Assembly: GCA_015062395.1 (NCBI GenBank)
Contig: SUUS01000001.1
Coordinates: 65,429 to 129,428 of the forward strand
Direction: 5' to 3'
DNA from: Alphaproteobacteria bacterium
GTDB lineage: Bacteria > Pseudomonadota > Alphaproteobacteria > CAAHEQ01 > UBA3637
Length of the DNA: 64,000 nucleotides
Shown: positions 1 through 64,000 of the stretch, piece after piece
Position numbering within the stretch: the stretch's first letter is position 1
Layout: the number at the start of each line of letters is the position of its first letter
Position numbers and translations under genes: made by a program
The notes under the pieces: generated by a model
Told to the model about the DNA's origin: nothing
What the model saw: only the letters and a program-made list of their open reading frames with translations
Databases searched by the model: none

Positions 1-393
1 AAACTGTTCAGGATGTACATAAAGCGTTTTTGTCTGAATATCGACTAATTGCAAAATGTTTTTCAACTTTATAATTCGTGGTGAATTGATATCTAAACAC
101 AAAGCATCTATTAAAATTTCTTTTCCAGTTTTAAAAACTCTTCGAATAATGATTTCTCTTTGTTTTAATTCCCCAGATAAAGAGGTGTACTTGACAAAAA
201 CCTGAACGGACAAGCCCCCTTCTATTAAATTTTTTCCACTTAATTTCTTTTGGACCTTTTCAAAAATAGCTTGTTTTTGAGGTGATTCAACTTTTTCTAC
301 AGCTTGAGAATTCCATTCTTTTCTGAAAGCATTAACATCAGCATCAGTAAATCGCGCAACAGCATCCATCAATTCATTACTTACAGCCATAAA
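1..393 (-). CDS. Partial hypothetical protein (N-terminal ~130 aa; gene continues beyond window start), last gene of MoxR/DUF58 operon
   Basis: Reverse-complement reading from ATG at 393..391 gives MAVSNELMDAVARFTDADVNAFRKEWNSQAV... open to position 1; 8-nt gap after upstream gene stop; not in ORF track because truncated by window edge. Confidence 0.35.
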
Positions 394-401
394 AGCATCT
401 C

Positions 402-878
402 CTATATTTTCGTTTTTAAAAACATTTTGATCCATTTTTTATAATCCTGAAAAATCGAGAATCGAACCTCGTTTGATATTTCATAGCTTTTAGCATACAT
501 ACTTTTATGCAAAAGGTCTATATATTCTTTTGAAAAAATTACTTTTTGTAATAAAGAATTCATAAAATCTATCCAATCATCTTCATATAAATCAGCAACT
601 TTTTCACGACCAACGCGCGCAATAGCCAGTCTTTTAGCTAACTGATTCAGCTGATTCACGGCTGTTTTATTATCTTGTATTTTTGATATTCTTTTAAAAT
701 CCTTCCATGTTTGGTACCTTAATGAATGCAGATAAGAATATATCGAAAAATACAAAACTAAAATAAAAATAATAAAAAATATAAGGAATATCCACCATCC
801 AAATGCTAATGGAAAGACATTTGGTTCTATAGGAGTATCCAGATTTTTTAACTTACTTAAATCGATTTTAGAAATCAA
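402..878 (-). CDS. DUF4381-like small membrane protein (one TM helix near N-terminus), downstream of DUF58
   Basis: ORF 158 aa with hydrophobic segment FPLAFGWWIFLIFFIIFILVLYF; 4-nt overlap with upstream DUF58 gene; operon context MoxR-DUF58-x typical of Bat-like clusters. Confidence 0.5.
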   Translation of the reverse strand: MISKIDLSKLKNLDTPIEPNVFPLAFGWWIFLIFFIIFILVLYFSIYSYLHSLRYQTWKDFKRISKIQDNKTAVNQLNQLAKRLAIARVGREKVADLYEDDWIDFMNSLLQKVIFSKEYIDLLHKSMYAKSYEISNEVRFSIFQDYKKWIKMFLKTKI

Positions 879-1807
879 AATTTTCGTCTCCTTGATTTTT
901 GCAAAGCCGTTGCAACAACATCATAATAATCATCTTCTGAAGAAACTGGAATATATCGGATATGAAATTTATTTGTAAATTCCAAAATTTGCCATAATTT
1001 TTTTTGGAAATAATATATATAAGAATCGTGAATATCCTTTTGTCTTGTATCCAATGAAATAAAAGATGAGCCATCAGATATGTTGTATAAGTTTGGACTT
1101 GGACATCTTCCTTCTAACACATCGTACACATTAATAAATGAAATCTCATTTGTTCTGGCGACAGAAGCCAAACACTTTAAAACATCGTCATTTAAGTCTG
1201 AAAAATCACTAATGATAAAGATTATATTGCCATTTCTGCAAGTTCTGCGCAATTTAAGACAGGCTTGAGCCAAAGAAATTTCTTCTTCTTTTTTTTCAAA
1301 ATGCTCTTTTTTTTCTGTTTCTTCACTGATAGCATTAAAAAAAGTCATAATTTGATTGCGTATTTTTGAAGGATTGAAAACTTGCATTTTTTTATCTGAT
1401 AAAACAAGCCCTCCTATTTTATCTCCTTTTTTATAAAAAAACCAAGATAGCATGGCTGTAATATGTGCTGCTATAACGGATTTAAAAGCTTGTTTTGTAC
1501 CAAACTTCATACTTTTGCGTAAATCCAATAAAAACCAAATATGCCTATCTCGTTCTTCGTGAAAAATTTTAGTATATGCTTTTCCTGTCTTTGCCGTCAA
1601 TCGCCAATCAACCAACCTGACATCGTCTCCAGACTGATATTCTCGAACCTCATCAAAATCCATACCTCTACCTTTAAATGCAGAAAGGTTTTCGCCTAAA
1701 TTATGCTTAACTGTTTTTTTCCCTTGAATAGAATTTAAGCGATAAGTTTGATATTGATCTTTAATCAAACTCTCAAGACTTGCAAAAACGGCTTCCGAAT
1801 TATTCAT
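875..1807 (-). CDS. DUF58 domain protein (MoxR-associated, vWA-like)
   Basis: 310 aa; motif region VDWRLTAKTGKAYTKIFHEERDRHIWFLLD characteristic of DUF58; immediately downstream of MoxR ATPase. Confidence 0.75.
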   Translation of the reverse strand: MNNSEAVFASLESLIKDQYQTYRLNSIQGKKTVKHNLGENLSAFKGRGMDFDEVREYQSGDDVRLVDWRLTAKTGKAYTKIFHEERDRHIWFLLDLRKSMKFGTKQAFKSVIAAHITAMLSWFFYKKGDKIGGLVLSDKKMQVFNPSKIRNQIMTFFNAISEETEKKEHFEKKEEEISLAQACLKLRRTCRNGNIIFIISDFSDLNDDVLKCLASVARTNEISFINVYDVLEGRCPSPNLYNISDGSSFISLDTRQKDIHDSYIYYFQKKLWQILEFTNKFHIRYIPVSSEDDYYDVVATALQKSRRRKF

Positions 1808-1819
1808 GCAGCAATCCCT

Positions 1820-2782
1820 TTAAGGCAATGGAACTTTTTGTTTTAATATATCTATAAATGAATCTGGGGTTATTCCTTTCGCTTGTGCTTCATAAGTCAA
1901 TAATATGCGATGGCGTAAAACGTCATGTAAAATTGCATGGATATCTGAAGGCATCACATAATCCCGTCCTTCCAGCCAAGCATGGGCTTTTGAGCAAATA
2001 TCCAATGCAATAGTTCCACGTGGACTTGAACCAAATTCAATGTAGTTATTTAATGCATCGTCATATGTTGTTGGCTTTCGAGTTGCTATAATAAATTGAA
2101 CAATATAATTTTCTAAATCATCAGATAAATGAACATTTAAAACTTCATTTCTAGCTATTTTGACTTGTTTTTGTGTTATTTTTTGAAATAAAATACTTTC
2201 TTCTTTTTTAGCTTCTCCACGTACAATCTGCAAAATACGATGTTCTGCTTGAGCATCTGGATGCCCTATTTTTACATACATTAAAAAACGGTCTAGTTGT
2301 GCTTCTGGTAAAGGATATGTTCCTTCATTTTCAATAGGATTTTGAGTTGCCATAACCAAAAATAATTCAGGTAATAAGTACGTTGTTGCACCAACCGTCA
2401 CCTGACGTTCACCCATAGCCTCCAATAAAGCAGATTGTACTTTTGCAGGAGCTCTGTTAATTTCATCGGCAAGGATAAAATTATGAAAAACAGGACCTTT
2501 TTGGAAAACAAAAGTCCCATTTTCTGGTCGGTAAACATCGCTTCCAGTAATATCGGCAGGAAGTAAATCAGGTGTAAATTGAATTCTGTGCGAATCGCAT
2601 TCAATAGCTGATGCCAACTTTTTAATTGCTTTTGTTTTAGCTAATCCTGGGGCGCCTTCTACCAACAAGTGACCATCAGACAGTAAAGCTATTAACATCC
2701 TATCTATTAACCCTTTTTGTCCGATAATTTCATTGTTCATATACTCACGAAGATTTAAAAATACATTTTGAATTTCAGACAT
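1820..2782 (-). CDS. moxR: MoxR-family AAA+ ATPase
   Basis: Walker A GAPGLAKT, MoxR-like IIGQKGLIDRMLIAL; start moved to internal Met32 (MSEIQ..., ATG 2782..2780) which has a GGAG RBS; extended track ORF start lacks RBS. Confidence 0.85.
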   Translation of the reverse strand: MSEIQNVFLNLREYMNNEIIGQKGLIDRMLIALLSDGHLLVEGAPGLAKTKAIKKLASAIECDSHRIQFTPDLLPADITGSDVYRPENGTFVFQKGPVFHNFILADEINRAPAKVQSALLEAMGERQVTVGATTYLLPELFLVMATQNPIENEGTYPLPEAQLDRFLMYVKIGHPDAQAEHRILQIVRGEAKKEESILFQKITQKQVKIARNEVLNVHLSDDLENYIVQFIIATRKPTTYDDALNNYIEFGSSPRGTIALDICSKAHAWLEGRDYVMPSDIHAILHDVLRHRILLTYEAQAKGITPDSFIDILKQKVPLP

Positions 2783-2853
2783 ATTTTGCTCCTTATAAAA
2801 AAATGCTGTACTTTTTTTTACAATAATATAGAATAAAAGTAAAGGAAAAGCAA

Positions 2854-3618
2854 ATGAGTATTTCAATTTTAACACCTTATAAGCTTTTTTTTACCACCCA
2901 AGCAGATATTTTATATGCTTTGATGAAGGATGGGCGTATCTTAAAAATCAAGCAAATACCGTATTTTTCGAATCTTTCATCAGACAGAACAATGCTTTGT
3001 GGAATTTTCTTTGATGGAGAAAACACGCATATTATGTCGTCTTCTTTAGGAGTCGATTCGTTCGAAAAAAAAGAAATAGCATCTTTGTTTGGTTATTTTT
3101 ATTATCCTTGTCTTTCTAAAACTGGAAAAATGATGGCAATTATTGAGGCTGACTTACTGAAGCCAAAACCTCAAGGGGAACTGCAAATATACATAAAAAA
3201 GATAAAACGATGGTATTTGCAAAAATCTTTACCTGCAAAAATGAAATCGCCTTTTTTATCCTCAATAGATGAATCCGTCTTTTTTATTGATGAACAAAGT
3301 AATTTATGTAAGTTATTGGGTGATAATAAGACTGTATTAGCTATAGACGTTTTGTTTTTTGCGCTTTCTGCTTCCCAAACAAAAATAGTATATTATAATG
3401 GTTCTATTGTTTATGTGTATTCTCTTTTAAACCGAGCTGAAATAACGTCTTTTCCTGCTACGAATTTAACAGCATTATGCTTTGATGCAACAGAAAACGA
3501 AATTCTTTTTTCTGTATCTCAAGACAATCGTTATGCAATTTATAGTCAAAATTACAAAACAAATAAAACTGTTTTATTGGCTCAACCAGATGAAAGTGTT
3601 GTTTTAATATCTTCTTAA
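2854..3618 (+). CDS. Hypothetical protein (254 aa)
   Basis: Long ORF with AAGGA RBS upstream of ATG 2854; no recognisable motif. Confidence 0.4.
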   Translation: MSISILTPYKLFFTTQADILYALMKDGRILKIKQIPYFSNLSSDRTMLCGIFFDGENTHIMSSSLGVDSFEKKEIASLFGYFYYPCLSKTGKMMAIIEADLLKPKPQGELQIYIKKIKRWYLQKSLPAKMKSPFLSSIDESVFFIDEQSNLCKLLGDNKTVLAIDVLFFALSASQTKIVYYNGSIVYVYSLLNRAEITSFPATNLTALCFDATENEILFSVSQDNRYAIYSQNYKTNKTVLLAQPDESVVLISS

Positions 3619-3685
3619 AAATGATTGATATTTTTATAAAACATGCTATTGTATGAATAGTTTTTTTATAAAAAAGGATAGAATA

Positions 3686-4582
3686 ATGAAGTATTTAAAA
3701 TTTTTACTGTTGAGCAGTGTATTGTTTTCAAGTGTTTCTTTTGCTCAAACACTTGATATAAAGCAAGTCACAAAAGTCATTGAACCTAAAACATTAAATG
3801 CAAATTTCAGACGAATCGGGTTAGAGTTGTCTTCTACAGATGTCAAAAACGCAATCTATTATAAAGATTCTCCTGTAAGTCAATTAAATGCTGACAGCCA
3901 GACGCTGATAAAAGGGATTTTTGATTTTGTATTGGAATACGAAACCAACTATTTCAGATGGGACAACAGTGTTTACGCAGAATATGCAGAAACAAAGTTA
4001 AAACCAGCAGATGAACCAGCAGATACAGACGAATCGGCTGATAAAATTTTATTTTCAACGAATTATACTCAAAAAATATGGGACTTAAAATATGGAAGTC
4101 TTGGACCATTTTTTGATGGCGCCTATCAAACTGAATTTACTCGAAATAATGGGGCTCCTAGGATGAGTGTTATTCGTGGTAAGGTCGGTTTAAAGCTTTT
4201 TGATGGTCTGGTATTTAAAGATTTATATTTGGCTGGTGTCACAGAATATGATGCGACATATTCTCCAAATGTCAATAAAACGGCAGGAGAAATCGGTTTT
4301 CGTATTGAAAAAGAAATCCGAGATGGTGTAAAATTTTCGACAGATGGTTATTATAGACGTTATTTTTCTTTTAGTGAATATGAAACAGAAGATTTAAGAT
4401 ATGATTTAAATTTAACAGCACGTATGGACGTTAAATTAAATGGCTATTTGTCAGTTGGACCATATTTGTCTTATAGAAGAGCTCATGCAAGAGGAACGCC
4501 AGTTGCGGCAAGTAATTTTATGGTAGGCTTGTCTTTTAGTTATAGTGACCTATTTAATTTAATAAAAAAGGATGAAAAATAA
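3686..4582 (+). CDS. Putative outer-membrane beta-barrel protein with signal peptide
   Basis: Start at Met12 of track ORF (AAGGA RBS); signal peptide MKYLKFLLLSSVLFSSVSFAQT; alternating amphipathic beta-strand pattern; C-terminal aromatic-rich end. Confidence 0.5.
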   Translation: MKYLKFLLLSSVLFSSVSFAQTLDIKQVTKVIEPKTLNANFRRIGLELSSTDVKNAIYYKDSPVSQLNADSQTLIKGIFDFVLEYETNYFRWDNSVYAEYAETKLKPADEPADTDESADKILFSTNYTQKIWDLKYGSLGPFFDGAYQTEFTRNNGAPRMSVIRGKVGLKLFDGLVFKDLYLAGVTEYDATYSPNVNKTAGEIGFRIEKEIRDGVKFSTDGYYRRYFSFSEYETEDLRYDLNLTARMDVKLNGYLSVGPYLSYRRAHARGTPVAASNFMVGLSFSYSDLFNLIKKDEK

Positions 4583-5058
4583 TGAAAAAGGTAATTGCAG
4601 AATTTAAAAAATTTGCTATGCGTGGTAATGTTATCGATATGGCTGTCGGTATCATTATCGGTGGCGCATTTGGTAAAATAGTGGATAGCTTGGTAAAAGA
4701 TGTTTTAATGCCTCCTTTAGGTGTTTTGTTGGGTAAAATAGATTTTACAAATTTGTTTATTGTTTTAAAAGACGGAAGTGGGAGTTCATCGCCCTACCCA
4801 TCACTTGAAGCAGCAAAAGCTGCGGGAGCTATTACATTAAACGTTGGATTATTCTTAAATACCGTTATTAGTTTCATCATTGTTGCATTTGCTGTTTTTC
4901 TGCTGATTAAAGCTGTAAATAAATTGCAAGAAAAAATGGATAAAGACGATGCAGCTGAAGAAATCAAAAAGCCAACAGTAAAAAATTGTCCATATTGTTG
5001 CTCTTCAATTCCTATAGATGCTGTCAGATGCCCGAATTGTACATCAAAATTAAAATAA
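4582..5058 (+). CDS. mscL: Large-conductance mechanosensitive channel MscL with C-terminal CxxC...CxxC zinc-ribbon extension
   Basis: N-terminal MscL signature MAVGIIIGGAFGKIVDSLVKDVLMPPLG; C-terminus CPYCCSSIPIDAVRCPNC. Confidence 0.85.
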   Translation: MKKVIAEFKKFAMRGNVIDMAVGIIIGGAFGKIVDSLVKDVLMPPLGVLLGKIDFTNLFIVLKDGSGSSSPYPSLEAAKAAGAITLNVGLFLNTVISFIIVAFAVFLLIKAVNKLQEKMDKDDAAEEIKKPTVKNCPYCCSSIPIDAVRCPNCTSKLK

Positions 5059-5079
5059 TAATATTCTTAAAAAATGAAA

Positions 5080-5104
5080 AAGCCCTAGAAAAGGGCTTTT
5101 TTTT
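5080..5104 (+). terminator. Rho-independent terminator downstream of mscL
   Basis: Hairpin agccct-agaaa-agggct followed by T8. Confidence 0.7.
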
Positions 5105-5347
5105 AAATTAACCTTGACAATAAAAAATAATTTTTGTACCCTCTAGATTAGGACAAGTGATGTTTGTCTTGAGGGTTCAAAGCCTCTTAGAAGTTGCAAA
5201 AAATGCGTAAAACCTTTCAGTTTAACGACTGGAAGGTTGCAAAATACGTTTATTAATAAACAAATATGCACACTATTTCTTCTAAATAGCTTTGAACTTC
5301 CAGTCACCTCTCATCAAGGTGATTTTTTTACAAAAAAGGAAGTTTAT

Positions 5348-6349
5348 ATGAATAAAACTATTTGTGTTGTTATGCCTGTTTATAATGTAGAAAAATACAT
5401 TAAAACGGCATTGGATTCTTTAATAAATCAAACTTATAAAAACTGGATTTGTCTATGTATGGATGATGGTTCCAATGATAATACATTTGAAGTATTAAAA
5501 AAATATGCTCGATTAGATAAAAGGTTTACTGTTTTTTCACAAAATAATCAAGGGGTGACAAAAACTTTAAACACTTTATTGAATAAGGTTCAAGGCGATT
5601 ATTTGTACTACATTGATTCGGACGATTATATTCATCCACAGACATTTGAAACGTTGTTAGCTGTTATGCAAAAAACAGATGCAGATATTGTTGAGTGTGG
5701 CATACAAATCGTTCATGATGAAAAACCAGAAGAACATTTTGAAACTTTTGACATCAAAACACTTCCTGTTGAAGACATAACAGATATGAATATATTTTTA
5801 ACTAAAAAAACTCAAAAAGGATGTTGGATTAATAAAGTAAATAAACTATATAAATGGAGCAAAATAAAGGACTTACGTTTTTCTGAAAATTTATCCTATG
5901 AAGATGATTATTTTTATGCAACACAAATAAGTAGATTAATCTCTAAAAAAAGTATTGTTCCTAAAAATTTATATTTTTATCGTGTAAATCAAACATCAAT
6001 GACGCATCAAGTTAATTTTGAAAAATATCAATTTGCTGCTATCAGTCGTATTAAGCTAACCTATGATTTTTTTATAAAACAAAATAAAGTCCCTGAAATT
6101 TATTTAGAAGATTTTAAGACAGATTTAGTTAATGATGCATACAGGATGATTGTTCGCAAATCATTGAAAAAATGTAAAAATAAAAAACTGCGAAAAGAAT
6201 TATTTTATACTGGGAGTAAATTTATTTCTCAATATATTAAAGAAAGAATTATTGAACCCGAAAGATTGTCTGCTATGAAAAGGTTGTCAATGTTTTTTTA
6301 TTCAAAAAATTTATATTTTTTATCTAGACTTTTAGTTTTTATAGCTTAA
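5348..6349 (+). CDS. Family 2 glycosyltransferase
   Basis: GT2 N-terminal signature ICVVMPVYNVEKYI...DDGSNDNT; start set at Met38 (AAGGAAG RBS). Confidence 0.75.
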   Translation: MNKTICVVMPVYNVEKYIKTALDSLINQTYKNWICLCMDDGSNDNTFEVLKKYARLDKRFTVFSQNNQGVTKTLNTLLNKVQGDYLYYIDSDDYIHPQTFETLLAVMQKTDADIVECGIQIVHDEKPEEHFETFDIKTLPVEDITDMNIFLTKKTQKGCWINKVNKLYKWSKIKDLRFSENLSYEDDYFYATQISRLISKKSIVPKNLYFYRVNQTSMTHQVNFEKYQFAAISRIKLTYDFFIKQNKVPEIYLEDFKTDLVNDAYRMIVRKSLKKCKNKKLRKELFYTGSKFISQYIKERIIEPERLSAMKRLSMFFYSKNLYFLSRLLVFIA

Positions 6350-6378
6350 AAAAAGCCCTCAAATGAGGGCTTTTACTT
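6350..6378. terminator. Bidirectional rho-independent terminator between GT2 gene (+) and valS (-)
   Basis: Hairpin aagccctc-aaat-gagggctt flanked by A-run on one side and T-rich on the other. Confidence 0.65.
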
Positions 6379-6385
6379 TCTAAAT

Positions 6386-8998
6386 TTAAGCTTTTGGCTT
6401 TTTGGGTTCGTCTTCCCCTAAAACGCAGTTTGTTATTTCCAAATCTTCTGAATGAGCTTCAAATTCTATTTTATGCTCTTTAATATTCAAAACATTTTCA
6501 ATATCTGTTTGAGCTTGTTTCAATGCTTCAATCATATTTTGATTTGCAGAAACCGTCATAGTTAAAACCGGTGTACGCAAAGAACGTTTTTCATCGGCTT
6601 TTACCTTACGTCCCAACTCAACCATAGAAACAACTTTTCGATATAAATCTGCGTCTGTTTTTACACCAGCATAGATTTCAGATGATGGGAATGGTTGGAC
6701 GTGAACAGAACCAGTTTCTTTCCCCCAAGCTCTTGCTTGGAACACTTCTTCAGTGATAAAACTTAAGAATGGTGCAAATAATTTAGCAAATAAATCGATT
6801 GTCACCATCAAACTGGAAACAGCTGAAGTTGGATTATCGCTATACGCACGTGTCTTCACAATTTCCAAATAATTATCACAGAAATCCCAGAAAGCATGTT
6901 CTGTTGTTTCTAATGCAAATGAATAGTCATGATTTTCAAATGCTTTTCTGGAAACATCTATTGCGTCACACATACGAGCAATCCACGCCTTATCAAGAGG
7001 ATTTGTAATGTTTTTTACATAATCTGCATTGATGTCAACTCCAGAATTTTCAACGATATTAGAAACAAAACGCGAAGCGTTAAAAATCTTCATGCAAAGT
7101 TTCTTTCCTTGGTCCATAACCTGTTCTTCGAAAGCAATATCGATACCAAGTTTTGCTCTGGCTGCCCAATAGCGAACAGCATCAGAAGAATACTTTTCCA
7201 ACAAATTCATTGGTGTCACAACATTGCCTTTCGACTTACTCATTTTCTTTCTATCTGGATCCAAAACAAAACCACTGATATGAGCTTCTTTCCAAGGCAA
7301 CATATTTTCGTTCGCATATGCTTTCATAATTGTATAAAAAGCCCAAGTACGAATAATATCATGCGCTTGAGGACGAACATCAAACGGTAATGACAGATTA
7401 TGTCCTTCTGGCGCAAAAGCCATTGCTATTTGAGGCGTCACAGATGAGGTCGCCCAAGTATCCATAATATCTTTATCGCCAACAAAACCACCCGCAACGC
7501 CACGTTGTTCTGCTGTATATCCATTTGGAACATCAGTCATCGGATCTATTGGTAATTGTTCGGATGTTGGGAATATAGGGCTGTCAAAATCAGTGTTTCC
7601 GTTTTCATCAACTTTATACCAAACAGGGAATGGAACGCCAAAGAAGCGTTGACGAGAAATACACCAATCTTGGTTTAATCCATCTACCCATGTTTCATAA
7701 CGCGTTTGCATATGAGATGGATACCATTTAATTTTTCGACCTTGTTCAATTAACTGTTGTTTCAACTTTAAAATATCGATAAACCATTGACGAGAAGAGA
7801 CAAATTCCAAAGGTTGTGACCCTTTTTCATAGAATTTAACAGGGTGCATCAAAGGTTTTGGCTCGGCTAATAAATCTCCTGTTTCTTTTAAAAATTCAAC
7901 CAATTGTGCTCTAGCCTGTTTTACTTTTAAACCAGCTATTGCATCGTAGTATTTTTTTGCCTTTTCTACATTTAAAGAAACAAAATTTCCAGTACCATAT
8001 TCTTGTTTGATAATTCTACCATCTAATCCTATAATTTGTTTAATTGGCAATCCTGACTTTTTCCACCAAGCAACGTCAGCTGCGTCACCGAAAGTACAAA
8101 CCATCATAATACCTGTACCTTTATCCATTTCTGCGTGTTCGGACGGAACTATTGGAACAGGGATATCAAATAACGGAACAATTGCATTTTTTCCAAAATA
8201 CTTTTTGTAGCGTTCATCGTCTGGATGAGCCACAACTGCAATACATGCAGGTAAAAATTCTGGACGAGTTGTTGCAATAGTAAAATATGTATCAGGTTCG
8301 CCTTCTACACCAAAACGGATATCATGGAAAAAGCCTGCCGTTTCTCTGTCTTCAATTTCAGCTTGAGCAACTGCAGATTGGAAATCTATATCCCACATGG
8401 TTGGAGATTCCACACTGTGAGCCAATCCTTTTTTTACCAAATCTAAAAAAGATTCTTGAGAAACTTTAATAGCCAAAGGAGAAATTGTTGTATATTTTAA
8501 AGACCAGTCATAAGAATGTCCGATACGTCTGAAAATATCTTCAAAAGCTTTTTCATCTGTTTCAGTCAATATTTCGCAGGTTTCAACGAAGTTTTTACGT
8601 GAAACTTCTTTCAATTCTTTGGCATTTGGATTATGTTCAGCTTTAAAATCCGAATCGTATGGCAGAGCCGCATTACAAGATATCCCATAAAAATTTTGAA
8701 CACGACGTTCTGTCGGCAAGCCATTATCATCCCAACCGATGGGATAAAATATGGATTTGCCCATCATTCTTTGATAACGAACCTGAACGTCTGTTTGAGT
8801 ATAGCTCATAATATGTCCAATATGTAATGAACCAGACACTGTTGGAGGTGGTGTATCGACAACATAAGTATTTTCTCGGCTTGCTGTTTTATCATATGCA
8901 TACACTCGGTTTTCTTCCCAATAATTCATACAACGTTTTTCAATAGCCTCTGAATTAAACTTGTCATCAAGTTTCTTTATTTCTTTATATGTCGTCAT
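6386..8998 (-). CDS. valS: Valine--tRNA ligase
   Basis: Class I HIGH motif (PPPTVSGSLHIGH), KMSKS (KMSKSKGN), ValRS-type editing/anticodon domains; start moved to Met38 (MTTYKEI..., GAGG RBS) rather than extended track start. Confidence 0.95.
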   Translation of the reverse strand: MTTYKEIKKLDDKFNSEAIEKRCMNYWEENRVYAYDKTASRENTYVVDTPPPTVSGSLHIGHIMSYTQTDVQVRYQRMMGKSIFYPIGWDDNGLPTERRVQNFYGISCNAALPYDSDFKAEHNPNAKELKEVSRKNFVETCEILTETDEKAFEDIFRRIGHSYDWSLKYTTISPLAIKVSQESFLDLVKKGLAHSVESPTMWDIDFQSAVAQAEIEDRETAGFFHDIRFGVEGEPDTYFTIATTRPEFLPACIAVVAHPDDERYKKYFGKNAIVPLFDIPVPIVPSEHAEMDKGTGIMMVCTFGDAADVAWWKKSGLPIKQIIGLDGRIIKQEYGTGNFVSLNVEKAKKYYDAIAGLKVKQARAQLVEFLKETGDLLAEPKPLMHPVKFYEKGSQPLEFVSSRQWFIDILKLKQQLIEQGRKIKWYPSHMQTRYETWVDGLNQDWCISRQRFFGVPFPVWYKVDENGNTDFDSPIFPTSEQLPIDPMTDVPNGYTAEQRGVAGGFVGDKDIMDTWATSSVTPQIAMAFAPEGHNLSLPFDVRPQAHDIIRTWAFYTIMKAYANENMLPWKEAHISGFVLDPDRKKMSKSKGNVVTPMNLLEKYSSDAVRYWAARAKLGIDIAFEEQVMDQGKKLCMKIFNASRFVSNIVENSGVDINADYVKNITNPLDKAWIARMCDAIDVSRKAFENHDYSFALETTEHAFWDFCDNYLEIVKTRAYSDNPTSAVSSLMVTIDLFAKLFAPFLSFITEEVFQARAWGKETGSVHVQPFPSSEIYAGVKTDADLYRKVVSMVELGRKVKADEKRSLRTPVLTMTVSANQNMIEALKQAQTDIENVLNIKEHKIEFEAHSEDLEITNCVLGEDEPKKPKA

Positions 8999-9130
8999 AA
9001 TATCCTCTTTCATTAAAAATAATACCTTTGGCATTTTACAATCTTTTATTAAAAAATCAAGTCTTTTTATAAAAAAACTATTTGACGTTGCTTGTTTTTC
9101 TGCATACAATAGTCTTAGAGAGAGGGTTTT

Positions 9131-10255
9131 ATGGATTCAATACATTTTCCAGATTATAAGCATTCGATTTTAAATATCTCTTCCACTTTGCTTAAGTACT
9201 ATGGTGTTGAAACGCCTTATGCGTCATTAGAAAAATTAGAAAAAGAGCTAAATAAAGACTATAAAAATGTTATTCTAATGATTTTTGATGGATTGGGTAT
9301 TGATATTTTAAATAAAAATTTACCAAAAGATTCTTTATTGCAAAAACATATCGTTGAAGAAATTACATCAGTATTTCCTCCTACAACAACAGCTGCAACG
9401 ACAAGTTATTATTCTGGAAAAACACCGATTGAACATGCGTGGCTTGGGTGGATGTGTTACTTTAATAAATTAAACAAAGCTATTGAATTATTTAAAAATT
9501 CTGACTTTTATACTGGTGAAAAAATTGATATTGATGTCATGAAAGAATTACCCTATTCTACAATTTATGAACAGATTACAGAAGCAACAAAAAACAAAGT
9601 TAAAACGCATAAATTGTTTCCTGATTTTATTCAAACAGATGGTTATAAAAATCTTGAAGAATTGCATCGTACAATTTGTCAACTGACAAAATCGAATGAT
9701 AGAAACTTTGTTTTATGCTACAGTCCCTTTCCTGATAAAATAATTCACAGATATGGGACGCAATCAGATGAAACCCAAAAATCTGTTTTAAAAACGGTTC
9801 GATTTATTGAAAATATCTATAAACAACTTGATGATACTTTAATCATTGTATCAGCCGATCATGGACTGATTGATATTGAAAAAGAATTTTTTATTGAAGA
9901 ATATCCTGACTTTATGGAATGTTTATCTCGTCCGTTGTCTTTAGAAGACAGAACGATTAGCATTAAGCTTAAAGATGGAAAAAAAGAACAAGTTTTAAGT
10001 GCTTTCAATCGTTATTTTGCTAAAGATTTTATTTTGTTATCAAAAGAAGAAGTTTTACAAAAACAGCTATTCGGACCAGCAAAGCCAAATCCAAAAGCCT
10101 TGGAGTTTATTGGTGATTATATCATTATTTCAAAATCACATAACTCACTACGCCAAAAAACGGCAAGTAATGAACCTTTAAAAGCGGCTCATGCAGGGAT
10201 TTTAAAAGCAGAAATGCTGGTTCCATTGATTTTGTTAAATACTCATTCAAGATAG
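9131..10255 (+). CDS. Alkaline-phosphatase-superfamily metalloenzyme (nucleotide pyrophosphatase/phosphodiesterase-like)
   Basis: Motifs ILMIFDGLG, PPTTTAATTS (nucleophile Thr region), SADHGL metal-binding; strong RBS gagagagg. Confidence 0.55.
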   Translation: MDSIHFPDYKHSILNISSTLLKYYGVETPYASLEKLEKELNKDYKNVILMIFDGLGIDILNKNLPKDSLLQKHIVEEITSVFPPTTTAATTSYYSGKTPIEHAWLGWMCYFNKLNKAIELFKNSDFYTGEKIDIDVMKELPYSTIYEQITEATKNKVKTHKLFPDFIQTDGYKNLEELHRTICQLTKSNDRNFVLCYSPFPDKIIHRYGTQSDETQKSVLKTVRFIENIYKQLDDTLIIVSADHGLIDIEKEFFIEEYPDFMECLSRPLSLEDRTISIKLKDGKKEQVLSAFNRYFAKDFILLSKEEVLQKQLFGPAKPNPKALEFIGDYIIISKSHNSLRQKTASNEPLKAAHAGILKAEMLVPLILLNTHSR

Positions 10256-10317
10256 TTCTTGACCAAAAAAACTTATTCGTTTATAATTTAGAAAATCTTG
10301 TATGAAAAGGAGTGAAA

Positions 10318-11178
10318 ATGATTGGTTTATTGATGAATTTTGTTTTAATGGGAATTGTTTTAAGTGGACTACTTAAAACTTACTATTTCTTTCCTTTATT
10401 AAGCGATAATCCAGAAATGACGGGGACAGTTGGTCTTATGATTATGTTAATCATTATCTGGATATTTCCCAAAATTATTGGATTATTTATTAAGTTTGCC
10501 ATATTTTGCGCTATTGTATTTTTTATTGGAAATTTCATGGGATTGAATATGGATATATTTAAAGATTCATCGAATGTCGTAGATAAAATTGCAGAAAAAA
10601 CAAAAGAATTAACAGATGTTGCAGATAAAATAAAACTGTCTTCTGAAGCAAATCAATCTTTTTCAGCAACTCCATCACGGGTAAATACAGGAAGAAATAT
10701 ACAATTTGGAAATGAAAGTGTACAACTTTATGGCATTGATGCTCCTGATTTAGCTCAACCCTGTAAAAATTCGGCTGGAGTTAATTATAATTGTGGTCAA
10801 GTTTCCAAAGAACAGTTAGAAAAATTAACGATTGGAAAATCTTTAAACTGTGTAAACAAGGGGAAAAACGTTTACGGTCAGCCAGTTGCGTCGTGTTCTG
10901 TTGACGGTGAAGATTTAGCATCCTTAATGGTTCGGTCGGGATGGGCTGTTGCCGATCCCAGTATCACAGATGCGTATGTAGCAGATGAAAAAATTGCTTA
11001 TCATCAAAAAACTGGATTATGGAATGGAAAATTTCATTCTCCTTGGCGTTGGAGAATGCGGCAAGTCAATTCCAATTTGTCAAAGACAAAAAAATCGAAT
11101 TTTACAAATAAAAAAAATGTAAAAAAGTCTGAATCTGCAAAAACCCCATTTCAAAAAGTAATGGATTTTTTCAAATGA
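10318..11178 (+). CDS. Membrane-anchored thermonuclease (SNase-like) family protein
   Basis: Two N-terminal TM helices then SNase-like region VQLYGIDAPDL...CSVDGEDLASLMVRSGWAV; ATG at 10318 with GGAG RBS. Confidence 0.7.
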   Translation: MIGLLMNFVLMGIVLSGLLKTYYFFPLLSDNPEMTGTVGLMIMLIIIWIFPKIIGLFIKFAIFCAIVFFIGNFMGLNMDIFKDSSNVVDKIAEKTKELTDVADKIKLSSEANQSFSATPSRVNTGRNIQFGNESVQLYGIDAPDLAQPCKNSAGVNYNCGQVSKEQLEKLTIGKSLNCVNKGKNVYGQPVASCSVDGEDLASLMVRSGWAVADPSITDAYVADEKIAYHQKTGLWNGKFHSPWRWRMRQVNSNLSKTKKSNFTNKKNVKKSESAKTPFQKVMDFFK

Positions 11179-11636
11179 AAACATTTCAAATTTCAACATT
11201 AGCGCAAACAGTTAGTTTGGCCGAATCTTTTGCTAAACTATTAAAAAAAACAGACATCATTGCCTTGTATGGAACATTAGGTGTTGGAAAAACGGCATTT
11301 ACTCGTGCTTTAGTACAGTCTTTTTTGCCTTCTGAAGAAGTTCCAAGTCCTACGTTTACACTTTTACAAACGTACGAAACAGAAAAATTTCCAGTTTTTC
11401 ACTTTGATTTATATCGGTTAAAAAATCCTGAAGAAGTTTTTGAACTTGGTATCGAAGACGCTTTCTATGATGGCGTTTCTTTAATTGAATGGCCTGAAAA
11501 AATGGGAAAAATAGCACCAGAAAAAAAACTGTTAAAAATAAAAATAGAATGTGATAACAATATAAGAACTTTTACATTTTCTTCGGAAAATCCTCAATGG
11601 ATTGAAAGGCTAAACTTATGGAACGTGCAGATTTAA
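11175..11636 (+). CDS. tsaE: tRNA threonylcarbamoyladenosine biosynthesis protein TsaE
   Basis: P-loop LYGTLGVGKTAF, SPTFTL, HFDLYRL motifs; ATGA overlap with upstream gene. Confidence 0.85.
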   Translation: MKTFQISTLAQTVSLAESFAKLLKKTDIIALYGTLGVGKTAFTRALVQSFLPSEEVPSPTFTLLQTYETEKFPVFHFDLYRLKNPEEVFELGIEDAFYDGVSLIEWPEKMGKIAPEKKLLKIKIECDNNIRTFTFSSENPQWIERLNLWNVQI

Positions 11637-12610
11637 TACGTTTATTTTTAAAAAAGAATAATTTAGATAAAGCAAATTTTTCATGGCTTCCTTCGGACGC
11701 TTCATTTCGACATTACGCACGAATAAATGATGGAAAAAAAAGTTATATTTTTATGGATGCACCACCTCCAGAAATTCCAGAACAATTTGCGTTAGTTGCT
11801 CAAATTTTATGTGAAAACGGATTAAGTGCACCAGAGATTTATAGCACAGACTTTGAAAACGGTTTTATTTTGTTGGAAGATTTTGGAAACAAAGATTATT
11901 CCTCTATGTTATCAGCTGGTTTTAATGAAAAAGAATTATATAAAACTGCCGTAGATGCTTTAATTCAAGTTTCAAAAATAAAAAAAATGGATGGAATTCC
12001 TTTATATGACAGAAATTGGCTTTTTGAAGGATTGTCTGTTTTTTGTGACTGGTTTATTCCCCATGCAACGGGAGAAAAATTATCTTCAAAAGAGCTTAAA
12101 TCATTTGAAAAAATTTGGGATAATTTGTTTAATTCTATTCAAGATGCGCCTTTTGGACTGGTTCTCAATGATTTTCATATGAATAATATGATGTATTTGG
12201 AACGAAAAGAACATCAAATTTGTGGGTTATTAGATTTCCAAGATGCGCGTATTGGTCCTTTAGCATACGATATGGTTTCTTTTATCGAAGATGCCAGAAG
12301 AAGTGAATTACCAGAAGATTTAAAAGAATATCTTTTTGCAAGATATTTGGAAAATAATCCAACCTATCCTAAAGACTTGTTTATGAAGTCTTATCATATT
12401 ATGGCTGTAAAACGTCATTTGCGTGTTATCGGTGTTTTTGTCCGACTAAAAGCACGTGATGGAAAAGGAAAATACCTAAAACACATAAACCATGTTTGGA
12501 AATTATTGGAAAATCATTTAGATTTACCTTACATGAACGATTTTAAAACTTGGTTAGATATAAATGTTCCAAAAGCTTACAGAAAATGTCCTGATGGTTT
12601 AGAGGAATAA
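11618..12610 (+). CDS. Aminoglycoside-phosphotransferase-fold kinase (AmgK-like anomeric sugar kinase family)
   Basis: APH-fold motifs LNDFHMNNMMY, LLDFQDARIGPLAYD; conserved alphaproteobacterial position between tsaE and addB. Confidence 0.65.
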   Translation: MERADLIRLFLKKNNLDKANFSWLPSDASFRHYARINDGKKSYIFMDAPPPEIPEQFALVAQILCENGLSAPEIYSTDFENGFILLEDFGNKDYSSMLSAGFNEKELYKTAVDALIQVSKIKKMDGIPLYDRNWLFEGLSVFCDWFIPHATGEKLSSKELKSFEKIWDNLFNSIQDAPFGLVLNDFHMNNMMYLERKEHQICGLLDFQDARIGPLAYDMVSFIEDARRSELPEDLKEYLFARYLENNPTYPKDLFMKSYHIMAVKRHLRVIGVFVRLKARDGKGKYLKHINHVWKLLENHLDLPYMNDFKTWLDINVPKAYRKCPDGLEE

Positions 12611-12611
12611 T

Positions 12612-15443
12612 ATGATTTATACAATCCCCTCTTCTGTTTCATTCTGTGACGTATTGGCAAAAGAATGGATTGTTAATGCCCAAGATAAAATTTGGGGATT
12701 ATCACATATAACTTTAATAACCCCAACAAACAGAGCAGCTAAAACATTCAAAGATGCGTTTTTAAGACAGTCCGAAGGTAAAAGTTTATTATTACCTAAA
12801 ATTATATCTTTTTCTGATATGGATTTTTTAGCGACAGGGATTCTCCCTGCAATATCTCCATTAGCCAGACAAATTTTATTGTCTAAATTAATACAAAAAA
12901 AACAACCAATGGGGGAAGATAAAGCCTTTTGCTTATCTTCATCTTTAGCAGAACTAATCGATTTAATGCATCATTATGATGTTGATTTTCATAAATTAAA
13001 AGATATTGCTACTGAAAACTTTTCACTTCACTGGCAACAGACGATGTCTTTTTTAGAAATTATTCAAAATTATTGGCCCCAAATTTTAAAAGAAAGACAA
13101 CAAATAGATCCTGCTTTAAGGCAGATAAAAGTTATTGAAAATTTAATTCATCAATGGAAAGTAAAACCTCCCAAAACTCCGATTTTTGCCATTGGTTTTA
13201 CGGGGGGATTACCAATCATTGAACGTTTTTTAAAAGCAATTTATGAATTACCAAACAGCAATATCTATATCCCAAATCTCGATAAAACCTTATCTAAAGA
13301 AGATTGGGACAGCTTGGATGAAACACATTCTCAATTTTATATCAAAAAATTACTCAATTTTTTGAAGGTTAAGCCTTCTGATGTAAAAACATATGCTGAT
13401 TTTAACGATAGATTTTTATTACTATCAAAAGCCTTAAAACCTGCTGCTAGAACATCTACGTGGCAATCAGATAAAGAGCAATTAAAGAAAAGCTGTATTA
13501 ACAATGTCAGACTCATTGAATGTAAAACGCCACAAACAGAGGCTTTTGAAATTGCGTGTATTCTTCGTGAAGTACTAGAAACTCCTGCTAAAACAGCAGC
13601 ACTGGTGACGACAGACAGATTACTGGCTAGACGTGTTCGAGTACAAATGGCTCGTTGGGGAATTAATTTGGATGATTCTGCAGGAACGAGCTTGTCTAAA
13701 ACCCCTATTGGAACTTATTTAAATTTAATTGCGCAATTTGCCTTAACGGGATCGTCTAGAAATTTGTTAGCTCTGCTAAAACATCCTTTAGCTCTTGATG
13801 GAAAAGAATTTAACACATTCCGTAAAGAAATACATAAAGAAGAAAAACGCACTCGTGTAGAAAAACGAAAATTTCGCCCCATATTAAAAACAGATTTATC
13901 CGAATTTACAAATCTATTTAAGAATGGAATTTCTGTTTCTTTTGAGGAAATTTTACGTAAACATTTGGATGCAGCTCAAAAATTAGCTGAAAGTTCAGAT
14001 AAAACAGGAGCAGAACGAATGTGGGCAAATGAAGCTGGAGATGTTGCCAGTACCTTATTTACAGAAATTTTGATGCATTCTGAAAGTATTGGACTTATCG
14101 AACCAGAAAACTATCCAGCTTTTTTAGACGCTCTTTTAAGTTCGGTGACAGTTCGTTCAAAATATGGTATGCATCCAAGATTAGATATTTTAGGTCCGAT
14201 TGAAGCCAGATTACAGCAACCAGAGCTTGTCGTTATTGCAGGAATGAATGAAGGAACTTTTCCACAAACTCCTGATGCAGATGCGTGGTTAAATATAGCC
14301 ATGAAAAAAGCTTGTGGTTTGCCAATTCCAGAAGAAAAAATAGGTGTTTCAGCGCAAGATTTTTTGCATCTAATGCAAGCAAAAGAAGTCATTTTAACGC
14401 GTTCATTAAAAGCAGATGGAACGCCTACGATTCAATCTAGATGGCTTTCTCGATTAAAAGCTTTGTTAGAATGTGCTCACATGGATTGGTCAATAGAAAA
14501 TGAAAAATATGCCTTTTTATTGGAAAAAAATCAAGGTTATAAACCAACACAAAGACCAGCTCCAAATCCAGCATTAAATACGAGACCATCATCTTTTTCT
14601 ATTTCAGATATTTCAACTTTTATTTCAAATCCATACAGTATTTATGCGAAAAAAATTTTGAACTTATATAAATTGGAAGATTTAGAAAAAGAAATCGGAA
14701 ATTCTGATTTTGGAACAGCAGTCCACAATGCATTATCTTTATATTTTGATGAAGGAAAAGAAAAAATAAAATATGCCTCTCATACTGAAAATGTATTGTT
14801 TTTATTAGCTATCGGTAAAAGATGCTTTGCAGAACAAAAAATTGATATTCAAGAAAACCCATTTTTATGGGAAAAATTTAAACGAATTGCCGAATGGTTT
14901 GTTGAACAAGAAGAAAATTCACAAAACATATTGAAAGTTGATAAATTTTTAGAAAAAAATGCATTGTTAGAATTAAACATCAAAAATACATTATTTTCAA
15001 TAAAAGGACGTTCTGATCGAATCGATATATCAAAAGACAATACAGCAACCATTATCGATTATAAAACAGGATTTACACCAAGCAAATCTCAAGTTTGTGC
15101 TGGTTATGCTCCGCAACTTCCTTTGGAAGCAATTATGCTGGAAGCAGGTTCATTTGCAGATATTCCTAAAGAAAATATAGAAGTAAATCATCTATCTTAC
15201 TGGAAATTAAAAGGCAAAAATGAAACTGGTGAAATTATTGAGGTGTCTCCTGATGAGAAAAAAATGTCAATGAAAGATTTATTAACTAAAACGAAAAAAA
15301 ATCTTTACTCTCTTTTATCTTATTATTTAGATAAGGATGCAATCTATCCTGCAAAAATACAGACAGAAGAAGAACAAAAATATAATGACTATGCTCATTT
15401 AGAACGCAGAGCCGAATGGCAAGTAACGGAGGATGAAGAATGA
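12612..15443 (+). CDS. addB: Double-strand break repair protein AddB (alphaproteobacterial type)
   Basis: 943 aa, immediately upstream of and 4-nt overlapping addA; C-terminal PD-(D/E)xK-like nuclease region (IDYKTG). Confidence 0.8.
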   Translation: MIYTIPSSVSFCDVLAKEWIVNAQDKIWGLSHITLITPTNRAAKTFKDAFLRQSEGKSLLLPKIISFSDMDFLATGILPAISPLARQILLSKLIQKKQPMGEDKAFCLSSSLAELIDLMHHYDVDFHKLKDIATENFSLHWQQTMSFLEIIQNYWPQILKERQQIDPALRQIKVIENLIHQWKVKPPKTPIFAIGFTGGLPIIERFLKAIYELPNSNIYIPNLDKTLSKEDWDSLDETHSQFYIKKLLNFLKVKPSDVKTYADFNDRFLLLSKALKPAARTSTWQSDKEQLKKSCINNVRLIECKTPQTEAFEIACILREVLETPAKTAALVTTDRLLARRVRVQMARWGINLDDSAGTSLSKTPIGTYLNLIAQFALTGSSRNLLALLKHPLALDGKEFNTFRKEIHKEEKRTRVEKRKFRPILKTDLSEFTNLFKNGISVSFEEILRKHLDAAQKLAESSDKTGAERMWANEAGDVASTLFTEILMHSESIGLIEPENYPAFLDALLSSVTVRSKYGMHPRLDILGPIEARLQQPELVVIAGMNEGTFPQTPDADAWLNIAMKKACGLPIPEEKIGVSAQDFLHLMQAKEVILTRSLKADGTPTIQSRWLSRLKALLECAHMDWSIENEKYAFLLEKNQGYKPTQRPAPNPALNTRPSSFSISDISTFISNPYSIYAKKILNLYKLEDLEKEIGNSDFGTAVHNALSLYFDEGKEKIKYASHTENVLFLLAIGKRCFAEQKIDIQENPFLWEKFKRIAEWFVEQEENSQNILKVDKFLEKNALLELNIKNTLFSIKGRSDRIDISKDNTATIIDYKTGFTPSKSQVCAGYAPQLPLEAIMLEAGSFADIPKENIEVNHLSYWKLKGKNETGEIIEVSPDEKKMSMKDLLTKTKKNLYSLLSYYLDKDAIYPAKIQTEEEQKYNDYAHLERRAEWQVTEDEE

Positions 15444-18400
15444 ATTTAAGTTTAACCGATATTGCCAATAATGCTCAACGTCAAGCTTCTGATCCATATA
15501 TCAGTGCGTGGGTTTCTGCTTCTGCAGGTTCTGGAAAAACAAAAGTTTTAACTGATCGTATATTGCAGTTATTATTGGCTAAAAACGAACCAGAAACGAT
15601 ACTTTGTTTAACTTTTACCAAAGCTGCAGCGGCAGAAATGGCGAATCGATTATCTAAAACCCTGAAAGATTGGATGCTGTTAGATAATGATAAATTGATA
15701 GAAGAACTAAAAAAGCTGACAGGACAAGACGAATGCGATTTAGTTGAAAAAATTGATTTTGCAAGAACTTTGTTTGCCAAAGTTTTGGACACCAAAGGTG
15801 GAATGAAAATAATGACAATCCACAGTTTTTGTCAAAGCATTTTAAAACGTTTTCCTTTGGAAGCAGGCATTTTACCCTCTTTTGAAATTGCAGAAGATGC
15901 TACAGCAAAAGAATTGTTAAATAATGCAATTATGCAAACGTTCAGAAATCCTGTATTTCAGAAACAAATGTATATTTTATCTGGCTATCTGGAACAAAAG
16001 GATTTATTAAAACTACTTTCTGACATTCGTTCTGATCAACTTGAATTAGAACATTTACTAGATGAAAATATGAGCTTTCAATCTTTACAAGAGAAAATAT
16101 ATACCTCTTTAGACGTTCATCCAAATCAAACAGAAAATGATTTGATAAAAACAGTCTATGAAGGCAATGATTTTGAAGCTTATAAATTGAAATTTTTGAC
16201 AAAGAAAAATGAAATTAGAGATTGCATATTAAAAAAAGGGGATGAACAAAAAGAAATAGCTCAAAAAATTTTAATAGTTCTTGAAAAAATAAATTCACTG
16301 AAGATAGCTCAAGCGACTTGCGCATTTTTAAGTGTGGCTTTTGACGTTTTACAAAATTTTGAAACGTTAAAAAATAAAGCTGGTTTATTGGATTATACAG
16401 ATTTGATATTCAAAACACGAGCTCTGCTTGAAGAAAAAGATATGACAGCTTGGGTTCTTTATAAATTAGATGGTGGTATCGACCATATCCTTTTAGATGA
16501 GGCACAAGATACCAGCCCAGATCAATGGGCTATAATCAGAGCCATTTGTGAAGAATTTTTTGCAGGAGAAGGCAGAAAAGCTGATAAAATAAGAACGCTT
16601 TTCGCTGTGGGCGATAAAAAACAATCGATTTATCGTTTTCAAGGAGCTGATGCAAATGAATTTGAAAAAATGCGAGTATTCTTTACCAATAGAATACAAG
16701 CCTCTCAAAATACCTTTAAAGATATTCCATTAAACATTTCCTTTCGTTCGACTCAAGCTGTTTTAGATTTGGTTAATTTTTTACTTAAATCAGAGCCTGC
16801 ACGCAAAGGTATTTTAGGAACGCACGAAGATGGCACGCATTTTGCTTATCGAAAAGGACATGCTGGATTGGTTGAAATATGGCCGTTGGAAGAATACCAT
16901 AAAAAAGAAAAGAAAGATGAAAATGATTGGACAATAGATAATGAAAATGATGTAAAACAATCCCCTGTTGCAAGATTATCTGCAAAAATTGCATCAAAAA
17001 TAGCTTCTATGCTCAATAACCATGAAATGCTTGTTTCACAAAATCGCCCTATTCAACCTGGCGATATAATGATTTTAGTACGTTCAAGAAAACGCCAATC
17101 AATCGTTTCTGAATTAGTCAGAGCATTAAAAAAAGAAAACATTCCATTAGCTGGAGTTGATAGATTGATTTTAAATCAACATATTGCTGTTATGGATTTA
17201 ATTTCTTTGGGTGCTTTTTTGTTATTACCAGAAGATGATTTGTCTTTGGCTGAAGTATTAAAAAGCCCTATGTTTGGCATATCTGAAGAAGAATTGTTTG
17301 ATTTGGCCTATGACAGAAACGGACAATCATTATGGTCTCAAATCGCTTTAAAACGCAGTGATATTTATGAAATGCTCAAAAATATGCTTTCAAAAGTTGA
17401 TGTATTACCTGTTTTTGAATTGTATTCTTATATTTTAGATACCCTGCATATTCGGGAAAAGTTTTTATCTAAAATGGGGGCAGAAACAAATGAAATGCTT
17501 GATGAATTTTTAAATTTAGCATTAAATTTTGAAAAAAATCACATATCTAATTTAGAAGGTTTTCTTCAATTTTTAAAGAAAGAAGATATTGAAATCAAGC
17601 GCGATTTAGATAATTCAGAAATTAATGCTGTTCGAATTATGACGGTTCATGGTTCAAAAGGATTACAGGCAGGAATAGTTTTTTTACCTGATACTTATTC
17701 AAAAACATCAAAACCACCTAAATTTATTTGGAATGGTAATTTACCTATATGGGTTCCCAAAGCAGATCTTAAAACAAAATTTACTGAACGAATTTTAAAC
17801 AAAATTGCAGAAGAAGATGATGAAGAATATAATCGTTTGCTGTATGTCGCCTTGACCAGAGCTCAAGATAGACTTTATATCTGTGGTTTTGAAACAGGGA
17901 AAAAAGTGCAGGATAATTCTTGGTATGACATGATAAAAACTGCATTACCACAAAATGTAAGCAAGATAGAATATCCTCAAACAGTCGATTTTGAAAAGAA
18001 AAAAGAAATAAAAAAATTCAAAACAGATAAGATTGAAGAACCTGAATGGTTTTATAAGGAATTGCCTGAAGAACCTGTTCCATCTCGTCCGTTATCGCCA
18101 TCAAAATTAACCCAAAATGAGCCTGAAGCGCCCTCTCCTTTAACAAAAGAACAGGAAAAAGCTATGCAAAAAGGAACTTTTATTCACAAACTGCTGCAGT
18201 TTTTACCAGATATAGAAGAAAAACAACGTGTCGATTTTATTCAAAAATTAACACCTCTCGGAATGGAACCTCCTTTAGATATATTAGATTTATTTGACAA
18301 TCCAGAAATGAAGATTTTATTTGGAAGCAATTCTATTCCTGAAATTCCAATTATTGGAGTTAATACAGAAGGAAAAGTTATTTCTGGACAAATTGATAGA

Positions 18401-18601
18401 TTAGTTGTCAGTCAAAATGAAGTTTTAATTATTGATTTTAAAACAAATCGTTATCCACCTAAAAACATAAAAGACGTTCCTTTAGCATATACGGAACAAA
18501 TGAATGCATATAAAGGCTTGCTAAAAAACATTTTTAGTGATAAAAAGATACGATGTTTTTTATTATGGACAACAACTTTAACTTTAATGGAGCTAAAATG
18601 A
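15440..18601 (+). CDS. addA: Double-strand break repair helicase/nuclease AddA (UvrD-like)
   Basis: UvrD helicase Walker A ASAGSGKTKVLTDR, helicase motifs, C-terminal RecB-like nuclease (IDFKTN). Confidence 0.9.
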   Translation: MNLSLTDIANNAQRQASDPYISAWVSASAGSGKTKVLTDRILQLLLAKNEPETILCLTFTKAAAAEMANRLSKTLKDWMLLDNDKLIEELKKLTGQDECDLVEKIDFARTLFAKVLDTKGGMKIMTIHSFCQSILKRFPLEAGILPSFEIAEDATAKELLNNAIMQTFRNPVFQKQMYILSGYLEQKDLLKLLSDIRSDQLELEHLLDENMSFQSLQEKIYTSLDVHPNQTENDLIKTVYEGNDFEAYKLKFLTKKNEIRDCILKKGDEQKEIAQKILIVLEKINSLKIAQATCAFLSVAFDVLQNFETLKNKAGLLDYTDLIFKTRALLEEKDMTAWVLYKLDGGIDHILLDEAQDTSPDQWAIIRAICEEFFAGEGRKADKIRTLFAVGDKKQSIYRFQGADANEFEKMRVFFTNRIQASQNTFKDIPLNISFRSTQAVLDLVNFLLKSEPARKGILGTHEDGTHFAYRKGHAGLVEIWPLEEYHKKEKKDENDWTIDNENDVKQSPVARLSAKIASKIASMLNNHEMLVSQNRPIQPGDIMILVRSRKRQSIVSELVRALKKENIPLAGVDRLILNQHIAVMDLISLGAFLLLPEDDLSLAEVLKSPMFGISEEELFDLAYDRNGQSLWSQIALKRSDIYEMLKNMLSKVDVLPVFELYSYILDTLHIREKFLSKMGAETNEMLDEFLNLALNFEKNHISNLEGFLQFLKKEDIEIKRDLDNSEINAVRIMTVHGSKGLQAGIVFLPDTYSKTSKPPKFIWNGNLPIWVPKADLKTKFTERILNKIAEEDDEEYNRLLYVALTRAQDRLYICGFETGKKVQDNSWYDMIKTALPQNVSKIEYPQTVDFEKKKEIKKFKTDKIEEPEWFYKELPEEPVPSRPLSPSKLTQNEPEAPSPLTKEQEKAMQKGTFIHKLLQFLPDIEEKQRVDFIQKLTPLGMEPPLDILDLFDNPEMKILFGSNSIPEIPIIGVNTEGKVISGQIDRLVVSQNEVLIIDFKTNRYPPKNIKDVPLAYTEQMNAYKGLLKNIFSDKKIRCFLLWTTTLTLMELK

Positions 18602-19353
18602 AAAAAATACTATTCCTTTTTATTTGTTTATTCTTGGTTTCTTGCACATCAGGGGAACCTAAAATAAAAGGCTTTAAAAAACAAAGCTTCATTGCAAATG
18701 AAATAGAGCTTTCTGGTCAAGTAAAAGAAATTAAAGCTGGAAAAAAATTGCGTGTTTATATCGATGCTGATGCAAAAACAAAGGGATTATTCAAACCCAA
18801 GGCAACTTTGCCCAATCCTGTTGCAGCTCAATTAGCTCAAAAAGACAAATATCCGTATATCATATACTTAAACCGTCCTTGTTATTTTTCAAATAATCCT
18901 ATTTGTACACCTCAGGTTTGGGAAGATGGTAGATTTTTGCCAGAAGTTGTTGATGAAATGAAAAGCGCTCTTTTACGCATTCAAGCAAAATACCAAATTC
19001 CAGAATTTGAATTTATCGGATATGATGGTGGTGCTGCTATGGCATTGCTATTGGCCAGCAGAATAAAAGGCATACCAATAAAAGTTTATACCATTTCTGG
19101 TATATTAAATACAACTCAATATGCTTTACTGATGGATGAAGTTTTACATCAAGATAGTTTAAATCCTGCAACGGAAACATTTTCTTTGGCTCACATACCT
19201 CAAGTTCATTTTGTTGGAGGAAAAGATAAGCAAGTTCCTTTGGCTCTAACGAAAGATTTTACAAAGAAAATTTCAAAACCTTACTCGCTTCAAGTAAAAT
19301 CATACCCATCTGCAGATCATTTTAATTGGGCACAATTTAAGATGGAATACTAA
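18598..19353 (+). CDS. Lipoprotein, alpha/beta-hydrolase-like
   Basis: Lipobox LVSC after MKKILFLFICLF; start at Met16 overlapping addA stop (ATGA); nucleophile-elbow-like GYDGG has Asp in place of Ser. Confidence 0.5.
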   Translation: MKKILFLFICLFLVSCTSGEPKIKGFKKQSFIANEIELSGQVKEIKAGKKLRVYIDADAKTKGLFKPKATLPNPVAAQLAQKDKYPYIIYLNRPCYFSNNPICTPQVWEDGRFLPEVVDEMKSALLRIQAKYQIPEFEFIGYDGGAAMALLLASRIKGIPIKVYTISGILNTTQYALLMDEVLHQDSLNPATETFSLAHIPQVHFVGGKDKQVPLALTKDFTKKISKPYSLQVKSYPSADHFNWAQFKMEY

Positions 19354-19832
19354 TTTATAAGCGCAGTTCCTAAATTCAAGTAGGTTGCAAAAATACACCA
19401 CAATAAATAGGGTATAAGCATATAGCTGGCCAAAACAGAAATTTTATAATAACTTTTTATCATCAAAGCGATAATGATCCAAAGAAGAAGTAAAACACCT
19501 GTCCCTGCTAAAATTTGATGTGAATAAAAGAATGTAAAACTCCAAACAATTTGTCCGATTAACTGGGAAAAAAATAAAATTTTAGATGTTGAGTTGGCTT
19601 TTTGCCAAATAAACACGCCACTTAACGCAATTAAAGCATATAAAACAGACCAAACAATGCTAAAAACATATCCTGGAGGCGTTAAAAAGGGGTGTTTTAA
19701 ATTTTCATACCAAGCCATGTTTTCTGGCGTTTGTAAAAAAGCCATAATAAAAAAGCCTGTTCCATAACAAAGTAATAAAAATAATAAAATTTTATTTTTC
19801 AACAGCTCCTTTGGCAAAGTTTTTGTTATCAT
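19350..19832 (-). CDS. tspO: TspO/MBR tryptophan-rich sensory protein
   Basis: Five TM helices, conserved WYxxLxKPxxTPP and SIVWSVLY motifs. Confidence 0.8.
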   Translation of the reverse strand: MITKTLPKELLKNKILLFLLLCYGTGFFIMAFLQTPENMAWYENLKHPFLTPPGYVFSIVWSVLYALIALSGVFIWQKANSTSKILFFSQLIGQIVWSFTFFYSHQILAGTGVLLLLWIIIALMIKSYYKISVLASYMLIPYLLWCIFATYLNLGTALIN

Positions 19833-20577
19833 CTTGGTTTAAAATCCCTTCTAAAGTTGTACCTAAAATACTTAAATGTTCAGGAGACGATAATGCATGA
19901 TCACCTCCTTTAATCAAGTTAATTATCAAATCTTCAGAAGTCAATACGTCTTTAATTTTAAACGCTGTTTGATATGGAACTAAAACGTCTTTATCGCCTT
20001 GTAATAAACGAACAGGTCCATTGTAAAGCAAAGGATTATCTAAAATAAAGTGTTTTTCAGCATCCTGAAACATTTGATAGGTAAAACAATATCCTTTGGT
20101 TTCTTCGGATGGTCCTAAAACAACGCCTCCTTTTAAAGCCTCTTTATGCTGTTCTGATAACAAATTATTCCATATAAATTTGGTAAAATCAGGTCCTGGA
20201 GCCAATCCAATAAATGCATGAACCTTTTGTGGAACATGCTTGCACAAAAGCAAACCAATCCACCCTCCCATACTACTTCCCACAATTATTTGTGGCGTTG
20301 AAGTATATTTTTCCAAAACCTCTAATGCATCTTGTAAACAATGGCTAATCATAAAATCAGAAGGTTCTCCCCATGATTGACCATGAGCTGAAAAGTCAAA
20401 ACACAAATAAGATACCCCTTTTTTTTGAGCAAAAGCTTTCAAATAACGCCCTTTTTTACTTGTCATATTTGATAAAAGTCCATGCAGATACACAATCCCT
20501 GGACGAGAAGTATCCCCAGCAATAAAATCGACATTTAAAAACGTTCCATTTTGTTTTGTAAAAATTTCTGTTGTCAT
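19792..20577 (-). CDS. Alpha/beta hydrolase
   Basis: HG oxyanion motif IVYLHGL, nucleophile elbow GSSMGG. Confidence 0.7.
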   Translation of the reverse strand: MTTEIFTKQNGTFLNVDFIAGDTSRPGIVYLHGLLSNMTSKKGRYLKAFAQKKGVSYLCFDFSAHGQSWGEPSDFMISHCLQDALEVLEKYTSTPQIIVGSSMGGWIGLLLCKHVPQKVHAFIGLAPGPDFTKFIWNNLLSEQHKEALKGGVVLGPSEETKGYCFTYQMFQDAEKHFILDNPLLYNGPVRLLQGDKDVLVPYQTAFKIKDVLTSEDLIINLIKGGDHALSSPEHLSILGTTLEGILNQDDNKNFAKGAVEK

Positions 20578-20649
20578 CTTAAAACCTTATACTTGAAAAT
20601 TTAAAATAAATATAAGATAATATAAAAAAATTAATAAGAAAATAATAAA

Positions 20650-21384
20650 ATGAAAAAAATAATTAAACTGATACGTTTTATTTTTGATATTCTATTACCA
20701 CCTCGTTGTTTGATTTGTGGCGAAATTGTCTATAAAGAAAATGGGCTGTGTGCAAAATGTTTTTCAAAAATAAACTTTTTATCAAATCAAAGTTGCCCAA
20801 TTTGTGGTCGTCCATACACATTCCCAATAGAAGATGGAAACACACTAATTTGTGGAAAATGTTTATCTAAACCACCTGTTCTACGGGGATTGAAGGCTGT
20901 TTTTGCTTATGATGATTTTTCTAAAAATCTTATTTTACCATTTAAACATGCTGACAGAACTGATTTAGTTCCATACTTAAGTAAATTAATGTTTAAACGA
21001 GGCAAAGAATTTTTTGAAGAAGCAGACTGTATTATCCCAGTTCCATTACATTGGAAAAGAAAGCTAAAACGAAAATATAATCAAGCTGCTTTATTGGCTC
21101 TTAACATCGAAAAATTAAGTCAAAAACCATGCCTGCTTAGTGTATTAAGCCGTCATCGATACCTAACTTCTCAAAAGAATAAAACAAGAAAAGAAAGATT
21201 GGAAAATATCAAAAATGCATTTAAAGTTAAAGATGCAAATTTGATAAAAAACAAAAAAATTGTTTTAATCGATGATGTATATACGACTGGTGCAACATTG
21301 AATGAATGTGCTCGTGTATTGTATAAAGCAGGAGCAAAAGATGTTGTAGCTGTCGTTATTGCAAGAGTTTGTTATTTTGAATAA
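20650..21384 (+). CDS. comF: ComF family protein (phosphoribosyltransferase domain with N-terminal zinc finger)
   Basis: N-terminal CxxC x2 pairs, C-terminal PRTase motif IVLIDDVYTTGATL. Confidence 0.75.
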   Translation: MKKIIKLIRFIFDILLPPRCLICGEIVYKENGLCAKCFSKINFLSNQSCPICGRPYTFPIEDGNTLICGKCLSKPPVLRGLKAVFAYDDFSKNLILPFKHADRTDLVPYLSKLMFKRGKEFFEEADCIIPVPLHWKRKLKRKYNQAALLALNIEKLSQKPCLLSVLSRHRYLTSQKNKTRKERLENIKNAFKVKDANLIKNKKIVLIDDVYTTGATLNECARVLYKAGAKDVVAVVIARVCYFE

Positions 21385-21392
21385 AAACAAAT

Positions 21393-21435
21393 AGTTAAAG
21401 ATATAAGTTAAAGTTAAAGTTAAAGTTTAACTTTA
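21393..21435. repeat. Tandem hexamer (GTTAAA)x3-4 plus short palindrome between convergent comF and ruvX
   Basis: agttaaag...gttaaagttaaagttaaagtttaacttt read directly. Confidence 0.6.
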
Positions 21436-21437
21436 TG

Positions 21438-21890
21438 TTATAACGCAGATAATAAATCCAAAGCACCCTGTAAAATATAAGCTGCAGCAACTTTATCTAA
21501 TACTTCTTTTTGTCGTTTTCTGGATAAGTCAGCTTCTTGAGTTAAAACATAAGATGCCACAGACGATGAAAAACGTTCATCCCAAAACAAAACTGGTTTT
21601 TGCGTTTTTTGAGATAAAATTTCAGCCCATTCTCTGGTTAATTTTGCTTGCGAACCTTCTAGTCCATTCATTTGTTTTGGTAAACCAACAATAAATCCTG
21701 AAATTTGCCTGTCTGATAACAAGATTTCTAATTCCTTCATCGAATGAACAATCCCTAATGGAGTTGCGCTCATCCACATTAAATCTGAAACAGCTACACC
21801 GATTCGTTTAATACCATAATCAATACCAACTAACTGCGTCATTGGTTTTAATTGTTTTTTAAAATCAACAGGTATTTCAAAAACAGACAT
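21438..21890 (-). CDS. ruvX: Holliday junction resolvase-like protein RuvX/YqgF
   Basis: LVGIDYGIKRIGVAVSD N-terminal RNase H-like motif; true start may be Met17 (21842). Confidence 0.85.
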   Translation of the reverse strand: MSVFEIPVDFKKQLKPMTQLVGIDYGIKRIGVAVSDLMWMSATPLGIVHSMKELEILLSDRQISGFIVGLPKQMNGLEGSQAKLTREWAEILSQKTQKPVLFWDERFSSSVASYVLTQEADLSRKRQKEVLDKVAAAYILQGALDLLSAL

Positions 21891-21893
21891 TTG

Positions 21894-22775
21894 TTATCTT
21901 TCATATCCTTGACAAGCAAGAAGCTGTCTCATCCACATTTTCTTTTGAGATAAAGTCGGAAGCACCCTCAATTCATGTAAAATATGACGTCTGGTTTTAT
22001 CGTCTTTTTTAGAATGCCGTTGATGAGAAACTAAAAAACGCTGTAATTTTTCAGGATTATTTGTTCGCATTAATAAACGATTTTGATCTAAATAATCGCA
22101 ATAAGAAATACTACCATCGGTATTGAAATAGGTTTTAATAGAAACATCTTTTAAATTTTTTGGCTTAAAAACAGAATAAATTAAACGACCGTTTTGGTAT
22201 CCCTTTACTTGTTGAAAGGATACTTCTTTAAACCTTAAAGGCAAGTTTCTTGTTGAGGTTTCTTCAAGTACATTTCCTTGTTCATCATAACGAACAGCAT
22301 CGAAGTTTCCTTTACTTCTTTGCTTTTTTTCTTTTTCAAGAATGCGACCATTTACATTAAAAAAGTATGTCAAAATATAATCATCATGAAAAAAACGTTC
22401 TGATAAAATATAATTCTTGTGTTTATCTCTGTCACACAGTTGTTCTACTTCATAGATTTTCTTTCCTAATTGGTCATAAAAAACATCTAGCTGGACAAGA
22501 TTTTTATTTTGATCAACCCTTCTATAAGACCACAATCCAATTTTAGTGCATCTTTGTCCATCTGAATACTTACCTTCTTCTGCGATGTATTTTCCATCGT
22601 TTGTATAGCGTACGTACTTTACTTCTCCATTTGCTAGAGTTTCAAACGTTTTATACCTTATTTTTCGACCAACAGGAAAAATCCCCCAGCATGGCTGTAA
22701 ATAATAGGTAGTTAAATTGCCATTTTTCTCCACAAGTTTTCTTTTCATAGTATCTCCAAAATTCTCTGCTATCAT
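21894..22775 (-). CDS. MORN/YwqK-like repeat protein
   Basis: Repeated G-x-Y/W-x-x-Y-x-x-G units (YSDGQRCTKIGLWSYRR, YDEQGNVLEE, YQNGRLIYS). Confidence 0.4.
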   Translation of the reverse strand: MIAENFGDTMKRKLVEKNGNLTTYYLQPCWGIFPVGRKIRYKTFETLANGEVKYVRYTNDGKYIAEEGKYSDGQRCTKIGLWSYRRVDQNKNLVQLDVFYDQLGKKIYEVEQLCDRDKHKNYILSERFFHDDYILTYFFNVNGRILEKEKKQRSKGNFDAVRYDEQGNVLEETSTRNLPLRFKEVSFQQVKGYQNGRLIYSVFKPKNLKDVSIKTYFNTDGSISYCDYLDQNRLLMRTNNPEKLQRFLVSHQRHSKKDDKTRRHILHELRVLPTLSQKKMWMRQLLACQGYER

Positions 22776-22877
22776 ACAGGAATTATTTTTTTTGTCAAGT
22801 ATTTATTCAATAAAAAGCTTGTAATTATATTTTTTTTAAATTACTATAAAACAAATCATCAAATATAAGGATTTAAA

Positions 22878-23318
22878 ATGTTAAATAAAAATATCATTAT
22901 TGCCTCTGATCACGCTGGTTTTTTACTAAAAAATCAACTGGTTGCTTATTTAAAAGAAAATGCTTATAAAGTCTTGGATTTAGGAACAAACGACTCTCAA
23001 AACAGCGTTGACTATCCAGTGAAGGCTCAAGAGTTGGCTCATGAACTGGAAAAAAGCACAGAAAACATTGGGATTTTGGTTTGTGGTTCTGGAATTGGTA
23101 TGTGCATAGCAATTAACCGTTTTCCTTTTGCCAGAGGTGCTTTAGTATATGAGGTAGAAGCTGCTAAATTAGCAAGACAACACAATAATGCAAATGTTTT
23201 ATGTTTAGGTGGCAGAATGACAGATTTTGAAACAGCTAAACAATTAGTTGACACTTTTTTAACGACCCCTTTTGAAGGTGGTCGCCACGAACGTAGAGTT
23301 TCACAATTAGGAGGTTAA
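22878..23318 (+). CDS. rpiB: Ribose-5-phosphate isomerase B
   Basis: [21 protein letters not shown] motifs. Confidence 0.9.
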
Positions 23319-23319
23319 A

Positions 23320-24621
23320 ATGACTTGCAACTGCACACATCACTGCGATACAAAAGATTTCTTTTATGAAACACTAAAGGAAAGGGATCCACAAATAGCG
23401 CGTTTAATTCAAAAAGAACTTTGGCGTCAACAAGATCACATAGAACTCATTGCTTCTGAAAATATTGTTTCGGAAGCTGTTTTACAAGCTCAAGGTTCAA
23501 TTTTAACAAATAAATATGCTGAAGGATATTCTGCACATCGTTATTATCATGGTTGCGAATTTATCGATGAAATAGAAACTTTAGCAATAGAACGAGCAAA
23601 AAAATTATTTAACTGTGAATTTGCAAATGTTCAACCCAATTCGGGTTCTCAAGCAAATCAGGCTGTTTATTTAGCTTTACTGCAACCAGGCGACACTTTA
23701 ATGGGAATGAGTTTAGATGCAGGTGGTCATTTAACTCATGGTGCAAGAGTTTCAAGTTCTGGTAAATTTTATAATGCAGTTCAATATGGTGTCAATGAAA
23801 AAGGGTTAATTGACTATGATGAAGTTGAAAAATTAGCTATCGAAAACAAACCCAAATTAATTATTGCAGGAGGTTCTGCGTACGCAAGGATTATTGATTT
23901 TAAACGTTTCAGAACTATTGCAGATAAAGTTGGTGCAAAATTAATGGTTGATATGGCTCATTTTGCTGGATTGGTTGCAGGTAATCAATACCCTTCCCCA
24001 TTGCCTTATGCTGATGTTGTGACAACGACGACCCATAAAACATTAAGAGGACCTAGAGGGGGGATGATTTTAACAAACGATGCAGATATTGCAAAAAAAA
24101 TTAATTCTGCTGTATTTCCAGGTTTACAAGGTGGTCCATTAGAACACGTTATCGCGGGAAAAGCTGTTGCTTTTGGAGAAGCTCTAAAACCAGATTTTGC
24201 AGAATATGCAGAGCAAATTATCCAAAATGCAAAAAGTTTAGAAAAAACACTCGCAGAACGTGAAATTGATATGGTCACAGGTGGGACTGATACGCATTTA
24301 ATTTTAATTGATTTGCGTTCCAAAGGTTTAAAAGGAAATGAAGTTTGCGATTCCTTAGCAAGAGCGCACATCGTTTGCAATAAAAATGCTGTACCTAACG
24401 ACCCACAAAAACCAAGCATAACATCAGGATTAAGAATTGGCACACCTGCTGGAACAACACGTGGTTTTGGAATTTATGAATTTGAGGATATTGCCGAAAT
24501 GATAGCAGACATTATTGATGGAATGAAATTGTCTCCTGAAGATAATTCTGTTATGGAAGCAATCGTTCGACAAAAAGCTTCAGAATTATGCTCTACTTTT
24601 CCAATTTATCCAAATAAATAG
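23320..24621 (+). CDS. glyA: Serine hydroxymethyltransferase
   Basis: [14 protein letters not shown]-Lys region [14 protein letters not shown]. Confidence 0.95.
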
Positions 24622-24629
24622 GAGTATTC

Positions 24630-25088
24630 ATGCGTTGCCCTTTTTGTCACAGTGAAGATAGTCAAGTAAAAGACAGCCGAACAGCTGAAGATGGTTCAGC
24701 AATTCGAAGAAGACGTGTCTGTACAGTATGTAATGCCAGATTTACAACTTTTGAACGCGTTCAATTAAGAGAGTTAACAGTTGTCAAAAAAAACAACTTT
24801 AAAGTTCCTTTTGATCGGGATAAGCTTTCTAAATCTTTGCATATTGCGACCAGAAAGCGCCCAGTTGAAATGAAACAAGTTGAAAATTTAGTAAATCAAA
24901 TACAACGTCAGTTGGAAGAACTTGGTGAAACAGAAATAACATCAACTCAAATCGGTACGCTTGCTATGTCTGGACTTTTAAAACTTGACAAAGTTGCTTA
25001 TATTCGGTATGCTTCTGTTTATCGAAATTTTAGCGAAACAAAAGATTTTGAAGAATTTATTAGACCTTTATTAGAAGAAGAAAATTAA
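24630..25088 (+). CDS. nrdR: Transcriptional repressor NrdR
   Basis: [17 protein letters not shown] zinc ribbon + ATP-cone. Confidence 0.95.
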
Positions 25089-25089
25089 A

Positions 25090-25575
25090 ATGACACAAAT
25101 ATCAAAAACACAAAAATTTACAAATGCTCGATTAAACGCAATTCAAGCGCTATACGCCTCTGAATTTTCCGATAAACCAATAGCAAAAATTATTTTTCAA
25201 TTTTTAAATGGAGAAATTGGAAAAAATATTCTTTATGAAAATGAAAAAGGGAAGGAAGAGTTCCTTCCTTTGACTGATATGGATAATGAATTGTTTGCAC
25301 AAATTGTCCAAGAAGCTACATCAAGAAAAGAGGATTTGGATAAGATAATTTTAGAAGCTGTTTCTACAGGCTGGAAAAATGACAGATTAGAAGTTTTACT
25401 ACAATCCATTTTACGAGCAGGATTGGCTGAATTTTTCGTAAATACGAATTTAGATGCACCGATTATTATTAATGAATATACAGATATTACACGCTCTTTT
25501 TATGAGGGAGCCGAAATTAATTTAGTAAATGCGATTTTAAATAAATTCGCTAATATAATTAAAGGGAAAGAATAA
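25090..25575 (+). CDS. nusB: Transcription antitermination factor NusB
   Basis: ARLNAIQALYASEF N-terminal NusB signature; directly follows nrdR. Confidence 0.85.
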   Translation: MTQISKTQKFTNARLNAIQALYASEFSDKPIAKIIFQFLNGEIGKNILYENEKGKEEFLPLTDMDNELFAQIVQEATSRKEDLDKIILEAVSTGWKNDRLEVLLQSILRAGLAEFFVNTNLDAPIIINEYTDITRSFYEGAEINLVNAILNKFANIIKGKE

Positions 25576-25596
25576 CACTTTCTACAAATAGGTTGA

Positions 25597-25634
25597 AAAA
25601 TATGTTTCTATTTTGGTAGGAACATATTTTTTTG
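25597..25634 (+). terminator. Rho-independent terminator after nusB
   Basis: Perfect 10-bp inverted repeat aaaatatgtt / aacatatttt with 14-nt loop, followed by T-run. Confidence 0.6.
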
Positions 25635-25842
25635 TGCTTTATCAAAATATACATCAGTTTTGCTTTAAATTAAATTCATTATTAAATTAAAATATCTAAA
25701 AAAGTACTTGCAAAGGGAAAAAAAACGTGCTAATAATTCCTTGTTTTAAAAGAATTCATGTTCCGAAAGTTTTAGGAATTTTATTTCATACATTTCGGAA
25801 ATGTTTTTTTGTTTGTTTAATTTAAAGAAAGGATAATTATCC

Positions 25843-28500
25843 ATGACAAAATGGGTTTATACGTTTGGTGACGGCATTGCTGAAGGCCGTGCTGATATGA
25901 AAAACCTGTTGGGCGGTAAAGGTGCTAACTTGGCAGAAATGTCAAGTATTGGTGTTCCAGTTCCTCCAGGTTTCACAATTACAACAGAAGTTTGTACATA
26001 CTTTTATGATAACAACAAAACTTATCCAACAGAATTAAAAGATCAAGTTAATGCTGCTTTGGCTGGTATTGAAGCTAAAATGGGCAAAAAATTTGGAGAT
26101 GCTGAAAATCCTTTGTTGTTCTCTGTTCGTTCAGGCGCTCGTGTTTCAATGCCTGGTATGATGGACACAGTTTTAAACTTGGGTTTAAATGATGAAACAG
26201 TTAAAGGTTTAGCTAAAGTTTCTGGTAATGAAAAATTTGCTTACGACTCTTACCGTCGTTTCATCCAAATGTATGGTGATGTTGTTATGGGCGTTCATTC
26301 CGACAATTTCGAACATGTTTTGGATAAAGTTCGTGAAGAAAACGGATATAAATTTGACAACCAAATGACAGTTGAACAATTAAAAGATGTAATTGCTCAG
26401 TTCAAAAAAATCTGTGATGACGCAGGTAAGCCATTGCCACAAGACCCTCAAACTCAATTATGGGGTGCTATTGGGGCTGTTTTTGGTTCTTGGATGATCG
26501 ATCGCGCTATCACATATCGTAAATTAAACAACATTCCAGGAAACTGGGGTACAGCTGTTAACGTTCAAACGATGGTTTTCGGTAACAGTGGCGACAATTC
26601 AGCTACAGGTGTTTGCTTCTCTCGCGACCCAGCAACTGGTGAAAATTATTTCTATGGTGAATACTTGAAGAACGCTCAAGGTGAAGACGTTGTTGCAGGT
26701 ATTCGTACACCACAACCAATGACAAAATTGGTTAAAGAACGTTCTGGTACAGATATGCCTTGCATGGAAGAAGAATTCCCAGAATTGTTCAAAGAATTAT
26801 CTGATATTCGTGCAAAATTAGAAGCTCATTACAAAGACATGCAAGATATGGAATTTACTATTCAAGATGGTAAATTGTGGATGTTGCAAACACGTAATGG
26901 TAAACGCACAGGTACAGCTGCTTTACGCATTGCTGTTGAAATGGTTAAAGAAGGTTTAATCGACAAGAAAACAGCTATTATGCGTGTTGAAGCTGGTCAA
27001 GTTGATCAATTATTACATCCAATGTTTGATAAAGGGGCAAAGAAAAACGTTGTTGCTCGTGGTTTGCCTGCATCTCCAGGTGCTGCTGTTGGTCAAATCG
27101 TTTTCTCTGCTGCCGATGCAGAAACATGGGCTGAACAAGGTAAAAAAGTTGTTTTGGTTCGTATTGAAACATCTCCAGAAGATATTTCTGGTATGCACGT
27201 TGCTCAAGGTATCTTGACAGCTCGTGGTGGCATGACATCTCACGCAGCCGTTGTTGCTCGTGGTATGGGTAAACCATGTGTTTCTGGAGTTCCAGAATTG
27301 CGCATCGACTATGCTGGCAAATTCTTGAAAATCGGTGACTTGATTATGAAAGAAGGCGACATGATTTCCATCGATGGTTCTACTGGTGAAGTTATGGAAG
27401 GCGCTTTGAATTTAGTTTTACCAGAAATGACAGGAAATTTCGGTGAATTTATGGGATGGGTTGATGAAATTCGTAAATTGCGCGTTCGTGCAAATGCTGA
27501 AACTCCAAAAGATGCTCAAACAGCTCGTCAATTTGGTGCTGAAGGTATTGGTTTGTGCCGTACAGAACATATGTTCTTTGACCCAAGCCGTATTAACCAC
27601 ATGCGTGAAATGATTTTGGCAAAAACAGAAGCAGACCGTCGTGTTGCTTTAGATAAATTGTTGCCATATCAACGCAATGACTTTGTTGAATTATTCAAAA
27701 TTATGGAAGGTTTACCTGTCACAATTCGCTTGTTAGACCCACCTTTGCATGAATTCTTGCCTCATAAGCATGAAGAACAAGTAGAAATTGCTCAAGAATT
27801 GGGTGTATCTGTTGAAGAAATTCAAGCACGTACAGCTCAATTACACGAAGCAAACCCAATGTTAGGTTTACGTGGTTGCCGTTTAGCTGTTGTATTCCCA
27901 GAAATTTGTGAAATGCAAACACGCGCAATCATTGAAGCTGCTTTAGAAGTTTCTGCACAAGGCATGAAAGTAATTCCTGAAATCGAAGTTCCTTTGATTT
28001 CTTCAAAGAAAGAATTGGAAATCTGCAAAAAGATTATCGACGATACTGCTGAAAAAGTTTTTGCTGAAAAAGGCGCTAAAGTTGAATACTTCGTTGGTAC
28101 AATGATTGAATTGCCTCGTGCAGCTTTATTGGCTGATGAAATCGCTGAAATCGCAGACTTCTTCGAATTTGGTACAAACGACTTAACTCAAACAACTTTG
28201 GGTATGAGCCGTGACGATGCTGGTGCATTCTTACCAAAATATGTAGAAAAAACAATTTACGAACGCGATCCTTTCCAATCTTTGGATACAACTGGTGTTG
28301 GTAAATTAGTTGCAATGGCTTGCCAAGATGGACGCAGCACAAATAAAGAATTATATTTGAGTATTTGTGGCGAACATGGTGGTGACCCAGCTTCTATCAT
28401 GTATTTGAATAAGTATTTAGACGGTGTTTCTTGTTCTCCATATCGTGTTCCTATTGCACGTTTGGCAGCAGCTCAAGCAGCCGTTAAAGATGAACAATAA
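25843..28500 (+). CDS. ppdK: Pyruvate, phosphate dikinase
   Basis: 885 aa; phospho-His region GGMTSHAAVVARGMGKPCV, PEP-utilising enzyme TIM-barrel motifs. Confidence 0.95.
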   Translation: MTKWVYTFGDGIAEGRADMKNLLGGKGANLAEMSSIGVPVPPGFTITTEVCTYFYDNNKTYPTELKDQVNAALAGIEAKMGKKFGDAENPLLFSVRSGARVSMPGMMDTVLNLGLNDETVKGLAKVSGNEKFAYDSYRRFIQMYGDVVMGVHSDNFEHVLDKVREENGYKFDNQMTVEQLKDVIAQFKKICDDAGKPLPQDPQTQLWGAIGAVFGSWMIDRAITYRKLNNIPGNWGTAVNVQTMVFGNSGDNSATGVCFSRDPATGENYFYGEYLKNAQGEDVVAGIRTPQPMTKLVKERSGTDMPCMEEEFPELFKELSDIRAKLEAHYKDMQDMEFTIQDGKLWMLQTRNGKRTGTAALRIAVEMVKEGLIDKKTAIMRVEAGQVDQLLHPMFDKGAKKNVVARGLPASPGAAVGQIVFSAADAETWAEQGKKVVLVRIETSPEDISGMHVAQGILTARGGMTSHAAVVARGMGKPCVSGVPELRIDYAGKFLKIGDLIMKEGDMISIDGSTGEVMEGALNLVLPEMTGNFGEFMGWVDEIRKLRVRANAETPKDAQTARQFGAEGIGLCRTEHMFFDPSRINHMREMILAKTEADRRVALDKLLPYQRNDFVELFKIMEGLPVTIRLLDPPLHEFLPHKHEEQVEIAQELGVSVEEIQARTAQLHEANPMLGLRGCRLAVVFPEICEMQTRAIIEAALEVSAQGMKVIPEIEVPLISSKKELEICKKIIDDTAEKVFAEKGAKVEYFVGTMIELPRAALLADEIAEIADFFEFGTNDLTQTTLGMSRDDAGAFLPKYVEKTIYERDPFQSLDTTGVGKLVAMACQDGRSTNKELYLSICGEHGGDPASIMYLNKYLDGVSCSPYRVPIARLAAAQAAVKDEQ

Positions 28501-28516
28501 TAAATTTGTTTAGCTG

Positions 28517-28550
28517 AAAATATCCCGATCCACGATCGGGATATTTTTTT
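28517..28550 (+). terminator. Rho-independent terminator after ppdK
   Basis: Perfect 13-bp stem aaatatcccgatc-cac-gatcgggatattt then T-run. Confidence 0.85.
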
Positions 28551-28574
28551 ATGAAGAAAAAAAAATAAAAACGC

Positions 28575-28603
28575 TTGACAAATTTTATTTTTTATTATAG
28601 TAT
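28575..28603 (+). promoter_or_regulatory. Putative sigma70 promoter for small ORF 28643..28924
   Basis: TTGACA (28575-28580) - 17 nt - TAGTAT. Confidence 0.4.
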
Positions 28604-28642
28604 AAAGTTTTTTAAGATAACTCGATGAAAGGAAACTGAAAA

Positions 28643-28924
28643 ATGGCTATTGCAGATGCAATCGAAACAAAAGGTGTTTTATGGGTAGTACATGAAGATG
28701 GATACATTACCCGTAAAACAGGTAATTATACAGAAGAAAAAGCTCCAGAATTGTTTTCGTATCCTAAAAGACCAGAGATAAAGCCCGAAGAAATGATAGC
28801 CCATACTTTAAATGGTGAGGTTGTTTGCCGAGATACTGAAGATGGAAAATTGCCATCTGGTTATCTGCGTGCGAAGATATTGAACAACAAAACGCTTTAT
28901 ATGCTGCTCAATGGAATAAATTAA
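28643..28924 (+). CDS. Hypothetical small protein (93 aa), monocistronic
   Basis: ORF with own promoter-like sequence upstream and hairpin terminator downstream (29025-29052). Confidence 0.45.
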   Translation: MAIADAIETKGVLWVVHEDGYITRKTGNYTEEKAPELFSYPKRPEIKPEEMIAHTLNGEVVCRDTEDGKLPSGYLRAKILNNKTLYMLLNGIN

Positions 28925-29024
28925 GAAAACAAAAACTGCGTAGAATAGTTTCTTCTTATAGAAGACAACAAATAAAAGAATTTATTTCTCGCGTTTTTAG
29001 AAAAGAAAACACTAGATAAAATTA

Positions 29025-29052
29025 AAAACTCTGCATTTAGCAGAGTTTTTTT
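29025..29052 (+). terminator. Rho-independent terminator
   Basis: ctctgc-attta-gcagag followed by T7. Confidence 0.6.
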
Positions 29053-29077
29053 ATAATTAATCAGAATAGATTATAAG

Positions 29078-29101
29078 GAAAAAGCCCTCTTTCGAGGGCT
29101 T
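29078..29101 (-). terminator. Rho-independent terminator downstream of DUF465 gene (minus strand)
   Basis: aagccctc-tttc-gagggctt hairpin; A5 upstream on + strand gives U-run on minus transcript. Confidence 0.6.
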
Positions 29102-29106
29102 TAAAA

Positions 29107-29280
29107 TTATTTTTCTAAAGCTGTAATTTCTTCTTTCAATTTAAGCTTTTGTTTTTTCCATTCTTGAATAGATATTTCATTTGGTGCAGGACGAGCCATT
29201 TCTTCTTCAATCATAACATCCAAAGCATGATGTTTTTCTTTTAATGCTTGTAAGTGTTTATCTTGTTTTTCTGTATTCAT
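29107..29280 (-). CDS. DUF465 (YdcH-like) small coiled-coil protein, 57 aa; not in ORF track (<60 aa)
   Basis: Reverse-complement translation MNTEKQDKHLQALKEKHHALDVMIEEEMARPAPNEISIQEWKKQKLKLKEEITALEK with AAGGAG RBS; matches DUF465 pattern (KHxxLDxxIxxE...RPxxD/NxxxIxxLKKxKLxLKEEI). Confidence 0.6.
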   Translation of the reverse strand: MNTEKQDKHLQALKEKHHALDVMIEEEMARPAPNEISIQEWKKQKLKLKEEITALEK

Positions 29281-29354
29281 TTTGTACTCCTTTATCTTTT
29301 AAACCATAATATAGTATAGATAAGCATTTTTAAAAATGCAATACCTTTTTAAAT

Positions 29355-30449
29355 TTATTCACCGACATACATACCTAAACCACGAGCGACACGAACCATC
29401 TCGCCATTAGGATCAACAGGTGTATTTGCGATTTTCAACACATTGTTTAATGCCATATCTGATACCTTTCCATCGCGACAGACAACGACTCGATTAGTTA
29501 ATCCTTGTTCCAATAAATTTACAGCATGAACACCAAAAGAAGACGCCAAAATTCTATCTTGCGCATCTGGAGAACCTCCTCGTTGAACATGACCTAAAAT
29601 AGTTGCACGAACATTGAATTTATCTGGTTCAGTTGCTAAACGTTCTGCAAAATAAGCTGAAACACCAGCAAAAGTTCTGCCATTTGAAGAATATACAAGT
29701 TTTCCTTCTGGATTCTTAATCCCTTCGGCAACAACCATCAAAGCATGTCTTCGTCCAGCTTTGCGTAATGCACGCAATTTTTCTACAACACCTTCATATG
29801 TATAGGGAACTTCTGGTATCAAACAAATATCTGCCATTCCTGCGATTGCGCCTTCCAAAGCTAAATGACCTGCTCCACGTCCCATAACTTCCAAAATCAT
29901 AATACGTTCGTGAGAATGGGCTGTTGTATCTACTTCATCTAACGCCTTCATTACAATATCACGCGCTGTTGAAAAACCAATAGCTTCTTCTGTTGCTGGA
30001 GCGTCATTATCAATCGTTTTAGGAATACCAACCATTTTAACGCCTGCTTGCTTACAATAGTTGCTAACAATAGCCATACTGCCATCTCCACCAATAACAA
30101 CCAAAGCATCCAAGCCCAATTCCTTAACCCCATCATGGAAACGTTGAATAATTTGCTCATTAGTCAATTCTTCAATAGTTCCATCTGCACGACGCAAGAT
30201 GTTTGGATTTCCAGAATTATTTGTTCCCAACATTGTTCCTCCAATTTTGGCATAAGGAAAATTAAAATCTGCCATAGTCAATTTTCTATAACGCATTGGA
30301 CGAACAATTAAACCATCTGTTGCATTTTCGATTGCAAAAACTTCCCAACCTTTTGAAATTGCCGAAGATGTCACAGCCCAAATAGCCGTGTTTAAACCAG
30401 AACAATCGCCTCCACTTGTCAAGACGCCGATTCTTTTTATTGTTTCCAT
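29355..30449 (-). CDS. pfp: 6-phosphofructokinase family (likely PPi-dependent Pfp type)
   Basis: IGVLTSGGDCSGLNTAI, GGDGS, MGR motif (EVMGRGAGHLA). Confidence 0.85.
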   Translation of the reverse strand: METIKRIGVLTSGGDCSGLNTAIWAVTSSAISKGWEVFAIENATDGLIVRPMRYRKLTMADFNFPYAKIGGTMLGTNNSGNPNILRRADGTIEELTNEQIIQRFHDGVKELGLDALVVIGGDGSMAIVSNYCKQAGVKMVGIPKTIDNDAPATEEAIGFSTARDIVMKALDEVDTTAHSHERIMILEVMGRGAGHLALEGAIAGMADICLIPEVPYTYEGVVEKLRALRKAGRRHALMVVAEGIKNPEGKLVYSSNGRTFAGVSAYFAERLATEPDKFNVRATILGHVQRGGSPDAQDRILASSFGVHAVNLLEQGLTNRVVVCRDGKVSDMALNNVLKIANTPVDPNGEMVRVARGLGMYVGE

Positions 30450-30532
30450 AATATCCTCTCTTTTATTAAATTATTGAATAGCAATTTTATACCTGCTTTT
30501 TTATTTTTTTTCCAGTAAAATTTTATAATTTT

Positions 30533-33019
30533 CTACTTTTTATTTTTTTCTTTAATCAAATCAACAGCTTGTTGTAAAGTCGGTTTAATATCTAAACCTT
30601 TCAATTCTTTAGGTAAAGCTATATTCAGTTTTTCCCACTTTAAGTAAGGTCCATACTTTCCAACAATCCATAAGATGGGTTTTCCCTCATAATCGCCTAA
30701 AGAAATTCCTTCATCCTTTGCTTTATTTTTTCCATTTTCTAATAAAATTAATGCTCTTTGCAAGTCAATTTTTAACACATCATCTGCTGTCGTCAAAGAT
30801 TGAAATACTTTTCCAGATTTTACATAAGGACCAAATCGTCCGATAGAAGTTTCTACATCTTCTTGAGTTTGAGGATTCTTTCCAAGTAATCTTGGTAAAG
30901 ATAACAATCCTTTTGCTTGTTCTAATGTCAAATCATCTGAAGACAGATTTTTAGGGACGGAAATACGTTTAGCCTCTTTTCCCTCACCTAATTGGACATA
31001 CCAACCATATGGTCCTTTTTTTACAAAAACATTCAATCCTGTTTTTTCATCGATACCTAATATGCGATTATTATCTTGAACTTCTACTGTGGTATTTTCC
31101 TCTCCGTCTTCATCTGTTGAAGAAGTTGAAAATTGACGGGTATATTTACATTCTGGATAGTTTGAACAGCCAATAAATGCTCCAAAACGCCCTACTTTTA
31201 AAGATAAAGTACCTTTTTGACATTCAGGACAAATTCGACTTTCTTCTGTTGGAAACAAATGTTTTTCCAACGCTGCATCAACCTTTTGTAATACATCAGC
31301 CGTTTTAAATGGAGAAACCTGCTGAACTGTAGCATAAAAGTTTTTCCAAAATTCAGATAATACATTTTTCCATTGTGCATCGCCAGAAGTAATATCGTCA
31401 AGCAAGCTTTCTAACTTTGCCGTAAAGTCATATTGAACATATTGATTAAAATAATTTTCCAAAAAAGCTGTGACAACTCGTCCTCTGTCTTCTGGAATAA
31501 ATCGTTTTTTATTTAAAACGACATAAGCTCTGTCCTGAAGAACTGACAAAATGGATGCATACGTTGAAGGTCTTCCAATCCCCAATTCTTCCATTTTTTT
31601 GACCAAACTTGCTTCTGAATATCTAGGTGGTGGTTCGGTAAAATGTTGCTCTGTCGTTGCTTCTAATAAAGCAAGAGCATCTCCTTTATTCATCAGTGGC
31701 AACAACGCAGAATCTTCTTCTTTTTCATCATCAACATCTTCTTTATACACCTTAATAAATCCTGCAAAAGCGATTGTTTGTCCCGTTGCATGCAACATTA
31801 AAGAAGAATCTGAACTTGGAATATCTACAGAAACCTTATCTAGCAAAGCACTTTCCATTTGACAAGCCAAAGCACGTTTCCAAATCAGTTCATATAAACG
31901 CAATTGATCTTTGTCCAAAAACGCTGAAACAGATTGAGGTGTCCTGTTTATATTAGTTGGTCGGATAGCCTCATGCGCTTCTTGCGCATTTTTTACCTTA
32001 TTTTTATAAATCCGTGGTTTTTCAGGTAAAAAATCCTTTCCATATTCTTTTTCAATAAAAACACGCATTGCATCCACTGCTTCCTGAGCCAAAGTAACAC
32101 CATCTGTTCGCATATAAGTAATTAAACCAACGCGTTCGCCATTTATTTCAACACCTTCATAAAGTTCTTGAGCTGTTTTCATTGTTTTTTTAGCTGCAAA
32201 ATTCAATTTACGAGATGCTTCTTGCTGTAATGTTGAAGTTGTAAAAGCTGGAGCTGGATTTCGTTTTACTTGTTTTTTTTCAATTTCACCAACCGAAAAA
32301 ACAGAAGACAAAACTTTGGCCTTCATTGCTGATGCTTGTTCTTCATTTACAATAGCAAACTTATCTAACTTTTTGCCATCGACATGCGTCAAGGAAGTCT
32401 TAAAAACATCTTTATTTAGTGTTTCCATTTGTGCAGATAAAGACCAATACTCTTGCTTTTTAAAGGCTTCTATTTCACTTTCTCGCTCACAAACTAAACG
32501 CAAAGCAACGGATTGAACTCGACCTGCTGATTTACTGCCTGGAAGTTTTCGCCACAAAACAGGTGATAAAGTAAAACCAACCAAATAATCCAATGCGCGT
32601 CTAGCTAAATAAGCATTAACTAAATTCATGTCTATTTCGCGAGGATTTTTCATAGCCTCTAAAACTGCTGTTTTTGTAATTTCATTAAAAACGACCCGAT
32701 GAACAGGAACTTTTAATTTTTTTCTACGAGTTAATTCTTGTACGATATGCCATGAAATAGCCTCTCCTTCTCTATCTGGGTCAGATGCAAGATAAACTTC
32801 TTCAGCCTTTTGTAAAGCATTTACAATATCTTTTACGTGTTTTTCTGATTTGCTTTCAACAGCCCACGTCATTTCAAAATCTTTGTCAGGTAAAACAGAA
32901 CCATCTTTAGCTGGTAAATCTCGAATATGACCAAAACTGGCCAACACCTGATAATCTTTTCCCAAATACTTATTAATTGTTTTTGCTTTTGCTGGAGATT
33001 CCACAATAACTAACTTCAA
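30533..33019 (-). CDS. topA: DNA topoisomerase I
   Basis: Toprim N-terminus MKLVIVESPAKAKTI, C-terminal zinc-ribbon/topo-I C-terminal repeats. Confidence 0.95.
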   Translation of the reverse strand: MKLVIVESPAKAKTINKYLGKDYQVLASFGHIRDLPAKDGSVLPDKDFEMTWAVESKSEKHVKDIVNALQKAEEVYLASDPDREGEAISWHIVQELTRRKKLKVPVHRVVFNEITKTAVLEAMKNPREIDMNLVNAYLARRALDYLVGFTLSPVLWRKLPGSKSAGRVQSVALRLVCERESEIEAFKKQEYWSLSAQMETLNKDVFKTSLTHVDGKKLDKFAIVNEEQASAMKAKVLSSVFSVGEIEKKQVKRNPAPAFTTSTLQQEASRKLNFAAKKTMKTAQELYEGVEINGERVGLITYMRTDGVTLAQEAVDAMRVFIEKEYGKDFLPEKPRIYKNKVKNAQEAHEAIRPTNINRTPQSVSAFLDKDQLRLYELIWKRALACQMESALLDKVSVDIPSSDSSLMLHATGQTIAFAGFIKVYKEDVDDEKEEDSALLPLMNKGDALALLEATTEQHFTEPPPRYSEASLVKKMEELGIGRPSTYASILSVLQDRAYVVLNKKRFIPEDRGRVVTAFLENYFNQYVQYDFTAKLESLLDDITSGDAQWKNVLSEFWKNFYATVQQVSPFKTADVLQKVDAALEKHLFPTEESRICPECQKGTLSLKVGRFGAFIGCSNYPECKYTRQFSTSSTDEDGEENTTVEVQDNNRILGIDEKTGLNVFVKKGPYGWYVQLGEGKEAKRISVPKNLSSDDLTLEQAKGLLSLPRLLGKNPQTQEDVETSIGRFGPYVKSGKVFQSLTTADDVLKIDLQRALILLENGKNKAKDEGISLGDYEGKPILWIVGKYGPYLKWEKLNIALPKELKGLDIKPTLQQAVDLIKEKNKK

Positions 33020-33029
33020 TTTTTCACCC

Positions 33030-34214
33030 CTAATCTTCCATCCAATCTAAATTTTCACTTAATACATGAGACGTTCCATCATAAACTAAAGAAACTCTTC
33101 CATTTGCATGCCTTTGCAGTCGTCCTGATAACTCTAATTCTAACAAAACAGCGCCAACAATCATTACAGGCATATCTAATTGACGACTTAATTCATCTTC
33201 TGATACAGGATTTGCAGACAATTCGCGTTCAATTAATTGTCTGGCAGATTTTATTTGTTCTTCATCTGGCAAACAATACGTAGTCCTTTCTTCAACCTGT
33301 TCACATAAAGAAAAATCGTTTTTATTTGCATTTAAATCAGAAATTGCATTTAAAATATCCTTTGAACTTTCTATAAATACAGCACCTGATTTCAATAATG
33401 CATTTGGAACAGCGCTTCTGTCATCTAATGGAGAGCCTGGAACTGCCATAACCAAACGACCTTGTTCTTTTGCAAATTCGGCTGTAATTAAAGAACCCGA
33501 CTTTTCTTTTGCCTCCACTACCAGTGTAGCCAAAGACAAACCAGAAATCAAGCGATTTCGTCTGGGAAAATTCGATGCAGATGGACGTGTTTGTAAAGAA
33601 AATTCACTAACCAGCAATCCATTTTCTTTTATTTGATTATAAATATCCTGATTTTCAACAGGATAAACAACATCGATTCCACATCCTAAAACTGCAATAG
33701 TTCCAGCATTTAAACTTTTAGCAGATAAAGCGCCTTCATGCGCAGCCCCATCGATTCCCAAAGCCATTCCAGAAATAACATTTATATTTGCTTGAACACA
33801 ATCAAAAGCAAGTCTTCTTGTTAAATTTTTACCATTTAACGAAGCATTTCTTGCTCCGACAAAAGCAACTCCATCTGTTTGTAATAATCTTTTATTTCCT
33901 AAAATAGTTAAAACAGGGGGGGCACTTTTTATTCTTCGAAGCTGTTCTGGATAATCTTCTTCACAAGAAAAAATTATCCGAGCGCCCAGCTTTTCTGTAT
34001 TTTCTATTTCCTCCAAAGCCATTTTTTCAGAACAGATTTTAATCGTTTTTTTTGAATTGTTTTTATTCAACCAATGAGGTAAGTCATTTAACACATCAGA
34101 TGGTTTTTCATAAAAACGCATCAATGCTTCAAAAGTTGCAGGTCCGATATTTTCACTTCGTATCAAACGCAACCAAGCTAATTTTTCTTGTTCTGAAAGC
34201 TTTGTTAAATTCAT
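33030..34214 (-). CDS. dprA: DNA processing protein DprA
   Basis: Rossmann-like DprA core (GMALGIDGAAHEGAL), conserved plsY-dprA-topA arrangement. Confidence 0.85.
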   Translation of the reverse strand: MNLTKLSEQEKLAWLRLIRSENIGPATFEALMRFYEKPSDVLNDLPHWLNKNNSKKTIKICSEKMALEEIENTEKLGARIIFSCEEDYPEQLRRIKSAPPVLTILGNKRLLQTDGVAFVGARNASLNGKNLTRRLAFDCVQANINVISGMALGIDGAAHEGALSAKSLNAGTIAVLGCGIDVVYPVENQDIYNQIKENGLLVSEFSLQTRPSASNFPRRNRLISGLSLATLVVEAKEKSGSLITAEFAKEQGRLVMAVPGSPLDDRSAVPNALLKSGAVFIESSKDILNAISDLNANKNDFSLCEQVEERTTYCLPDEEQIKSARQLIERELSANPVSEDELSRQLDMPVMIVGAVLLELELSGRLQRHANGRVSLVYDGTSHVLSENLDWMED

Positions 34215-34816
34215 TATTTTTTCTTCTTAAAATTAATTTTTGTTTCTTCCCCACGCAATAATCTTTCGATATTTGCACGATGTCTAACGATAGAAAGAAT
34301 CGCTAAAAACGCATAAGCCAAAACATAAGCTTCTTTATTTGCATCAACCAAAAAATATGCATAAAAAGGCGATAACGTCAATGCCGTTAATGCAGATAAG
34401 GAAGAATATCTAAAAACAAAAGCCATAAAAAGCCACGTTAAGCAAGATAAAAGACCGACCAAAGGATTTGTCGCTAACATCATACCTAATGTTGAAGCAA
34501 CGCCCTTTCCCCCTTTGAAATTCAACCAAATTGGAAAGTTATGACCTATAACACCAGCTAAACCGGCAAATAATCCAGCCATAGGATTAAAAATCCATGA
34601 AGCTAACAAAGCCGCAAAACCAGCTTTACCAGCATCTAAAATCAGTGTCAATATGGTTAAATCCTTACGTTTTGTTATTCGCAAAACATTTGTTGTTCCG
34701 ATATTTCCAGAACCTTGTTTTCTAATATCCCCAAAACCAGCTAAATAAGCTATAACCAAGCCAAAAGGAATTGAACCTAAAAAATAACCACATAAAAGAC
34801 TTATCAGATAAGACAT
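34214..34816 (-). CDS. plsY: Glycerol-3-phosphate acyltransferase PlsY
   Basis: GSGNIGTTNVLR signature; 200 aa multi-TM. Confidence 0.9.
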   Translation of the reverse strand: MSYLISLLCGYFLGSIPFGLVIAYLAGFGDIRKQGSGNIGTTNVLRITKRKDLTILTLILDAGKAGFAALLASWIFNPMAGLFAGLAGVIGHNFPIWLNFKGGKGVASTLGMMLATNPLVGLLSCLTWLFMAFVFRYSSLSALTALTLSPFYAYFLVDANKEAYVLAYAFLAILSIVRHRANIERLLRGEETKINFKKKK

Positions 34817-34887
34817 ATTAAAACTCCTCTATAAATTTCATCATTATTGAAGGTTATACATAACTTTCAAATCAAATTCAAGTAAAA

Positions 34888-34918
34888 AATTAAAGGGGAG
34901 AAAAAACTCCCCCCTTTT
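34888..34918. terminator. Terminator hairpin downstream of proS (minus strand)
   Basis: ggggag-aaaaaa-ctcccc hairpin flanked by A/T runs on both sides. Confidence 0.6.
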
Positions 34919-36637
34919 TTATTGATATTTTTTCATTTCTTCTTCAATCCATTTTTGGGTAAAAGATACAACTTGCTCTAATGGAAGCGTTCCTTTTTCA
35001 TCCGTACCACGAATTTTATATTCGACCATTCCGTTTGCCAAGGCTTTTGGTGCAACAATCAAACGTAAAGGAATTCCCATCAAATCAGCTTCTGCAAATT
35101 GAGGACCTGCACCCAAATTACGATCGTCGTATAAAACTTCAATGCCCAGATTTTCCAATTCAGAATAAAGTTTTTCTGCAGTTTCCCGAACGCCTTCTTT
35201 ATCCATTTGAAGAGCATTTATTTGAACTTGCCATGGGGAAATTGACAAAGGCCATATTGGACCATAATCATCGTGACTAGCTTCAATAACTGATGCCAAC
35301 GTTCTGCCAACACCGATACCATAACATCCCATAATCGGTGTTTGTTCATCGCCATTTTCATCGGTATAGGTCAAGTTCATTGCTTTACTGTAGCGAACAC
35401 CTAACTGGAAAATGTTTCCAACTTCAATACCTCGAACCATTTTTAAAGGAGCACCACATTTAGGGCATTTTTCCCCTTCTTGAACACAGGCGATATCTGC
35501 TATAATAGCGTTTGGAACATCTCTTGATAAATTAAAGTTGTACATATGATAATCAGTTTTATTTGCTCCACACAACAAATTTGCAGTATTGGCAACAGAA
35601 TTATCTACGACTTGGATACAATCGTGCAAACCGATACCACTTGCAAAACCAGGAACAGCCCCTATAGATTCGATTTGCTCATCATTTGCAAATTGGAATG
35701 TTTCTTTTAAAACTTTTGCTAATTTACATTCGTTTACTTCTATATCGCCACGGATAGTCACTGCAACCATTTTTCCACTATCTGTGATATAAAATACCAT
35801 TTTGGCAGTTTGTTCTGGGTGTAAATTAAGTAAAGCACAAACATCTTCAATTGTTTTTACATTTGGCGTATGAACTTCTTGCAAAGGTTTAGGCTCTTCA
35901 TTATTGTATTTGAGCTGACCAGAAGATGCAACTTCTTCGTTTGCAACATAATCGCATTTAGAACACTTTGCGATTTTATCTTCACCAGCGTCACAAATTA
36001 AATCGTATTCATGTGAAACCTTTCCCCCCATCATGCCATTATCTCCTTCAATAGCGACAACTTGAGGGATACCACAACGGGCATAAATACGCGCATAAGC
36101 ATCTGCACAACGGGCATAGTATTGATTTAAATCTTCTTGCGTTCTGTGGAAAGAATAAGCATCCTTCATTGTAAATTCACGAACACGAACCAATCCACCA
36201 CGAGAACGAGCCTCATCACGGAACTTTGTCTGAATTTGATACAGCATAAACGGATATTCTTTATATGAAGTAATCTCACTTCTAGCAATAGCAACACACG
36301 CTTCTTCATGCGTCATTGCTAACAACATTCCATGTTTATTTCTGTCTTGAAAACGCAACAATTCAGATTGAACAGAATCATATCGACCCGTTTCGTCCCA
36401 TAATTCCCTGGGCAAAACAACAGGCATTTTGATTTCTTGTCCTTCAATCGCGTCCATTTCTTGACGAACAATGTTTTCAATTTTTTGAGAAATACGAAAA
36501 GCTGGTGGCAACATCGAATATATACCGTTCGCGACGGGTCGGATATATGCACCACGTAATAAATAAATGTGGCTGATAAGTTGCGCTTCTGTCGGTTTTT
36601 CCTTATAGCGACGACCAATTAATTTGCTATTTCTCAT
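34919..36637 (-). CDS. proS: Proline--tRNA ligase, bacterial type with full INS editing domain (572 aa)
   Basis: Class II motifs (FRDEARSRGGLVRVREFTMKDAYSF motif 2), 572 aa like E. coli-type ProRS; sits next to the conserved plsY-dprA-topA block. Confidence 0.9.
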   Translation of the reverse strand: MRNSKLIGRRYKEKPTEAQLISHIYLLRGAYIRPVANGIYSMLPPAFRISQKIENIVRQEMDAIEGQEIKMPVVLPRELWDETGRYDSVQSELLRFQDRNKHGMLLAMTHEEACVAIARSEITSYKEYPFMLYQIQTKFRDEARSRGGLVRVREFTMKDAYSFHRTQEDLNQYYARCADAYARIYARCGIPQVVAIEGDNGMMGGKVSHEYDLICDAGEDKIAKCSKCDYVANEEVASSGQLKYNNEEPKPLQEVHTPNVKTIEDVCALLNLHPEQTAKMVFYITDSGKMVAVTIRGDIEVNECKLAKVLKETFQFANDEQIESIGAVPGFASGIGLHDCIQVVDNSVANTANLLCGANKTDYHMYNFNLSRDVPNAIIADIACVQEGEKCPKCGAPLKMVRGIEVGNIFQLGVRYSKAMNLTYTDENGDEQTPIMGCYGIGVGRTLASVIEASHDDYGPIWPLSISPWQVQINALQMDKEGVRETAEKLYSELENLGIEVLYDDRNLGAGPQFAEADLMGIPLRLIVAPKALANGMVEYKIRGTDEKGTLPLEQVVSFTQKWIEEEMKKYQ

Positions 36638-36756
36638 ATTAAAATCCTTTCATAAATGTTTTAGGTGTGCAGAATACATAAAACTTAATAAGATTTCAAG
36701 AGAAAAGTTATTGATTTTTTAATAAATATCGTTTATCGTACAAAACGGAGTTAGAA

Positions 36757-36948
36757 ATGGAAGAACGTTTAAACGATATTGAAATAGCACTAACGAATTT
36801 AGAAAAGACTGTCGATGAAATGAATACCGAATTGATTCGTCAAGCAAAGATTATTGAAAAACTAGAACGTGAAAATAAAGCTTTAAAAGAAACTATCGGA
36901 GGGAATGTTAAACCTTTATCAGAAGAAACACCTCCTCCACATTACTAA
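36757..36948 (+). CDS. slyX: SlyX family protein
   Basis: 63-aa coiled coil ending ...ETPPPHY, the conserved SlyX C-terminus; GGAG RBS. Confidence 0.7.
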   Translation: MEERLNDIEIALTNLEKTVDEMNTELIRQAKIIEKLERENKALKETIGGNVKPLSEETPPPHY

Positions 36949-36963
36949 TAAGGAGAAACACAT

Positions 36964-37950
36964 ATGATTATCGTCACTGGTGGCGCTGGATTTATCGGTT
37001 CAAACATTGTTGCTGGATTAGAAGAAAAAGGATACAAAGACATTGTTGTTGTTGATTGGCTTGGAAATGAAGATAAATGGAAAAACATCGCCAAAAGAAA
37101 CTTATCAGCTATTGTTTCTCCTGAAGATTTAGACGTTTTTTTGGAAAATAACCACAATCAAATTTCAGCAATTATTCATATGGGAGCTATCTCTACAACC
37201 ACCGAAAAAGACGTCGATTTAATTAAAGCGTCAAACATAGATTTAACTTGGAAACTTTGGTGTTTTTGCCGAGATTTTAAAAAGCAATTTATATTTGCAT
37301 CTTCTGCAGCAACTTATGGAAGTGGAGAAAACGGCTTTAATGACAATGACGGCTTGGAATATCTTAATTCATTGCGACCATTGAACCCATATGGTTGGAG
37401 TAAAGCTTTTATTGACAGAAAAATTGCTTTTGAATTATCTGAAAAACGCCCTACGCCACCTCAATTTGTCGGTTTAAAGTTTTTCAACGTTTATGGACCA
37501 AACGAATACCATAAAGGAGGACAAAAAAGCGTTGTCGCACATATTTTTCCTCTTGTTCAAAAAAATGAAGAAGTCTTGCTGTTTAAATCATATCATCCAG
37601 ATTATAAAGATGGTTGGCAATTACGGGACTTTGTGTGGATAGAAGACATTGTCAATGTTATCATTTGGATGCTAGAACACAAATCTGTCAGTGGCTTATT
37701 CAACGTTGGTTCTGGGGAAGCGCGTTCTTTCTATGATTTAGCAGCATCTACTTGGATTGCTATGGGAAAAGAGCCTAAAATTGGTTTTAAAGACATGCCT
37801 GAAGAGTTAAAAGGTAAATACCAATACTACACAAAAGCAAATATAGATAAATTAAGAAGTATAGGCTATACAGCGCCTATGACAAAATTGGAAGATGGCA
37901 TTCGTCAATACGTACAAAATTACTTAAACAAGGAAGATTCATACAGATGA
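36964..37950 (+). CDS. hldD: ADP-L-glycero-D-manno-heptose 6-epimerase
   Basis: N-terminus MIIVTGGAGFIGSNIV essentially identical to HldD/RfaD consensus; SDR-extended fold. Confidence 0.85.
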   Translation: MIIVTGGAGFIGSNIVAGLEEKGYKDIVVVDWLGNEDKWKNIAKRNLSAIVSPEDLDVFLENNHNQISAIIHMGAISTTTEKDVDLIKASNIDLTWKLWCFCRDFKKQFIFASSAATYGSGENGFNDNDGLEYLNSLRPLNPYGWSKAFIDRKIAFELSEKRPTPPQFVGLKFFNVYGPNEYHKGGQKSVVAHIFPLVQKNEEVLLFKSYHPDYKDGWQLRDFVWIEDIVNVIIWMLEHKSVSGLFNVGSGEARSFYDLAASTWIAMGKEPKIGFKDMPEELKGKYQYYTKANIDKLRSIGYTAPMTKLEDGIRQYVQNYLNKEDSYR

Positions 37951-39713
37951 TATTTAAAAAAATTAAAGAAAAATTTAAATCGCTTAATTTTATTCAAAAC
38001 TATCGAAAAATATATCCGTATGTGAAACCGTATAAGACGCGTGCGATCCTTGCATTACTGATAACTTTGCCCATTGGATCTATGGATGCAGTTATTGCAT
38101 GGGTTTTAAAACCTTACATGGATACTGTTATGATAGAAAAAAGCGTTCAAGCAACATCTTTAATCCCGATACTAATTATTTTATTTAGCTTGCTACAAAG
38201 TTTACTAAATTACGGAGCGACATATTTAAATACTTGGGTTGGAAATCGTATTACGATGGATTTAAAGATGACGCTTTTTAAAAAGATGATGCGTAAAGAT
38301 CCTGCCTTTTTTGACAAAACAAATTCTGGAGAAATTTTATTTCGTTTCAACAACGACGCAGATACGGCTTGTTCTGGTTTATTAAGTAATTTAAAATTAT
38401 TTTCTACTCGTTTATTTTCTTCAATATCTTTAATTTTTGTCTTGTTTTATAACTCTTGGCAACTAGCTATAATTGCTTTAATCGTTTTATTTGGAGCCTT
38501 ATATCCCCTATCAACGGTAAGAAAAAGAATCAAAGATTTAATGAGTAAAAACGTTGTTTCTGCGTCTGCTATATTAACGCATTATAACGAAGCTTTTTCA
38601 GGAAATAGAGTAGTTGCTTCCTTTAATTTATACGATTATCAAAATAAAAGATTCAAAGAAACGCTACGTCAAATGTTTAAAATTGTTATGAAAATGACAA
38701 AAAAAACAGGGTTATTAACGCCTATGATGCATTTTATTATCTCTATCGGAATTGCAGGCGTTATTTGGTTGGGAAGTTATCTTATTATGAATAATCAATT
38801 ATCGCCAGGTGGTTTTGTTTCATTTATAACAGCTTTATTGATGTTGTATCATCCTATCAAATCGATTGGAACAAACTTTACAAATGTACAATTTTCATTC
38901 ATGGCAATGGAAAGAATTTTTGCTATATTAGAACAAAAAACAACATTAACGACACCTCCGAATGCAAAAATTTTAACATCGGTTGAAAATGTTATTGAAT
39001 TTAAAAATGTCACATTTGGGTACACACCGAATAAACCAGTATTAAAAGATATAAACATAACAGTAAACAAAGGACAAACCATTGCATTAGTTGGTAATTC
39101 TGGAGGTGGAAAATCGACTTTGGTCAGTTTATTGACACGTTTCTATGATATTCAAAATGGTTCGATTGAAATAGATGGAACAAATATTCGAAATTTGAAT
39201 TTAGATTCACTGCGTTCGCAAATAGCTTTTGTTTTCCAAGACAACATTTTATTTGCAGGAACGATTCGAGAAAATATATTGCTTGGAAACAAAAACGCCA
39301 GCGAAACAGAATTAAAAGAAGCAGTAAAAAATGCCTGTTTAGATGAATTTATTGCCTCTTTGCCTTTGGGACTGGATACACGCATTGGAGAAAGGGGAAC
39401 GACTTTATCAGGAGGTCAACGTCAACGCATTGCTATTGCAAGAGCTTTTATAAAAAACGCACCTATTGTAGTTTTGGATGAAGCAACGTCTGCGTTAGAT
39501 AACAAGTCCGAAGGAATCGTACAACAGGCAATCTATAATTTAATGAACGATAGAACAGTATTTATCATAGCACACAGACTATCAACTGTCAGAAATGCAG
39601 ATAAAATAGCCGTTATCAATCATGGCGTTTTAGCCGAAATTGGAACTCATGATGAATTAATTGCTAAAGAAAATTCAATTTATGCATCGTTATATCAAAC
39701 TCAACTTAAATAA
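37947..39713 (+). CDS. ABC transporter permease/ATP-binding protein (MsbA-like lipid exporter)
   Basis: 6 TM N-domain + Walker A GNSGGGKST, signature LSGGQRQR, Walker B VVLDEATS; overlaps hldD stop. Confidence 0.8.
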   Translation: MIFKKIKEKFKSLNFIQNYRKIYPYVKPYKTRAILALLITLPIGSMDAVIAWVLKPYMDTVMIEKSVQATSLIPILIILFSLLQSLLNYGATYLNTWVGNRITMDLKMTLFKKMMRKDPAFFDKTNSGEILFRFNNDADTACSGLLSNLKLFSTRLFSSISLIFVLFYNSWQLAIIALIVLFGALYPLSTVRKRIKDLMSKNVVSASAILTHYNEAFSGNRVVASFNLYDYQNKRFKETLRQMFKIVMKMTKKTGLLTPMMHFIISIGIAGVIWLGSYLIMNNQLSPGGFVSFITALLMLYHPIKSIGTNFTNVQFSFMAMERIFAILEQKTTLTTPPNAKILTSVENVIEFKNVTFGYTPNKPVLKDINITVNKGQTIALVGNSGGGKSTLVSLLTRFYDIQNGSIEIDGTNIRNLNLDSLRSQIAFVFQDNILFAGTIRENILLGNKNASETELKEAVKNACLDEFIASLPLGLDTRIGERGTTLSGGQRQRIAIARAFIKNAPIVVLDEATSALDNKSEGIVQQAIYNLMNDRTVFIIAHRLSTVRNADKIAVINHGVLAEIGTHDELIAKENSIYASLYQTQLK

Positions 39714-39862
39714 TTTTTTTTATAGTTGACAAACTGTTTTAAAATAGTATTCTAACATTATACAGATTTAGGTATGAATCTGCATTGAACAACAAAAAGG
39801 AGATTATAATGAAATTAAGTCAAACAGCGATTAGAGAATTATCTTCTTAATATCGAAGTGTT

Positions 39863-41041
39863 TTGAAAAAATGCTTCATTTTAAATGCCATCGTATTAAT
39901 GGCAGTTGCCCCTGCAATGGCAGCAGATTATGGCGTAGATGTGACGGAAACCAAAACATACACAGAAACATCTTTTGATGGAACTGTTGCTGGTATTTAT
40001 TCTGGTACTGGAAAAACAGGTACTTTTACAGCTGAAGACATCGTAATTAAAGACACCGAAAGAGGAATTTATGCTGTAGGCACTGACTCTAAAGTGATTA
40101 TTGGTAGCGAATCGGAATTTACCGACAGTTTAACTATATCGAACGTATCTAACAGAGGTATCAGAGCAGAAAAAGGTGCTGAAGTAGATATTTATACTGA
40201 CGATGTCTCGATAAGTGCTGGTGATGACGTATATGCATTACATGTTCGGGGAACGACAAGTACAAATCAAAAAGACGAATCAGACATTGTCACATTGATT
40301 TCCATTAATGCAGAAGATGTAAATTTAACCAGTAAAAATGTTGCTGCTGTTATTGTAAATAATGCAAGTATAAAACAAGATAAAAACAATTCTCCTACGT
40401 CAAAAATTAGTATTGTAGCAGATAATATCAATATTTCATCAGATTCCATAGCACTTTCAACAATGAGTGAAGGAATTATTGAATTAACAGGAAATACTGT
40501 TTTAAACGCACCAGATGTAATTTCTGCTCGTGGAGAATCTACAATTAACATAAATACAACAGACGCAACAAAAACATTAAAAATGGATGGAAACATCAAC
40601 TTTAGTTATAACAATGCGACATCAAAAAGTGGTATTGACGCAAATGTTAACGTAGCGTTAAACGGTACTGAGTCTTATTGGTCTGGAAATACAACAGTTA
40701 ACTGGGATGTTAAACCAGAAAACGAAAAATTGATTGTCTCTAATGCGACTGTTTCATTGAATGAAGGCGCTACTTGGAATGTTGCAAAGATTGAAGAAAC
40801 GGATACACTAAGACAAAACGCATTGAATAACTTAATTGTAAACAAGGGAACTATTTCTGTTGGCACAGGCGCAAAAGCTTGGGTTGAAAATATGCAAGTT
40901 AATGGTAATTTAACCTTAAACGGTTCTGTTACAGCAGATTCCGTTGTTTTTGCGAATAATTCATCCTTAACAACAACATTATTAAAAGATACTGCCATTA
41001 TTACAGCAAATACTGTAGAAGTTGGTGAAAATTCTATTTAA
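39863..41041 (+). CDS. Autotransporter passenger-domain fragment (TTG start in track; part of disrupted gene)
   Basis: Signal-peptide-like LNAIVLMAVAPAMAADYG then T/S/N-rich beta-helix repeats. Confidence 0.4.
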   Translation: MKKCFILNAIVLMAVAPAMAADYGVDVTETKTYTETSFDGTVAGIYSGTGKTGTFTAEDIVIKDTERGIYAVGTDSKVIIGSESEFTDSLTISNVSNRGIRAEKGAEVDIYTDDVSISAGDDVYALHVRGTTSTNQKDESDIVTLISINAEDVNLTSKNVAAVIVNNASIKQDKNNSPTSKISIVADNINISSDSIALSTMSEGIIELTGNTVLNAPDVISARGESTININTTDATKTLKMDGNINFSYNNATSKSGIDANVNVALNGTESYWSGNTTVNWDVKPENEKLIVSNATVSLNEGATWNVAKIEETDTLRQNALNNLIVNKGTISVGTGAKAWVENMQVNGNLTLNGSVTADSVVFANNSSLTTTLLKDTAIITANTVEVGENSI

Positions 41042-41388
41042 ATATCTCGAACGGTACAGGAACATACGCATTCATCGATGCTCAATTAACTGGAGATTTT
41101 TTAAATACTTTATATAACTTAGATGCAACAACAGAACAAGGAAAACTTATTGTATCTGAAAAATCTGCAGAAGATATTGCAAGTAATACAGGTATTTCCA
41201 CTGATGCGGCGGCCACAATTTCTGGATTAGCTGGTTCAGATAATGAAAAAGCTCAATCTATTGCAACCTATATTGAAAGCGAAATTAACTCCGGAAATAC
41301 TGATATCGTAGAAAAGATTACCAACAACATTAATCCGACTTCAAATCCTGTTGTTCAATCTGTATCAACAGAAGTTAATGGGCAAATT

Positions 41389-42213
41389 ATGAATTTAGTT
41401 GGCGCTCGTTTAGCTCCTGCAACAGGACGTTCTGCAGGTGACTTTACAGGTGAATTTGGTGGTTTATGGGCTAAAGGCTTATACAACCGTTCAAAACAAG
41501 ACGGTCAATTCCACAGATACACAAAGGGCGTCGCAATGGGTGCTGATGTTATCTTTGACGAAACATTCACGTTAGGGGTTGGTTATGCTTACAATACAAC
41601 AGACGTCAAAGCCGATGCAAGAAAGACTGACATTAAAGGTCATAACTTCTTTGCTTACGCAGAATATCAACCAAACAACTGGTTCATGAATGCTGCAGTA
41701 AGTTATAGCAAAGCCGATTATACAGAACATAAAGAATTAGTCGGAGAAGAAGCTAACTACAATGTTGAAACTTACGGAGCTCAAGCAATGACTGGATACG
41801 ATTTTGCAGTTGGTTTAACACCTCAAGTTGGATTAAGATACTTGCATGTAAGACAAGATTCTTATAATGATGGTCTAACTTCTGTAAAAACAGAAGATAC
41901 TGACTTATTAACGGCTGTTGCAGGCATCAATTTTGCGAAAGATATGAAAGCATCAATCTTTACATTTACGCCAGAACTTCGTTTGGCTGCAACTTATGAT
42001 GTTGTTTCAGATGGAACAGAAGCCAATGTTATATTAGGAAATGCATCTTATACTGTTAAAGGTCAACGCTTACCTCGTTTTGGTGTCGAAACAGGTGTCG
42101 GTGTTCAAATGAATGTTGCCGATCGTCTTAACGTTAACGTTGATTATGATTTAGGTGTTCGCAGAGATTATATGAGCCATACAGGTACTGTATCTTTGAA
42201 ATACAACTTCTAA
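41389..42213 (+). CDS. Autotransporter beta-barrel translocator fragment (frame open from 41029; no own RBS)
   Basis: Autotransporter beta-domain pattern with C-terminal aromatic (..LKYNF). Confidence 0.4.
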   Translation: MNLVGARLAPATGRSAGDFTGEFGGLWAKGLYNRSKQDGQFHRYTKGVAMGADVIFDETFTLGVGYAYNTTDVKADARKTDIKGHNFFAYAEYQPNNWFMNAAVSYSKADYTEHKELVGEEANYNVETYGAQAMTGYDFAVGLTPQVGLRYLHVRQDSYNDGLTSVKTEDTDLLTAVAGINFAKDMKASIFTFTPELRLAATYDVVSDGTEANVILGNASYTVKGQRLPRFGVETGVGVQMNVADRLNVNVDYDLGVRRDYMSHTGTVSLKYNF

Positions 42214-42414
42214 TCATTGTTATAAAAAAGAAAAGTCTATGGTTGTGAAATCTGGCTCGAAGGCCAAAATTTAATAGTTCGTGGAAAAATAGCCTTTTTA
42301 GGAAGAAATCAAAAATAGCTCGCAAATAAAGATTTTAAATCAGAAGAAAATATAGACTTGATACCAAAGAAACCAAAAATAAAATAAAAAAAATGAAAAA
42401 AATAAAAAAAGGTA

Positions 42415-42443
42415 TTGACAAGCATTTTTTTATTGTCTATAAT
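42415..42443 (+). promoter_or_regulatory. Perfect consensus sigma70 promoter for tRNA-Pro(TGG)
   Basis: TTGACA (42415-42420) - 17 nt - TATAAT (42438-42443), 10 nt upstream of tRNA 5' end. Confidence 0.75.
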
Positions 42444-42453
42444 GCCTTTTATT

Positions 42454-42530
42454 CGGAGCGTAGCTCAGTCTGGTAGAGTACTTGGTTTGGGACCAAGGTG
42501 CCGTAGGTTCAAATCCTATCGCTCCGACCA
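42454..42530 (+). tRNA. tRNA-Pro (anticodon TGG)
   Basis: 77 nt cloverleaf folded by hand: acceptor CGGAGCG/CGCTCCG, anticodon stem CTTGG/CCAAG loop TTTGGGA, T-arm GGTTCAAATCC, A73, CCA encoded. Confidence 0.9.
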
Positions 42531-42537
42531 ATATAAA

Positions 42538-42567
42538 AAAGCGGAAGTTTATACTTTCGCTTTTTTT
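42538..42567 (+). terminator. Rho-independent terminator after tRNA-Pro(TGG)
   Basis: gcggaagt-ttat-actttcgc hairpin then T7. Confidence 0.75.
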
Positions 42568-43058
42568 GTTGTCCAATTCCCCTGCAAAGCCCTAGGACAG
42601 CCAACTGCTGAAAAGTGATTTTATACCAAAATCGATGTGGTTGCCGAGATTTTTCCAAATTGATATATACTTTTGCCCGAATATATATACCTTGTGCAAT
42701 GTGATTTTTTCGCCAGAGCCACTTGACCGTAAGTTATTGTTTTTGAATAATTGATTATAATGGTATGACATTAACTTTCCGAATCTTGCCAAGCAGTGGT
42801 TGGTTTAGAAACCCAAAAACTGATACCACAATTTGCACACACCTCTAAAAGCCTTATTTTATAAGGAGTTTAAATTTTTTATAACTTATACACATGGTGT
42901 TTGGGGCATATAAAGAGATTTTCATTTTTTTTGAAAAAAATGACTATTTTCTTGCAATTTTAGGTAGAAGTCGTTAAAATGTGACGGATTATAATTTTAT
43001 GCTGATAAATGAGGTGTTTTCATGGCAGACGATATTCAAATTCAAAAAATGGACGGCA

Positions 43059-43178
43059 TCACCTTTTTTTCAAGCTTTTTGTGATTGCTTCAATACCCGC
43101 TTTTACAGCGCGGTCAGCATCGGCCTTGGTTAATCCTGCTGTTTTAGCAATAGCTTCAACTAATTCTGTTTTATTCAT
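43059..43178 (-). pseudogene. Remnant of HU/IHF-family DNA-binding protein gene (first ~39 codons intact, then frameshift/decay)
   Basis: Minus-strand translation MNKTELVEAIAKTAGLTKADADRAVKAGIEAITKSLKKR* with AAGGAAA RBS; matches HU N-terminus (MNKTELV..IA...L.K)...; stop within poly-A tract; downstream frames do not resemble HU. Confidence 0.45.
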
Positions 43179-43322
43179 TGTATTTTCCTTTCTTTATATA
43201 TAAAGTTAAATGAAGGCTCATGATACCTTCATTTAGTATTAGAGAGAATTTAGATGGGTATGTCAAGAGGAAAATTAATTATACCAATAATCTGCATTAA
43301 GAGTGGCCAGTAATCTTTTTTC

Positions 43323-43351
43323 TTGACAAAAAAACAAAAAAGTGATATAAT
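43323..43351 (+). promoter_or_regulatory. Perfect consensus sigma70 promoter for second proS
   Basis: TTGACA (43323-43328) - 17 nt - TATAAT (43346-43351); RBS agagagagg before ATG 43394. Confidence 0.7.
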
Positions 43352-43393
43352 ACGACATCGTGTTTTAAACATAAAAAGAGAGAGGCTATAAAA

Positions 43394-44908
43394 ATGACTT
43401 TAAAAAATACAAGAGCGAGCAACTATCCTGAGTGGTATCAGAATGTCATAACTGCAGCTGATATGGCAGAAGTATCTTCTTCGCCAGGATGCATGGTTAT
43501 TAAGCCTTGGGGGTATGGGATATGGGAACGTATTCAACGGGTTCTAGATGATAAGATCAAAGAAACAGGTCATGAGAATTGTTACTTTCCTCTATTTATT
43601 CCTTTAAGCTATTTTCAAAAAGAAGCAGAGCATGTTGAAGGTTTTGCTAAAGAAATGGCAATTGTTACTCATAGTCGCTTAACTATGCAAGATGGCAAAT
43701 TGACACCTGATGGAAAATTGGAAGAACCTCTTATTGTTCGTCCTACCTCTGAAACAATTATTGCGGATTCGTTCTCAAAATGGGTCAAATCATACAGAGA
43801 TTTGCCAATTATGATAAATCAATGGGCAAATGTTGTCCGTTGGGAGATGAGACCAAGAATCTTTTTACGAACAAGAGAGTTTTTATGGCAAGAAGGTCAC
43901 ACTGCACATGCTAGTTATGAGGAAGCGGAACAAGAAGCAAAAACCATGTTGAATGTGTATTCTGATGTGGCACGAGATGCTTTGGCTATGCCTGTTATAA
44001 AAGGACGCAAGCCCGAGCATGAAAAATTCCCAGGCGCTGTTGATACATATTGTATAGAAGCAATGATGCAGGATGGTAGAGCTTTACAAGCTGGTACCTC
44101 GCACTTTTTAGGCCAAAATTTTGCCAAATCAGCTGATATTAAGTTTCTAGGTAAGGATGGGAAACAACAATATGCATACACAACCTCTTGGGGTGTAACG
44201 ACACGTCTAATTGGTAGCTTAATTATGACGCACGCTGATGATGAAGGAATGGTCGTTCCTCCAAAGATTGCACCACATCAAATTGTTATCGTCCCTATCA
44301 TCAAAGATAAAGCTCAAAGAGAGGAAGTAATGTCCTACGTGATGCGCTTGTATTCTGCTTTATCTAAACAGAGCTATGATGGCGAAAAAATTCGTGTAAA
44401 AGTTGATACAAGAGACAAGGAATCTGTAGACAAAATGTGGGAGTGGACACGAAAAGGTGCCCCCATTGTATGTGAGGTTGGACCTCGTGACGTAAAAAAC
44501 AATGGTTTAATGGTCAGAACAAGAAATAAGATCAACACCCCAGAATGGAAACAAGTTGTTCAGTTTGATGATTTTGTTTCATCAGCTTCTAAGAGGTTGG
44601 AAGATTTCCATATGGATTTATATAACGCTGCGAATACTCGTTTACAACAAAATCAAAGAACAGATATTACAACGGCAGAGGAAATGCAAGCATATTTTGC
44701 GCAACAAAACTCTTGGGTAAACGGTCAAGGGCAAAAGGTAGCTTTTGTCCGTGGCAAATGGTCTGAAGATCCAGAAAGCGTTGATAAAATGAAGGAAATG
44801 AAAATTTCAATTCGCTGTATTCCTGAGGATCAATCTCAGAAGGAAGGAAATTGCCTTTTGACTAATAAAAAAGCGAAACTTGATGTTATTTATGCAAGAT
44901 CTTATTAG
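43394..44908 (+). CDS. proS: Proline--tRNA ligase, archaeal/eukaryote-like type (504 aa, C-terminal Tyr)
   Basis: Class II ProRS motifs (IVRPTSETII, FLRTREFLWQEGHTAH), no INS insertion, C-terminal domain ending ...IYARSY typical of archaeal-type ProRS. Confidence 0.9.
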   Translation: MTLKNTRASNYPEWYQNVITAADMAEVSSSPGCMVIKPWGYGIWERIQRVLDDKIKETGHENCYFPLFIPLSYFQKEAEHVEGFAKEMAIVTHSRLTMQDGKLTPDGKLEEPLIVRPTSETIIADSFSKWVKSYRDLPIMINQWANVVRWEMRPRIFLRTREFLWQEGHTAHASYEEAEQEAKTMLNVYSDVARDALAMPVIKGRKPEHEKFPGAVDTYCIEAMMQDGRALQAGTSHFLGQNFAKSADIKFLGKDGKQQYAYTTSWGVTTRLIGSLIMTHADDEGMVVPPKIAPHQIVIVPIIKDKAQREEVMSYVMRLYSALSKQSYDGEKIRVKVDTRDKESVDKMWEWTRKGAPIVCEVGPRDVKNNGLMVRTRNKINTPEWKQVVQFDDFVSSASKRLEDFHMDLYNAANTRLQQNQRTDITTAEEMQAYFAQQNSWVNGQGQKVAFVRGKWSEDPESVDKMKEMKISIRCIPEDQSQKEGNCLLTNKKAKLDVIYARSY

Positions 44909-44913
44909 AAAAA

Positions 44914-45573
44914 ATGAGCAAAATTTTTCTTTATCATGTAGATAAATCAAAAATTGATGAGTCTCAGCTTTCTGTTCTGGAGTCTATTTTGTCAGCAACA
45001 GAAAACAAAAGATTTAAAAAGATAAAAATGATAGATGCGAGAAAGAATTTTATTCTTTCTCGTTTTCTGATTAATAAGGCATTAATGAATTTCAATTGTG
45101 CGCAAAGATTTCATATTGGTAGAACTATATATGGGAAACCATATTTATCTCCAAATCCTAAAAATTTAAAAATATCAATAAGTCATACGAGAGATATTAT
45201 TTGCCTTTTAATTGCAAAAAATATAGAGTTTATAGGTGTTGATATAGAGGAAAAAAACAGAAAAATAAATAAAAAAGGTATTATAAATTTTCTGTACTCT
45301 CCTGATGAAAAATTGTATCTTAAAACAAAAGATTTGTATAAAAATTTTTTTAAATATTGGACCTTTAAGGAGGCATTTACGAAAGCTCTTGGAAAAGGAC
45401 TTTTAATTCCATTTAATCAAATATCCTTTTCCAAAAAATACCAAAAGTATTATGTTACCTCTGTGCCTATTGATATAAACTCTAATACAACAGGGTTCAT
45501 AGTATGTTTAGATAAAAATGAAAGATCAGCCGATATTAACATAAATAATGTTATTATAGGAGGGATAAAATGA
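44914..45573 (+). CDS. 4'-phosphopantetheinyl transferase, Sfp/EntD type
   Basis: 219 aa; motifs ISISHTRDIICLL and FIGVDIEE (metal-binding GxD..E), FKEAFTKALGKG (W/FxxKEA-K motif). Confidence 0.75.
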   Translation: MSKIFLYHVDKSKIDESQLSVLESILSATENKRFKKIKMIDARKNFILSRFLINKALMNFNCAQRFHIGRTIYGKPYLSPNPKNLKISISHTRDIICLLIAKNIEFIGVDIEEKNRKINKKGIINFLYSPDEKLYLKTKDLYKNFFKYWTFKEAFTKALGKGLLIPFNQISFSKKYQKYYVTSVPIDINSNTTGFIVCLDKNERSADININNVIIGGIK

Positions 45574-46409
45574 AAAGAATTTGTATTGCGACAGATGAAG
45601 ATAATATCAATGATCCTGAGAATTTACTAATTAGTAAAATTCTTAATGACATGGGAGCTAAAGCAGAATTGACTATTTGGGATAAACAAGAAAGTCTTTT
45701 CAAAGATTGCGACTATGTTTTAATTCGTTCTTGTTGGAATTATCACAAATACCCAGATAAATTTATTCAATGGATAAATTCTCTCAATATTCCAACAATC
45801 AACGCTAAGAGTTTAATCCAATGGAATATTCATAAAAAATATCTTCTTGAGTTAGAAAAACACAATATTGAAATTCCAAAAACATATGTTATTCAAAAAG
45901 AAAATGTAAAAGATTTTAATTTTAATATATTTGATGAATTTGTAATAAAACCAGCAATATCAGCAAGTGGCTATTTGACATATAAATATAATAAAAATGA
46001 TAGTGAAAAGGTAAATTCTTTACTTCCATTGTATTCTTCAGATGTTTTAATACAAGAATTCATTCCGGAAGTAATACAAGAAGGTGAAATATCCTTTGTA
46101 TTTTTCAACAATAGCTTTTCACATGCTGTAAAAAAAATACCTTCACTATCTGATTTCAGAAGTCAAGCAAGATATGGAGGAACTGTTAAAAATTTTATTC
46201 CAAATCAAGCTTTAAAAAATAAGGCAGTAGAAATAGTACAAAAAATCATGGATATCACTAACGAATGCCCTTTCTATATGAGATTAGATGCGGTTTTGAG
46301 AAAAAATAATTTAGTTATAATGGAAATTGAGGCAATTGAACCCAGGCTTTTTTTATCGAATTCAAATTGTGATATCTTTAAAAAAGCTTGGCAATCTATT
46401 CTTCCTTAA
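45570..46409 (+). CDS. ATP-grasp family ligase (RimK/glutathione-synthetase-like)
   Basis: ATP-grasp pattern FVIKPAISASGY...LIQEFIPEV...GEISFVFF; ATGA-coupled to PPTase. Confidence 0.6.
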   Translation: MKRICIATDEDNINDPENLLISKILNDMGAKAELTIWDKQESLFKDCDYVLIRSCWNYHKYPDKFIQWINSLNIPTINAKSLIQWNIHKKYLLELEKHNIEIPKTYVIQKENVKDFNFNIFDEFVIKPAISASGYLTYKYNKNDSEKVNSLLPLYSSDVLIQEFIPEVIQEGEISFVFFNNSFSHAVKKIPSLSDFRSQARYGGTVKNFIPNQALKNKAVEIVQKIMDITNECPFYMRLDAVLRKNNLVIMEIEAIEPRLFLSNSNCDIFKKAWQSILP

Positions 46410-49400
46410 CTGTATCTTCTAAAAGGGATATATACAAAGAAGCCCAGTCTTTAATGGTATTTATATCAAAACGATGAACATGATACCAAAAATTAAAACG
46501 AAGATTGCTTTTCTGCATGTCGACTATCAGAAATAATCCCGCTAATTCTCTTAAGGTTGAATAGTTTAATGTATTCAACAATGGTTCTGAAATGGTTCCA
46601 AGTGTTTCTAAAACTTCTACTTTAGGCCAGACATTGTCTTTTTCTTTGTGATAATTATTCAGCATGATATAGGCATCTGTGAAATAACTTGATCGAGAGA
46701 AATTCAAAAACTTTTCGACATACTTAGGTAAAAGATTCACTGGGTAGTAAGACCTTTCATTCACAAGAGATACAATACTATTAATTTGGGTTATTTGTGT
46801 CATATTAGAAAGAGTTTCATCTAAAGAAATCGGAAGTGGGAATTGTTTAACGAATGGGCCTATTGTTTCTTTAAAATTATCCTCTGTTCGTCCATTGAAA
46901 ACAGTTCCTATTAATAAATTATGTTGTCTTGTTAATTTTACCAATAACTTCGAATAAACAAACAACAATACTGAAAAAACGGATACATGCGCTTTATGAG
47001 CAAATTTATTTAAGGATTCATATACTTTTTCTGAAGAAAAAATGGTATAGCAACTTGACGGATAACACTGTTCAAAAAATTCATCTCCGGTTTTATTTGG
47101 CAAAATTACAGGACGTGCAATACCAGCATATAACCCACCAAAGAAGGCTTCATTTTCCTTTTCTGTCTCCAGTAAAAATTTATGTTGCCAATCTACATAT
47201 TGATCATAGAGAACTGGATTTGGGAGTCTCAAATGTGATTTTTGAAGAAAAGAGGCATAAAATTTTCTTAATTCTTCAACAAATACCGTCACAGATGTTC
47301 CATCGAATGGCAAATGATGCGTAAAAAGAAGACATATAAACTGATTATTATTTAACTTTAAAATTTTTAAAATCCAAGGTGGGGTTTTTGTAATATCAGG
47401 AAAAGAAGATGTTAACGTACATGCTAAATTTTTTATATATTCAGCAACATTTTCTACACCCTTCATATTCACAAAAATACTTTCACTAGAAATGAAATCT
47501 TTTATATTACAAGTTTCATAATGATTATCAACATAACAATGTGTCAAAATTGGATGTCTTGAAATAACCTCTTTTAAGGCGTTCAAAAATGAATTCTTTT
47601 TTAGTTCGCAATGGAAAAGTATTGGTATCAATAAATATCCATATTTAATTCTTTCTAATGCCACCCACCTTTGTTCTTCATATGATAACTTGTTTTCACT
47701 ATTGTTCTTATCCAAGACAATCTCTGTTTTTTCACATAGTTTTTTATCCAATGATTTACTGGAACAATTTTTGATACAAAAGGCTGTTAAATTTCTTAAA
47801 GTTCTTTCTTTAAATACAACACTAACAGGGAATGAAATATTTAACAAATGTCTAATAGCGTTACGTAATTCTATTGCGCTTAAAGAATCAAGTCCCAAAT
47901 CAAAAAGATCATCATCTTTTTCAATATGGCAATTATGTGTATATTTGTCTAAAACTCGAGCAACTTCGGATGAGACAATACTAGGAATGTCTTGAATGCT
48001 GTATTGAGTTAATGTATCCGTGTTCTTTTCCTCAACAGGCAAATAATCTTTTGCTAACAATCTAAAGAACGGGCTATTTTCGAGTTTATATTTTCTTAAA
48101 AAGATATTCCAATTCATAGGTAATAAAATTACCTGTTCTTGTAAACTAAGTATTGATGACATTATCTCATCGAAATCGTTTTTTTTAAGATAAGAATATC
48201 CCTTTTCTTCTAATTTCTGCTGTAGATTCTTGTTTATATCAATAGTTCCTAAGTCCCCCCATGCTCCCCAATTAATACTTAATGCTGGTAATCCCAAAGA
48301 TATCCTATATTTACACACAGAATCCAAGAATGCGTTTGCTGTTGTATAATTAGATTGTCCAGGATTTCCTATTACGGATACAGCGGAAGAAAAGACTACA
48401 AAAAAATCTAACTGTGTATTTAAAGAGAGTTTATGTAAATTCCATACTCCAAGAACCTTTGCCTTTGCAATTTTCTTAAAGTCCTCCATAGTCGTATTTG
48501 TAAAGGATTTATCCTCAATACAACCAGCCGCATGCACAATTCCACCGATATTTTTTATATCAAGTTTTGAAGACAATGCAAAAAACTTGCTCTCATCGGA
48601 AATATCCATACTTATATATTCTAGGTCTAATGTGTCATCAAGCAGCTTTAAAGTTCTTATTTGTTCTATCACCTCATTCTTTTCCCGACGGCCAACTATC
48701 ACAATTCGTTTTGCACCATTTTTAATGAGCCACTTACTGGTTAAAAGTCCTAATGCACCTACCCCCCCTGTCACTAAATATTGTTTTTTAGGAACTATAG
48801 TGAGTTTCCGTTCTGATGATAAAGAAATGGGGGCTAAAGTTGCTTCAAAGACACTTTTCCCGCCTGGATCAATTTGAAAAAAACTAAACGACTTTTGCTG
48901 ACGTATACACGAAGCAATCTTTGAAATAGAATTTTCTGTCAATGCCTTTGCAAAAAAACAAGAGCATTTGATTTCTGAATTTTCAAGACAAATTGTTTTT
49001 AAAAGAGAAACTAGAGATTCATTTAAAAAGTCATTACCAACAAAAATAAACGAAATATTTTCTATTTTCCCCATTAAAAAGGCTTCTTTTAAGGAATAAA
49101 AAACGTTTTTGATCTTATTTAAATAAAGCCTTAAGATATCAGATGAGGTGTAATTCTGCACATCATCGGAAATACTGTCTATAACATATACAATACGTTC
49201 TATTTTCTTCTTAAAAGAATCAAGTTTTTCTTTTAAGAAGAATGAGTTATTTGAAATATCTGTACTTACAAGGAGATTCTTTTCTGATGAGAAGTGTGCT
49301 ATTTGACTTTTATCTCCTATAATTAACGAATTCTCTATATAAGATTTAGAAAAATTAGAAAGCGAAACTGATTCCCATTGAATTTTGTATAAATCGTTTC

Positions 49401-52400
49401 TCCAACTTGCCTTTTGTAATAAATCAACCGGCTCAAGATAATATTTTTTTAAATCAAAAGGATAAGTTGGTAGTTCAATTAATAAACAATTATCTTTCGG
49501 TAGGATATGGTCAAAATTAACGGATATTCCTTTCGAAAATAATTTTCCAAATGCTGAAAGTAATTGTTCTGTATCATCAGTAGTTTTTCTCATCATAGGT
49601 ATATATGTTGCGTTCTGCTCATCATAACATTCTGCAACCATATTAAGAAGCACAGAATTTGGACCTATTTCCAAGAAAATATCAACATCCTTATTTTTTA
49701 AATTATGGATCATATTTTCAAAATTGACAGGTTGAATCATGTGGTTACACCAATAGTCTGAAGATATTTCTCCTGTTTGAATAAAATCCCCCGTTACATT
49801 TGAAAGTAATTTTATAAAAGGATCCTTAAATGAAAATTTGGAAAGATATTTTTTATATACCGCCACAAGGGGATTAGCAACACTTGAATGGCCAAAACTG
49901 CTGTTATCTAATTTTTGTGCTTCAATCTTCTGATCATGTAAAGCTTTAAAAAGTGATAGTATTCTCTCTGTTGGACCAGATACAACCACTAAATTAGGTG
50001 TATTGATAGATGCTATAGATATCTCATTATAGTTTTCCAACAGTTTTTCGACAGTATTTTTATTAGCTCTGATTGCTAACATTTTTGCATGAATTTTTAA
50101 TGAAGTTAACAAAACAGCTCTATGATAAACTATTTGAAGTAATTCATTTAATTTTAGTATACCAGCACAGTAAGCTGCAACGTATTCTCCCAAACTATGT
50201 CCTAATACAAATTTAGGCAAAATTGCCATTTGTTTTAAAATTTCTAGAATAGATACTTCTATGGCTACAATTGCCAGTTGATTTAAAATAACATCTTGTT
50301 CTGAATATTTTTCCTGTTTCCATATTATATCGATTAGATCAAAATCCGTAAATTTCTTTATAATTTTATTACATTCCTGAATCTTTTTCTTAAAAATAGC
50401 ATTTTTCTCATACAGCCTCTTTCCCATCCCAAAATATTGAGATGTATAACCAGAAAAAATAAAGGCAAGCTGTTGTTTTTGTGAGACCTTAAAATCATCT
50501 TTTGTAACAGATGGGAGTTTTAATCGTTTTTCAGTATTTGACAGTTCGTATATCAAACGATCCATTGTATTCGCAACAAAAGAGACCCTATAATCAAAAT
50601 GATATTTCCTCTTTAAAAGTGAATAAGAGATATCCTGTAGACGTAAATCACGATGATTTTCGAAGAAAATTCTATGATTGTGTATTATTTTAACTAAATC
50701 CTCGAATTTCTTTCCAGAAAAAACAAACAAATAAAAATTATTCTTTTGTTTTGTTTGGTTGTTTTTTTTGTGTGAATAACTTTCTAAAATGACATTAGCG
50801 TTAGTACCACCAAGACCAAAGGAATTCACTAAGCAATAATGTTTCTTTGATTTCCAAGGGATCGTTTTATTATTTACATAAAAGGGAGAATCATCCAACT
50901 CCAATAAGGGGTTATTTTTTTTAAAATGAAGTGTAGCAGGTATTTGTTTATGCTGAATACATAAAATTGCTTTTATTATCCCTGCCATGCCAGAAGCCCA
51001 ACCGAGATGACCTATATTAGTTTTTACGCTCCCAATAACGCAATCCCTTTTCCTATTATTACCGAAAACATTTTTTAATGCTTGGATTTCAACTGCATCT
51101 CCAACGACAGTTCCAGTTCCATGTGTTTCAATAAAAGAAATTTTATCTGGCAGTATGTTTGCATCTTTTAAAGCTTGCTGTAATGATCGTGTTTGTCCAT
51201 CAATTGTTGGTGCTAGAAAATTAGATTTCCCATTATTTCCATCATTACTAACACCACTTCCTGAAATAATGGCTAAAATATTATCTTTATCTTTTATGGC
51301 TTTTGATAGTGGTTTTAATAAAACTACTCCTAATCCTTGGGCCATCATCATACCTTCTGATCTTTCATCGAAAGTACGTGTATGGCCATCTGGTGACCAA
51401 GGCATGTCTTTTTGGAAAGTATATTTATGTTTTGATGGGGACATAATGTTTACAGCACCAACTAGTGCCATTTCACATTCTCCATTCAAAAGAGCTTGTT
51501 TTGCCAAGTGAATTGCAACCAACGATGAAGAACATGCAGATTGTACATTAATACTTGGTCCTTCTAACCCCAATTTAAAGGAAACTTTTGTTGGTAAGTA
51601 ATCCTTATCCCCGCCCATCATAACTTGCAAATCCGAAAAACGTTCGAAGAAATACCTATTAGAACGATAATCTAAGTTTGGGTTAAGGTTATTAACAAGA
51701 TAGCTACTAAATCCTTGGGAAGCAAAGACTCCTATCTTTTTAGTCGTATTATTGTTAAGATATCCTGTTTTTTCTAGTAGTTCCCAAGATAATTCCAAAA
51801 ACTTTCGTTGTTGTGGATCCATCATTTCTGCTTCAGTCTTTGAATATCCAAAGAATTCAGCATCAAACAAATTTGCATCATCAATTGTAGATGAACAAAA
51901 TACATCATGCTCAAAGGGATCCAGCATTGACAAATCCTGTGATGGGCCAAAAGATTCGATACTTTCTTTACCAGTTGAAAGAAAATTCCAAAATTCGTCA
52001 GGAGTATGGCACTTAGGAAAATTGCATGCCATTCCTATTACAGCGATTTTTTCTTTTACAGGTTTTCCAAAATCTTGAATAACTGCTTCTTTCCCCTGTA
52101 TTATATTTCCTTTTAAGAGATCAGATACAGCATTAAATGTACTATTTTTTAGTAGCATAGCAACTGGTATTTTTTGCTTGAATGTTTCGAAAATTTTCGT
52201 GTATAGCTGAAGCAAGAGTAATGAGGTTCCACCTAGCTCAAAGAATGTCTTATTTTTGTCAAAGTCGGTTATGTGCAAAAGATCTCGCCAGATTTCTTCC
52301 AACTTAGTCAATTCTGAATGGGTTGTTGTTTCTTTTTTTTCTATATACGTTTGAATTAATACTTTTCTATCCAGTTTCCCTGACGGGGTTCTCGGTAATT

Positions 52401-53811
52401 TGTCAATTACGACAAAATCTTTAGGAGTCATATAATTAGGCACCAGAGTACCAATGGATTGCTTTATATCCAAAATCTCAGTTTTTTCGTTTTTCAAGAC
52501 AATAAAAGCGACAAGGAAAGTGGGCCGATTTTCAGCCATTATCGGACAAACAGCACATTCAAGAACATTTTTATCTTTTGATAATAGGTACTCTATTTCT
52601 GCAAGTTCTATTCTATACCCACTTATTTTTACTTGGTCATCTTTTCGCCCAACGAATTCAAGTTGCTTTTTCTTGTTTAGCTTGACAATATCGCCTGTTG
52701 CATATAGAAGATTTTTTGTGTTTTGAGGATCTGGGATGAAAGATTTATTTGTATCCTTTGGATTATTTACATACCCTTTAGCAATAAACGGAGCACAGAT
52801 AAACAATTCACCCTCCGTAGTAGCTGTAAGTTTTTCATTTAGAATTTTTAACTGTATATTGGATATAGGCTTTCCTATGGGAGGGAGTTTCCCCCACTGA
52901 TTAACATTCTTTGGTAATGTAAACGAAGTGACAACATGGGTCTCACTCGGACCATACTGATTGATTAGACGGCAATGCTTTAGAATTTTAAAAAAAGAAC
53001 GAATTACTGGCGTTATAATCAACTGTTCACCGGCTGTGATTACTTCTTTAAGAGAGGTAGGAAAGGTTTTATTAAGATCTGCGATTTGCGCTATGTAATT
53101 TAACATTACTGCGGGGAGAAAAATCCGTTCAATCTTGAACTTGTCAATTAAGTACAGCAGTTTTTCAGGATCTTTTCTTTCATTTTCTTCAATCAGTACT
53201 AATGAAGCACCCGTACATAAAGTAGAAAAAATTTCTTGAAAAGAAACATCGAAGCTAATTGGGGCAAATTGTAATGTTCTTTTTATCGCAGATTCTTTAA
53301 TTTGCCATGTAATAAGATTTTCAAGAACTGATGTTGGCATAACAACACCCTTTGGAGCTCCCGTAGAACCAGAAGTAAATATAATATAGGCCAATTTACC
53401 AAAACCGTTATTGTTTACGGTTTTATTTCCCCTTGAATTTTTAATTATCTTTTCAAAAAAAACAAACTTTTTATTTCTTTTGTCAATGGTTACATCATCT
53501 GTGATAATTAAATTTGTACCGGATTTTTCCTGCATAAAATTCAAACGCTCGACAGGATAACTCTTATCAAGTGGAACATAAGGGTTTCCAGACTTTAGAA
53601 TTCCTAAAATAGAGATAATTAACTCTATTGATCTGTCAAATAGTACTCCTACTGGTTTCTTATAATTTAATGATTTTATATAACCTGCAACTAAATCTGA
53701 TTTGAAATCTAATTCTCCATAAGTTAGCTCTATACCATCCTTAATAATGGCTACCTTATCGGGAGTCTCGACACAAATCTTCTTAAAATTGTTATATAAA
53801 CTACTTTGCAT
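46396..53811 (-). CDS. Hybrid NRPS-PKS megasynthase: A - T - KS - AT - KR - ACP - C (2471 aa)
   Basis: A domain cores (LTYGEL, LKSGNPYVPLD, YIIFTSGSTGAPKGV, YATGD, GRKDDQVKISGYRIELAEIE, PSGKLDR); T (ELGGTSL, Ser ~530); KS (QSACSSS Cys~760, ETHGTGT, NIGHL); AT (GHSLGE Ser~1206); KR (TGGVGALG, NYTTAN); ACP (LGLDSL Ser~1976); C-terminal condensation domain (HHLPFDG ~2165-2171); no TE. Confidence 0.9.
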   Translation of the reverse strand: MQSSLYNNFKKICVETPDKVAIIKDGIELTYGELDFKSDLVAGYIKSLNYKKPVGVLFDRSIELIISILGILKSGNPYVPLDKSYPVERLNFMQEKSGTNLIITDDVTIDKRNKKFVFFEKIIKNSRGNKTVNNNGFGKLAYIIFTSGSTGAPKGVVMPTSVLENLITWQIKESAIKRTLQFAPISFDVSFQEIFSTLCTGASLVLIEENERKDPEKLLYLIDKFKIERIFLPAVMLNYIAQIADLNKTFPTSLKEVITAGEQLIITPVIRSFFKILKHCRLINQYGPSETHVVTSFTLPKNVNQWGKLPPIGKPISNIQLKILNEKLTATTEGELFICAPFIAKGYVNNPKDTNKSFIPDPQNTKNLLYATGDIVKLNKKKQLEFVGRKDDQVKISGYRIELAEIEYLLSKDKNVLECAVCPIMAENRPTFLVAFIVLKNEKTEILDIKQSIGTLVPNYMTPKDFVVIDKLPRTPSGKLDRKVLIQTYIEKKETTTHSELTKLEEIWRDLLHITDFDKNKTFFELGGTSLLLLQLYTKIFETFKQKIPVAMLLKNSTFNAVSDLLKGNIIQGKEAVIQDFGKPVKEKIAVIGMACNFPKCHTPDEFWNFLSTGKESIESFGPSQDLSMLDPFEHDVFCSSTIDDANLFDAEFFGYSKTEAEMMDPQQRKFLELSWELLEKTGYLNNNTTKKIGVFASQGFSSYLVNNLNPNLDYRSNRYFFERFSDLQVMMGGDKDYLPTKVSFKLGLEGPSINVQSACSSSLVAIHLAKQALLNGECEMALVGAVNIMSPSKHKYTFQKDMPWSPDGHTRTFDERSEGMMMAQGLGVVLLKPLSKAIKDKDNILAIISGSGVSNDGNNGKSNFLAPTIDGQTRSLQQALKDANILPDKISFIETHGTGTVVGDAVEIQALKNVFGNNRKRDCVIGSVKTNIGHLGWASGMAGIIKAILCIQHKQIPATLHFKKNNPLLELDDSPFYVNNKTIPWKSKKHYCLVNSFGLGGTNANVILESYSHKKNNQTKQKNNFYLFVFSGKKFEDLVKIIHNHRIFFENHRDLRLQDISYSLLKRKYHFDYRVSFVANTMDRLIYELSNTEKRLKLPSVTKDDFKVSQKQQLAFIFSGYTSQYFGMGKRLYEKNAIFKKKIQECNKIIKKFTDFDLIDIIWKQEKYSEQDVILNQLAIVAIEVSILEILKQMAILPKFVLGHSLGEYVAAYCAGILKLNELLQIVYHRAVLLTSLKIHAKMLAIRANKNTVEKLLENYNEISIASINTPNLVVVSGPTERILSLFKALHDQKIEAQKLDNSSFGHSSVANPLVAVYKKYLSKFSFKDPFIKLLSNVTGDFIQTGEISSDYWCNHMIQPVNFENMIHNLKNKDVDIFLEIGPNSVLLNMVAECYDEQNATYIPMMRKTTDDTEQLLSAFGKLFSKGISVNFDHILPKDNCLLIELPTYPFDLKKYYLEPVDLLQKASWRNDLYKIQWESVSLSNFSKSYIENSLIIGDKSQIAHFSSEKNLLVSTDISNNSFFLKEKLDSFKKKIERIVYVIDSISDDVQNYTSSDILRLYLNKIKNVFYSLKEAFLMGKIENISFIFVGNDFLNESLVSLLKTICLENSEIKCSCFFAKALTENSISKIASCIRQQKSFSFFQIDPGGKSVFEATLAPISLSSERKLTIVPKKQYLVTGGVGALGLLTSKWLIKNGAKRIVIVGRREKNEVIEQIRTLKLLDDTLDLEYISMDISDESKFFALSSKLDIKNIGGIVHAAGCIEDKSFTNTTMEDFKKIAKAKVLGVWNLHKLSLNTQLDFFVVFSSAVSVIGNPGQSNYTTANAFLDSVCKYRISLGLPALSINWGAWGDLGTIDINKNLQQKLEEKGYSYLKKNDFDEIMSSILSLQEQVILLPMNWNIFLRKYKLENSPFFRLLAKDYLPVEEKNTDTLTQYSIQDIPSIVSSEVARVLDKYTHNCHIEKDDDLFDLGLDSLSAIELRNAIRHLLNISFPVSVVFKERTLRNLTAFCIKNCSSKSLDKKLCEKTEIVLDKNNSENKLSYEEQRWVALERIKYGYLLIPILFHCELKKNSFLNALKEVISRHPILTHCYVDNHYETCNIKDFISSESIFVNMKGVENVAEYIKNLACTLTSSFPDITKTPPWILKILKLNNNQFICLLFTHHLPFDGTSVTVFVEELRKFYASFLQKSHLRLPNPVLYDQYVDWQHKFLLETEKENEAFFGGLYAGIARPVILPNKTGDEFFEQCYPSSCYTIFSSEKVYESLNKFAHKAHVSVFSVLLFVYSKLLVKLTRQHNLLIGTVFNGRTEDNFKETIGPFVKQFPLPISLDETLSNMTQITQINSIVSLVNERSYYPVNLLPKYVEKFLNFSRSSYFTDAYIMLNNYHKEKDNVWPKVEVLETLGTISEPLLNTLNYSTLRELAGLFLIVDMQKSNLRFNFWYHVHRFDINTIKDWASLYISLLEDTVKEE

Positions 53812-54043
53812 GATTCTGAATGAAACTCACAACATCCCCTATCGCTTTCATTTTGGCTATTTCTTCATTTGGAAAAGAAATATTAAATTTTTCTTCCAAC
53901 CGAAAAAATAAATCCATTTTATCTAAGGAATCCACTTCCATTTCTTTAAAAGACATATCACTGGTCAATATCTTATCATGTAAAGCGAACTTTACCTCTT
54001 TTAACGTTTCTTGAACTATTTGAAAAATATCGTTATCACTCAT
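53801..54043 (-). CDS. Discrete acyl carrier protein
   Basis: 80 aa, MEVDSLDKMDL with DSL phosphopantetheine-attachment motif; overlaps megasynthase start by 11 nt. Confidence 0.75.
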   Translation of the reverse strand: MSDNDIFQIVQETLKEVKFALHDKILTSDMSFKEMEVDSLDKMDLFFRLEEKFNISFPNEEIAKMKAIGDVVSFIQNHAK

Positions 54044-55004
54044 TTTTGCCTCCTGTCAATGTTAATAAACAATTACACCAAGAAAAACCCGTTCCAAATC
54101 CAGATAATACAAGGTAATTAGCATCTTTTTGTTTCAGATGTGGCTCTAGGATTAATGGGATTGATGATGAACTCGTATTACCATAATTAGCCGCTTTGAA
54201 TTTTAACTGATTTTCTTTTAGATTCAGGGTCGAAGATAATCTTTCCAGTAGATATCTTGATGGTTGATGACACAAAAACTCAGAAATATCACAAGTATCC
54301 AGTCCGTTTTTTAACAATAAGTTTTTAATTGATGCTGGAATTTCTTTCAACACATTATTAAAGACCATACGACCATCCATTCTTAAAAAATTTTTTTCTA
54401 TTATGGTCTCATAAGAATTTGGCAATGTTCCAAAATCCCAATCTTTTAAAATATATCCTGTTGAAACATCTTTTGTTATATAAGTCACTGTTGCTGCGTC
54501 GCCAAAGAGTAATACTGTATTTTTATCTTTTGGGTCTAGAATCCTCGATAACTGGTCACATGTGAAGAAGAGAGCGTTTTTCAAATGAAGGGTTTTCATC
54601 ATAGATAAAACGGTTAGTAAAGCATGGCAAAAACCAGCACATCCTTGACCGATATCAAAAGTAATACATTTTTTTGATAAACCTATTTTATTATGTAAAA
54701 TCGCGGACATATATGGAGCCTTATGATCTGGTGTTTGTGTTACCGTACATACTAAATCAATATTTTCAATGTCAATTTTGATTTTTTTCTCTAAATCATG
54801 CCATGCAGATAAACACATATCAGCCAAAGTCTGATGTTCTTTTATTTTAGACCTCCTAATTATTCCCAATTTATTTTCTATGAAATCTGGACTTACCTCA
54901 AAAGTTGTTAATAAATCCATATTATTTACATAGTTATCTGGAATATAAGTGCCAATACATTTTATTTTAAAGTTTTGCAAGCTCATCCCTCCTATTGATT
55001 TCAT
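54036..55004 (-). CDS. 3-oxoacyl-ACP synthase III (FabH-like KAS III)
   Basis: Active-site Cys in GQGCAGF, His/Asn region, C-terminal GFGTGFSW. Confidence 0.8.
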   Translation of the reverse strand: MKSIGGMSLQNFKIKCIGTYIPDNYVNNMDLLTTFEVSPDFIENKLGIIRRSKIKEHQTLADMCLSAWHDLEKKIKIDIENIDLVCTVTQTPDHKAPYMSAILHNKIGLSKKCITFDIGQGCAGFCHALLTVLSMMKTLHLKNALFFTCDQLSRILDPKDKNTVLLFGDAATVTYITKDVSTGYILKDWDFGTLPNSYETIIEKNFLRMDGRMVFNNVLKEIPASIKNLLLKNGLDTCDISEFLCHQPSRYLLERLSSTLNLKENQLKFKAANYGNTSSSSIPLILEPHLKQKDANYLVLSGFGTGFSWCNCLLTLTGGKNE

Positions 55005-56067
55005 ATATTGGGAAATATGTTGGAATTTCAGAATTTTGATAATCTAGTATTAGTTGTGGAATATCTTCCCAACAATAGGTATACACGTCATCTATTATAG
55101 GCATCCAATTGTGCGAAATTGCATAGTTCATCGCATCTAAAGCTTCCTGACGATTTGCATAATGAGTATTTACATGTATGTGTCGATTAATGCATTCAAC
55201 CGTTCTTGAAATAGGAAGTAAGGATCCTGTCTTCCAACCACATGATGAAATTACGGCGTTCCTTCCCAATCCTTTTAGTGCTATTTTTGTGAATGTTCCT
55301 CCTAAATTATCTATAAATATTGATGCTCCCTCATTATGTGTTTCTCTTGAAATATACGACAAAAAATCTTTTTCAAAATCCTTAAATGTGGTTCGATTTA
55401 TGGGGATTATCCCTGAAGAACGAGCATATCTCTCTCTGTACTCATTTGATACCGTCATATAAACACTAAACCCCACTTTTTTTGCGAGAAGAAGTTCAGC
55501 ATATGAAACTCCACCACCATAAGCAAAAACGGACAATCCCTTTGGCTTTCGTTTCGAAAAGGTTTGTATTTTCCAACAGCCATACGCTTGCCGCCAATTT
55601 GAATAAGCAGAAATGAAGCGACCAGAGAATGCGGCCCATTGTTTCAAGGAAAATTGTGAATTTGGGGGTATCTTAATAACCTGTTCCTCTTTCAATTTGA
55701 TTTTTTTTGCTAAATTTCCCATAATTCCTTTTGCATCATAACCCGCTATCTTTATCGGATAACCTTGGGCGTCAGAGATACCATTCCCAAAATAAATGGC
55801 AAAATCACCAATTTCCACTGAGGAAACCTTCTTTCCTCTATTTTGAATATAAAGAACACCAGTATTACCCAAAATTATTTCTTCTTCTGCTCTATCTTCA
55901 TTAATGTTTGTGGGAACTTTTTGTACAGCATGTAAGATGTTTGCTTCAAAACAACCATAAACAGGTAAAGCCAATACCTCATCATCCTCAATATCCGGAA
56001 AATGAATTATTTTTCGTTCTAAAATAGATGAATCCTTCTGTAAAACATACGCCTCTGTTTCAATCAT
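54967..56067 (-). CDS. Medium-chain dehydrogenase/reductase family oxidoreductase (putative trans-acting enoyl reductase)
   Basis: MDR fold with nucleotide-binding AYGGGVSYAELLLAKKVG; operon position between KAS III and DH. Confidence 0.55.
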   Translation of the reverse strand: MIETEAYVLQKDSSILERKIIHFPDIEDDEVLALPVYGCFEANILHAVQKVPTNINEDRAEEEIILGNTGVLYIQNRGKKVSSVEIGDFAIYFGNGISDAQGYPIKIAGYDAKGIMGNLAKKIKLKEEQVIKIPPNSQFSLKQWAAFSGRFISAYSNWRQAYGCWKIQTFSKRKPKGLSVFAYGGGVSYAELLLAKKVGFSVYMTVSNEYRERYARSSGIIPINRTTFKDFEKDFLSYISRETHNEGASIFIDNLGGTFTKIALKGLGRNAVISSCGWKTGSLLPISRTVECINRHIHVNTHYANRQEALDAMNYAISHNWMPIIDDVYTYCWEDIPQLILDYQNSEIPTYFPIYEINRRDELAKL

Positions 56068-56840
56068 TTTTTGCTCCGAAGTAAATACGTTTTACTCAAA
56101 GTACTTGGCTGTATTTTGGATATTATACTAAAACCAATTTGTTTAATCTCATCCTCTGATACATCTTCGTATAAAAGAGTTGCAGCTTTTTGTGGTAAAC
56201 GTAACAGAATATTAACATTAGTTTTGGCGGTATCTTTAATTTTTAATAATGTTTTTTTCTTATTAGATAGTCCATTTGCTAAAAGTACGATATTTTCATC
56301 CTTATACGAGAAATCAAAGGATCTCTTTTTTATAAACGTGAAATCTTTTGAAATATCTTTGGAGCACGTCTGTTTGATATACGCTTCAGAGGCTTTAAGA
56401 GCTTGTGTATCATAATCCAAACAAACTGGTATAATCCTCTGATAATTTTGTTTAAGTTCAATTAATGTTTCAGGGTGGTATCCACTACCAGCCATAAGAC
56501 AACGTTTCTGGCTGGATAGATCCTTAATAAGATTAAATTCGCAAAGAACTCCAGCATATCCTTCTTTTTCAAGAATGGATATGCTATTTACCTTTTCACC
56601 ATTCAAAAAATCCTTAACCTTGTTCCTTTCTAATTCTTTTATATACTTATTCCATTTTAAAGAAATTTCCTTTTTATCATCAGAAGATAAAGAAGTAAGC
56701 AAGTCAGAGATTTCATTTTCAGATAAACCAATTAAAATCTTCCAAAAATCCTGAAAGACTAATAAGTCAGGTTCAGTGTAATAAGCCTTTAAAGGTATAG
56801 ATAAAACCTTTTGCGTAATTTGTAATATGGACACTCTCAT
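56064..56840 (-). CDS. Hypothetical protein (258 aa), possible SAM-dependent/nicotianamine-synthase-like fold
   Basis: Weak resemblance of CLMAGSGYHPETL and NIVLLANGL to Rossmann-type SAM-binding motifs; in-operon, ATGA-coupled to downstream gene. Confidence 0.35.
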   Translation of the reverse strand: MRVSILQITQKVLSIPLKAYYTEPDLLVFQDFWKILIGLSENEISDLLTSLSSDDKKEISLKWNKYIKELERNKVKDFLNGEKVNSISILEKEGYAGVLCEFNLIKDLSSQKRCLMAGSGYHPETLIELKQNYQRIIPVCLDYDTQALKASEAYIKQTCSKDISKDFTFIKKRSFDFSYKDENIVLLANGLSNKKKTLLKIKDTAKTNVNILLRLPQKAATLLYEDVSEDEIKQIGFSIISKIQPSTLSKTYLLRSKK

Positions 56841-56912
56841 AATTCATACATCAAATCATTCAAACATTTTCGTTTAGTATACTTTAAAATACACCCTAGA
56901 GTCAACAAAAAA

Positions 56913-57353
56913 TTACTCACTGACAGCAGTTGAAGAAAAAATAGCTTCTGCAACAATTCTATTGTTGATTCTAATTGTTCCTTCAAACTTATAAGCATTA
57001 CCGATAGAGTGTTTTTTTATAGCCTCAATGTAAAGAGTATCTCCAGGGCGAGCTTGCCCTCTAAATTTTGCACTTTCAATAGTCATAAAAAGAAAAATTA
57101 AATTATGACATTTTCTTTCTTTAAGGTCAAAATACATCAGTATATTCGACAATTGGGACATTGCTTCAACAAAGAAAGTTCCAGGAAAAATGGGGTTATT
57201 TGGGAAATGTCCTTTTAAGAAGAATTCATCTGATGAAATTTCTTTTATGCCCGAAATTTTATCACTGGTATAGTCCAACACAGCGTCAACCATCAACATA
57301 GGATAACGATGCGGAAGAATTGTTTTTATTTTTTCTAAATCTAAACTTGGCAT
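56913..57353 (-). CDS. 3-hydroxyacyl-ACP dehydratase FabZ-like (hotdog fold)
   Basis: LPHRYPMLMVD and GHFPNNPIFPG FabZ signatures; first gene of minus-strand biosynthetic operon. Confidence 0.8.
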   Translation of the reverse strand: MPSLDLEKIKTILPHRYPMLMVDAVLDYTSDKISGIKEISSDEFFLKGHFPNNPIFPGTFFVEAMSQLSNILMYFDLKERKCHNLIFLFMTIESAKFRGQARPGDTLYIEAIKKHSIGNAYKFEGTIRINNRIVAEAIFSSTAVSE

Positions 57354-57376
57354 AAAAACTCCACTGGCTAGTTAGT

Positions 57377-57440
57377 ATGGAAAATTTGTGATAAGAACAA
57401 CTTTTTAGACAGGGACAAAAGAATGTGTCTAAAAAGTTGT
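57377..57440. repeat. 25-bp perfect inverted repeat (hairpin, 14-nt loop) between tRNA-Pro(CGG) and FabZ-like gene
   Basis: tgtgataagaacaactttttagaca (57377-57401) / tgtctaaaaagttgttcttatcaca (57416-57440), loop gggacaaaagaatg. Confidence 0.8.
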
Positions 57441-57452
57441 TCTTATCACATT

Positions 57453-57529
57453 TGGTCGGAGTGGCGGGATTTGAACCCACGACCCCTACGTCCCGAACGT
57501 AGTGCTCTACCAAACTGAGCTACACTCCG
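57453..57529 (-). tRNA. tRNA-Pro (anticodon CGG)
   Basis: Minus-strand 77-nt cloverleaf: acceptor CGGAGTG/CACTCCG, anticodon stem CTACG/CGTAG loop TTCGGGA, T-arm GGTTCAAATCC, A73, CCA encoded. Confidence 0.85.
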
Positions 57530-57653
57530 ATTTTTTATTTATCTTTTTTTGAAGTTATATCAAAAGAACCATAAAACATCAAGTATTTTTTAAAATTTTC
57601 TTGCCTTTTTTGCTATTTTCCAATATCATCAAATTAAAAAGTTGGAGTAAAAT

Positions 57654-58073
57654 ATGACAAAGTACGAAGAAAAAGTAAAACAATTTCACAAAGTAATGAA
57701 CTTACCTGTAAATAGTCAATTTAACGTTGAATTATTACAGTTAAGAAAAAAACTTATTTTAGAAGAAACTCAAGAACTTATTGCAGAGTTGGATTATGCG
57801 ATTAACCAACTTCAGACAAAAGATAAGTCCGTTTTACGCCCTACTTTCGAAAATATGTGTAAAGAAATGGCCGATGTACAATATGCTTTATCAGGACTGG
57901 CTATTTCTTTTGGTTTACCGATAGAAGAAGCTTTTGATGCTACACACAACAGCAATATGTCTAAATTAGGTAATGATGGGAAACCCGTTTACAGAGAAGA
58001 TGGAAAGATTACCAAAGGTCCAAATTATCATAAGCCAGATTTATCAAATCTTATTCAGAAAGTAGAAGAATAA
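57654..58073 (+). CDS. MazG-like nucleotide pyrophosphohydrolase family protein
   Basis: 139 aa all-alpha; EExxE/ExxD-type motifs LILEETQELIAEL ... EMADVQYAL; GGAG RBS. Confidence 0.5.
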   Translation: MTKYEEKVKQFHKVMNLPVNSQFNVELLQLRKKLILEETQELIAELDYAINQLQTKDKSVLRPTFENMCKEMADVQYALSGLAISFGLPIEEAFDATHNSNMSKLGNDGKPVYREDGKITKGPNYHKPDLSNLIQKVEE

Positions 58074-58074
58074 A

Positions 58075-58809
58075 ATGGAAAAATTCATTCAAAATCATCA
58101 CATATACAGCTATGAATGTGACAAAGAAGGAAAATTAAGGTTATTAACATTATTCAATCTTTTGCAACACATGGCCGATTCGCATGCAGATTTATTAAAT
58201 CTTGGATATAAAAATTTTTCCACTCGAAATATAACTTGGGTTGGTTCGCATTATGCACTTCACATAAATAAACGTCCAAAATGGAATGAAAACGTTATTA
58301 TTGAAACATGGCCATCTGGTTTGGGACCTGTTTCTGCGATTCGAGACTTTAGGGTTCTATCCCCCAAAAATGAACCTTTATTTACTGCATCGAGTCAATG
58401 GGTCATAATTGATTTAAGTTCTGGTCGGCCTCAACCGACAAAAAAATATGTTAATAATTTAGAATCGCTTGAAGAAAGAGCTCTTGATACAAAGTTTCCT
58501 ACCATACCAACTGTTCAAAGACAGGATTTTCAGAAAGATTTTTATGTTCGTTACGATGATATAGACATCAATCAACATGTGAATAATGCTATTTATCCTG
58601 TTTGGGCTAGCGAGTCGGTCCCTAATGACTTTAGAGAATCGAACGAAATCGAAGATTTAGAAATTTCATTCAAAAAACCAGCATTTTATGGACAAAAAAT
58701 AAAAGTTTCAACTCAAATTGATGAAAATACATCGCTTCATCAAATTTTTTCAGATGATAAAAGCATTGAATTTGCTCGCATTCGTATAAAATGGCGTAAA
58801 AAAAGTTAA
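58075..58809 (+). CDS. Acyl-ACP thioesterase (FAT/FatA-B family, tandem hotdog)
   Basis: 244 aa; YECDKEGKLRL..., NQHVNNAIY conserved acyl-ACP TE motifs; 1-nt gap after MazG-like gene. Confidence 0.7.
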   Translation: MEKFIQNHHIYSYECDKEGKLRLLTLFNLLQHMADSHADLLNLGYKNFSTRNITWVGSHYALHINKRPKWNENVIIETWPSGLGPVSAIRDFRVLSPKNEPLFTASSQWVIIDLSSGRPQPTKKYVNNLESLEERALDTKFPTIPTVQRQDFQKDFYVRYDDIDINQHVNNAIYPVWASESVPNDFRESNEIEDLEISFKKPAFYGQKIKVSTQIDENTSLHQIFSDDKSIEFARIRIKWRKKS

Positions 58810-58899
58810 AAAAATACAAAATACACGTAATAATATATTGCATTATTATATTTTCTATTGTATATATACATTATCTTATATACAAAAGGAGTAAAAAAA

Positions 58900-59082
58900 A
58901 TGTATGATGCAGTAGATAATTTTATAATGTGTGAAACAAATAAAGTCGATAAAATCACAGTAGCAATTTTAGCTAGCGCCCTCATTTATCAAAAGAAAGA
59001 CGCTACGCCAGAAGATGTTGCTGATATTTTTAGCATGGTCTATATGAAGTTAAAGGAACGGAAACTAATTACATTCCCATAA
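58900..59082 (+). CDS. Hypothetical small protein (60 aa)
   Basis: AAGGAG RBS then ATG 58900; hairpin gacag-ggc-ctgtc + T-run downstream. Confidence 0.3.
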   Translation: MYDAVDNFIMCETNKVDKITVAILASALIYQKKDATPEDVADIFSMVYMKLKERKLITFP

Positions 59083-59167
59083 ACTTTATACCATTTCACA
59101 AAGAGCAGCTCTGTTTATTTTGACAGGGCTGTCTTTTGTGTATCGAATATATTAAATAAAAACGATC

Positions 59168-60940
59168 TTACGCTAATGCTATATCATGAATAATCATTTG
59201 GACCTTTTTTTGAGTATTCCAAGTATCTATACGCAACTGACCTGCAATATGATAATACTGTCCGACACGATTTTCTAAAAGAGTTTGACCTATTTGTGTT
59301 TTTTCTGCCCTAAAGCATACAGCGTCTAAATATCCACCACTTTTACCTGTAAACTTACAAACAACATGTCCGTTTTTGGTTAAAATAGTTCTGGATAATA
59401 AAACATCATGAACAGCAAAAACAGGTTCTTCATTTCCTTCCCCATATGGTTCAAGCAAACTGATTTTATCCAATAAATCTAAATTAACTGCATGAATATC
59501 TAATACACCATCGATTATTAGCTCTTTAGGTTTATCTACCTCAAGATTGCATTGAGTATTAATATATTCTTTTAAAAAGGCTCTAAAATCGTTAATCCTA
59601 TTGGTATCTAATGAAAAACCAGCAGCCATAGGATGTCCCCCTCCTCGAGATAAAATCCCTTTTTGCATTGCTGTAATAACCAATGTACCTAAATCAACTC
59701 CAGGAACAGAACGACTAGATCCTTTAGCATCAGAACCTTCGACACTTAAAACAAAGGAAGGTAAATTAAATCGTTCTTTTAATCGACCAGCAACAATTCC
59801 AACTACTCCTTGATGCCAATTTTCCCCTTGTACCAAAATAAAAGGATGACCTGCTTGAATATCATCCATAGCCTGTTTAGTTGCCTGTTCTAAAACATCG
59901 CTTTCAATAGAACGTCTTAATAAATTTAATTCTTCCAATTCATTTGCAATCATGGCCGCTTCGACTTCATCAAATGTAGAAAGAAGACGCATCCCTAAAT
60001 CAGACTTACCAACGCGCCCACCAGCATTAATTCTTGGCCCTAAAATATAGCCCAAATGATAAGAAGTTATTTGTTCATGAATTTTCGAAATATGAGATAA
60101 AGCCTTAATCCCCACATTTTTATTGGCTAAAATTTGCTTTAATCCACTTTTTACCAGCAAACGATTAACACCTTTTAATGGAACAACATCGCAAACCGTA
60201 CCAAAAGCAACCAAATCCAACCATTGACGTAAATCGGGTTCTGGTATCTTATCGTCATAAAAACCACGTTGACGTAAAATTTTATTAATCGCAACAACAA
60301 CCAAAAAAACGACTCCAACGGCAGCCATAGAATGACAAGGATGTTTAATATCTTCATCCAACCTTTTAGGATTTACCACAGAATAAGCATTAGGAAGCAT
60401 CCTTTCTGGTTCATGATGATCAATAATAACGATATCCAAACCTAACTTTGTACCAAAATCAATAGGCTCAAAAGCCGTCATACCACAATCGACTGTTGCG
60501 ACTAAACGAATTCCTTCGTCATAAAATTCTTGCATTTTTTGTGCATTTGGACCATAACCATCATCTCTGTCAGGAATGAATGTTTTCGTTTTTGTCCCTG
60601 TACTTTGCAAAAAAAGCTTTAATAAAGCGCTGGACGTTGCACCATCGACATCATAATCCCCCATGATACCGATTGTTTCGCCTCGTTCAACAGAATCAGC
60701 AATTCGTTCGGCTGTTTTTGTGACATCCTTTAGTGTTTCTGGATTGGGTAAATTTTTACGTAAAGTTGGATATAAAAAGTTTTCTAAAACATCTACATCA
60801 AGATTTTTTACCACTAAAATACGTGCTAAAATTTCTGGAATATCGAATTTTTGAATAATGTGCGCAATTAATTTTTCATCTGCAAAATGCTGAACCCACT
60901 TTTTTTTCGATAAAGACTCTTCTACACCTAATACTAACAT
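59168..60940 (-). CDS. recJ: Single-stranded-DNA-specific exonuclease RecJ
   Basis: DHH motifs (GDYDVDGATSSAL, VIIDHHEP), DHHA1 domain GGGHPMAAG. Confidence 0.9.
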   Translation of the reverse strand: MLVLGVEESLSKKKWVQHFADEKLIAHIIQKFDIPEILARILVVKNLDVDVLENFLYPTLRKNLPNPETLKDVTKTAERIADSVERGETIGIMGDYDVDGATSSALLKLFLQSTGTKTKTFIPDRDDGYGPNAQKMQEFYDEGIRLVATVDCGMTAFEPIDFGTKLGLDIVIIDHHEPERMLPNAYSVVNPKRLDEDIKHPCHSMAAVGVVFLVVVAINKILRQRGFYDDKIPEPDLRQWLDLVAFGTVCDVVPLKGVNRLLVKSGLKQILANKNVGIKALSHISKIHEQITSYHLGYILGPRINAGGRVGKSDLGMRLLSTFDEVEAAMIANELEELNLLRRSIESDVLEQATKQAMDDIQAGHPFILVQGENWHQGVVGIVAGRLKERFNLPSFVLSVEGSDAKGSSRSVPGVDLGTLVITAMQKGILSRGGGHPMAAGFSLDTNRINDFRAFLKEYINTQCNLEVDKPKELIIDGVLDIHAVNLDLLDKISLLEPYGEGNEEPVFAVHDVLLSRTILTKNGHVVCKFTGKSGGYLDAVCFRAEKTQIGQTLLENRVGQYYHIAGQLRIDTWNTQKKVQMIIHDIALA

Positions 60941-61006
60941 TTTTTACTTCCTTTTGTACTGACATTTATATATTAAACGAAAAAAGGATTAAAATGCAAG
61001 CTTTTT

Positions 61007-61831
61007 TTAATCTTTTATCTTTTGAGTTTCGTTTGCTTGAGTGCATAAGGATTTGTATCTTCCAACAATGAACATCGAATGAGATGTAATAATCCTTGGC
61101 AAAGTAATCATTTTATCCATACATTCTGTAAAAGTACTTTCCATTTGAGATAGCATAAAAGAATGATATGTTTCTCTATCCTCTTTAACACTTAAAGCTT
61201 CTAAACTATCTAAATAATCAGATCTTTGGTGTGGATGAATCACAACAGGAAAATAAGCATGCTTTAATAAATGAAAATTCATTAACAAACGCCCTGTTCT
61301 GCCATTTCCATCTGCAAAAGGATGAATAGAAACAAACTGATGATGCATATTAAATGCCTGTAAAACTATTTCAGAAGATGTTTTTTCATAATCACGAACT
61401 AACCGTTCCATTAAACCTGGTACTTTTGTAGCCGAAGGTAAAATTGTCGAAGAATTTAATAGTCTTACCCTATCTCTTCGGTAAAAACCAGCTTCATAAT
61501 CATTAATTTTTTTTAAAACTTCTCTGTGTAATGAAAAAATCAACATTTCAGAAAGAGGGATATTCATCGCGACAGCTTCAACCATTAAATTAAATGCATC
61601 AAAATGATTGCTGTCTTCCAACTCATAAACTCGCTGTATATCTTCATCTTTGACACCCATTTGCTTTGCCATCCGAGTAATTGTTTGGCAACGCTCCAAA
61701 GCTGAAGAAGTTGATACCATTTGTTTTTGCAGCCAATTAAAGTAAGTATTTCTATCTTTCAAACTTTCATATAAAACTTTATATTCTTCTTTATTTTCTT
61801 TTATACGCGCAATTCGTTCTTCTTTAGTCAT
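61007..61831 (-). CDS. fic: Fic/Doc family protein (adenylyltransferase-type Fic motif intact)
   Basis: Canonical HPFADGNGRTGR (HPFx[DE]GNGRxxR) motif. Confidence 0.85.
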   Translation of the reverse strand: MTKEERIARIKENKEEYKVLYESLKDRNTYFNWLQKQMVSTSSALERCQTITRMAKQMGVKDEDIQRVYELEDSNHFDAFNLMVEAVAMNIPLSEMLIFSLHREVLKKINDYEAGFYRRDRVRLLNSSTILPSATKVPGLMERLVRDYEKTSSEIVLQAFNMHHQFVSIHPFADGNGRTGRLLMNFHLLKHAYFPVVIHPHQRSDYLDSLEALSVKEDRETYHSFMLSQMESTFTECMDKMITLPRIITSHSMFIVGRYKSLCTQANETQKIKD

Positions 61832-61948
61832 ATCTTTACCTATCTTATGTAAATTTCATAGCACAAAATATCGCATTTGTGAAGACTTTTGATAAAAAAA
61901 ATCTCCAGTTTTTTACAACTGGAGATTTAATTTTCATTTACTGTATAG

Positions 61949-62485
61949 TTATTCTTTTACATCTGCAGCAACCTGCATTTTTACAATGATATCTGGATTG
62001 TTCATCAAACCACTTTGAGGATGTCCTTTTTTAATCATATCAACATATTCCATACCACTGACAACTTTTCCCCAAGCTGTATATTGTCTGTCCAAAAAAC
62101 GAGCATCATCAAAGCAAATAAAGAATTGACTATCTGCAGAATCTGGGTCACTTGCACGAGCCATAGAAACCGTTCCACGAACGTGTGGCACATTATTAAA
62201 TTCAGCATTTAATTTCTTACCACTTCCCCCTGTTCCATTTCCAAGAGGATCTCCTGTTTGAGCCATAAAACCATCAATAACACGATGGAACTTCAGTCCA
62301 TTATAGAAACCTTGACGTGTCAACTCTTTAATTCTAGCAACATGATTTGGCGCTTCATTTGGTAATAATTCAATTACGACACGACCATAATCTAAATCTA
62401 AATATAAAGTATTTTCTTTATCCATAGCTTTTACTCCACTTGCAATTAAACATAAACCTAAAATTAAACTAACTATTTTCTTCAT
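61949..62485 (-). CDS. ppiA: Peptidyl-prolyl cis-trans isomerase, cyclophilin type, periplasmic
   Basis: Signal peptide MKKIVSLILGLCLIASGVKA; FHRVIDGFMAQTGDP cyclophilin signature. Confidence 0.9.
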   Translation of the reverse strand: MKKIVSLILGLCLIASGVKAMDKENTLYLDLDYGRVVIELLPNEAPNHVARIKELTRQGFYNGLKFHRVIDGFMAQTGDPLGNGTGGSGKKLNAEFNNVPHVRGTVSMARASDPDSADSQFFICFDDARFLDRQYTAWGKVVSGMEYVDMIKKGHPQSGLMNNPDIIVKMQVAADVKE

Positions 62486-64000
62486 TTATTTCCTCCCCTC
62501 GAGATAAATCTTGTTGTACATTATCACTTTCATTTTGCTGTTCAACAGACGCATCCGTTTCATCAGTAGCATAATCTTTTACAACCGAAACAGAAACAAC
62601 TTTTTCATTGTTTCCTAAACGGAACAAAATCACACCTTTAGAATTTCGACTGACGATTCTGATATCCGAAGCACGCATTCTGATTAATTTACCAGCATCC
62701 GTCACCAACATTACATGTTCATCTTCTGTCACAGGCATTGATGCAACCACTTCAGCTGGAGCTTTTGTAATATCGATATTTGTCACACCTTGAGCCCCTC
62801 TGGATGTAATACGATAAAGATATGCAGAAGAACGCTTACCCAATCCTGCAGAAGTCACAGTCAAAATAAACTGTTCTTCTTTTTGCATTTTTTCAAATTC
62901 TTCGTCAGACAAAACAACATCTGTTGAAGTTTCTGATACTTCATCATCTAATGTTTCTTCTATATCGTCAACACTTCCAGCTGCTACACGTCTAGCATTT
63001 GCCATCTTCAAATAAACATCACGCTTTTCGACTTCTGTTTCAACATGTTCCAAAACGCTCATAGATATAACTCGGTCATTATTTAACAACCTGATACCAC
63101 GAACGCCAGTAGAAGCTCTAGATTCGAAAATACGAACGGCAGTCACTGGACAACGAACACAACGACCACCAGCTGTTGCAATTAAAATATCTTGATTTTC
63201 TTTGCATATACGAACATCGACCAGTTTATCGCCCTCATCCAACTTCATAGCAATTTTACCATTGCTATTTACTCGATAAAAGTCATCCAAACGATTACGA
63301 CGGATACTACCAGACATTGTAGCAAAAACAACAGACAAACCTTCGCATTCTTCTTGTTTTTCAGGCAAAGTCATCACTGTTGATATTGTTTCACCTTGTT
63401 CCAAAGGCAATAAGTTAATCAACGCTTTGCCCAAACTGTTTGGTCCACCTTCAGGTAAACGATAAACCTTTACCTTGTAAACCATCCCCTTTGAAGAGAA
63501 GAATAAAACAGGATCATGAGTAGATGCTACAAATAATTTACAAACAGCATCTTCTTCACGAGTTGTCATACTGTTCCGTCCTTTTCCTCCTCGATGTTGC
63601 GCTTGGTAAGTATTTAAAGGAACTCTTTTAATGTATCCTGTATTTGTGACTGTCACTACCATTTCTTCACGAGGAATCAAGTCTTCCAAATCTTGTTCAA
63701 ACTCACTATCTTCGATAGTTGTTTTTCTTGGAGTTGCAAAATCACCTTTAACTTGTAAAAACTCTTCGCGCATAATTTCATACAGTTTTTCACGAGAAGA
63801 CAAAATAAACAATAACGCTTTTATCTGTTCGCTTAAATCACCAACTTCGCCATGAATTTTATCGCGTTCCAAGCCTGTTAAACGGTGCAATTTTAAATCC
63901 AAAATCCCTTTAGCTTGAGCTTCGGACAACATATAGCAACCATCCACAATTTTTCGGTCTGGTTCATCGATTAAATCTATTAAAGCTGTCACATCAGCAG
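62469..64000 (-). CDS. gyrA: DNA gyrase subunit A, C-terminal portion (gene continues beyond window end)
   Basis: GyrA-box QHRGGKGRNS, beta-pinwheel repeats, acidic C-terminal tail; frame open to 64000. Confidence 0.9.
   Translation of the reverse strand, partial: ADVTALIDLIDEPDRKIVDGCYMLSEAQAKGILDLKLHRLTGLERDKIHGEVGDLSEQIKALLFILSSREKLYEIMREEFLQVKGDFATPRKTTIEDSEFEQDLEDLIPREEMVVTVTNTGYIKRVPLNTYQAQHRGGKGRNSMTTREEDAVCKLFVASTHDPVLFFSSKGMVYKVKVYRLPEGGPNSLGKALINLLPLEQGETISTVMTLPEKQEECEGLSVVFATMSGSIRRNRLDDFYRVNSNGKIAMKLDEGDKLVDVRICKENQDILIATAGGRCVRCPVTAVRIFESRASTGVRGIRLLNNDRVISMSVLEHVETEVEKRDVYLKMANARRVAAGSVDDIEETLDDEVSETSTDVVLSDEEFEKMQKEEQFILTVTSAGLGKRSSAYLYRITSRGAQGVTNIDITKAPAEVVASMPVTEDEHVMLVTDAGKLIRMRASDIRIVSRNSKGVILFRLGNNEKVVSVSVVKDYATDETDASVEQQNESDNVQQDLSRGEEINEENS

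Follow-up and report, generated by a model that had tools for sequence, protein, structure and literature searches.

Two full-consensus sigma-70-type promoter sequences precede a tRNA-Pro(UGG) gene and an E-type prolyl-tRNA synthetase gene in an uncultured alphaproteobacterium

The window, by which we mean the whole 64-kb stretch of DNA analysed here, comes from an uncultured gut/rumen alphaproteobacterium with an AT-rich genome (~33% G+C). It carries a tRNA-Pro gene with the anticodon UGG (42454..42530, + strand), followed on the same strand by proS2 (43394..44908, 504 aa), which encodes an E-type (archaeal/eukaryote-like) prolyl-tRNA synthetase (ProRS). Another ProRS copy, proS1, is located at 34919-36637. 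Both strands of the window were scanned for TTGACA-N17-TATAAT, and exactly two matches were obtained, both on the + strand and 908 bp apart: one upstream of the tRNA gene (42415..42443) and one upstream of proS2 (43323..43351). The two sites reported in a first-pass annotation of this DNA were thereby re-found at the same positions and on the same strand, with exact 17-nt spacers. Seven metagenome contigs of this species, obtained independently, are at least 99.9% identical over the region, which rules out an assembly chimera; an assembly artefact was likewise rejected, as a contig from another sample (L084) spans the region and matches it identically.

The tRNA-Pro(UGG) gene was identified with ARAGORN and scored 66.3 bits with the Rfam tRNA model; it has C1-G72 and A73, and its CCA end is encoded. 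The promoter in front of it (promoter 1) agrees with the consensus at all 12 positions and lacks an extended -10 element, the place of TG being occupied by GTC; directly 3' of its -10 hexamer stands GCC. An A-rich tract of 36 nt (42377..42412, + strand; aaataaaataaaaaaaatgaaaaaaataaaaaaagg) abuts the -35 hexamer on the upstream side and is a candidate UP element, an A-tract being weak evidence for such an element in a genome of 33% G+C; the alpha-CTD of RNA polymerase may bind there. The -10 hexamer ends 10 nt 5' of the tRNA gene, and since the usual distance from -10 to +1 is 7-8 nt, the predicted start lies at ~42450-42451, leaving a 5' leader of ~3-4 nt. On the other side of the gene there is an intrinsic terminator (42535..42567; A6 tract, 8-bp stem, 4-nt loop, T7 tract) that could operate in both directions, with a dG of -19.2 kcal/mol (z -6.7) followed by T7 on the + strand and -11.9 kcal/mol (z -4.0) followed by U6 on the - strand. 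This strong hairpin with its T7 tract had gone unnoticed in the first-pass annotation. Promoter 1, with its A-tract, perfect core and short discriminator, would thus give a monocistronic tRNA-Pro(UGG) precursor of ~120 nt, bearing a 3-4-nt leader at the 5' end and the hairpin/T7 terminator at the 3' end.

The window and its relatives contain eight more tRNA genes with the same layout upstream (an A-tract, cTTGnnn, N17-19 and TAnAAn); their promoters match the consensus at 8-11 of 12 positions and have their -10 hexamers 10-19 nt from the mature end. The promoter of the minor tRNA-Pro(CGG) matches at 9/12. Proline codons in 26 long ORFs were distributed as CCA 220, CCT 213, CCC 32 and CCG 25, and tRNA-Pro(UGG) is the isoacceptor for the commonest of them. 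Exact and degenerate pattern scans of metagenome contigs yielded no orthologous tRNA-Pro(UGG) locus in near relatives, and a walk from the homologues of proS1 found synteny kept to msbA only, with ankyrin and groESL genes in the place of the tRNA; for promoter 1, any conservation is consequently read from the shared architecture.

The DNA between the two promoters had been described as non-coding apart from a decayed HU gene, and we agree, as no recognisable coding content was found there except an HU stub on the - strand. Neither a gene nor an RNA family or repeat could be recognised in the spacer at 42568..43036: its translated pieces, searched for hidden pseudogenes, gave no Pfam match at E<=1, and no homology to it was detected in the fetched loci of relatives. 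It is followed by the truncated, frameshifted HU (Bac_DNA_binding) remnant (43037..43178, - strand), in which a stub ORF of 39 codons runs from 43178 to 43059 (- strand) and is present on same-species contigs as a 39-aa PF00216 protein; with one frameshift corrected, the remnant matches positions 1-47 of 90 of Pfam Bac_DNA_binding (E 6e-10). A promoter of the remnant, not noticed previously, is located at 43238..43266 (- strand; TTGACA-N17-TCTAAT, 11/12), divergent from the proS2 promoter, and has been retained though the gene is truncated; the 5'-UTR of the remnant forms a hairpin at 43235-43207 (dG -12.5, z -4.8).

With the HU stub and a split autotransporter, the stretch from the tRNA to proS2 is a rearranged and decaying one, and the adjacency of tRNA-Pro(UGG) and proS2 is, as judged from the sequences compared, species-specific. 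A tRNA-Pro gene was found before an E-type proS in none of seven near-relative species and ~39 more distant species, which argues against a functional pairing of the two genes as implied in the first-pass annotation. Inverted tRNA-Pro genes flank the segment on both sides. A tRNA-targeted genomic island was considered and rejected: the 3' end of the tRNA is not directly repeated anywhere in 41000-58500, where the only match was the second tRNA-Pro in inverted orientation, and the 14 ORFs scanned from 39863 to 58809 contained no integrase domain.

The promoter in front of proS2 (promoter 2) combines a 12/12 core with an extended -10 element (TGaTATAAT), the TG of which (43343-43344, one base 5' of the hexamer) had been overlooked. 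Between its -10 hexamer and the ATG of proS2 (43394) lie 42 nt. The predicted 5' UTR of ~35 nt is unstructured, with a fold no better than those of shuffles, and contains a Shine-Dalgarno-like GAGAGAGG (43378..43385, + strand), 8 nt 5' of the ATG, that is kept in relatives. A regulatory RNA in the leader or in the spacer was rejected on account of this lack of structure and of the Rfam results, which at E<=1 comprised nothing beyond the tRNA and terminator-like noise.

Comparison with relatives was informative for promoter 2. Homology with the nearest relative (L088, ProRS 89% identical) extends from 43313, i.e. 10 nt 5' of the -35 hexamer, to just past the stop codon of proS2, while the genes 5' of proS2 differ in every relative (cstA, an IS3 transposase, hypothetical genes). 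In the alignment (A1), L088 has TTGACA and TGaTACAAT with a spacer of 18 nt, L102 has TTGACA and TGcTATGAT, and L104 has TGaTATGAT; among the four closest lineages, TTGACA is present in three and TGnTAnnAT in all four. All 12 bases together with the 17-nt spacer occur, among the nearest relatives compared, in this species only. By this alignment the proS2 promoter is an inherited one, its -35 and extended -10 elements having been conserved despite wholly different neighbouring genes. Promoter 2 would accordingly be ancestral, inherited together with the E-type ProRS gene; roughly one substitution (TACAAT to TATAAT), along with a spacer length altered by one base, would have made it perfect in this species. 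The mRNA transcribed from it would have a good Shine-Dalgarno sequence in its leader, which is ~35 nt long and unstructured.

ProRS2 scored 490 bits against NCBIfam TIGR00408 (proS family I; cutoff 437) and contains the Pfam domains tRNA-synt_2b, HGTP_anticodon and ProRS-C_1 (PF09180); it has no tRNA_edit domain, and its C-terminus (...ARSY) ends in Tyr, as expected of E-type enzymes. Its best solved relative is the T. thermophilus ProRS (1H4Q, E 1e-129). In related uncultured Alphaproteobacteria, the identity ladders of the two enzymes run in parallel (E-type 92-65%, P-type 89-69%), so that both ProRS seem to have been part of the clade for a long time. A test of ProRS2 against 118 homologues revealed no unusual residue in any column with 95% conservation or more; in the same test, the first 40 control sequences had 0-10 deviations each. 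The notion of proS2 as a recent "extra" ProRS is not supported by these results. Dual ProRS looks clade-wide, with both types long-resident, co-occurrence beyond this genome being read from the identity ladders, in which the homologues come from different MAG series.

A comparable situation has been described in Bacillus thuringiensis, which co-expresses a P-type and an E-type ProRS, both of which charge P-type tRNA-Pro with G72/A73 (PMC11229370). As for BtProRS1/BtProRS2, a P-type enzyme with an INS editing domain and an E-type enzyme ending in Tyr are found here in one genome, the E-type ProRS has a C-terminal extension, and only P-type tRNA-Pro (G72, A73) is present. Besides the difference in phylum, the host here belonging to the Alphaproteobacteria, the two systems differ in their promoters: both Bacillus proS genes are constitutively expressed, with proS1 ~4-fold above proS2 (PMC11229370), whereas here it is the E-type gene that has, in terms of sequence scores, by far the better core promoter (12/12 plus TG, in comparison to 9/12 for the best candidate of proS1).

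Downstream, proS2 is followed after a 5-nt gap by a gene for an Sfp-type PPTase (44914-45573, + strand), which overlaps by 4 nt with a gene for a DcsG-like ATP-grasp protein (45570-46409, + strand); both have Pfam and NCBIfam matches, and there is no hairpin at the junction. These two genes of the adjacent NRPS-PKS cluster are, from their spacing, probably co-transcribed from the proS2 promoter; in this species they were inserted immediately behind the proS2 stop codon, and the proS2 transcript would continue through both. A hairpin with a U-run inside the PPTase ORF (45037-45063; dG -16.5, z -4.4) could curtail this read-through.

How rare perfect sites are was assessed with 100 dinucleotide-preserving shuffles of the window, in which 0.02 matches were expected on average and two were reached in 0/100. 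Extrapolated from this shuffle rate, roughly 0.6-2 perfect sites would occur by chance in a 2-Mb AT-rich genome, and a single perfect site is therefore unremarkable in itself. The first-pass annotation had called such matches rare. They are indeed uncommon, and natural promoters with the full consensus are almost absent according to reviews (PMC7057261); they are not unique, as two perfect N17 sites were found in ~555 kb of DNA of clade relatives. Duplication of one promoter from the other was rejected, their spacers (AGCATTTTTTTATTGTC and AAAAAACAAAAAAGTGA) and flanks being unrelated.

Position, strand and accessory elements all fit, and the proS2 hexamers are conserved; the two sites are thus very probably promoters of tRNA-Pro and proS2, as had been proposed, with predicted start sites at ~42450 and ~43358. 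We hold with good confidence, on this comparative evidence, that they represent two genuine, independently evolved housekeeping promoters, one belonging to tRNA-Pro(UGG) and the other, ancestral and perfected, to proS2. Both would be used by the housekeeping sigma factor and would have come to lie near each other by happenstance in a rearranged part of the chromosome. Their strength, and selection for a high supply of tRNA-Pro and ProRS, are inferred in this reading.

The output of the two promoters is a separate matter. They had been described as very strong and probably constitutive, and a perfect consensus does not prove this: the reporter libraries studied in E. coli cover a 29.9-fold range among promoters whose -35 and -10 elements both match the consensus, a consensus UP element sometimes reduced the output of consensus -10 promoters, and a full consensus with a UP element or an extended -10 can slow promoter escape, so that the highest output is not guaranteed (bioRxiv 10.1101/207332). 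The two sites could therefore be real and yet bind RNA polymerase too tightly, being limited by escape, with moderate output, or acting partly as polymerase sinks or roadblocks; each of them adds a third element to the perfect core (the A-tract for the tRNA, the extended -10 for proS2). We consider this unlikely. The data on over-tight binding were obtained with the E. coli polymerase and may not hold for the alphaproteobacterial enzyme at 33% G+C, seven independent population samples all carry both promoters, and in comparison to the nearest relatives the proS2 promoter has moved towards the consensus, which would be hard to explain if a site before an essential-type gene were over-tight and costly.

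Another explanation links the two promoters to the neighbouring NRPS-PKS cluster. The specificity residues of an A domain of the cluster, DVQFIAQV(V)K, resemble the proline code, and the solved relatives of this domain include the Pro modules TycB1 and GrsB1. The A domain thus looks proline-specific, and the cluster might then be the reason why a high joint expression of tRNA-Pro and the E-type ProRS was selected, with ProRS2 serving for self-resistance or target overexpression against a product directed at ProRS, or as a guard against competition for proline in translation. The proS2 gene leads the apparent proS2-PPTase-ATP-grasp unit, the inverted tRNA-Pro genes bracket the segment, and natural inhibitors of ProRS exist (PMC11229370). 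The proS2 gene is moreover a second copy, and its end (44908) and the KS region of the cluster are ~6 kb apart, features by which self-resistance genes are mined (10.1101/2020.06.01.128595); in the known self-resistance synthetases (mupirocin IleRS, borrelidin ThrRS, agrocin 84 LeuRS AgnB2), the second enzyme is likewise encoded <10 kb from a PKS KS, with the other copy elsewhere. Unlike in these cases, proS2 and the cluster do not move together: an E-type proS with a near-consensus promoter is present in at least seven near-relative species, and the cluster adjoins it in none. ProRS2 also differs from them in having no unusual substitutions, and neither a divergent, resistant variant nor a self-resistance role is supported. 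Furthermore, dual ProRS appears to be a property of the clade, the A domain is structurally closest to another module (LgrA module 2), and the reading of its specificity code, which hangs on one anchor sequence, is tentative. We regard this explanation as quite improbable. Its fullest version, in which proS2 with its perfected promoter was recruited to head the PPTase/ATP-grasp operon of a proline-loading NRPS-PKS, bracketed by two tRNA-Pro genes, and over-expressed ProRS and tRNA-Pro would protect from, or supply, a proline-derived product acting on prolyl-tRNA synthesis, we find hard to credit.

That one or both sites are chance matches without promoter function is barely conceivable: A/T-rich hexamers are frequent in such a genome and promoter-like sites in 40000-46000 are no more numerous than in shuffles (27 vs 24.0 +/- 5.1), but two perfect matches were seen against the expectation given above, both on the right strand and at the right distance from a gene, the proS2 promoter is kept in relatives, and the tRNA promoter has the layout of tRNA promoters in this lineage.

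Considered as two housekeeping promoters, the sites resemble canonical sigma-70 promoters with accessory elements. Both have TTGACA, TATAAT and a spacer of the optimal 17 bp (range 16-18 bp), and each directly precedes a gene, a stable-RNA gene in one case and a translation gene in the other, in the same orientation and spaced so as to allow a transcription start. The tRNA promoter shares an upstream A-tract, here a candidate element, with stable-RNA promoters that have UP elements, and the proS2 promoter shares TG at -15/-14 with extended -10 (TGn) promoters. They depart from typical cases in that two full-consensus sites lie so close together, natural ones being so scarce, and in the unusually short predicted leader of the tRNA; the comparison is drawn from sequence, with an uncultured alphaproteobacterium as the host. 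Both sites are tuned-up ordinary promoters and no new kind of element.

The current understanding of transcription or aminoacylation is unchanged by these results. If our reading holds, the locus would provide two housekeeping promoters with the full consensus, rarely seen in nature, and possible strong promoter parts for this uncultured gut/rumen alphaproteobacterial clade. The proS2 promoter, set beside its 9-11/12 orthologues in sister species, would constitute a small natural experiment on drift to and from the consensus. The comparison with relatives also corrects the annotation of this locus: the E-type ProRS gene belongs to the clade and has kept its own promoter while its surroundings were rearranged repeatedly, and it is no recent extra copy tied to the tRNA.

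A pattern search of both strands of the 64-kb window for TTGACA-N17-TATAAT returned exactly two matches, at 42415-42443 (+) and 43323-43351 (+). As ARAGORN, Rfam and the ORF calls placed them ahead of tRNA-Pro(UGG) and of proS2, respectively, the first-pass annotation had described both promoters and their coordinates correctly. Dinucleotide-preserving shuffles gave a mean of 0.02 matches per window, from which we extrapolated a chance expectation on the order of one perfect site per 2-Mb genome, and a relaxed scan found just six further 11/12 sites in the whole 64 kb. Two perfect sites within 908 bp, both correctly positioned, are not chance. According to reviews, almost no natural promoter carries the full consensus (PMC7057261). 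In the DNA of relatives we found one perfect N17 site in ~439 kb (40 species-representative loci of the clade) and one more in ~116 kb from near relatives, i.e. roughly one per 100-400 kb; the latter, TTGACA-N17-TGaTATAAT at 6587-6615 (+) of contig L111 (a near-relative species whose ProRS1 falls in the 88% cluster), lies 48 nt 5ʹ of an ankyrin-repeat protein gene. The proposed rarity thus held in the sense that perfect sites are uncommon in the clade, but they are not unique to this locus.

The window has a G+C content of ~33%. Both ProRS sequences that it encodes match the NCBI entries MBE6449174.1 and MBE6449182.1 exactly, and its nearest relatives at species level are uncultured Alphaproteobacteria, sampled in gut metagenomes of ruminants and humans. 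The gene order begins with topA-dprA-plsY-proS1 (proS1 at 34919-36637, - strand), followed by slyX-rfaD-msbA and by an autotransporter in two + strand ORFs, passenger (39863-41041) and beta-barrel (41389-42213), which are separated by ~350 nt and probably represent one disrupted gene. Then come tRNA-Pro(UGG) (42454-42530, +), a non-coding stretch of ~470 nt, for which no match was found in Rfam, Pfam or the fetched loci of relatives, and an HU gene remnant (43037-43266 including its promoter, -) just 5ʹ of proS2 (43394-44908, +), the ORF of a 504-aa ProRS. The HU gene is broken off after ~47 codons and frameshifted, and retains an 11/12 promoter (TTGACA-N17-TCTAAT) and a 5ʹ-UTR hairpin; its transcription may persist leftwards over ~670 nt of non-coding DNA to the terminator on the tRNA side. 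Six of the seven same-species metagenome contigs (L081-L083, L085-L087) end within the spacer or the HU remnant (42933-43270), which points to a sequence repeated at another place in the genome, e.g. a complete HU gene, or to variation between strains at this site.

The tRNA-Pro(UGG) promoter is preceded by a 36-nt A-rich tract 5ʹ of its -35 hexamer, and its -10 hexamer, followed by GCC, ends 10 nt 5ʹ of the mature tRNA end, so that the leader would be 3-4 nt long, assuming a start ~7-8 nt past the -10 hexamer. Five nt past the encoded CCA end lies a terminator (A6, 8-bp stem, 4-nt loop, T7) with a predicted fold of -19.2 kcal/mol (z -6.7). Since the opposite strand can fold as well (-11.9 kcal/mol, z -4.0) and continues into U6, this terminator may act in both directions. 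With its own promoter and terminator, tRNA-Pro(UGG) is a self-contained monocistronic gene. The same layout, i.e. an A-tract, cTTGnnn, a 17-19-nt spacer, TAnAAn and 10-19 nt to the tRNA, was present at eight further tRNA genes, of which one belongs to the window and seven to relatives; their promoters score just 8-11/12 against the consensus. On this comparison of sequences, the tRNA-Pro(UGG) promoter is a perfected form of the usual tRNA promoter of the lineage. In 26 long ORFs, CCA was the commonest proline codon (CCA 220, CCT 213, CCC 32, CCG 25), hence the UGG isoacceptor reads the most-used one; the CGG isoacceptor corresponds to ~5% of proline codons, and its gene has a 9/12 promoter. 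The two tRNA-Pro genes (42453-42531 and 57452-57530) are inverted copies, 81% complementary, which bracket a 14.9-kb segment with proS2 and the biosynthetic cluster. Immediately 3ʹ of tRNA-Pro(CGG), at 57387-57450, the 25-bp arms of a perfect inverted repeat enclose a 14-nt loop, making an unusually long terminator-like hairpin.

The proS2 promoter has an extended -10 element, with TG one base 5ʹ of TATAAT, and a leader of ~35 nt predicted to be unstructured, in which GAGAGAGG sits 8 nt before the ATG. We retrieved the contigs that encode the nearest E-type ProRS homologues (80-89% identical), aligned the proS2 upstream regions and compared the promoter elements across the four closest lineages. 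The window (TTGACA, N17, TGaTATAAT) and its nearest relative L088 (TTGACA, N18, TGaTACAAT) differ by one -10 substitution and one base of spacer length; L102 has TTGACA with TGcTATGAT, and L104/L105 have TGaTATGAT and no TTGACA. Spacer and leader sequences are divergent between lineages. The window and L088 are homologous at the DNA level from 43313, 10 nt 5ʹ of the -35 hexamer, to 5 nt past the stop codon, and in near relatives generally the homology is confined to promoter and gene. The neighbours of proS2 differ in every fetched near-relative contig: cstA 5ʹ and a metallophosphoesterase gene 3ʹ in L088, an IS3-family transposase just 5ʹ and radical-SAM/SPASM genes 3ʹ in L091, hypothetical genes and uvrC in L094, radical-SAM genes in L102, rsmJ in L104, and DUF192 with an SNF2-related gene in L106. 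This phylogenetic footprint marks the proS2 promoter as real and as travelling with its gene. Neither a tRNA-Pro gene nor an NRPS-PKS cluster was found beside proS2 in these contigs; the implied pairing of tRNA and synthetase is not supported, and the adjacency is species-specific, set in a patchwork of decayed fragments.

A hairpin terminator lies 3ʹ of proS2 in relatives, e.g. in L088 and L094. In the window, a PPTase gene starts 5 nt past the proS2 stop codon and overlaps a DcsG-like ATP-grasp gene by 4 nt (44914-46409 together, +), and the fold test detected no significant structure at the proS2-PPTase junction. Because of this tight spacing and structure-free junction, the proS2 promoter probably also drives both genes. 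Transcription from it may be attenuated by a hairpin within the PPTase ORF (45037-45063, +; 12 bp, dG -16.5, z -4.4), which is followed by a U-rich run, UUUUCUGAUU. A second case of accessory genes joined to the proS2 transcription unit was seen in L091, where a radical-SAM/SPASM gene (7516-8515), preceded by a Shine-Dalgarno sequence of its own, starts 19 nt past the proS2 stop.

Convergent to the proS2 unit lies a 2471-aa NRPS-PKS hybrid (46396-53811, -) with the domain order A-T-KS-AT-KR-ACP-C, accompanied, besides the PPTase and ATP-grasp, by ACP, KASIII, dehydrogenase and FabA-like genes (54036-57353); the gene order closes with tRNA-Pro(CGG) (57452-57530, -). The G+C content of the cluster is 31%, below that of its flanks. 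Alternatively, proS2, tRNA-Pro and the NRPS-PKS could form a proline-themed module with proS2 possibly as a self-resistance gene. The adenylation-domain pocket residues, D-V-Q-F-I-A-Q-V-(V)-K, placed by an alignment anchored on PheA, appear proline-like and resemble the Stachelhaus code for proline, DVQ[L/F]IAHVVK. The 15-kb segment is flanked by inverted tRNA-Pro genes, and proS2 would be flagged by the distance and second-copy criteria of self-resistance mining (10.1101/2020.06.01.128595). However, sister species hold proS2 and its promoter without the cluster, which is absent beside proS2 in the loci of relatives, and ProRS2 shows 0 deviations at columns of ≥95% conservation in 118 homologues (0-10 each in the first 40 control sequences), and we consider such a module very unlikely. 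Origin of one promoter by duplication of the other is out, since neither their spacers nor their flanks are related. Working housekeeping promoters tuned to the full consensus are the best explanation for both sites, which add a new example to a well-known class of elements; inheritance was demonstrated for one of them.

The expression expected from these promoters had been called very strong and probably constitutive. In a large-scale reporter assay in E. coli, promoters whose -10 and -35 elements both match the consensus spanned a 29.9-fold range of expression, and adding a consensus UP element was able to reduce output, possibly via impaired escape (bioRxiv 10.1101/207332). Great strength is thus plausible, but constitutive or maximal expression is not established. 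The best promoter candidate of proS1 is TTGAAA-N17-TATTCT (9/12), so proS2, with its perfect promoter, is predicted to be the better-transcribed paralogue.

proS1 encodes a bacterial P-type ProRS with the INS editing domain (TIGR00409, PRK09194), and proS2 an E-type enzyme, the archaeal/eukaryote-like kind (TIGR00408, 490 bits vs a cutoff of 437) with a ProRS-C_1 domain and a C-terminal Tyr, the best solved relative of which is Thermus thermophilus ProRS (1H4Q). proS2 had been regarded as a second, extra ProRS gene, a view at odds with the parallel identity ladders of P-type (92, 88, 87, 85 ... 65%) and E-type homologues (89, 88, 87, 85 ... 69%), the pattern expected if both genes diverged with the clade; most homologues with a named organism are "Alphaproteobacteria bacterium". 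proS1 stands in the conserved synteny PPDK...pfk-topA-dprA-plsY-proS1|slyX-msbA (L096, L100, L111), and the mobile one of the two genes is proS2. In a more distant species (L030, 2789-8906), an E-type proS lies directly 5ʹ of plsY-dprA-topA, the slot filled by proS1 in the window and near relatives, as if one ProRS type had taken the place of the other. A direct precedent for the dual ProRS is Bacillus thuringiensis, which keeps and expresses both types, each charging P-type tRNA-Pro with G72/A73 (PMC11229370). The tRNA-Pro genes of the window likewise carry G72 and A73. The predicted higher transcription of proS2 than of proS1 would be the opposite of the Bacillus case.

Follow-up and report, generated by a model that had tools for sequence, protein, structure and literature searches.

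A proline-type NRPS-PKS cluster and an E-type prolyl-tRNA synthetase between two tRNA-Pro genes of an alphaproteobacterium

Within the window (the whole 64-kb stretch of DNA analyzed, from a rumen/gut alphaproteobacterial MAG lineage), a hybrid NRPS-PKS cluster and an E-type (archaeal/eukaryote-type) prolyl-tRNA synthetase (ProRS) lie between two tRNA-Pro genes. Upon comparing homologous loci, we found that linkage to an E-type ProRS is maintained across this family of clusters, a new point that was absent from the original prediction. We regard it as moderately probable that the interval is a composite, in which the cluster makes a proline-derived metabolite, the ProRS acts as a target-copy immunity gene, and the tRNA genes are ordinary; the nature of the product and the immunity role are what we infer from the genes.

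Genes of the interval

ARAGORN called just two tRNA genes across the 64 kb, both tRNA-Pro, namely tRNA-Pro(UGG) (anticodon tgg; 42454-42530, + strand) and tRNA-Pro(CGG) (anticodon cgg; 57453-57529, - strand), and Rfam placed tRNA matches of 66-67 bits at the same coordinates, confirming the original prediction of two tRNA-Pro isoacceptor genes on opposite strands that bracket PKS/NRPS genes and an extra ProRS. The two are identical at 62/77 positions, both encode CCA and carry the bacterial-type acceptor elements C1-G72 and A73, and they converge, with their 3' ends directed inward to the interval 42454-57529. Upstream of tRNA-Pro(UGG) lies a sigma-70 promoter sequence (42415-42443, +; 12/12 positions, a consensus match only), and directly 3' of tRNA-Pro(CGG), repeat search and RNA folding revealed a perfect 25-bp stem with a 14-nt loop (57387-57450, -; -35.1 kcal/mol, z = -10.7), which is probably the terminator of this tRNA, insulating it from the FabZ-like gene. 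As part of our overall explanation, we lean towards viewing both tRNA genes as normal residents of the chromosome, each with a promoter or terminator signal of its own, and as neither attachment sites nor parts of the cluster family; as flanks of the cluster they look incidental.

Between them, ProRS2 (43394-44908, +; Pfam ProRS-C_1; 490 bits against TIGR00408, cut-off 437), an archaeal/eukaryote-like enzyme that retains the C-terminal Tyr and whose nearest solved structure is T. thermophilus ProRS, heads a tightly packed unit behind a single sigma-70 promoter sequence (43323-43351, +; 12/12 positions with an extended -10 TG, a consensus match only). After 5 bp follows an Sfp-type 4'-phosphopantetheinyl transferase (PPTase; 44914-45573, +; Pfam ACPS and AASDHPPT_N), whose stop is overlapped by 4 bp by a DcsG-like ATP-grasp ligase (45570-46409, +; Pfam and NCBIfam), the similarity to DcsG being at family level only (99 bits against NCBIfam DcsG, short of the cut-off of 360). 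The - strand carries the 2471-aa megasynthase (46396-53811) and, assigned by profile matches, a free-standing acyl carrier protein (ACP; 53801-54043), a FabH-like KSIII (54036-55004) and an MDR-family (ADH_zinc_N) reductase (54967-56067), possibly an enoyl reductase, together with a 258-aa protein that matched no Pfam or NCBIfam family (56064-56840) and a FabZ/ApeI-like 3-hydroxyacyl-ACP dehydratase (56913-57353; NF000582 at 131.5 bits, cut-off 113). The dehydratase is probably a cluster gene, a housekeeping FabZ being a conceivable alternative identity. Outside the bracket, genes for a MazG-like pyrophosphohydrolase and an acyl-ACP thioesterase (57654-58809, +; Pfam) accompany the cluster in every listed same-species contig long enough to cover them.

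The megasynthase has the Pfam domain order A-T-KS-AT-KR-T-C. The pocket segment of its A domain came closest to gramicidin S synthase 2 (8p5o, residues 193-338; 109 bits), followed by tyrocidine synthase 2 (9bfd_B, residues 651-797; 106 bits), with all others at 63 bits or below. We take these two domains to be the Pro-activating modules GrsB1 and TycB1, and proline is the predicted starter of the megasynthase. The motifs FDVSFQE and NQYGP(S/T)ETHVV, with small variants, are common to the six full-length homologues, and FDVSFQE (or FDVAWQE/FDVAFQE) occurs in 10/11 metagenomic loci covering the A domain. As the pocket has Gln where the two Pro-activating references have His (NQYGPSE versus NHYGPSE), the substrate could be a proline analogue. 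A comparable architecture, A-T-KS-AT-KR-T-reductase, is that of SwnK from fungal swainsonine biosynthesis, described in the literature matches as an NRPS-PKS hybrid. Compared by architecture rather than by sequence, both are single megasynthases in which A-T would load a cyclic imino acid and KS-AT-KR-T would extend it once before release, whereas ours ends in a condensation-like domain instead of a reductase, has proline rather than pipecolate as its predicted starter, and belongs to a bacterial cluster that adds KSIII, an ACP, a reductase and a dehydratase and is linked to a ProRS.

Search for signs of integration at the tRNA-Pro genes

The original prediction had read the interval as an island. 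In its classical form, a mobile element would have brought in the cluster, perhaps along with ProRS and tRNA-Pro(CGG), by integrating at a tRNA-Pro 3' end, and its integrase and attachment-site repeat would have disappeared since, a history that we consider quite improbable. As in tRNA-targeted islands and integrative elements, lineage-specific accessory genes adjoin tRNAs whose 3' ends face the accessory DNA, and the cluster is absent from all relatives sampled. An 860-bp spacer just after tRNA-Pro(UGG) also speaks for an island; it is gene-poor, holding only a truncated gene for an HU-like DNA-binding protein, of which 39 N-terminal codons are left (43059-43178, -; from the ORF list, with a PF00216 match on the 39-aa product called in same-species contigs), probably the mark of an old rearrangement or deletion. 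Unlike in such elements, however, Pfam searches of ORFs of at least 140 aa across the 64 kb found no integrase, transposase or IS, in line with what had been noted before. The search for repeats of the tRNA 3' ends, proposed in the same context, found no second or partial copy of either end within 3 mismatches in the 64 kb, and no meaningful direct repeats. Compositional contrast was likewise lacking, with the GC3 of the cluster equal to that of its flanks; this would suit long residence, as in the earlier idea of old, ameliorated DNA, and fits a donor of similar composition as well.

Population and synteny data also argue against an island. Upon reading 22 same-species contigs, we found the cluster in 10/10 same-species places listed (10 samples), with no presence/absence variation among them. 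The alignment with relatives that had been proposed did reveal a break in synteny, but the break with the closest relative falls at ~39.7 kb, after an ABC transporter gene and 2.7 kb left of tRNA-Pro(UGG), not at the tRNA. Homologous clusters elsewhere do not adjoin tRNAs (no tRNA gene in the 18 loci scanned), and the bracket encloses a vertically shared gene of the core lineage, ProRS2. The reading as a tRNA-integrated island thus found no positive support, and what survives of it concerns the PKS/NRPS part: a search of 5.8 billion proteins gave 34% identity for the best megasynthase match outside the species, compared with relatives at 80-92% identity for the neighboring core genes, and by this measure the cluster itself proved to be lineage-specific or species-specific DNA. 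Taking the best explanation as a whole, we somewhat favor a composite interval over a tRNA-integrated island.

Two synthetases and a family-wide linkage

ProRS1 (34919-36637, -), outside the bracket and 7 kb upstream of ProRS2, is a P-type (bacterial) enzyme with an INS editing domain (Pfam tRNA-synt_2b, tRNA_edit and HGTP_anticodon; 675 bits against NCBIfam NF006625, cut-off 558). The order PFK-TopA-DprA-PlsY-ProRS1-ABC is kept in relatives (L020-L023 and L035), and judged by gene order ProRS1 is in its ancestral position. Orthologues of ProRS2 (89, 81, 75, 74 and 70% identical) are found in five differing contexts, none with the cluster, in related rumen/gut alphaproteobacterial MAGs; these MAGs have ProRS1 relatives too, and no tRNA-Pro lies within 10 kb of the orthologues. 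When set against 118 close homologues (identity of at least 69%), ProRS2 has a single atypical residue among the sites that at least 93% of them conserve, and it has no active-site change. By orthology, ProRS2 was shown to be the lineage's own E-type synthetase. Since cluster-free relatives retain the gene and its active site is unaltered, no cluster is required to account for its presence here, and on these comparisons it is not a cluster-specific paralogue. The earlier suggestion that ProRS2 was imported with an island was refuted by the cluster-free orthologues and the single atypical site. ProRS1, tRNA-Pro(UGG), ProRS2 and tRNA-Pro(CGG) all fall inside 23 kb, a grouping that our best explanation treats as coincidence.

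The homologous clusters come from about seven lineages with GC contents of 25-71%. Of the 13 sequenced far enough, 11 (L114, L116, L125, L126, L128 and L130-L135) have an E-type ProRS no more than 10 kb away, versus 0/87 control loci (1.36 Mb); the well-covered L119 has no ProRS within reach. The synthetase gene follows the megasynthase by 139 bp in L125 (GC 25%) and precedes it by 53 bp in L134 (GC 71%), co-directional in both, while in L114 and L130 it sits amid the MFS transporter, methyltransferase and beta-lactamase-family genes of the cluster. All full-length linked copies retain the C-terminal Tyr. The window's KSIII is 45-48% and its MDR reductase 38-51% identical to counterparts in homologous clusters, its dehydratase is 37% identical to that of the L116 cluster, and PPTase homologues occur in L116 and L125. 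The family is widespread and apparently undescribed, and the literature searched held no ProRS-linked biosynthetic cluster. For AT-rich hosts (those of L116 and L125, for example), it is conceivable that the linked E-type enzyme serves as the sole, housekeeping ProRS.

These counts bear on the idea that the cluster landed or remained beside ProRS2, and between tRNA-Pro genes, through frequent rearrangement and with no functional tie. The surroundings of ProRS2 do differ in every relative examined, indicating frequent rearrangement, ProRS2 has no cluster-specific change, and the promoter and terminator signals of the tRNAs are their own. We nevertheless hold coincidence to be unlikely, as the pairing recurs in about seven independent lineages and in none of the control loci, ProRS2, PPTase and ATP-grasp genes are closely packed behind one consensus promoter, and ProRS2 lies, relative to the 3' end of the megasynthase gene, where the ProRS genes of L114 and L130 do.

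A possible target-copy immunity gene

A biosynthetic role for Pro-tRNA would also account for the linkage, with the ProRS, and here also the flanking tRNA-Pro genes, feeding either the condensation-like domain at the end of the megasynthase or the ATP-grasp enzyme. The terminal domain carries (Q/H)H(L/I)(D/P)FDG in 7/7 aligned members, which deviates from the canonical condensation motif HHxxxDG, and both the family-wide linkage and the two tRNA-Pro and two ProRS genes within 23 kb of the window would suit such a role. Synthetase copies that feed aminoacyl-tRNA to biosynthesis are known (AcmD/AcmF, SbzA; PMC12945691). We find this use rather improbable, since the megasynthase already owns a proline-type adenylation domain and carrier, a tRNA lies nearby in no family locus except the window, Pfam and NCBIfam searches of the cluster found no homologue of the known tRNA-dependent transferases (Fem-like, cyclodipeptide synthase or LanB-type), and a housekeeping enzyme could supply Pro-tRNA anyway.

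As the cluster appears to start from proline and is nearly always found beside a ProRS gene, we suggest that its product targets prolyl-tRNA synthetase. In the composite that we favor, the core, a proline-loading NRPS module fused to a single PKS module and ending in a condensation-like domain, would be served by KSIII, the free ACP, the MDR reductase and the FabZ-like dehydratase, yielding a pyrrolidine ring with a beta-hydroxy acyl extension that may then be further acylated or cyclized. This product would inhibit prolyl-tRNA synthetase; P-type ProRS1 would be the ordinary, sensitive enzyme, and the linked E-type ProRS, here the lineage's own enzyme with its putative promoter and packed with PPTase and ATP-grasp, the insensitive one.

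Clusters with a second synthetase for self-resistance include those of mupirocin (IleRS), borrelidin (ThrRS), indolmycin (TrpRS) and albomycin (SerRS). Synthetase copies also act as immunity genes in the clusters for ascamycin (AlaRS AcmD) and SB-203208 (IleRS-like SbzA) (PMC12945691). As in all these, a full-length, apparently functional synthetase is embedded in the natural-product cluster or immediately adjoins it, the genome has a second synthetase of a different type for the same amino acid (ProRS1), and the linkage is kept across homologous clusters in distant hosts. Unlike in these, the amino acid is proline, the linked copy is an orthologue kept by cluster-free relatives instead of a cluster-specific gene, and product and resistance are predictions. 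Natural ProRS inhibitors include febrifugine, cispentacin and phosmidosine, and in Bacillus an E-type ProRS can accompany a P-type one, as with BtProRS1 and BtProRS2 of B. thuringiensis, where the authors suggested that the E-type enzyme may be retained as protection from natural ProRS inhibitors (PMC11229370). Like B. thuringiensis, our genome combines a P-type enzyme with an editing insertion, an E-type enzyme with a C-terminal Tyr, and tRNA-Pro genes with the bacterial identity elements G72 and A73, whereas the host belongs to a rumen/gut alphaproteobacterial lineage and the E-type gene is joined physically to an NRPS-PKS cluster with a predicted proline starter, an arrangement that the Bacillus paper does not report. 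The cluster may have arrived recently beside a resident ProRS2, or cluster and ProRS may have been anciently co-acquired, with later loss of the cluster in relatives that keep the synthetase. Overall, target-copy self-protection would be the most likely reason for the presence of a ProRS in this cluster family.

Paired tRNA-Pro genes and the island interpretation

Using ARAGORN, with which Rfam agreed, we found two tRNA genes in the window, tRNA-Pro(UGG) (tgg; 42454-42530, + strand) and tRNA-Pro(CGG) (cgg; 57453-57529, - strand), confirming the two isoacceptors on opposite strands that the original prediction had placed there. The pair is convergent, with both 3' ends directed towards the 14.9-kb interval that it brackets, and the two genes are identical at 62 of 77 positions. 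CCA is encoded in each, and each has C1-G72 and A73, which are acceptor features of bacterial (P-type) tRNA-Pro (G72/A73-type identity elements: PMC11229370). The gene content of the bracket was likewise as predicted, with PKS/NRPS genes and an extra prolyl-tRNA synthetase (ProRS) gene lying inside it.

The arrangement had been read as an island at tRNA integration sites, albeit one showing no integrase, IS element or direct repeat of a tRNA 3' end, and these absences held up. Pfam scans over the 64 kb, covering ORFs of at least 100 aa in the interval and of at least 140 aa in the rest of the window, returned no integrase, recombinase, transposase or IS. Upon searching the window with the 25-nt 3' end of each tRNA at up to 3 mismatches, we found that each matched itself alone, and the window contained no relevant direct repeats. 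GC3 was 0.18-0.31 in the cluster genes versus 0.18-0.30 in the flanking genes, giving no compositional contrast with the host (window GC, 33%). Tracing the left flank via ProRS1, the ProRS gene outside the bracket, we observed that the order PFK-TopA-DprA-PlsY-ProRS1-ABC is kept in relatives with a ProRS1 84-88% identical to that of the window, and that synteny breaks at ~39.7 kb, after the ABC gene (39713) and not at a tRNA. The best relative (L035) continues past the ABC gene with an unknown 102-aa ORF, an ankyrin-repeat protein, GroES-GroEL, a Sel1-repeat protein and tRNA-Val, and with this different continuation beyond the break no empty site could be defined. On the right, an exact look-up of the MazG-like protein next to tRNA-Pro(CGG), aimed at finding cluster-free strains, returned 22 contigs, with the cluster to its left in 10/10 places listed, which represent 10 samples of the same species; same-species contigs with ProRS2, the bracketed synthetase gene, all share one left side. 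For the right boundary (MazG, thioesterase), an empty-site search with RecJ as single-protein query had no match in genome contigs or metagenome contigs. Overall, no hallmark of tRNA-targeted integration is present: with neither integrase, repeat nor compositional contrast, and with a synteny break away from any tRNA, the tRNA-island mechanism is unsupported, and the tRNA-bracketed island is an ordinary reading of which little stands.

Several local features of the bracket deserve mention. The shared synteny stops ~150 bp ahead of a pair of ORFs at 39863-42213, composed of a 392-aa ORF without a family match, a 350-bp gap and a 274-aa autotransporter beta-barrel lacking a passenger domain, possibly an autotransporter gene that is split or in decay. 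The 860-bp spacer between tRNA-Pro(UGG) and ProRS2 (42531-43393) has as its sole recognisable content a 39-codon HU N-terminal fragment (43059-43178, - strand), and the missing remainder of the HU gene suggests an old deletion or rearrangement junction. Candidate sigma-70 promoters, in each case a 12/12 consensus match only, lie upstream of tRNA-Pro(UGG) and of ProRS2, and neither a leader nor a riboswitch turned up around ProRS2 or the tRNA genes in an Rfam scan. Beginning 2 bp past the 3' end of tRNA-Pro(CGG), a perfect 25-bp inverted repeat with a 14-nt loop (57387-57450) is predicted to fold at -35 kcal/mol (z = -10.7), unusually long for a terminator. We also considered the tRNA pair as inverted repeats that flip the intervening segment, and rejected this on their 81% identity with short exact runs only. 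Codon usage was examined as a sign of a role of tRNA-Pro(CGG) in the cluster: CCG, the only codon read by this tRNA alone, accounts for 10% of the proline codons of the cluster genes (44914-57353; 13/135) versus 5% elsewhere in the window (28/550) and 0/22 in ProRS2, and the idea was dropped as too weak at 13 and 28 codons.

The bracketed cluster and its predicted starter unit

ProRS2 (43394-44908) is followed 5 bp past its stop codon by a PPTase gene, which an ATP-grasp ligase gene overlaps by 4 bp. On the strand opposite to ProRS2 lies a megasynthase of 2471 aa (46396-53811, - strand), a hybrid NRPS-PKS with domains A-T-KS-AT-KR-T-C, together with a free ACP, a KSIII, an MDR reductase, an unknown 258-aa protein and a FabZ/ApeI-like dehydratase. 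Among 5.8 billion clustered proteins, the best match to the megasynthase outside the species reached 34% identity, and the same set held no high-identity partial match of the kind that a fragmentary orthologue in a relative would give; judged by these comparisons, the cluster is lineage-specific. In one contig of the same species (L024 1-6158; JGI sample 3300032167), the megasynthase is called as two proteins, one of 2236 aa and one of 203 aa, with the break inside the A domain, which reflects a frameshift variant or else a fault of the assembly.

The A domain resembles proline-activating domains. Overall, its closest single adenylation domain was tyrocidine synthase 2 (301 bits), and its pocket segment scored 109 bits with gramicidin S synthase 2 (8p5o) and 106 bits with tyrocidine synthase 2 (9bfd_B), as compared to at most 63 bits with every other solved domain. 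We take the 8p5o and 9bfd_B domains to be the Pro-activating modules GrsB1 and TycB1. In the alignments, the pocket reads D-V-Q...I-A...V-V-K, with DVQ, IA and VV in common with the references and Gln in place of their His; the published proline code is DVQ(L/F)IAHVVK. Six full-length megasynthase homologues carry the same or near-identical pocket motifs, and the first of these motifs is present in 10 of 11 metagenomic loci with A-domain coverage. From the pocket match and this recurrence, we infer proline or a close analogue as the starter unit for the whole family.

Two prolyl-tRNA synthetases and the linkage of the E-type to the cluster family

The genome contains a second synthetase for proline, as two ProRS genes of different architecture lie 7 kb apart in the window. 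ProRS1 (34919-36637), outside the bracket, is a P-type enzyme with an editing domain that scores above the NCBIfam equivalog cut-off. ProRS2 is of the E-type, as seen from TIGR00408 (490 bits versus a cut-off of 437), the ProRS-C_1 domain (PF09180) and a C-terminal Tyr (sequence end ...YARSY), and its closest solved structure is T. thermophilus ProRS. Homologues of ProRS2 in MAG contigs form a ladder of 89, 88, ... 81, 76-73 and 70% identity, and the named ones are mostly labelled Alphaproteobacteria bacterium, as is the source. A similar ladder for ProRS1 runs through same-label MAGs from 92-82% to 74-63%, beyond which Nitrospiraceae, Hydrogenedentota, Lentisphaerota and Clostridia follow at 50-58%. 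Neither synthetase looks typical for an alphaproteobacterial ProRS, and, with their parallel ladders, both look like features of the clade.

The original prediction had allowed for import of the extra ProRS together with the island, which the relatives refute. Orthologues 70-89% identical to ProRS2 occur in five examined contexts that are all different and include no PKS: between CstA and a metallophosphatase near dnaA (L013), between a transposase and radical-SAM genes (L008), between RNase E/G and Psd (L015), and among other housekeeping genes (L010 and L011), with no tRNA-Pro within 10 kb in any of the five. In a comparison with 118 close homologues, a single ProRS2 position, K495, differs from residues that at least 93% of them share, and we discarded the idea of a resistance-type substitution, as this only candidate lies far from the catalytic core. 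ProRS2 is thus an ordinary orthologue of the genes of cluster-free relatives, and the copy in the window is not a cluster-specific paralogue. The grouping of ProRS1, tRNA-Pro(UGG), ProRS2 and tRNA-Pro(CGG) within 23 kb was absent from every relative examined.

The lineage itself offers some side observations. In one relative (L008 10001-21515), the ProRS2 orthologue (81% identical) stands after an IS3-type transposase and is followed within 47 bp by genes for a radical-SAM/SPASM protein, a ScmC-like protein, a nucleotidyltransferase, a nucleoside phosphorylase and two further radical-SAM proteins, up to an AlaRS gene; this set might represent a distinct, nucleoside-type cluster with a synthetase gene on each side. 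Among the genomes of the collection, the nearest relatives at species level were recovered from yak rumen and roe-deer gut. Relatives (L010, L015, L017 and L035) encode many ankyrin, Sel1, MORN and LRR repeat proteins as well as a type IV secretion coupling protein, and in the window a Fic protein adjoins a cyclophilin (61007-62485); these eukaryote-like repeats, the secretion coupling protein and Fic hint at a host- or protist-associated lifestyle of this rumen/gut clade.

Across the cluster family, E-type ProRS genes recur beside the megasynthase. Two homologues of the same architecture with readable contigs share a core of MDR reductase, KSIII, ACP and megasynthase, and an E-type ProRS adjoins both. 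Scanning an alignment of the terminal domain against metagenome contigs, we obtained 18 more loci with GC contents of 25-74%, in which the megasynthase is collinear wherever coverage allows; nine of these loci (L125, L126, L128 and L130-L135) carry an E-type ProRS at most 10 kb from the cluster. In all, such a gene is linked in 11 of the 13 adequately covered homologous loci (L114, L116, L119, L120, L125, L126, L128 and L130-L135), in addition to the window, amounting to ~7 independent lineages after close relatives were grouped, as compared to 0 of 87 unrelated control loci (1.36 Mb). Family loci without the gene are short or truncated, L119 excepted. The ProRS lies on the same strand 139 bp past the megasynthase at 25% GC (L125) and 53 bp ahead of it at 71% GC (L134), and in L114 and L130 it stands amid the cluster's methyltransferase, MFS transporter and beta-lactamase-family genes. 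Relative to the megasynthase 3' end, ProRS2 is placed as in these last two loci, and it forms a compact unit with cluster genes; the C-terminal Tyr is kept in all full-length linked copies. Persistence of the linkage across such distances speaks for a functional tie of the cluster family to ProRS. No tRNA was found in any family locus scanned, and we treat the tRNA-Pro genes as outside the family signature and their position beside the cluster as incidental.

Multi-module NRPSs dominated a profile search with the terminal domain; among the best 150 matches, ~25 candidate clusters (at 50% identity) had a length and match position compatible with the full-length or split architecture of the family. 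In L114/L115 (GC 33-36%), the cluster adjoins PilO, PilS, T2SSE/F and Shufflon_N genes (thin-pilus, shufflon) and transposase fragments, and with these neighbours this copy may lie on a conjugative element. For the region as a whole, the description that fits best is a lineage-specific member of an NRPS-PKS family that is proline-primed and ProRS-linked.

Proposed function and significance

Synthetase genes inside biosynthetic clusters most commonly serve to protect the producer from a synthetase inhibitor of its own making. PMC12945691 describes examples of such protective genes, and PMC11229370 lists natural inhibitors of ProRS. The cluster logic is similar to that of these target-copy immunity clusters in that a synthetase is linked to biosynthetic genes, whereas the window differs from them in that ProRS2 is not a cluster-specific paralogue. 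Its megasynthase follows the logic of SwnK-type imino-acid-primed hybrids, but ends in a condensation-like domain. Like Bacillus thuringiensis (PMC11229370), the genome combines a P-type and an E-type ProRS, and both types occur in the window along with tRNA-Pro genes carrying G72 and A73. No ProRS-linked bacterial gene cluster was found in the literature searched, the coverage of which was incomplete, such that an earlier description elsewhere is possible.

The A(Pro)-T-KS-AT-KR-T line would yield a pyrrolidine bearing a beta-hydroxy acyl arm. Such a compound could plausibly sit in the proline pocket, and its further elaboration may fall to the terminal condensation-like domain together with the KSIII, ACP, reductase and dehydratase. 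A beta-lactam product, prompted by the beta-lactamase-family genes of L114 and L130, was rejected, as the predicted chain would cyclise to a five-membered lactam. Our favoured reading, held at slightly better than even odds, is that the cluster makes a proline-derived compound that would inhibit ProRS, with the linked E-type ProRS as a probable target-copy immunity gene. A further-reaching possibility, which we hold at well under even odds, is that a widespread and apparently undescribed family makes a bacterial ProRS inhibitor of a particular kind, the pyrrolidine with its beta-hydroxy acyl arm, functionally comparable to febrifugine, and carries an E-type ProRS for immunity. In the window, the cluster and the E-type ProRS native to the lineage would then have become a single transcription unit, and cluster-free relatives may keep ProRS2 as orphan immunity. 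The gathering of two ProRS and two tRNA-Pro genes might, under the same proposal, reflect selection for proline decoding during production. Two histories both fit: the cluster may have arrived beside a resident ProRS2, possibly losing its own ProRS copy by replacement, or cluster and ProRS may have entered the clade jointly long ago, with relatives later dropping the cluster and retaining the synthetase.

In resistance-guided genome mining, the standard signal is a target-type housekeeping gene that stays linked to a cluster, and ProRS is an actively pursued drug target (halofuginone, for malaria, fibrosis and toxoplasmosis). If the proposed immunity function holds, the family would span bacteria of 25 to 71% GC, rumen and gut organisms included, and would lead directly to a natural inhibitor of ProRS as well as to ProRS variants that are insensitive by nature. 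A possible explanation would also follow for the retention, in some bacteria, of a P-type plus an E-type ProRS.

Follow-up and report, generated by a model that had tools for sequence, protein, structure and literature searches.

Here, I describe a compact hybrid NRPS-PKS cluster in a 64-kb window (the whole stretch of DNA analysed) from an alphaproteobacterium that has not been cultured and is represented by metagenomes only, and propose, with belief and doubt about evenly balanced, that it directs the synthesis of a small proline-derived polyketide amide and belongs to a cross-phylum family of clusters that carry their own prolyl-tRNA synthetase (ProRS). The family is apparently undescribed: no described pathway was found to match the cluster, as the first-pass annotation of this DNA had anticipated. 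The same annotation took the host to be alphaproteobacterium-like, and the window does encode AddA and AddB of the alpha type.

The interval opens with a gene that the first-pass annotation left out, a 504-aa proline-tRNA ligase of the archaeal/eukaryote type (ProRS2; 43394..44908, plus strand). It scores 490 bits against TIGR00408 (cutoff 437), carries the Pfam domains tRNA-synt_2b, HGTP_anticodon and ProRS-C_1, has the ProRS of T. thermophilus as its best PDB match (1h4q, 436 bits) and looks catalytically normal. Outside the cluster interval, 7 kb from ProRS2, lies ProRS1 (34919..36637, minus strand), a bacterial-type, INS-containing proline-tRNA ligase (PRK09194, 675 bits, cutoff 558); two ProRS genes of different types are hence found in one window. 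The stop codon of ProRS2 is 5 nt ahead of the start of an Sfp-type 4'-phosphopantetheinyl transferase gene (PPTase; 44914..45573, plus strand; Pfam ACPS and AASDHPPT_N), which is followed by a DcsG-like ATP-grasp ligase (45570..46409, plus strand; 99 bits against the DcsG model NF058666, cutoff 360; sole match in a PDB search, DcsG 6jil). The three genes form a plus-strand operon convergent with that of the synthase.

About 13 distinct loci have a ProRS2-type gene next to a homologous synthase (identity 30-50%): the window, L009, L011, L013 (which is cut), L016, L019-L023, L025-27/L042, L043 and L045. Where hosts are named, they are Patescibacteria, Clostridia, Actinomycetota and Aquabacterium, a spread of at least four phyla. 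No fewer than seven other loci of the family whose flanks can be seen lack a ProRS (L015, L024, L028, L029, L035, L036 and L041). Distances between the ProRS proteins follow those between the synthases (Mantel r 0.83, p 2e-4), and L021 shares 68-70% identity with the CPR loci for ProRS and synthase alike, their hosts being labelled as different taxa; the ProRS2 of the window is not nearest to the ProRS of the loci with the nearest synthase. Since cluster and second ProRS gene travel together across phyla, it is suggested that the product attacks ProRS. Most family loci also contain a PPTase. The ATP-grasp ligase, by contrast with the family at large, was found only in the cluster of the window, no homolog being detected in other family loci.

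The synthase operon lies on the minus strand and runs from a FabZ-type dehydratase through a 258-aa nicotianamine synthase (NAS)/CntL-like enzyme, an MDR-superfamily enzyme, a KAS III and a discrete acyl carrier protein (ACP) to a 2471-aa megasynthase, with junctions overlapping by 4-38 nt and a sole gap of 72 nt (56841-56912). Open reading frames, tRNA genes and operon were all found where the first-pass annotation had drawn them, and its hybrid NRPS-PKS assignment, with a type-II-FAS-like set and a terminal condensation (C) domain, is supported. For the megasynthase (46396..53811, minus strand) the domain order read earlier by hand, A-T-KS-AT-KR-ACP-C, is borne out by Pfam: AMP-binding at residues 11-479, PP-binding, KS 587-963, AT 1117-1429, KR 1678-1852, PP-binding 1962-2011 and Condensation 2066-2469. 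The motifs seen (FTSGSTGAPKG, GGTS, ACSSS/HGTGT/NIGH, GHSLGE, TGGVGALG with SNYTTAN, LDSL and HHLPFDG) show the predicted catalytic residues of KS, AT, KR, both carrier domains and the C domain to be intact. A PUFA or primary fatty-acid synthase, which the first-pass annotation had named as a possible refutation, was rejected (PfaA model 375 bits, cutoff 1010). Full-length colinear homologs share 30-34% identity with the megasynthase.

The adenylation (A) domain (52375..53781, minus strand) bears a proline-type code. Its pocket segment best matches the Pro-activating GrsB1 (109 bits) and TycB1 (105 bits), ahead of a third match at 63 bits; the extraction, which returned DVQFIAHVV from GrsB1 and TycB1 themselves, gives DVQMIAQVVK here against DVQFIAHVVK in those two, position 322 holding Gln rather than His. 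Among the full-length relatives, of which 11 have a terminal C domain and 2 lack it, all 13 read DVQ-x-[I/N]-[A/S]-[Q/H]-V-[V/C]-K, and 10 of them DVQxIAQVVK. Code extraction had been proposed in the first-pass annotation; the Pro-type code and the cluster-linked second ProRS conserved across phyla, the most informative features of the region, had escaped it.

Downstream, the ketosynthase domain (50923..52053, minus strand) keeps its Cys-His-His. The acyltransferase domain (49525..50463, minus strand) has GHSLGE and, at the specificity position whose reading had likewise been proposed, a non-canonical SFGH, the relatives showing [R/T/V]AGH. Reported motifs are HAFH for malonyl, YASH for methylmalonyl and TAGH for ethylmalonyl (PMC7327777), from the last of which SFGH differs. 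The ketoreductase domain (48256..48780, minus strand) has IED at the LDD position and is, by inference, of the B type; it keeps the canonical Tyr, which is replaced by His in 11 of 11 relatives, and the chemistry may therefore differ across the family. The terminal C domain (46405..47616, minus strand; HHLPFDG) is, by its family profile, of the ordinary amide-forming type, best matching elongation C/E domains (BacC 9rde, PvdL and TycC).

The genes upstream of the megasynthase have the appearance of an extender cassette. They encode the discrete ACP (53801..54043, DSL serine), the FabH-like KAS III (54036..55004; PRK09352, 209 bits), whose Cys-His-Asn is kept in the alignment to FabH structures, the MDR enzyme (54967..56067) and the dehydratase (56913..57353; PRK00006, 131.5 bits, cutoff 113; Pfam FabA), all on the minus strand. 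The first-pass annotation regarded the MDR enzyme as the enoyl reductase of the FAS-like set, a role not supported in view of its ECR/CCR-like family and CO2-pocket residues; it is a probable enoyl-thioester reductive carboxylase. Its AF2 model (pLDDT 91.5) matches AntE (TMq 0.82) and ECRs (0.79-0.80) in Foldseek, the best PDB match of its family profile is the CCR 4gi2 (E 5.5e-13), and its invariant N43, Y110, D111 and H302 align with N81, F170, E171 and H365 of the ECR CO2 pocket, Asp standing in place of Glu171. Taken with KAS III, ACP, FabZ and the non-canonical AT motif, the ECR-like enzyme points, on grounds of motifs and remote homology, to a dedicated alkylmalonyl extender, putatively supplied by this cassette.

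The 258-aa protein (56064..56840, minus strand), earlier listed as unknown, has no Pfam match of its own; 13 of 28 remote homologs match NAS PF03059, and its AF2 model (pLDDT 93.3) is closest in Foldseek to MtNAS 3fpe and CntL 7c9m (TM 0.74-0.75), ordinary methyltransferases reaching about 0.5. The fold marks it as a SAM-dependent transferase of the aminocarboxypropyl type. Homologs occur in L018-L022, and in L018-L021 the NAS-like genes come directly before the A domain and adjoin the ProRS. In many loci the NAS-like gene is replaced by an 'MT' enzyme. Both this fold and the likeness of the MDR enzyme to crotonyl-CoA carboxylase/reductase, with its four CO2-pocket counterparts, went unnoticed in the first-pass annotation.

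From the genes, the following pathway may be drawn. The first T domain would take up proline for condensation with a single (alkyl)malonyl unit, the beta-keto group being reduced to give 2-substituted 3-hydroxy-3-(pyrrolidin-2-yl)propanoyl-S-ACP, which the terminal C domain would release by amide formation with an amine, either intramolecularly or with a free or tethered amino group. KAS III, discrete ACP, FabZ and the ECR-like enzyme would assemble the unusual extender in ACP-bound form, from acetyl and malonyl-ACP through 3-ketoacyl, 3-hydroxyacyl and enoyl stages to alkylmalonyl-ACP, with host FabG or the synthase KR performing the keto reduction and the non-canonical AT accepting the product. 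The NAS/CntL-like enzyme might transfer a 3-amino-3-carboxypropyl group from SAM, and a further amide might be formed by the ATP-grasp ligase, both steps being tailoring special to the cluster of the window. Product or intermediate would inhibit ProRS, or be mischarged by it, and the co-transcribed archaeal-type ProRS2 would confer immunity by sustaining translation in the producer, a putative self-resistance likened to that seen with mupirocin and borrelidin. If this reading is true, the predicted prolyl-ketide amide would target an essential enzyme.

It is rather unlikely that ProRS2 and the cluster have no functional link, ProRS2 being a normal lineage-wide gene beside which the cluster merely came to lie, for instance after insertion or recombination near a ProRS or tRNA-Pro gene. 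ProRS2 has homologs at 69-89% identity in over 100 clusters, the few that carry a source name being mostly labelled as Alphaproteobacteria MAGs, and in the three contexts examined in related MAGs (81%, 74% and 70% identity) the surroundings were unrelated, with no NRPS-PKS beside the gene; in this lineage, the ProRS2 gene thus also occurs outside producers and may be one that the lineage ordinarily carries. Upstream of ProRS2, the remnant of an HU gene and a stretch of 860 nt without coding sequence also suggest a rearrangement. Yet the adjacency recurs in about 12 other loci, their named hosts belonging to at least four phyla, while the expectation that one given gene lies within 10 kb by chance is below about 1%, and both the 5-nt junction and the ProRS-PPTase order, common to the window and L019-L021, argue for a link. 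Of similarly low probability is a proline-antimetabolite pathway, in which the SAM enzyme would make a toxic imino acid, azetidine-2-carboxylate (AZE), say, to be loaded by the Pro-like A domain, a discriminating ProRS2 blocking its misincorporation. Plant nicotianamine synthases form azetidine-2-carboxylate as a terminal unit, and the NAS/CntL fold, the position of the NAS-like genes in L018-L021 and the Q322 of most relatives are consistent with this route. AzeJ and VioH are, however, missing from the top 50 structural matches of the 258-aa model, the 'MT' replacement is closest to the HvrF methyltransferase rather than to either of them, and the ProRS-bearing L011 and L025-27 have no SAM enzyme in view. 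A published link of AZE synthase genes to Patescibacteria, and to genes for aaRS and ATP-grasp enzymes, favours the route, but the aaRS of AzeJ clusters are class I, which does not (PMC11794875).

The lipo-amino-acid proposed in the first-pass annotation, a fatty acyl-ACP from the FAS-like set joined by the C domain to the aminoacyl-polyketide, would explain the dedicated KAS III, ACP, dehydratase and MDR genes adjoining the synthase and the FAT-type thioesterase nearby. It is distinctly improbable, for the cassette lacks an elongating KS (FabF/FabB) for a long chain, its KAS III-ACP-MDR set also accompanies plain PKSs elsewhere, the MDR enzyme is ECR-like with CO2-pocket residues, the AT motif indicates an unusual extender, and the C domain does not belong to the starter (lipo-initiation) class. 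It is very improbable that ProRS2 is biosynthetic, supplying Pro-tRNA or prolylating the discrete ACP to give the terminal C domain its amine acceptor. Such a role would suit an elongation-type C domain, which expects a tethered aminoacyl acceptor and here has no downstream T domain; Pfam found no second A-T pair in the window, the synthase has a gene for a discrete carrier protein next to it, and alphaproteobacteria are known to have aaRS-like amino acid:carrier-protein ligases. ProRS2 nevertheless has the full length of a tRNA-charging enzyme, anticodon-binding and C-terminal domains included; in L019-L021, which have a ProRS, the region examined yielded no discrete carrier protein, and C domains are not known to use aminoacyl-tRNA.

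Returning to the layout of the proposed prolyl-ketide cluster, the tRNA-Pro-associated island of the first-pass annotation is not supported: there is no integrase, att-like direct repeat or GC shift, and no tRNA-Pro beside the synthase in other family loci. Cluster membership of the flanking tRNA-Pro(UGG) (42454..42530, plus strand) and tRNA-Pro(CGG) (57453..57529, minus strand) is not supported either. The annotated PPTase, ATP-grasp and thioesterase genes were recovered; the FAT-type acyl-ACP thioesterase (58075..58809, plus strand; Pfam Acyl-ACP_TE N- and C-terminal domains) adjoins the cluster, has no homolog found in other family loci and is of uncertain membership. No exporter is evident for the cluster. 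A promoter-like site of the ProRS2 operon (43323..43351, plus strand), a consensus match only, has a perfect TTGACA-17-TATAAT with an extended TG, 43 nt 5' of the ProRS2 ATG; such matches are in total no more frequent across the region than in shuffled sequence. A perfect 25-bp hairpin (57387..57450, minus strand; dG -38.8 kcal/mol, z -8.5), a candidate terminator, processing site or operator, separates tRNA-Pro(CGG) from the start of FabZ.

The open reading frames and the two tRNA-Pro genes set out in the first-pass annotation match the sequence exactly, as does the minus-strand operon running from the FabZ dehydratase gene (56913-57353) to the 2471-aa megasynthase (46396-53811), with overlapping junctions and a single 72-nt gap. 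In the megasynthase, Pfam places AMP-binding, PP-binding, KS, AT, KR, PP-binding and Condensation domains in that order, confirming the hand-read succession A-T-KS-AT-KR-ACP-C, and the catalytic signatures are all intact in translation (KS Cys-His-His, AT GHSxGE, the KR NADPH motif and Tyr, the carrier Ser, and C HHxxxDG). The A domain (PF00501, 1.8e-57; TIGR01733, 326 bits against a cutoff of 317) has both the A3 motif and Lys517, while the terminal C domain is most like ordinary elongation C domains. Pfam also bears out the convergent plus-strand pair, an ATP-grasp enzyme and a cognate Sfp-type PPTase (44914-45573; PF01648 and PF22624), and the FAT-type thioesterase past tRNA-Pro(CGG). An A domain, intact KS, AT, KR, carrier and C motifs and an Sfp-type PPTase together make this a hybrid type I NRPS-PKS; a PUFA or primary fatty-acid synthase is rejected (TIGR02813, 375 bits against a cutoff of 1010, with A and C domains present).

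Some variation in the synthase may be recorded here. A JGI contig, Ga0224413_10006068 (L001), is 99.98% identical to the window over 12.4 kb and has a TTA to TGA change at megasynthase codon 204 (window position about 53201; L001 4661-5366), with products of 203 aa and 2236 aa; the change reflects a sequencing error or else a nonsense allele carried by that population. The KR catalytic Tyr is replaced by His in 11 of 11 full-length relatives (P0002-P0066; NHAAAN against SNYTTAN in the window, at about residue 1822), all of which retain the NADPH motif, and most full-length relatives have QHxDFDG in place of HHxxxDG in the C domain.

As judged from its pocket residues, the A domain of the synthase is proline-type. 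The pocket segment matches the Pro-activating GrsB1 and TycB1 at 109 and 105 bits, the next match being at 63 bits, and the ten-residue code, whose extraction had been proposed in the first-pass annotation, is DVQMIAQVVK in an alignment where both controls, GrsB1 and TycB1, give DVQFIAHVV as published. The form DVQxIAQVVK, for which literature searches gave no description, recurs in 10 of 13 full-length relatives; the remaining three depart from it at one or two positions and are still Pro-like.

The interval originally delimited opens at 43394, and the reading frame that starts there, unmentioned in the text of the first-pass annotation, encodes a complete proline-tRNA ligase of archaeal/eukaryote type (ProRS2; 43394-44908, plus strand; TIGR00408, 490 bits against a cutoff of 437), with conserved core motifs and T. 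thermophilus ProRS as its closest solved relative. Since ProRS2 ends 5 nt before the PPTase gene, which in turn overlaps the ATP-grasp gene, the three look like one operon. Directly upstream of ProRS2 is a perfect sigma-70 consensus, and an Rfam search for a T-box or similar RNA leader there gave nothing credible. A second proline-tRNA ligase lies 7 kb away in the window: ProRS1 (34919-36637, minus strand), which is bacterial-type and INS-containing, its match being PRK09194 (675 bits against a cutoff of 558) and not the INS-less alphaproteobacterial model PRK12325.

Neighbourhoods of related synthases were collected by exact-protein look-ups, a genome scan and a metagenome scan with a C-domain alignment, and were annotated against one reference set. 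Full-length colinear homologs share only 30-34% identity with the megasynthase; the whole protein found no match in the genome collection, and a repeat of the scan with the C-domain family alignment gave 13 loci. A ProRS of the same type (36-54% identity to ProRS2) adjoins the synthase in the window and in loci L009, L011, L013 (cut at a contig end) and L016 (a spore-former), and the same holds for L019 (Moraniibacteriota), L020 (Patescibacteria), L021 (Ca. Lithacetigena), L022 (Actinomycetota), L023 (Aquabacterium), the L025-27/L042 group (Clostridia), L043 and L045. In all, about 13 distinct family loci have a synthase-linked ProRS inside the cluster, and the window's ProRS-PPTase order is repeated in L019-L021, whereas ProRS is absent from seven loci with informative flanks (L015, L024, L028, L029, L035, L036 and L041). 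The ProRS and the synthase move as a unit, because their pairwise identities correlate (Mantel r 0.83, p 2e-4) and because L021 and two CPR loci, whose hosts are labelled as different taxa, share 68-70% identity in both genes.

The cluster family is clearly horizontally spread, its named hosts being Alphaproteobacteria, Patescibacteria, Clostridia, Actinomycetota and Betaproteobacteria. The window locus itself, however, lacks the hallmarks of a mobile island, and the tRNA-associated island of the first-pass annotation is not supported: there is no integrase among the reading frames, no direct repeat derived from a tRNA (the two tRNA genes point in opposite directions and encode different isoacceptors) and no GC shift (0.30-0.35 inside against 0.31-0.37 outside). 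Nor is a dedicated tRNA-Pro a component of the system, a possibility rejected because none accompanies the cluster in 28 other loci, the one call in L022 falling within an ORF. Elsewhere in the family, one cluster (L009/L010) has type IV thin-pilus, PilS and shufflon genes (an R64-like conjugation apparatus) upstream and transposase fragments between synthase and ProRS, flanks which suggest plasmid carriage. In L011 (843-19925), genes for AccA, AccB, AccC and AccD (acetyl-CoA carboxylase), biotin ligase, FabD, FabG and FabZ stand beside the synthase and ProRS and make the malonyl supply self-sufficient, as though the cluster were meant for a host that lacks fatty-acid synthesis.

The extra ProRS is not restricted to producers. 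More than 100 homolog clusters lie at 69-89% identity to ProRS2; the handful that bear a source name are mostly labelled Alphaproteobacteria MAGs, and no NRPS-PKS lies near the ProRS2 homologs in the three contexts examined (81%, 74% and 70% identity), all in related MAGs. The abundance of these homologs and their cluster-free contexts indicate that an archaeal-type ProRS is common in its own right in this lineage, so that ProRS2 is either an ordinary lineage gene which the cluster has adjoined or an immunity gene that persists elsewhere as orphan copies. One of these contexts (L030, 8728-21515) has a transposase preceding the 81%-identical homolog and, on the 3' side, radical-SAM/SPASM, ScmC-like, NTP-transferase and further radical-SAM genes and an AlaRS-like gene; it may be another aminoacyl-tRNA synthetase (aaRS)-linked cluster.

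Beside the synthase, a cassette of KAS III (Cys-His-Asn kept), a discrete ACP (DSL serine kept) and an MDR enzyme (54967-56067, minus strand) may supply its extender unit. The MDR belongs to a very small family (55 of 5.8 billion proteins reach E<=1e-10), and its fold is closest to ECR enzymes by both profile and structure: the family profile, which was needed as the single protein was uninformative against PDB sequences, retrieves CCR 4gi2 first (E 5.5e-13) and then other CCR/ECR entries, and a model of pLDDT 91.5 gives its best Foldseek TM-scores with ECR/CCR enzymes (AntE, TMq 0.82), with QOR and ADH near at 0.73-0.79. Identity to solved ECRs is about 15-20%, and the NCBIfam model crot-CoA-red gives only 19 bits against a cutoff of 379. 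The ECR CO2 pocket is defined by Asn81, Phe170, Glu171 and His365, with Tyr tolerated at 170 (PMC6628652); in a remote profile alignment the family-invariant N43, Y110, D111 and H302 of the MDR fall on these positions, with Asp in place of Glu171. Known AT motifs are HAFH for malonyl, YASH for methylmalonyl, TAGH for ethylmalonyl, and FAGH and HAGH for methoxymalonyl (PMC7327777). The AT specificity residues, for which the first-pass annotation had called, are SFGH in the window, neither malonyl nor methylmalonyl, and [R/T/V]AGH in relatives, TAGH included. Because the MDR is ECR-like, the AT has this motif and an elongating KS is missing from the cassette, a pathway of one round that gives an alkylmalonyl-ACP extender is favoured over fatty-acid synthesis; this counts against the lipo-amino-acid product originally suggested, which stands as a rival reading.

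The cassette is separable, since it is found with other PKSs and without ProRS. It stands beside plain PKS genes in Azospirillum sp. B510 (L049; pAB510a 216146-253222) and occurs also in Myxococcus (L047), while in a third locus, from a protein that NCBI names Bradyrhizobium (L048), the PKS is accompanied only by the MDR and an ACP; across these loci its neighbours are either unrelated PKS genes or just an SDR and an acyl-AMP ligase, and none of the loci has a ProRS. A plasmid search with the MDR likewise found Azospirillum and Burkholderia loci with the cassette, or the MDR alone, and with neither Pro synthase nor ProRS. KAS III-ACP-MDR is a portable accessory module and, as far as found, an uncharacterised one. 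The extender-unit pathways of CCR, CinF, AntE and FK506 TcsA-D (the last on a carrier protein) offer a parallel in that their MDR too is encoded with a KS and an ACP beside a PKS; the MDR here has candidate counterparts of the four CO2-pocket residues and an adjacent AT without malonyl or methylmalonyl motif, and its CCR/ECR activity is a prediction. Unlike in those pathways, the KS partner here is a KAS III and the family is tiny.

The 258-aa protein (56064-56840, minus strand) has no Pfam match itself, yet 13 of 28 remote homologs match nicotianamine synthase (Pfam NAS), and its model (pLDDT 93.3) has a NAS fold with a SAM-binding core. It aligns over its full length with MtNAS 3fpe and CntL 7c9m at TM 0.74-0.75, against about 0.5 for methyltransferases (Foldseek), and E71, a possible equivalent of MtNAS E81, is invariant. 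The predicted likeness to nicotianamine synthase and to CntL of staphylopine biosynthesis goes with only about 15% identity, and the setting differs, being an NRPS-PKS cluster and not an opine-metallophore operon, with no CntM-like dehydrogenase. Homologs lie between PPTase and A domain in L018-L021, and one is present in L022, whereas many other family loci have an ordinary methyltransferase instead. The ATP-grasp enzyme is DcsG-like, and only this cluster carries it.

Taken together, domain content, intact motifs, a proline-type pocket, two ProRS genes and conserved linkage allow a mechanism to be proposed. In it, a single (alkyl)malonyl unit would be added to proline and the resulting ketide reduced, yielding a 3-hydroxy-3-(pyrrolidin-2-yl)propanoyl thioester, which the C domain may release as an amide; the NAS-like and ATP-grasp enzymes would decorate the product, and ProRS2 would protect the producer because product or intermediate acts on ProRS. 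It is tentatively proposed, with rather less than even confidence, that the locus is the founding example of a horizontally spread, compact, Pro-specific NRPS-PKS family which makes the first bacterial natural-product inhibitor of ProRS, the archaeal-type ProRS travelling as its immunity gene. Should this be true, the orphan ProRS2 copies in related alphaproteobacterial MAGs would represent community-level resistance to the compound.

The same abundance of orphan copies is what a merely coincidental adjacency of cluster and ProRS2 in this genome would predict; against it stand the recurrence of the linkage across the family and a chance below about 1% that a given single-copy gene falls within 10 kb. 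A further and less likely rival is a biosynthetic role for ProRS2. A minor alternative is an AZE-type pathway, in which an imino-acid antimetabolite is accompanied by a discriminating ProRS. AzeJ/VioH clusters combine a SAM-consuming, non-methylating enzyme with NRPS A domains, an ATP-grasp enzyme and an aaRS, which is class I, and they have spread horizontally and are present in Patescibacteria (PMC11794875). SAM enzyme, A domains, ATP-grasp, aaRS, horizontal spread and Patescibacteria hosts all have parallels here, but neither of the SAM enzymes of the present family has AzeJ/VioH among its best structural or sequence matches: the family methyltransferase finds HvrF (9e72) as its best solved relative and no AzeJ/VioH match at E<=0.01, and the 258-aa model has neither AzeJ nor VioH among its 50 best PDB matches in Foldseek.

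The preferred reading, in which ProRS2 is an immunity gene, has known parallels. A second aaRS embedded in a biosynthetic gene cluster confers self-resistance for mupirocin (IleRS MupM), borrelidin (ThrRS BorO), obafluorin (ThrRS ObaO), indolmycin (TrpRS) and albomycin (SerRS). As in these, there are two synthetases for one amino acid, the divergent one lying inside and apparently co-transcribed with the cluster, and the extra gene is conserved in homologous clusters; unlike in these, the window's extra ProRS is also widespread in relatives without the cluster. The literature searched gave neither an exact match to a characterised pathway, which would have overturned the first-pass annotation, nor a ProRS-linked bacterial cluster or NRPS-PKS family of this kind, and resistance-guided matches (rhabdobranin, gammanonin) gave nothing relevant. 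A cluster with an aaRS immunity gene is of a known kind; the predicted ProRS target, the single-module line ending in C and the accessory enzymes are new.

The predicted scaffold has counterparts in the dolaproine (dolastatin 10) and detoxinine (detoxin/rimosamide) modules, where Pro is loaded, extended by one ketide and reduced at the beta-keto group to a 3-hydroxy (or methoxy)-3-(pyrrolidin-2-yl)propanoyl unit; by analogy it would be similar, and many family loci add a methyltransferase. Here, in contrast, the module is the whole assembly line, ends in C without a downstream A-T, and is joined by the KAS III-ACP-ECR cassette and the ProRS linkage. The classic natural inhibitor of ProRS is febrifugine/halofuginone, a plant alkaloid whose biosynthesis is unrelated. 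Its 2-substituted saturated N-heterocycle bears an N-linked group at the end of a short, oxygenated linker of three atoms, a topology that the predicted pyrrolidinyl-CH(OH)-CH(R)-CO-NH-X would share; the likeness may be taken as a lead only.

ProRS is a validated drug target, halofuginone being used against malaria, toxoplasmosis and fibrosis, and the literature searched gave neither a natural product from bacteria nor a biosynthetic cluster directed against it. A conserved association of Pro-specific NRPS-PKS and ProRS is the signature used in target-directed genome mining, for which the cluster is a concrete candidate, small (~14 kb), expressible and testable, with ProRS as its predicted target. 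It also shows that assembly-line chemistry extends to Patescibacteria and to an uncultured alphaproteobacterium, and brings forward two poorly known enzyme families, the ECR-like MDR clade linked to KAS III/ACP and NAS/CntL-like SAM transferases in NRPS-PKS clusters.

Finally, the sequence around the cluster has features of its own. The 860-nt non-coding gap between tRNA-Pro(UGG) and ProRS2 contains an apparently truncated HU gene remnant, a 39-aa ORF with an HU/IHF-family N-terminus (MNKTELVEAIAKTAGLTKADADRAVKAGIEAIT...; 43059-43178, minus strand), and remnant and gap hint at past rearrangement. Farther out lie an archaeal-like 'alt' ValRS (6386-9109, minus strand; NF000540), an autotransporter beta-barrel with no obvious passenger domain in the same ORF (41389-42213, plus strand) and a Fic-domain protein (61007-61831, minus strand). 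The space between tRNA-Pro(CGG) and the FabZ start codon contains a perfect inverted repeat of 25 bp (57387-57450; hairpin dG -38.8 kcal/mol, z -8.5), which could serve as terminator, processing site or operator for the biosynthetic operon.
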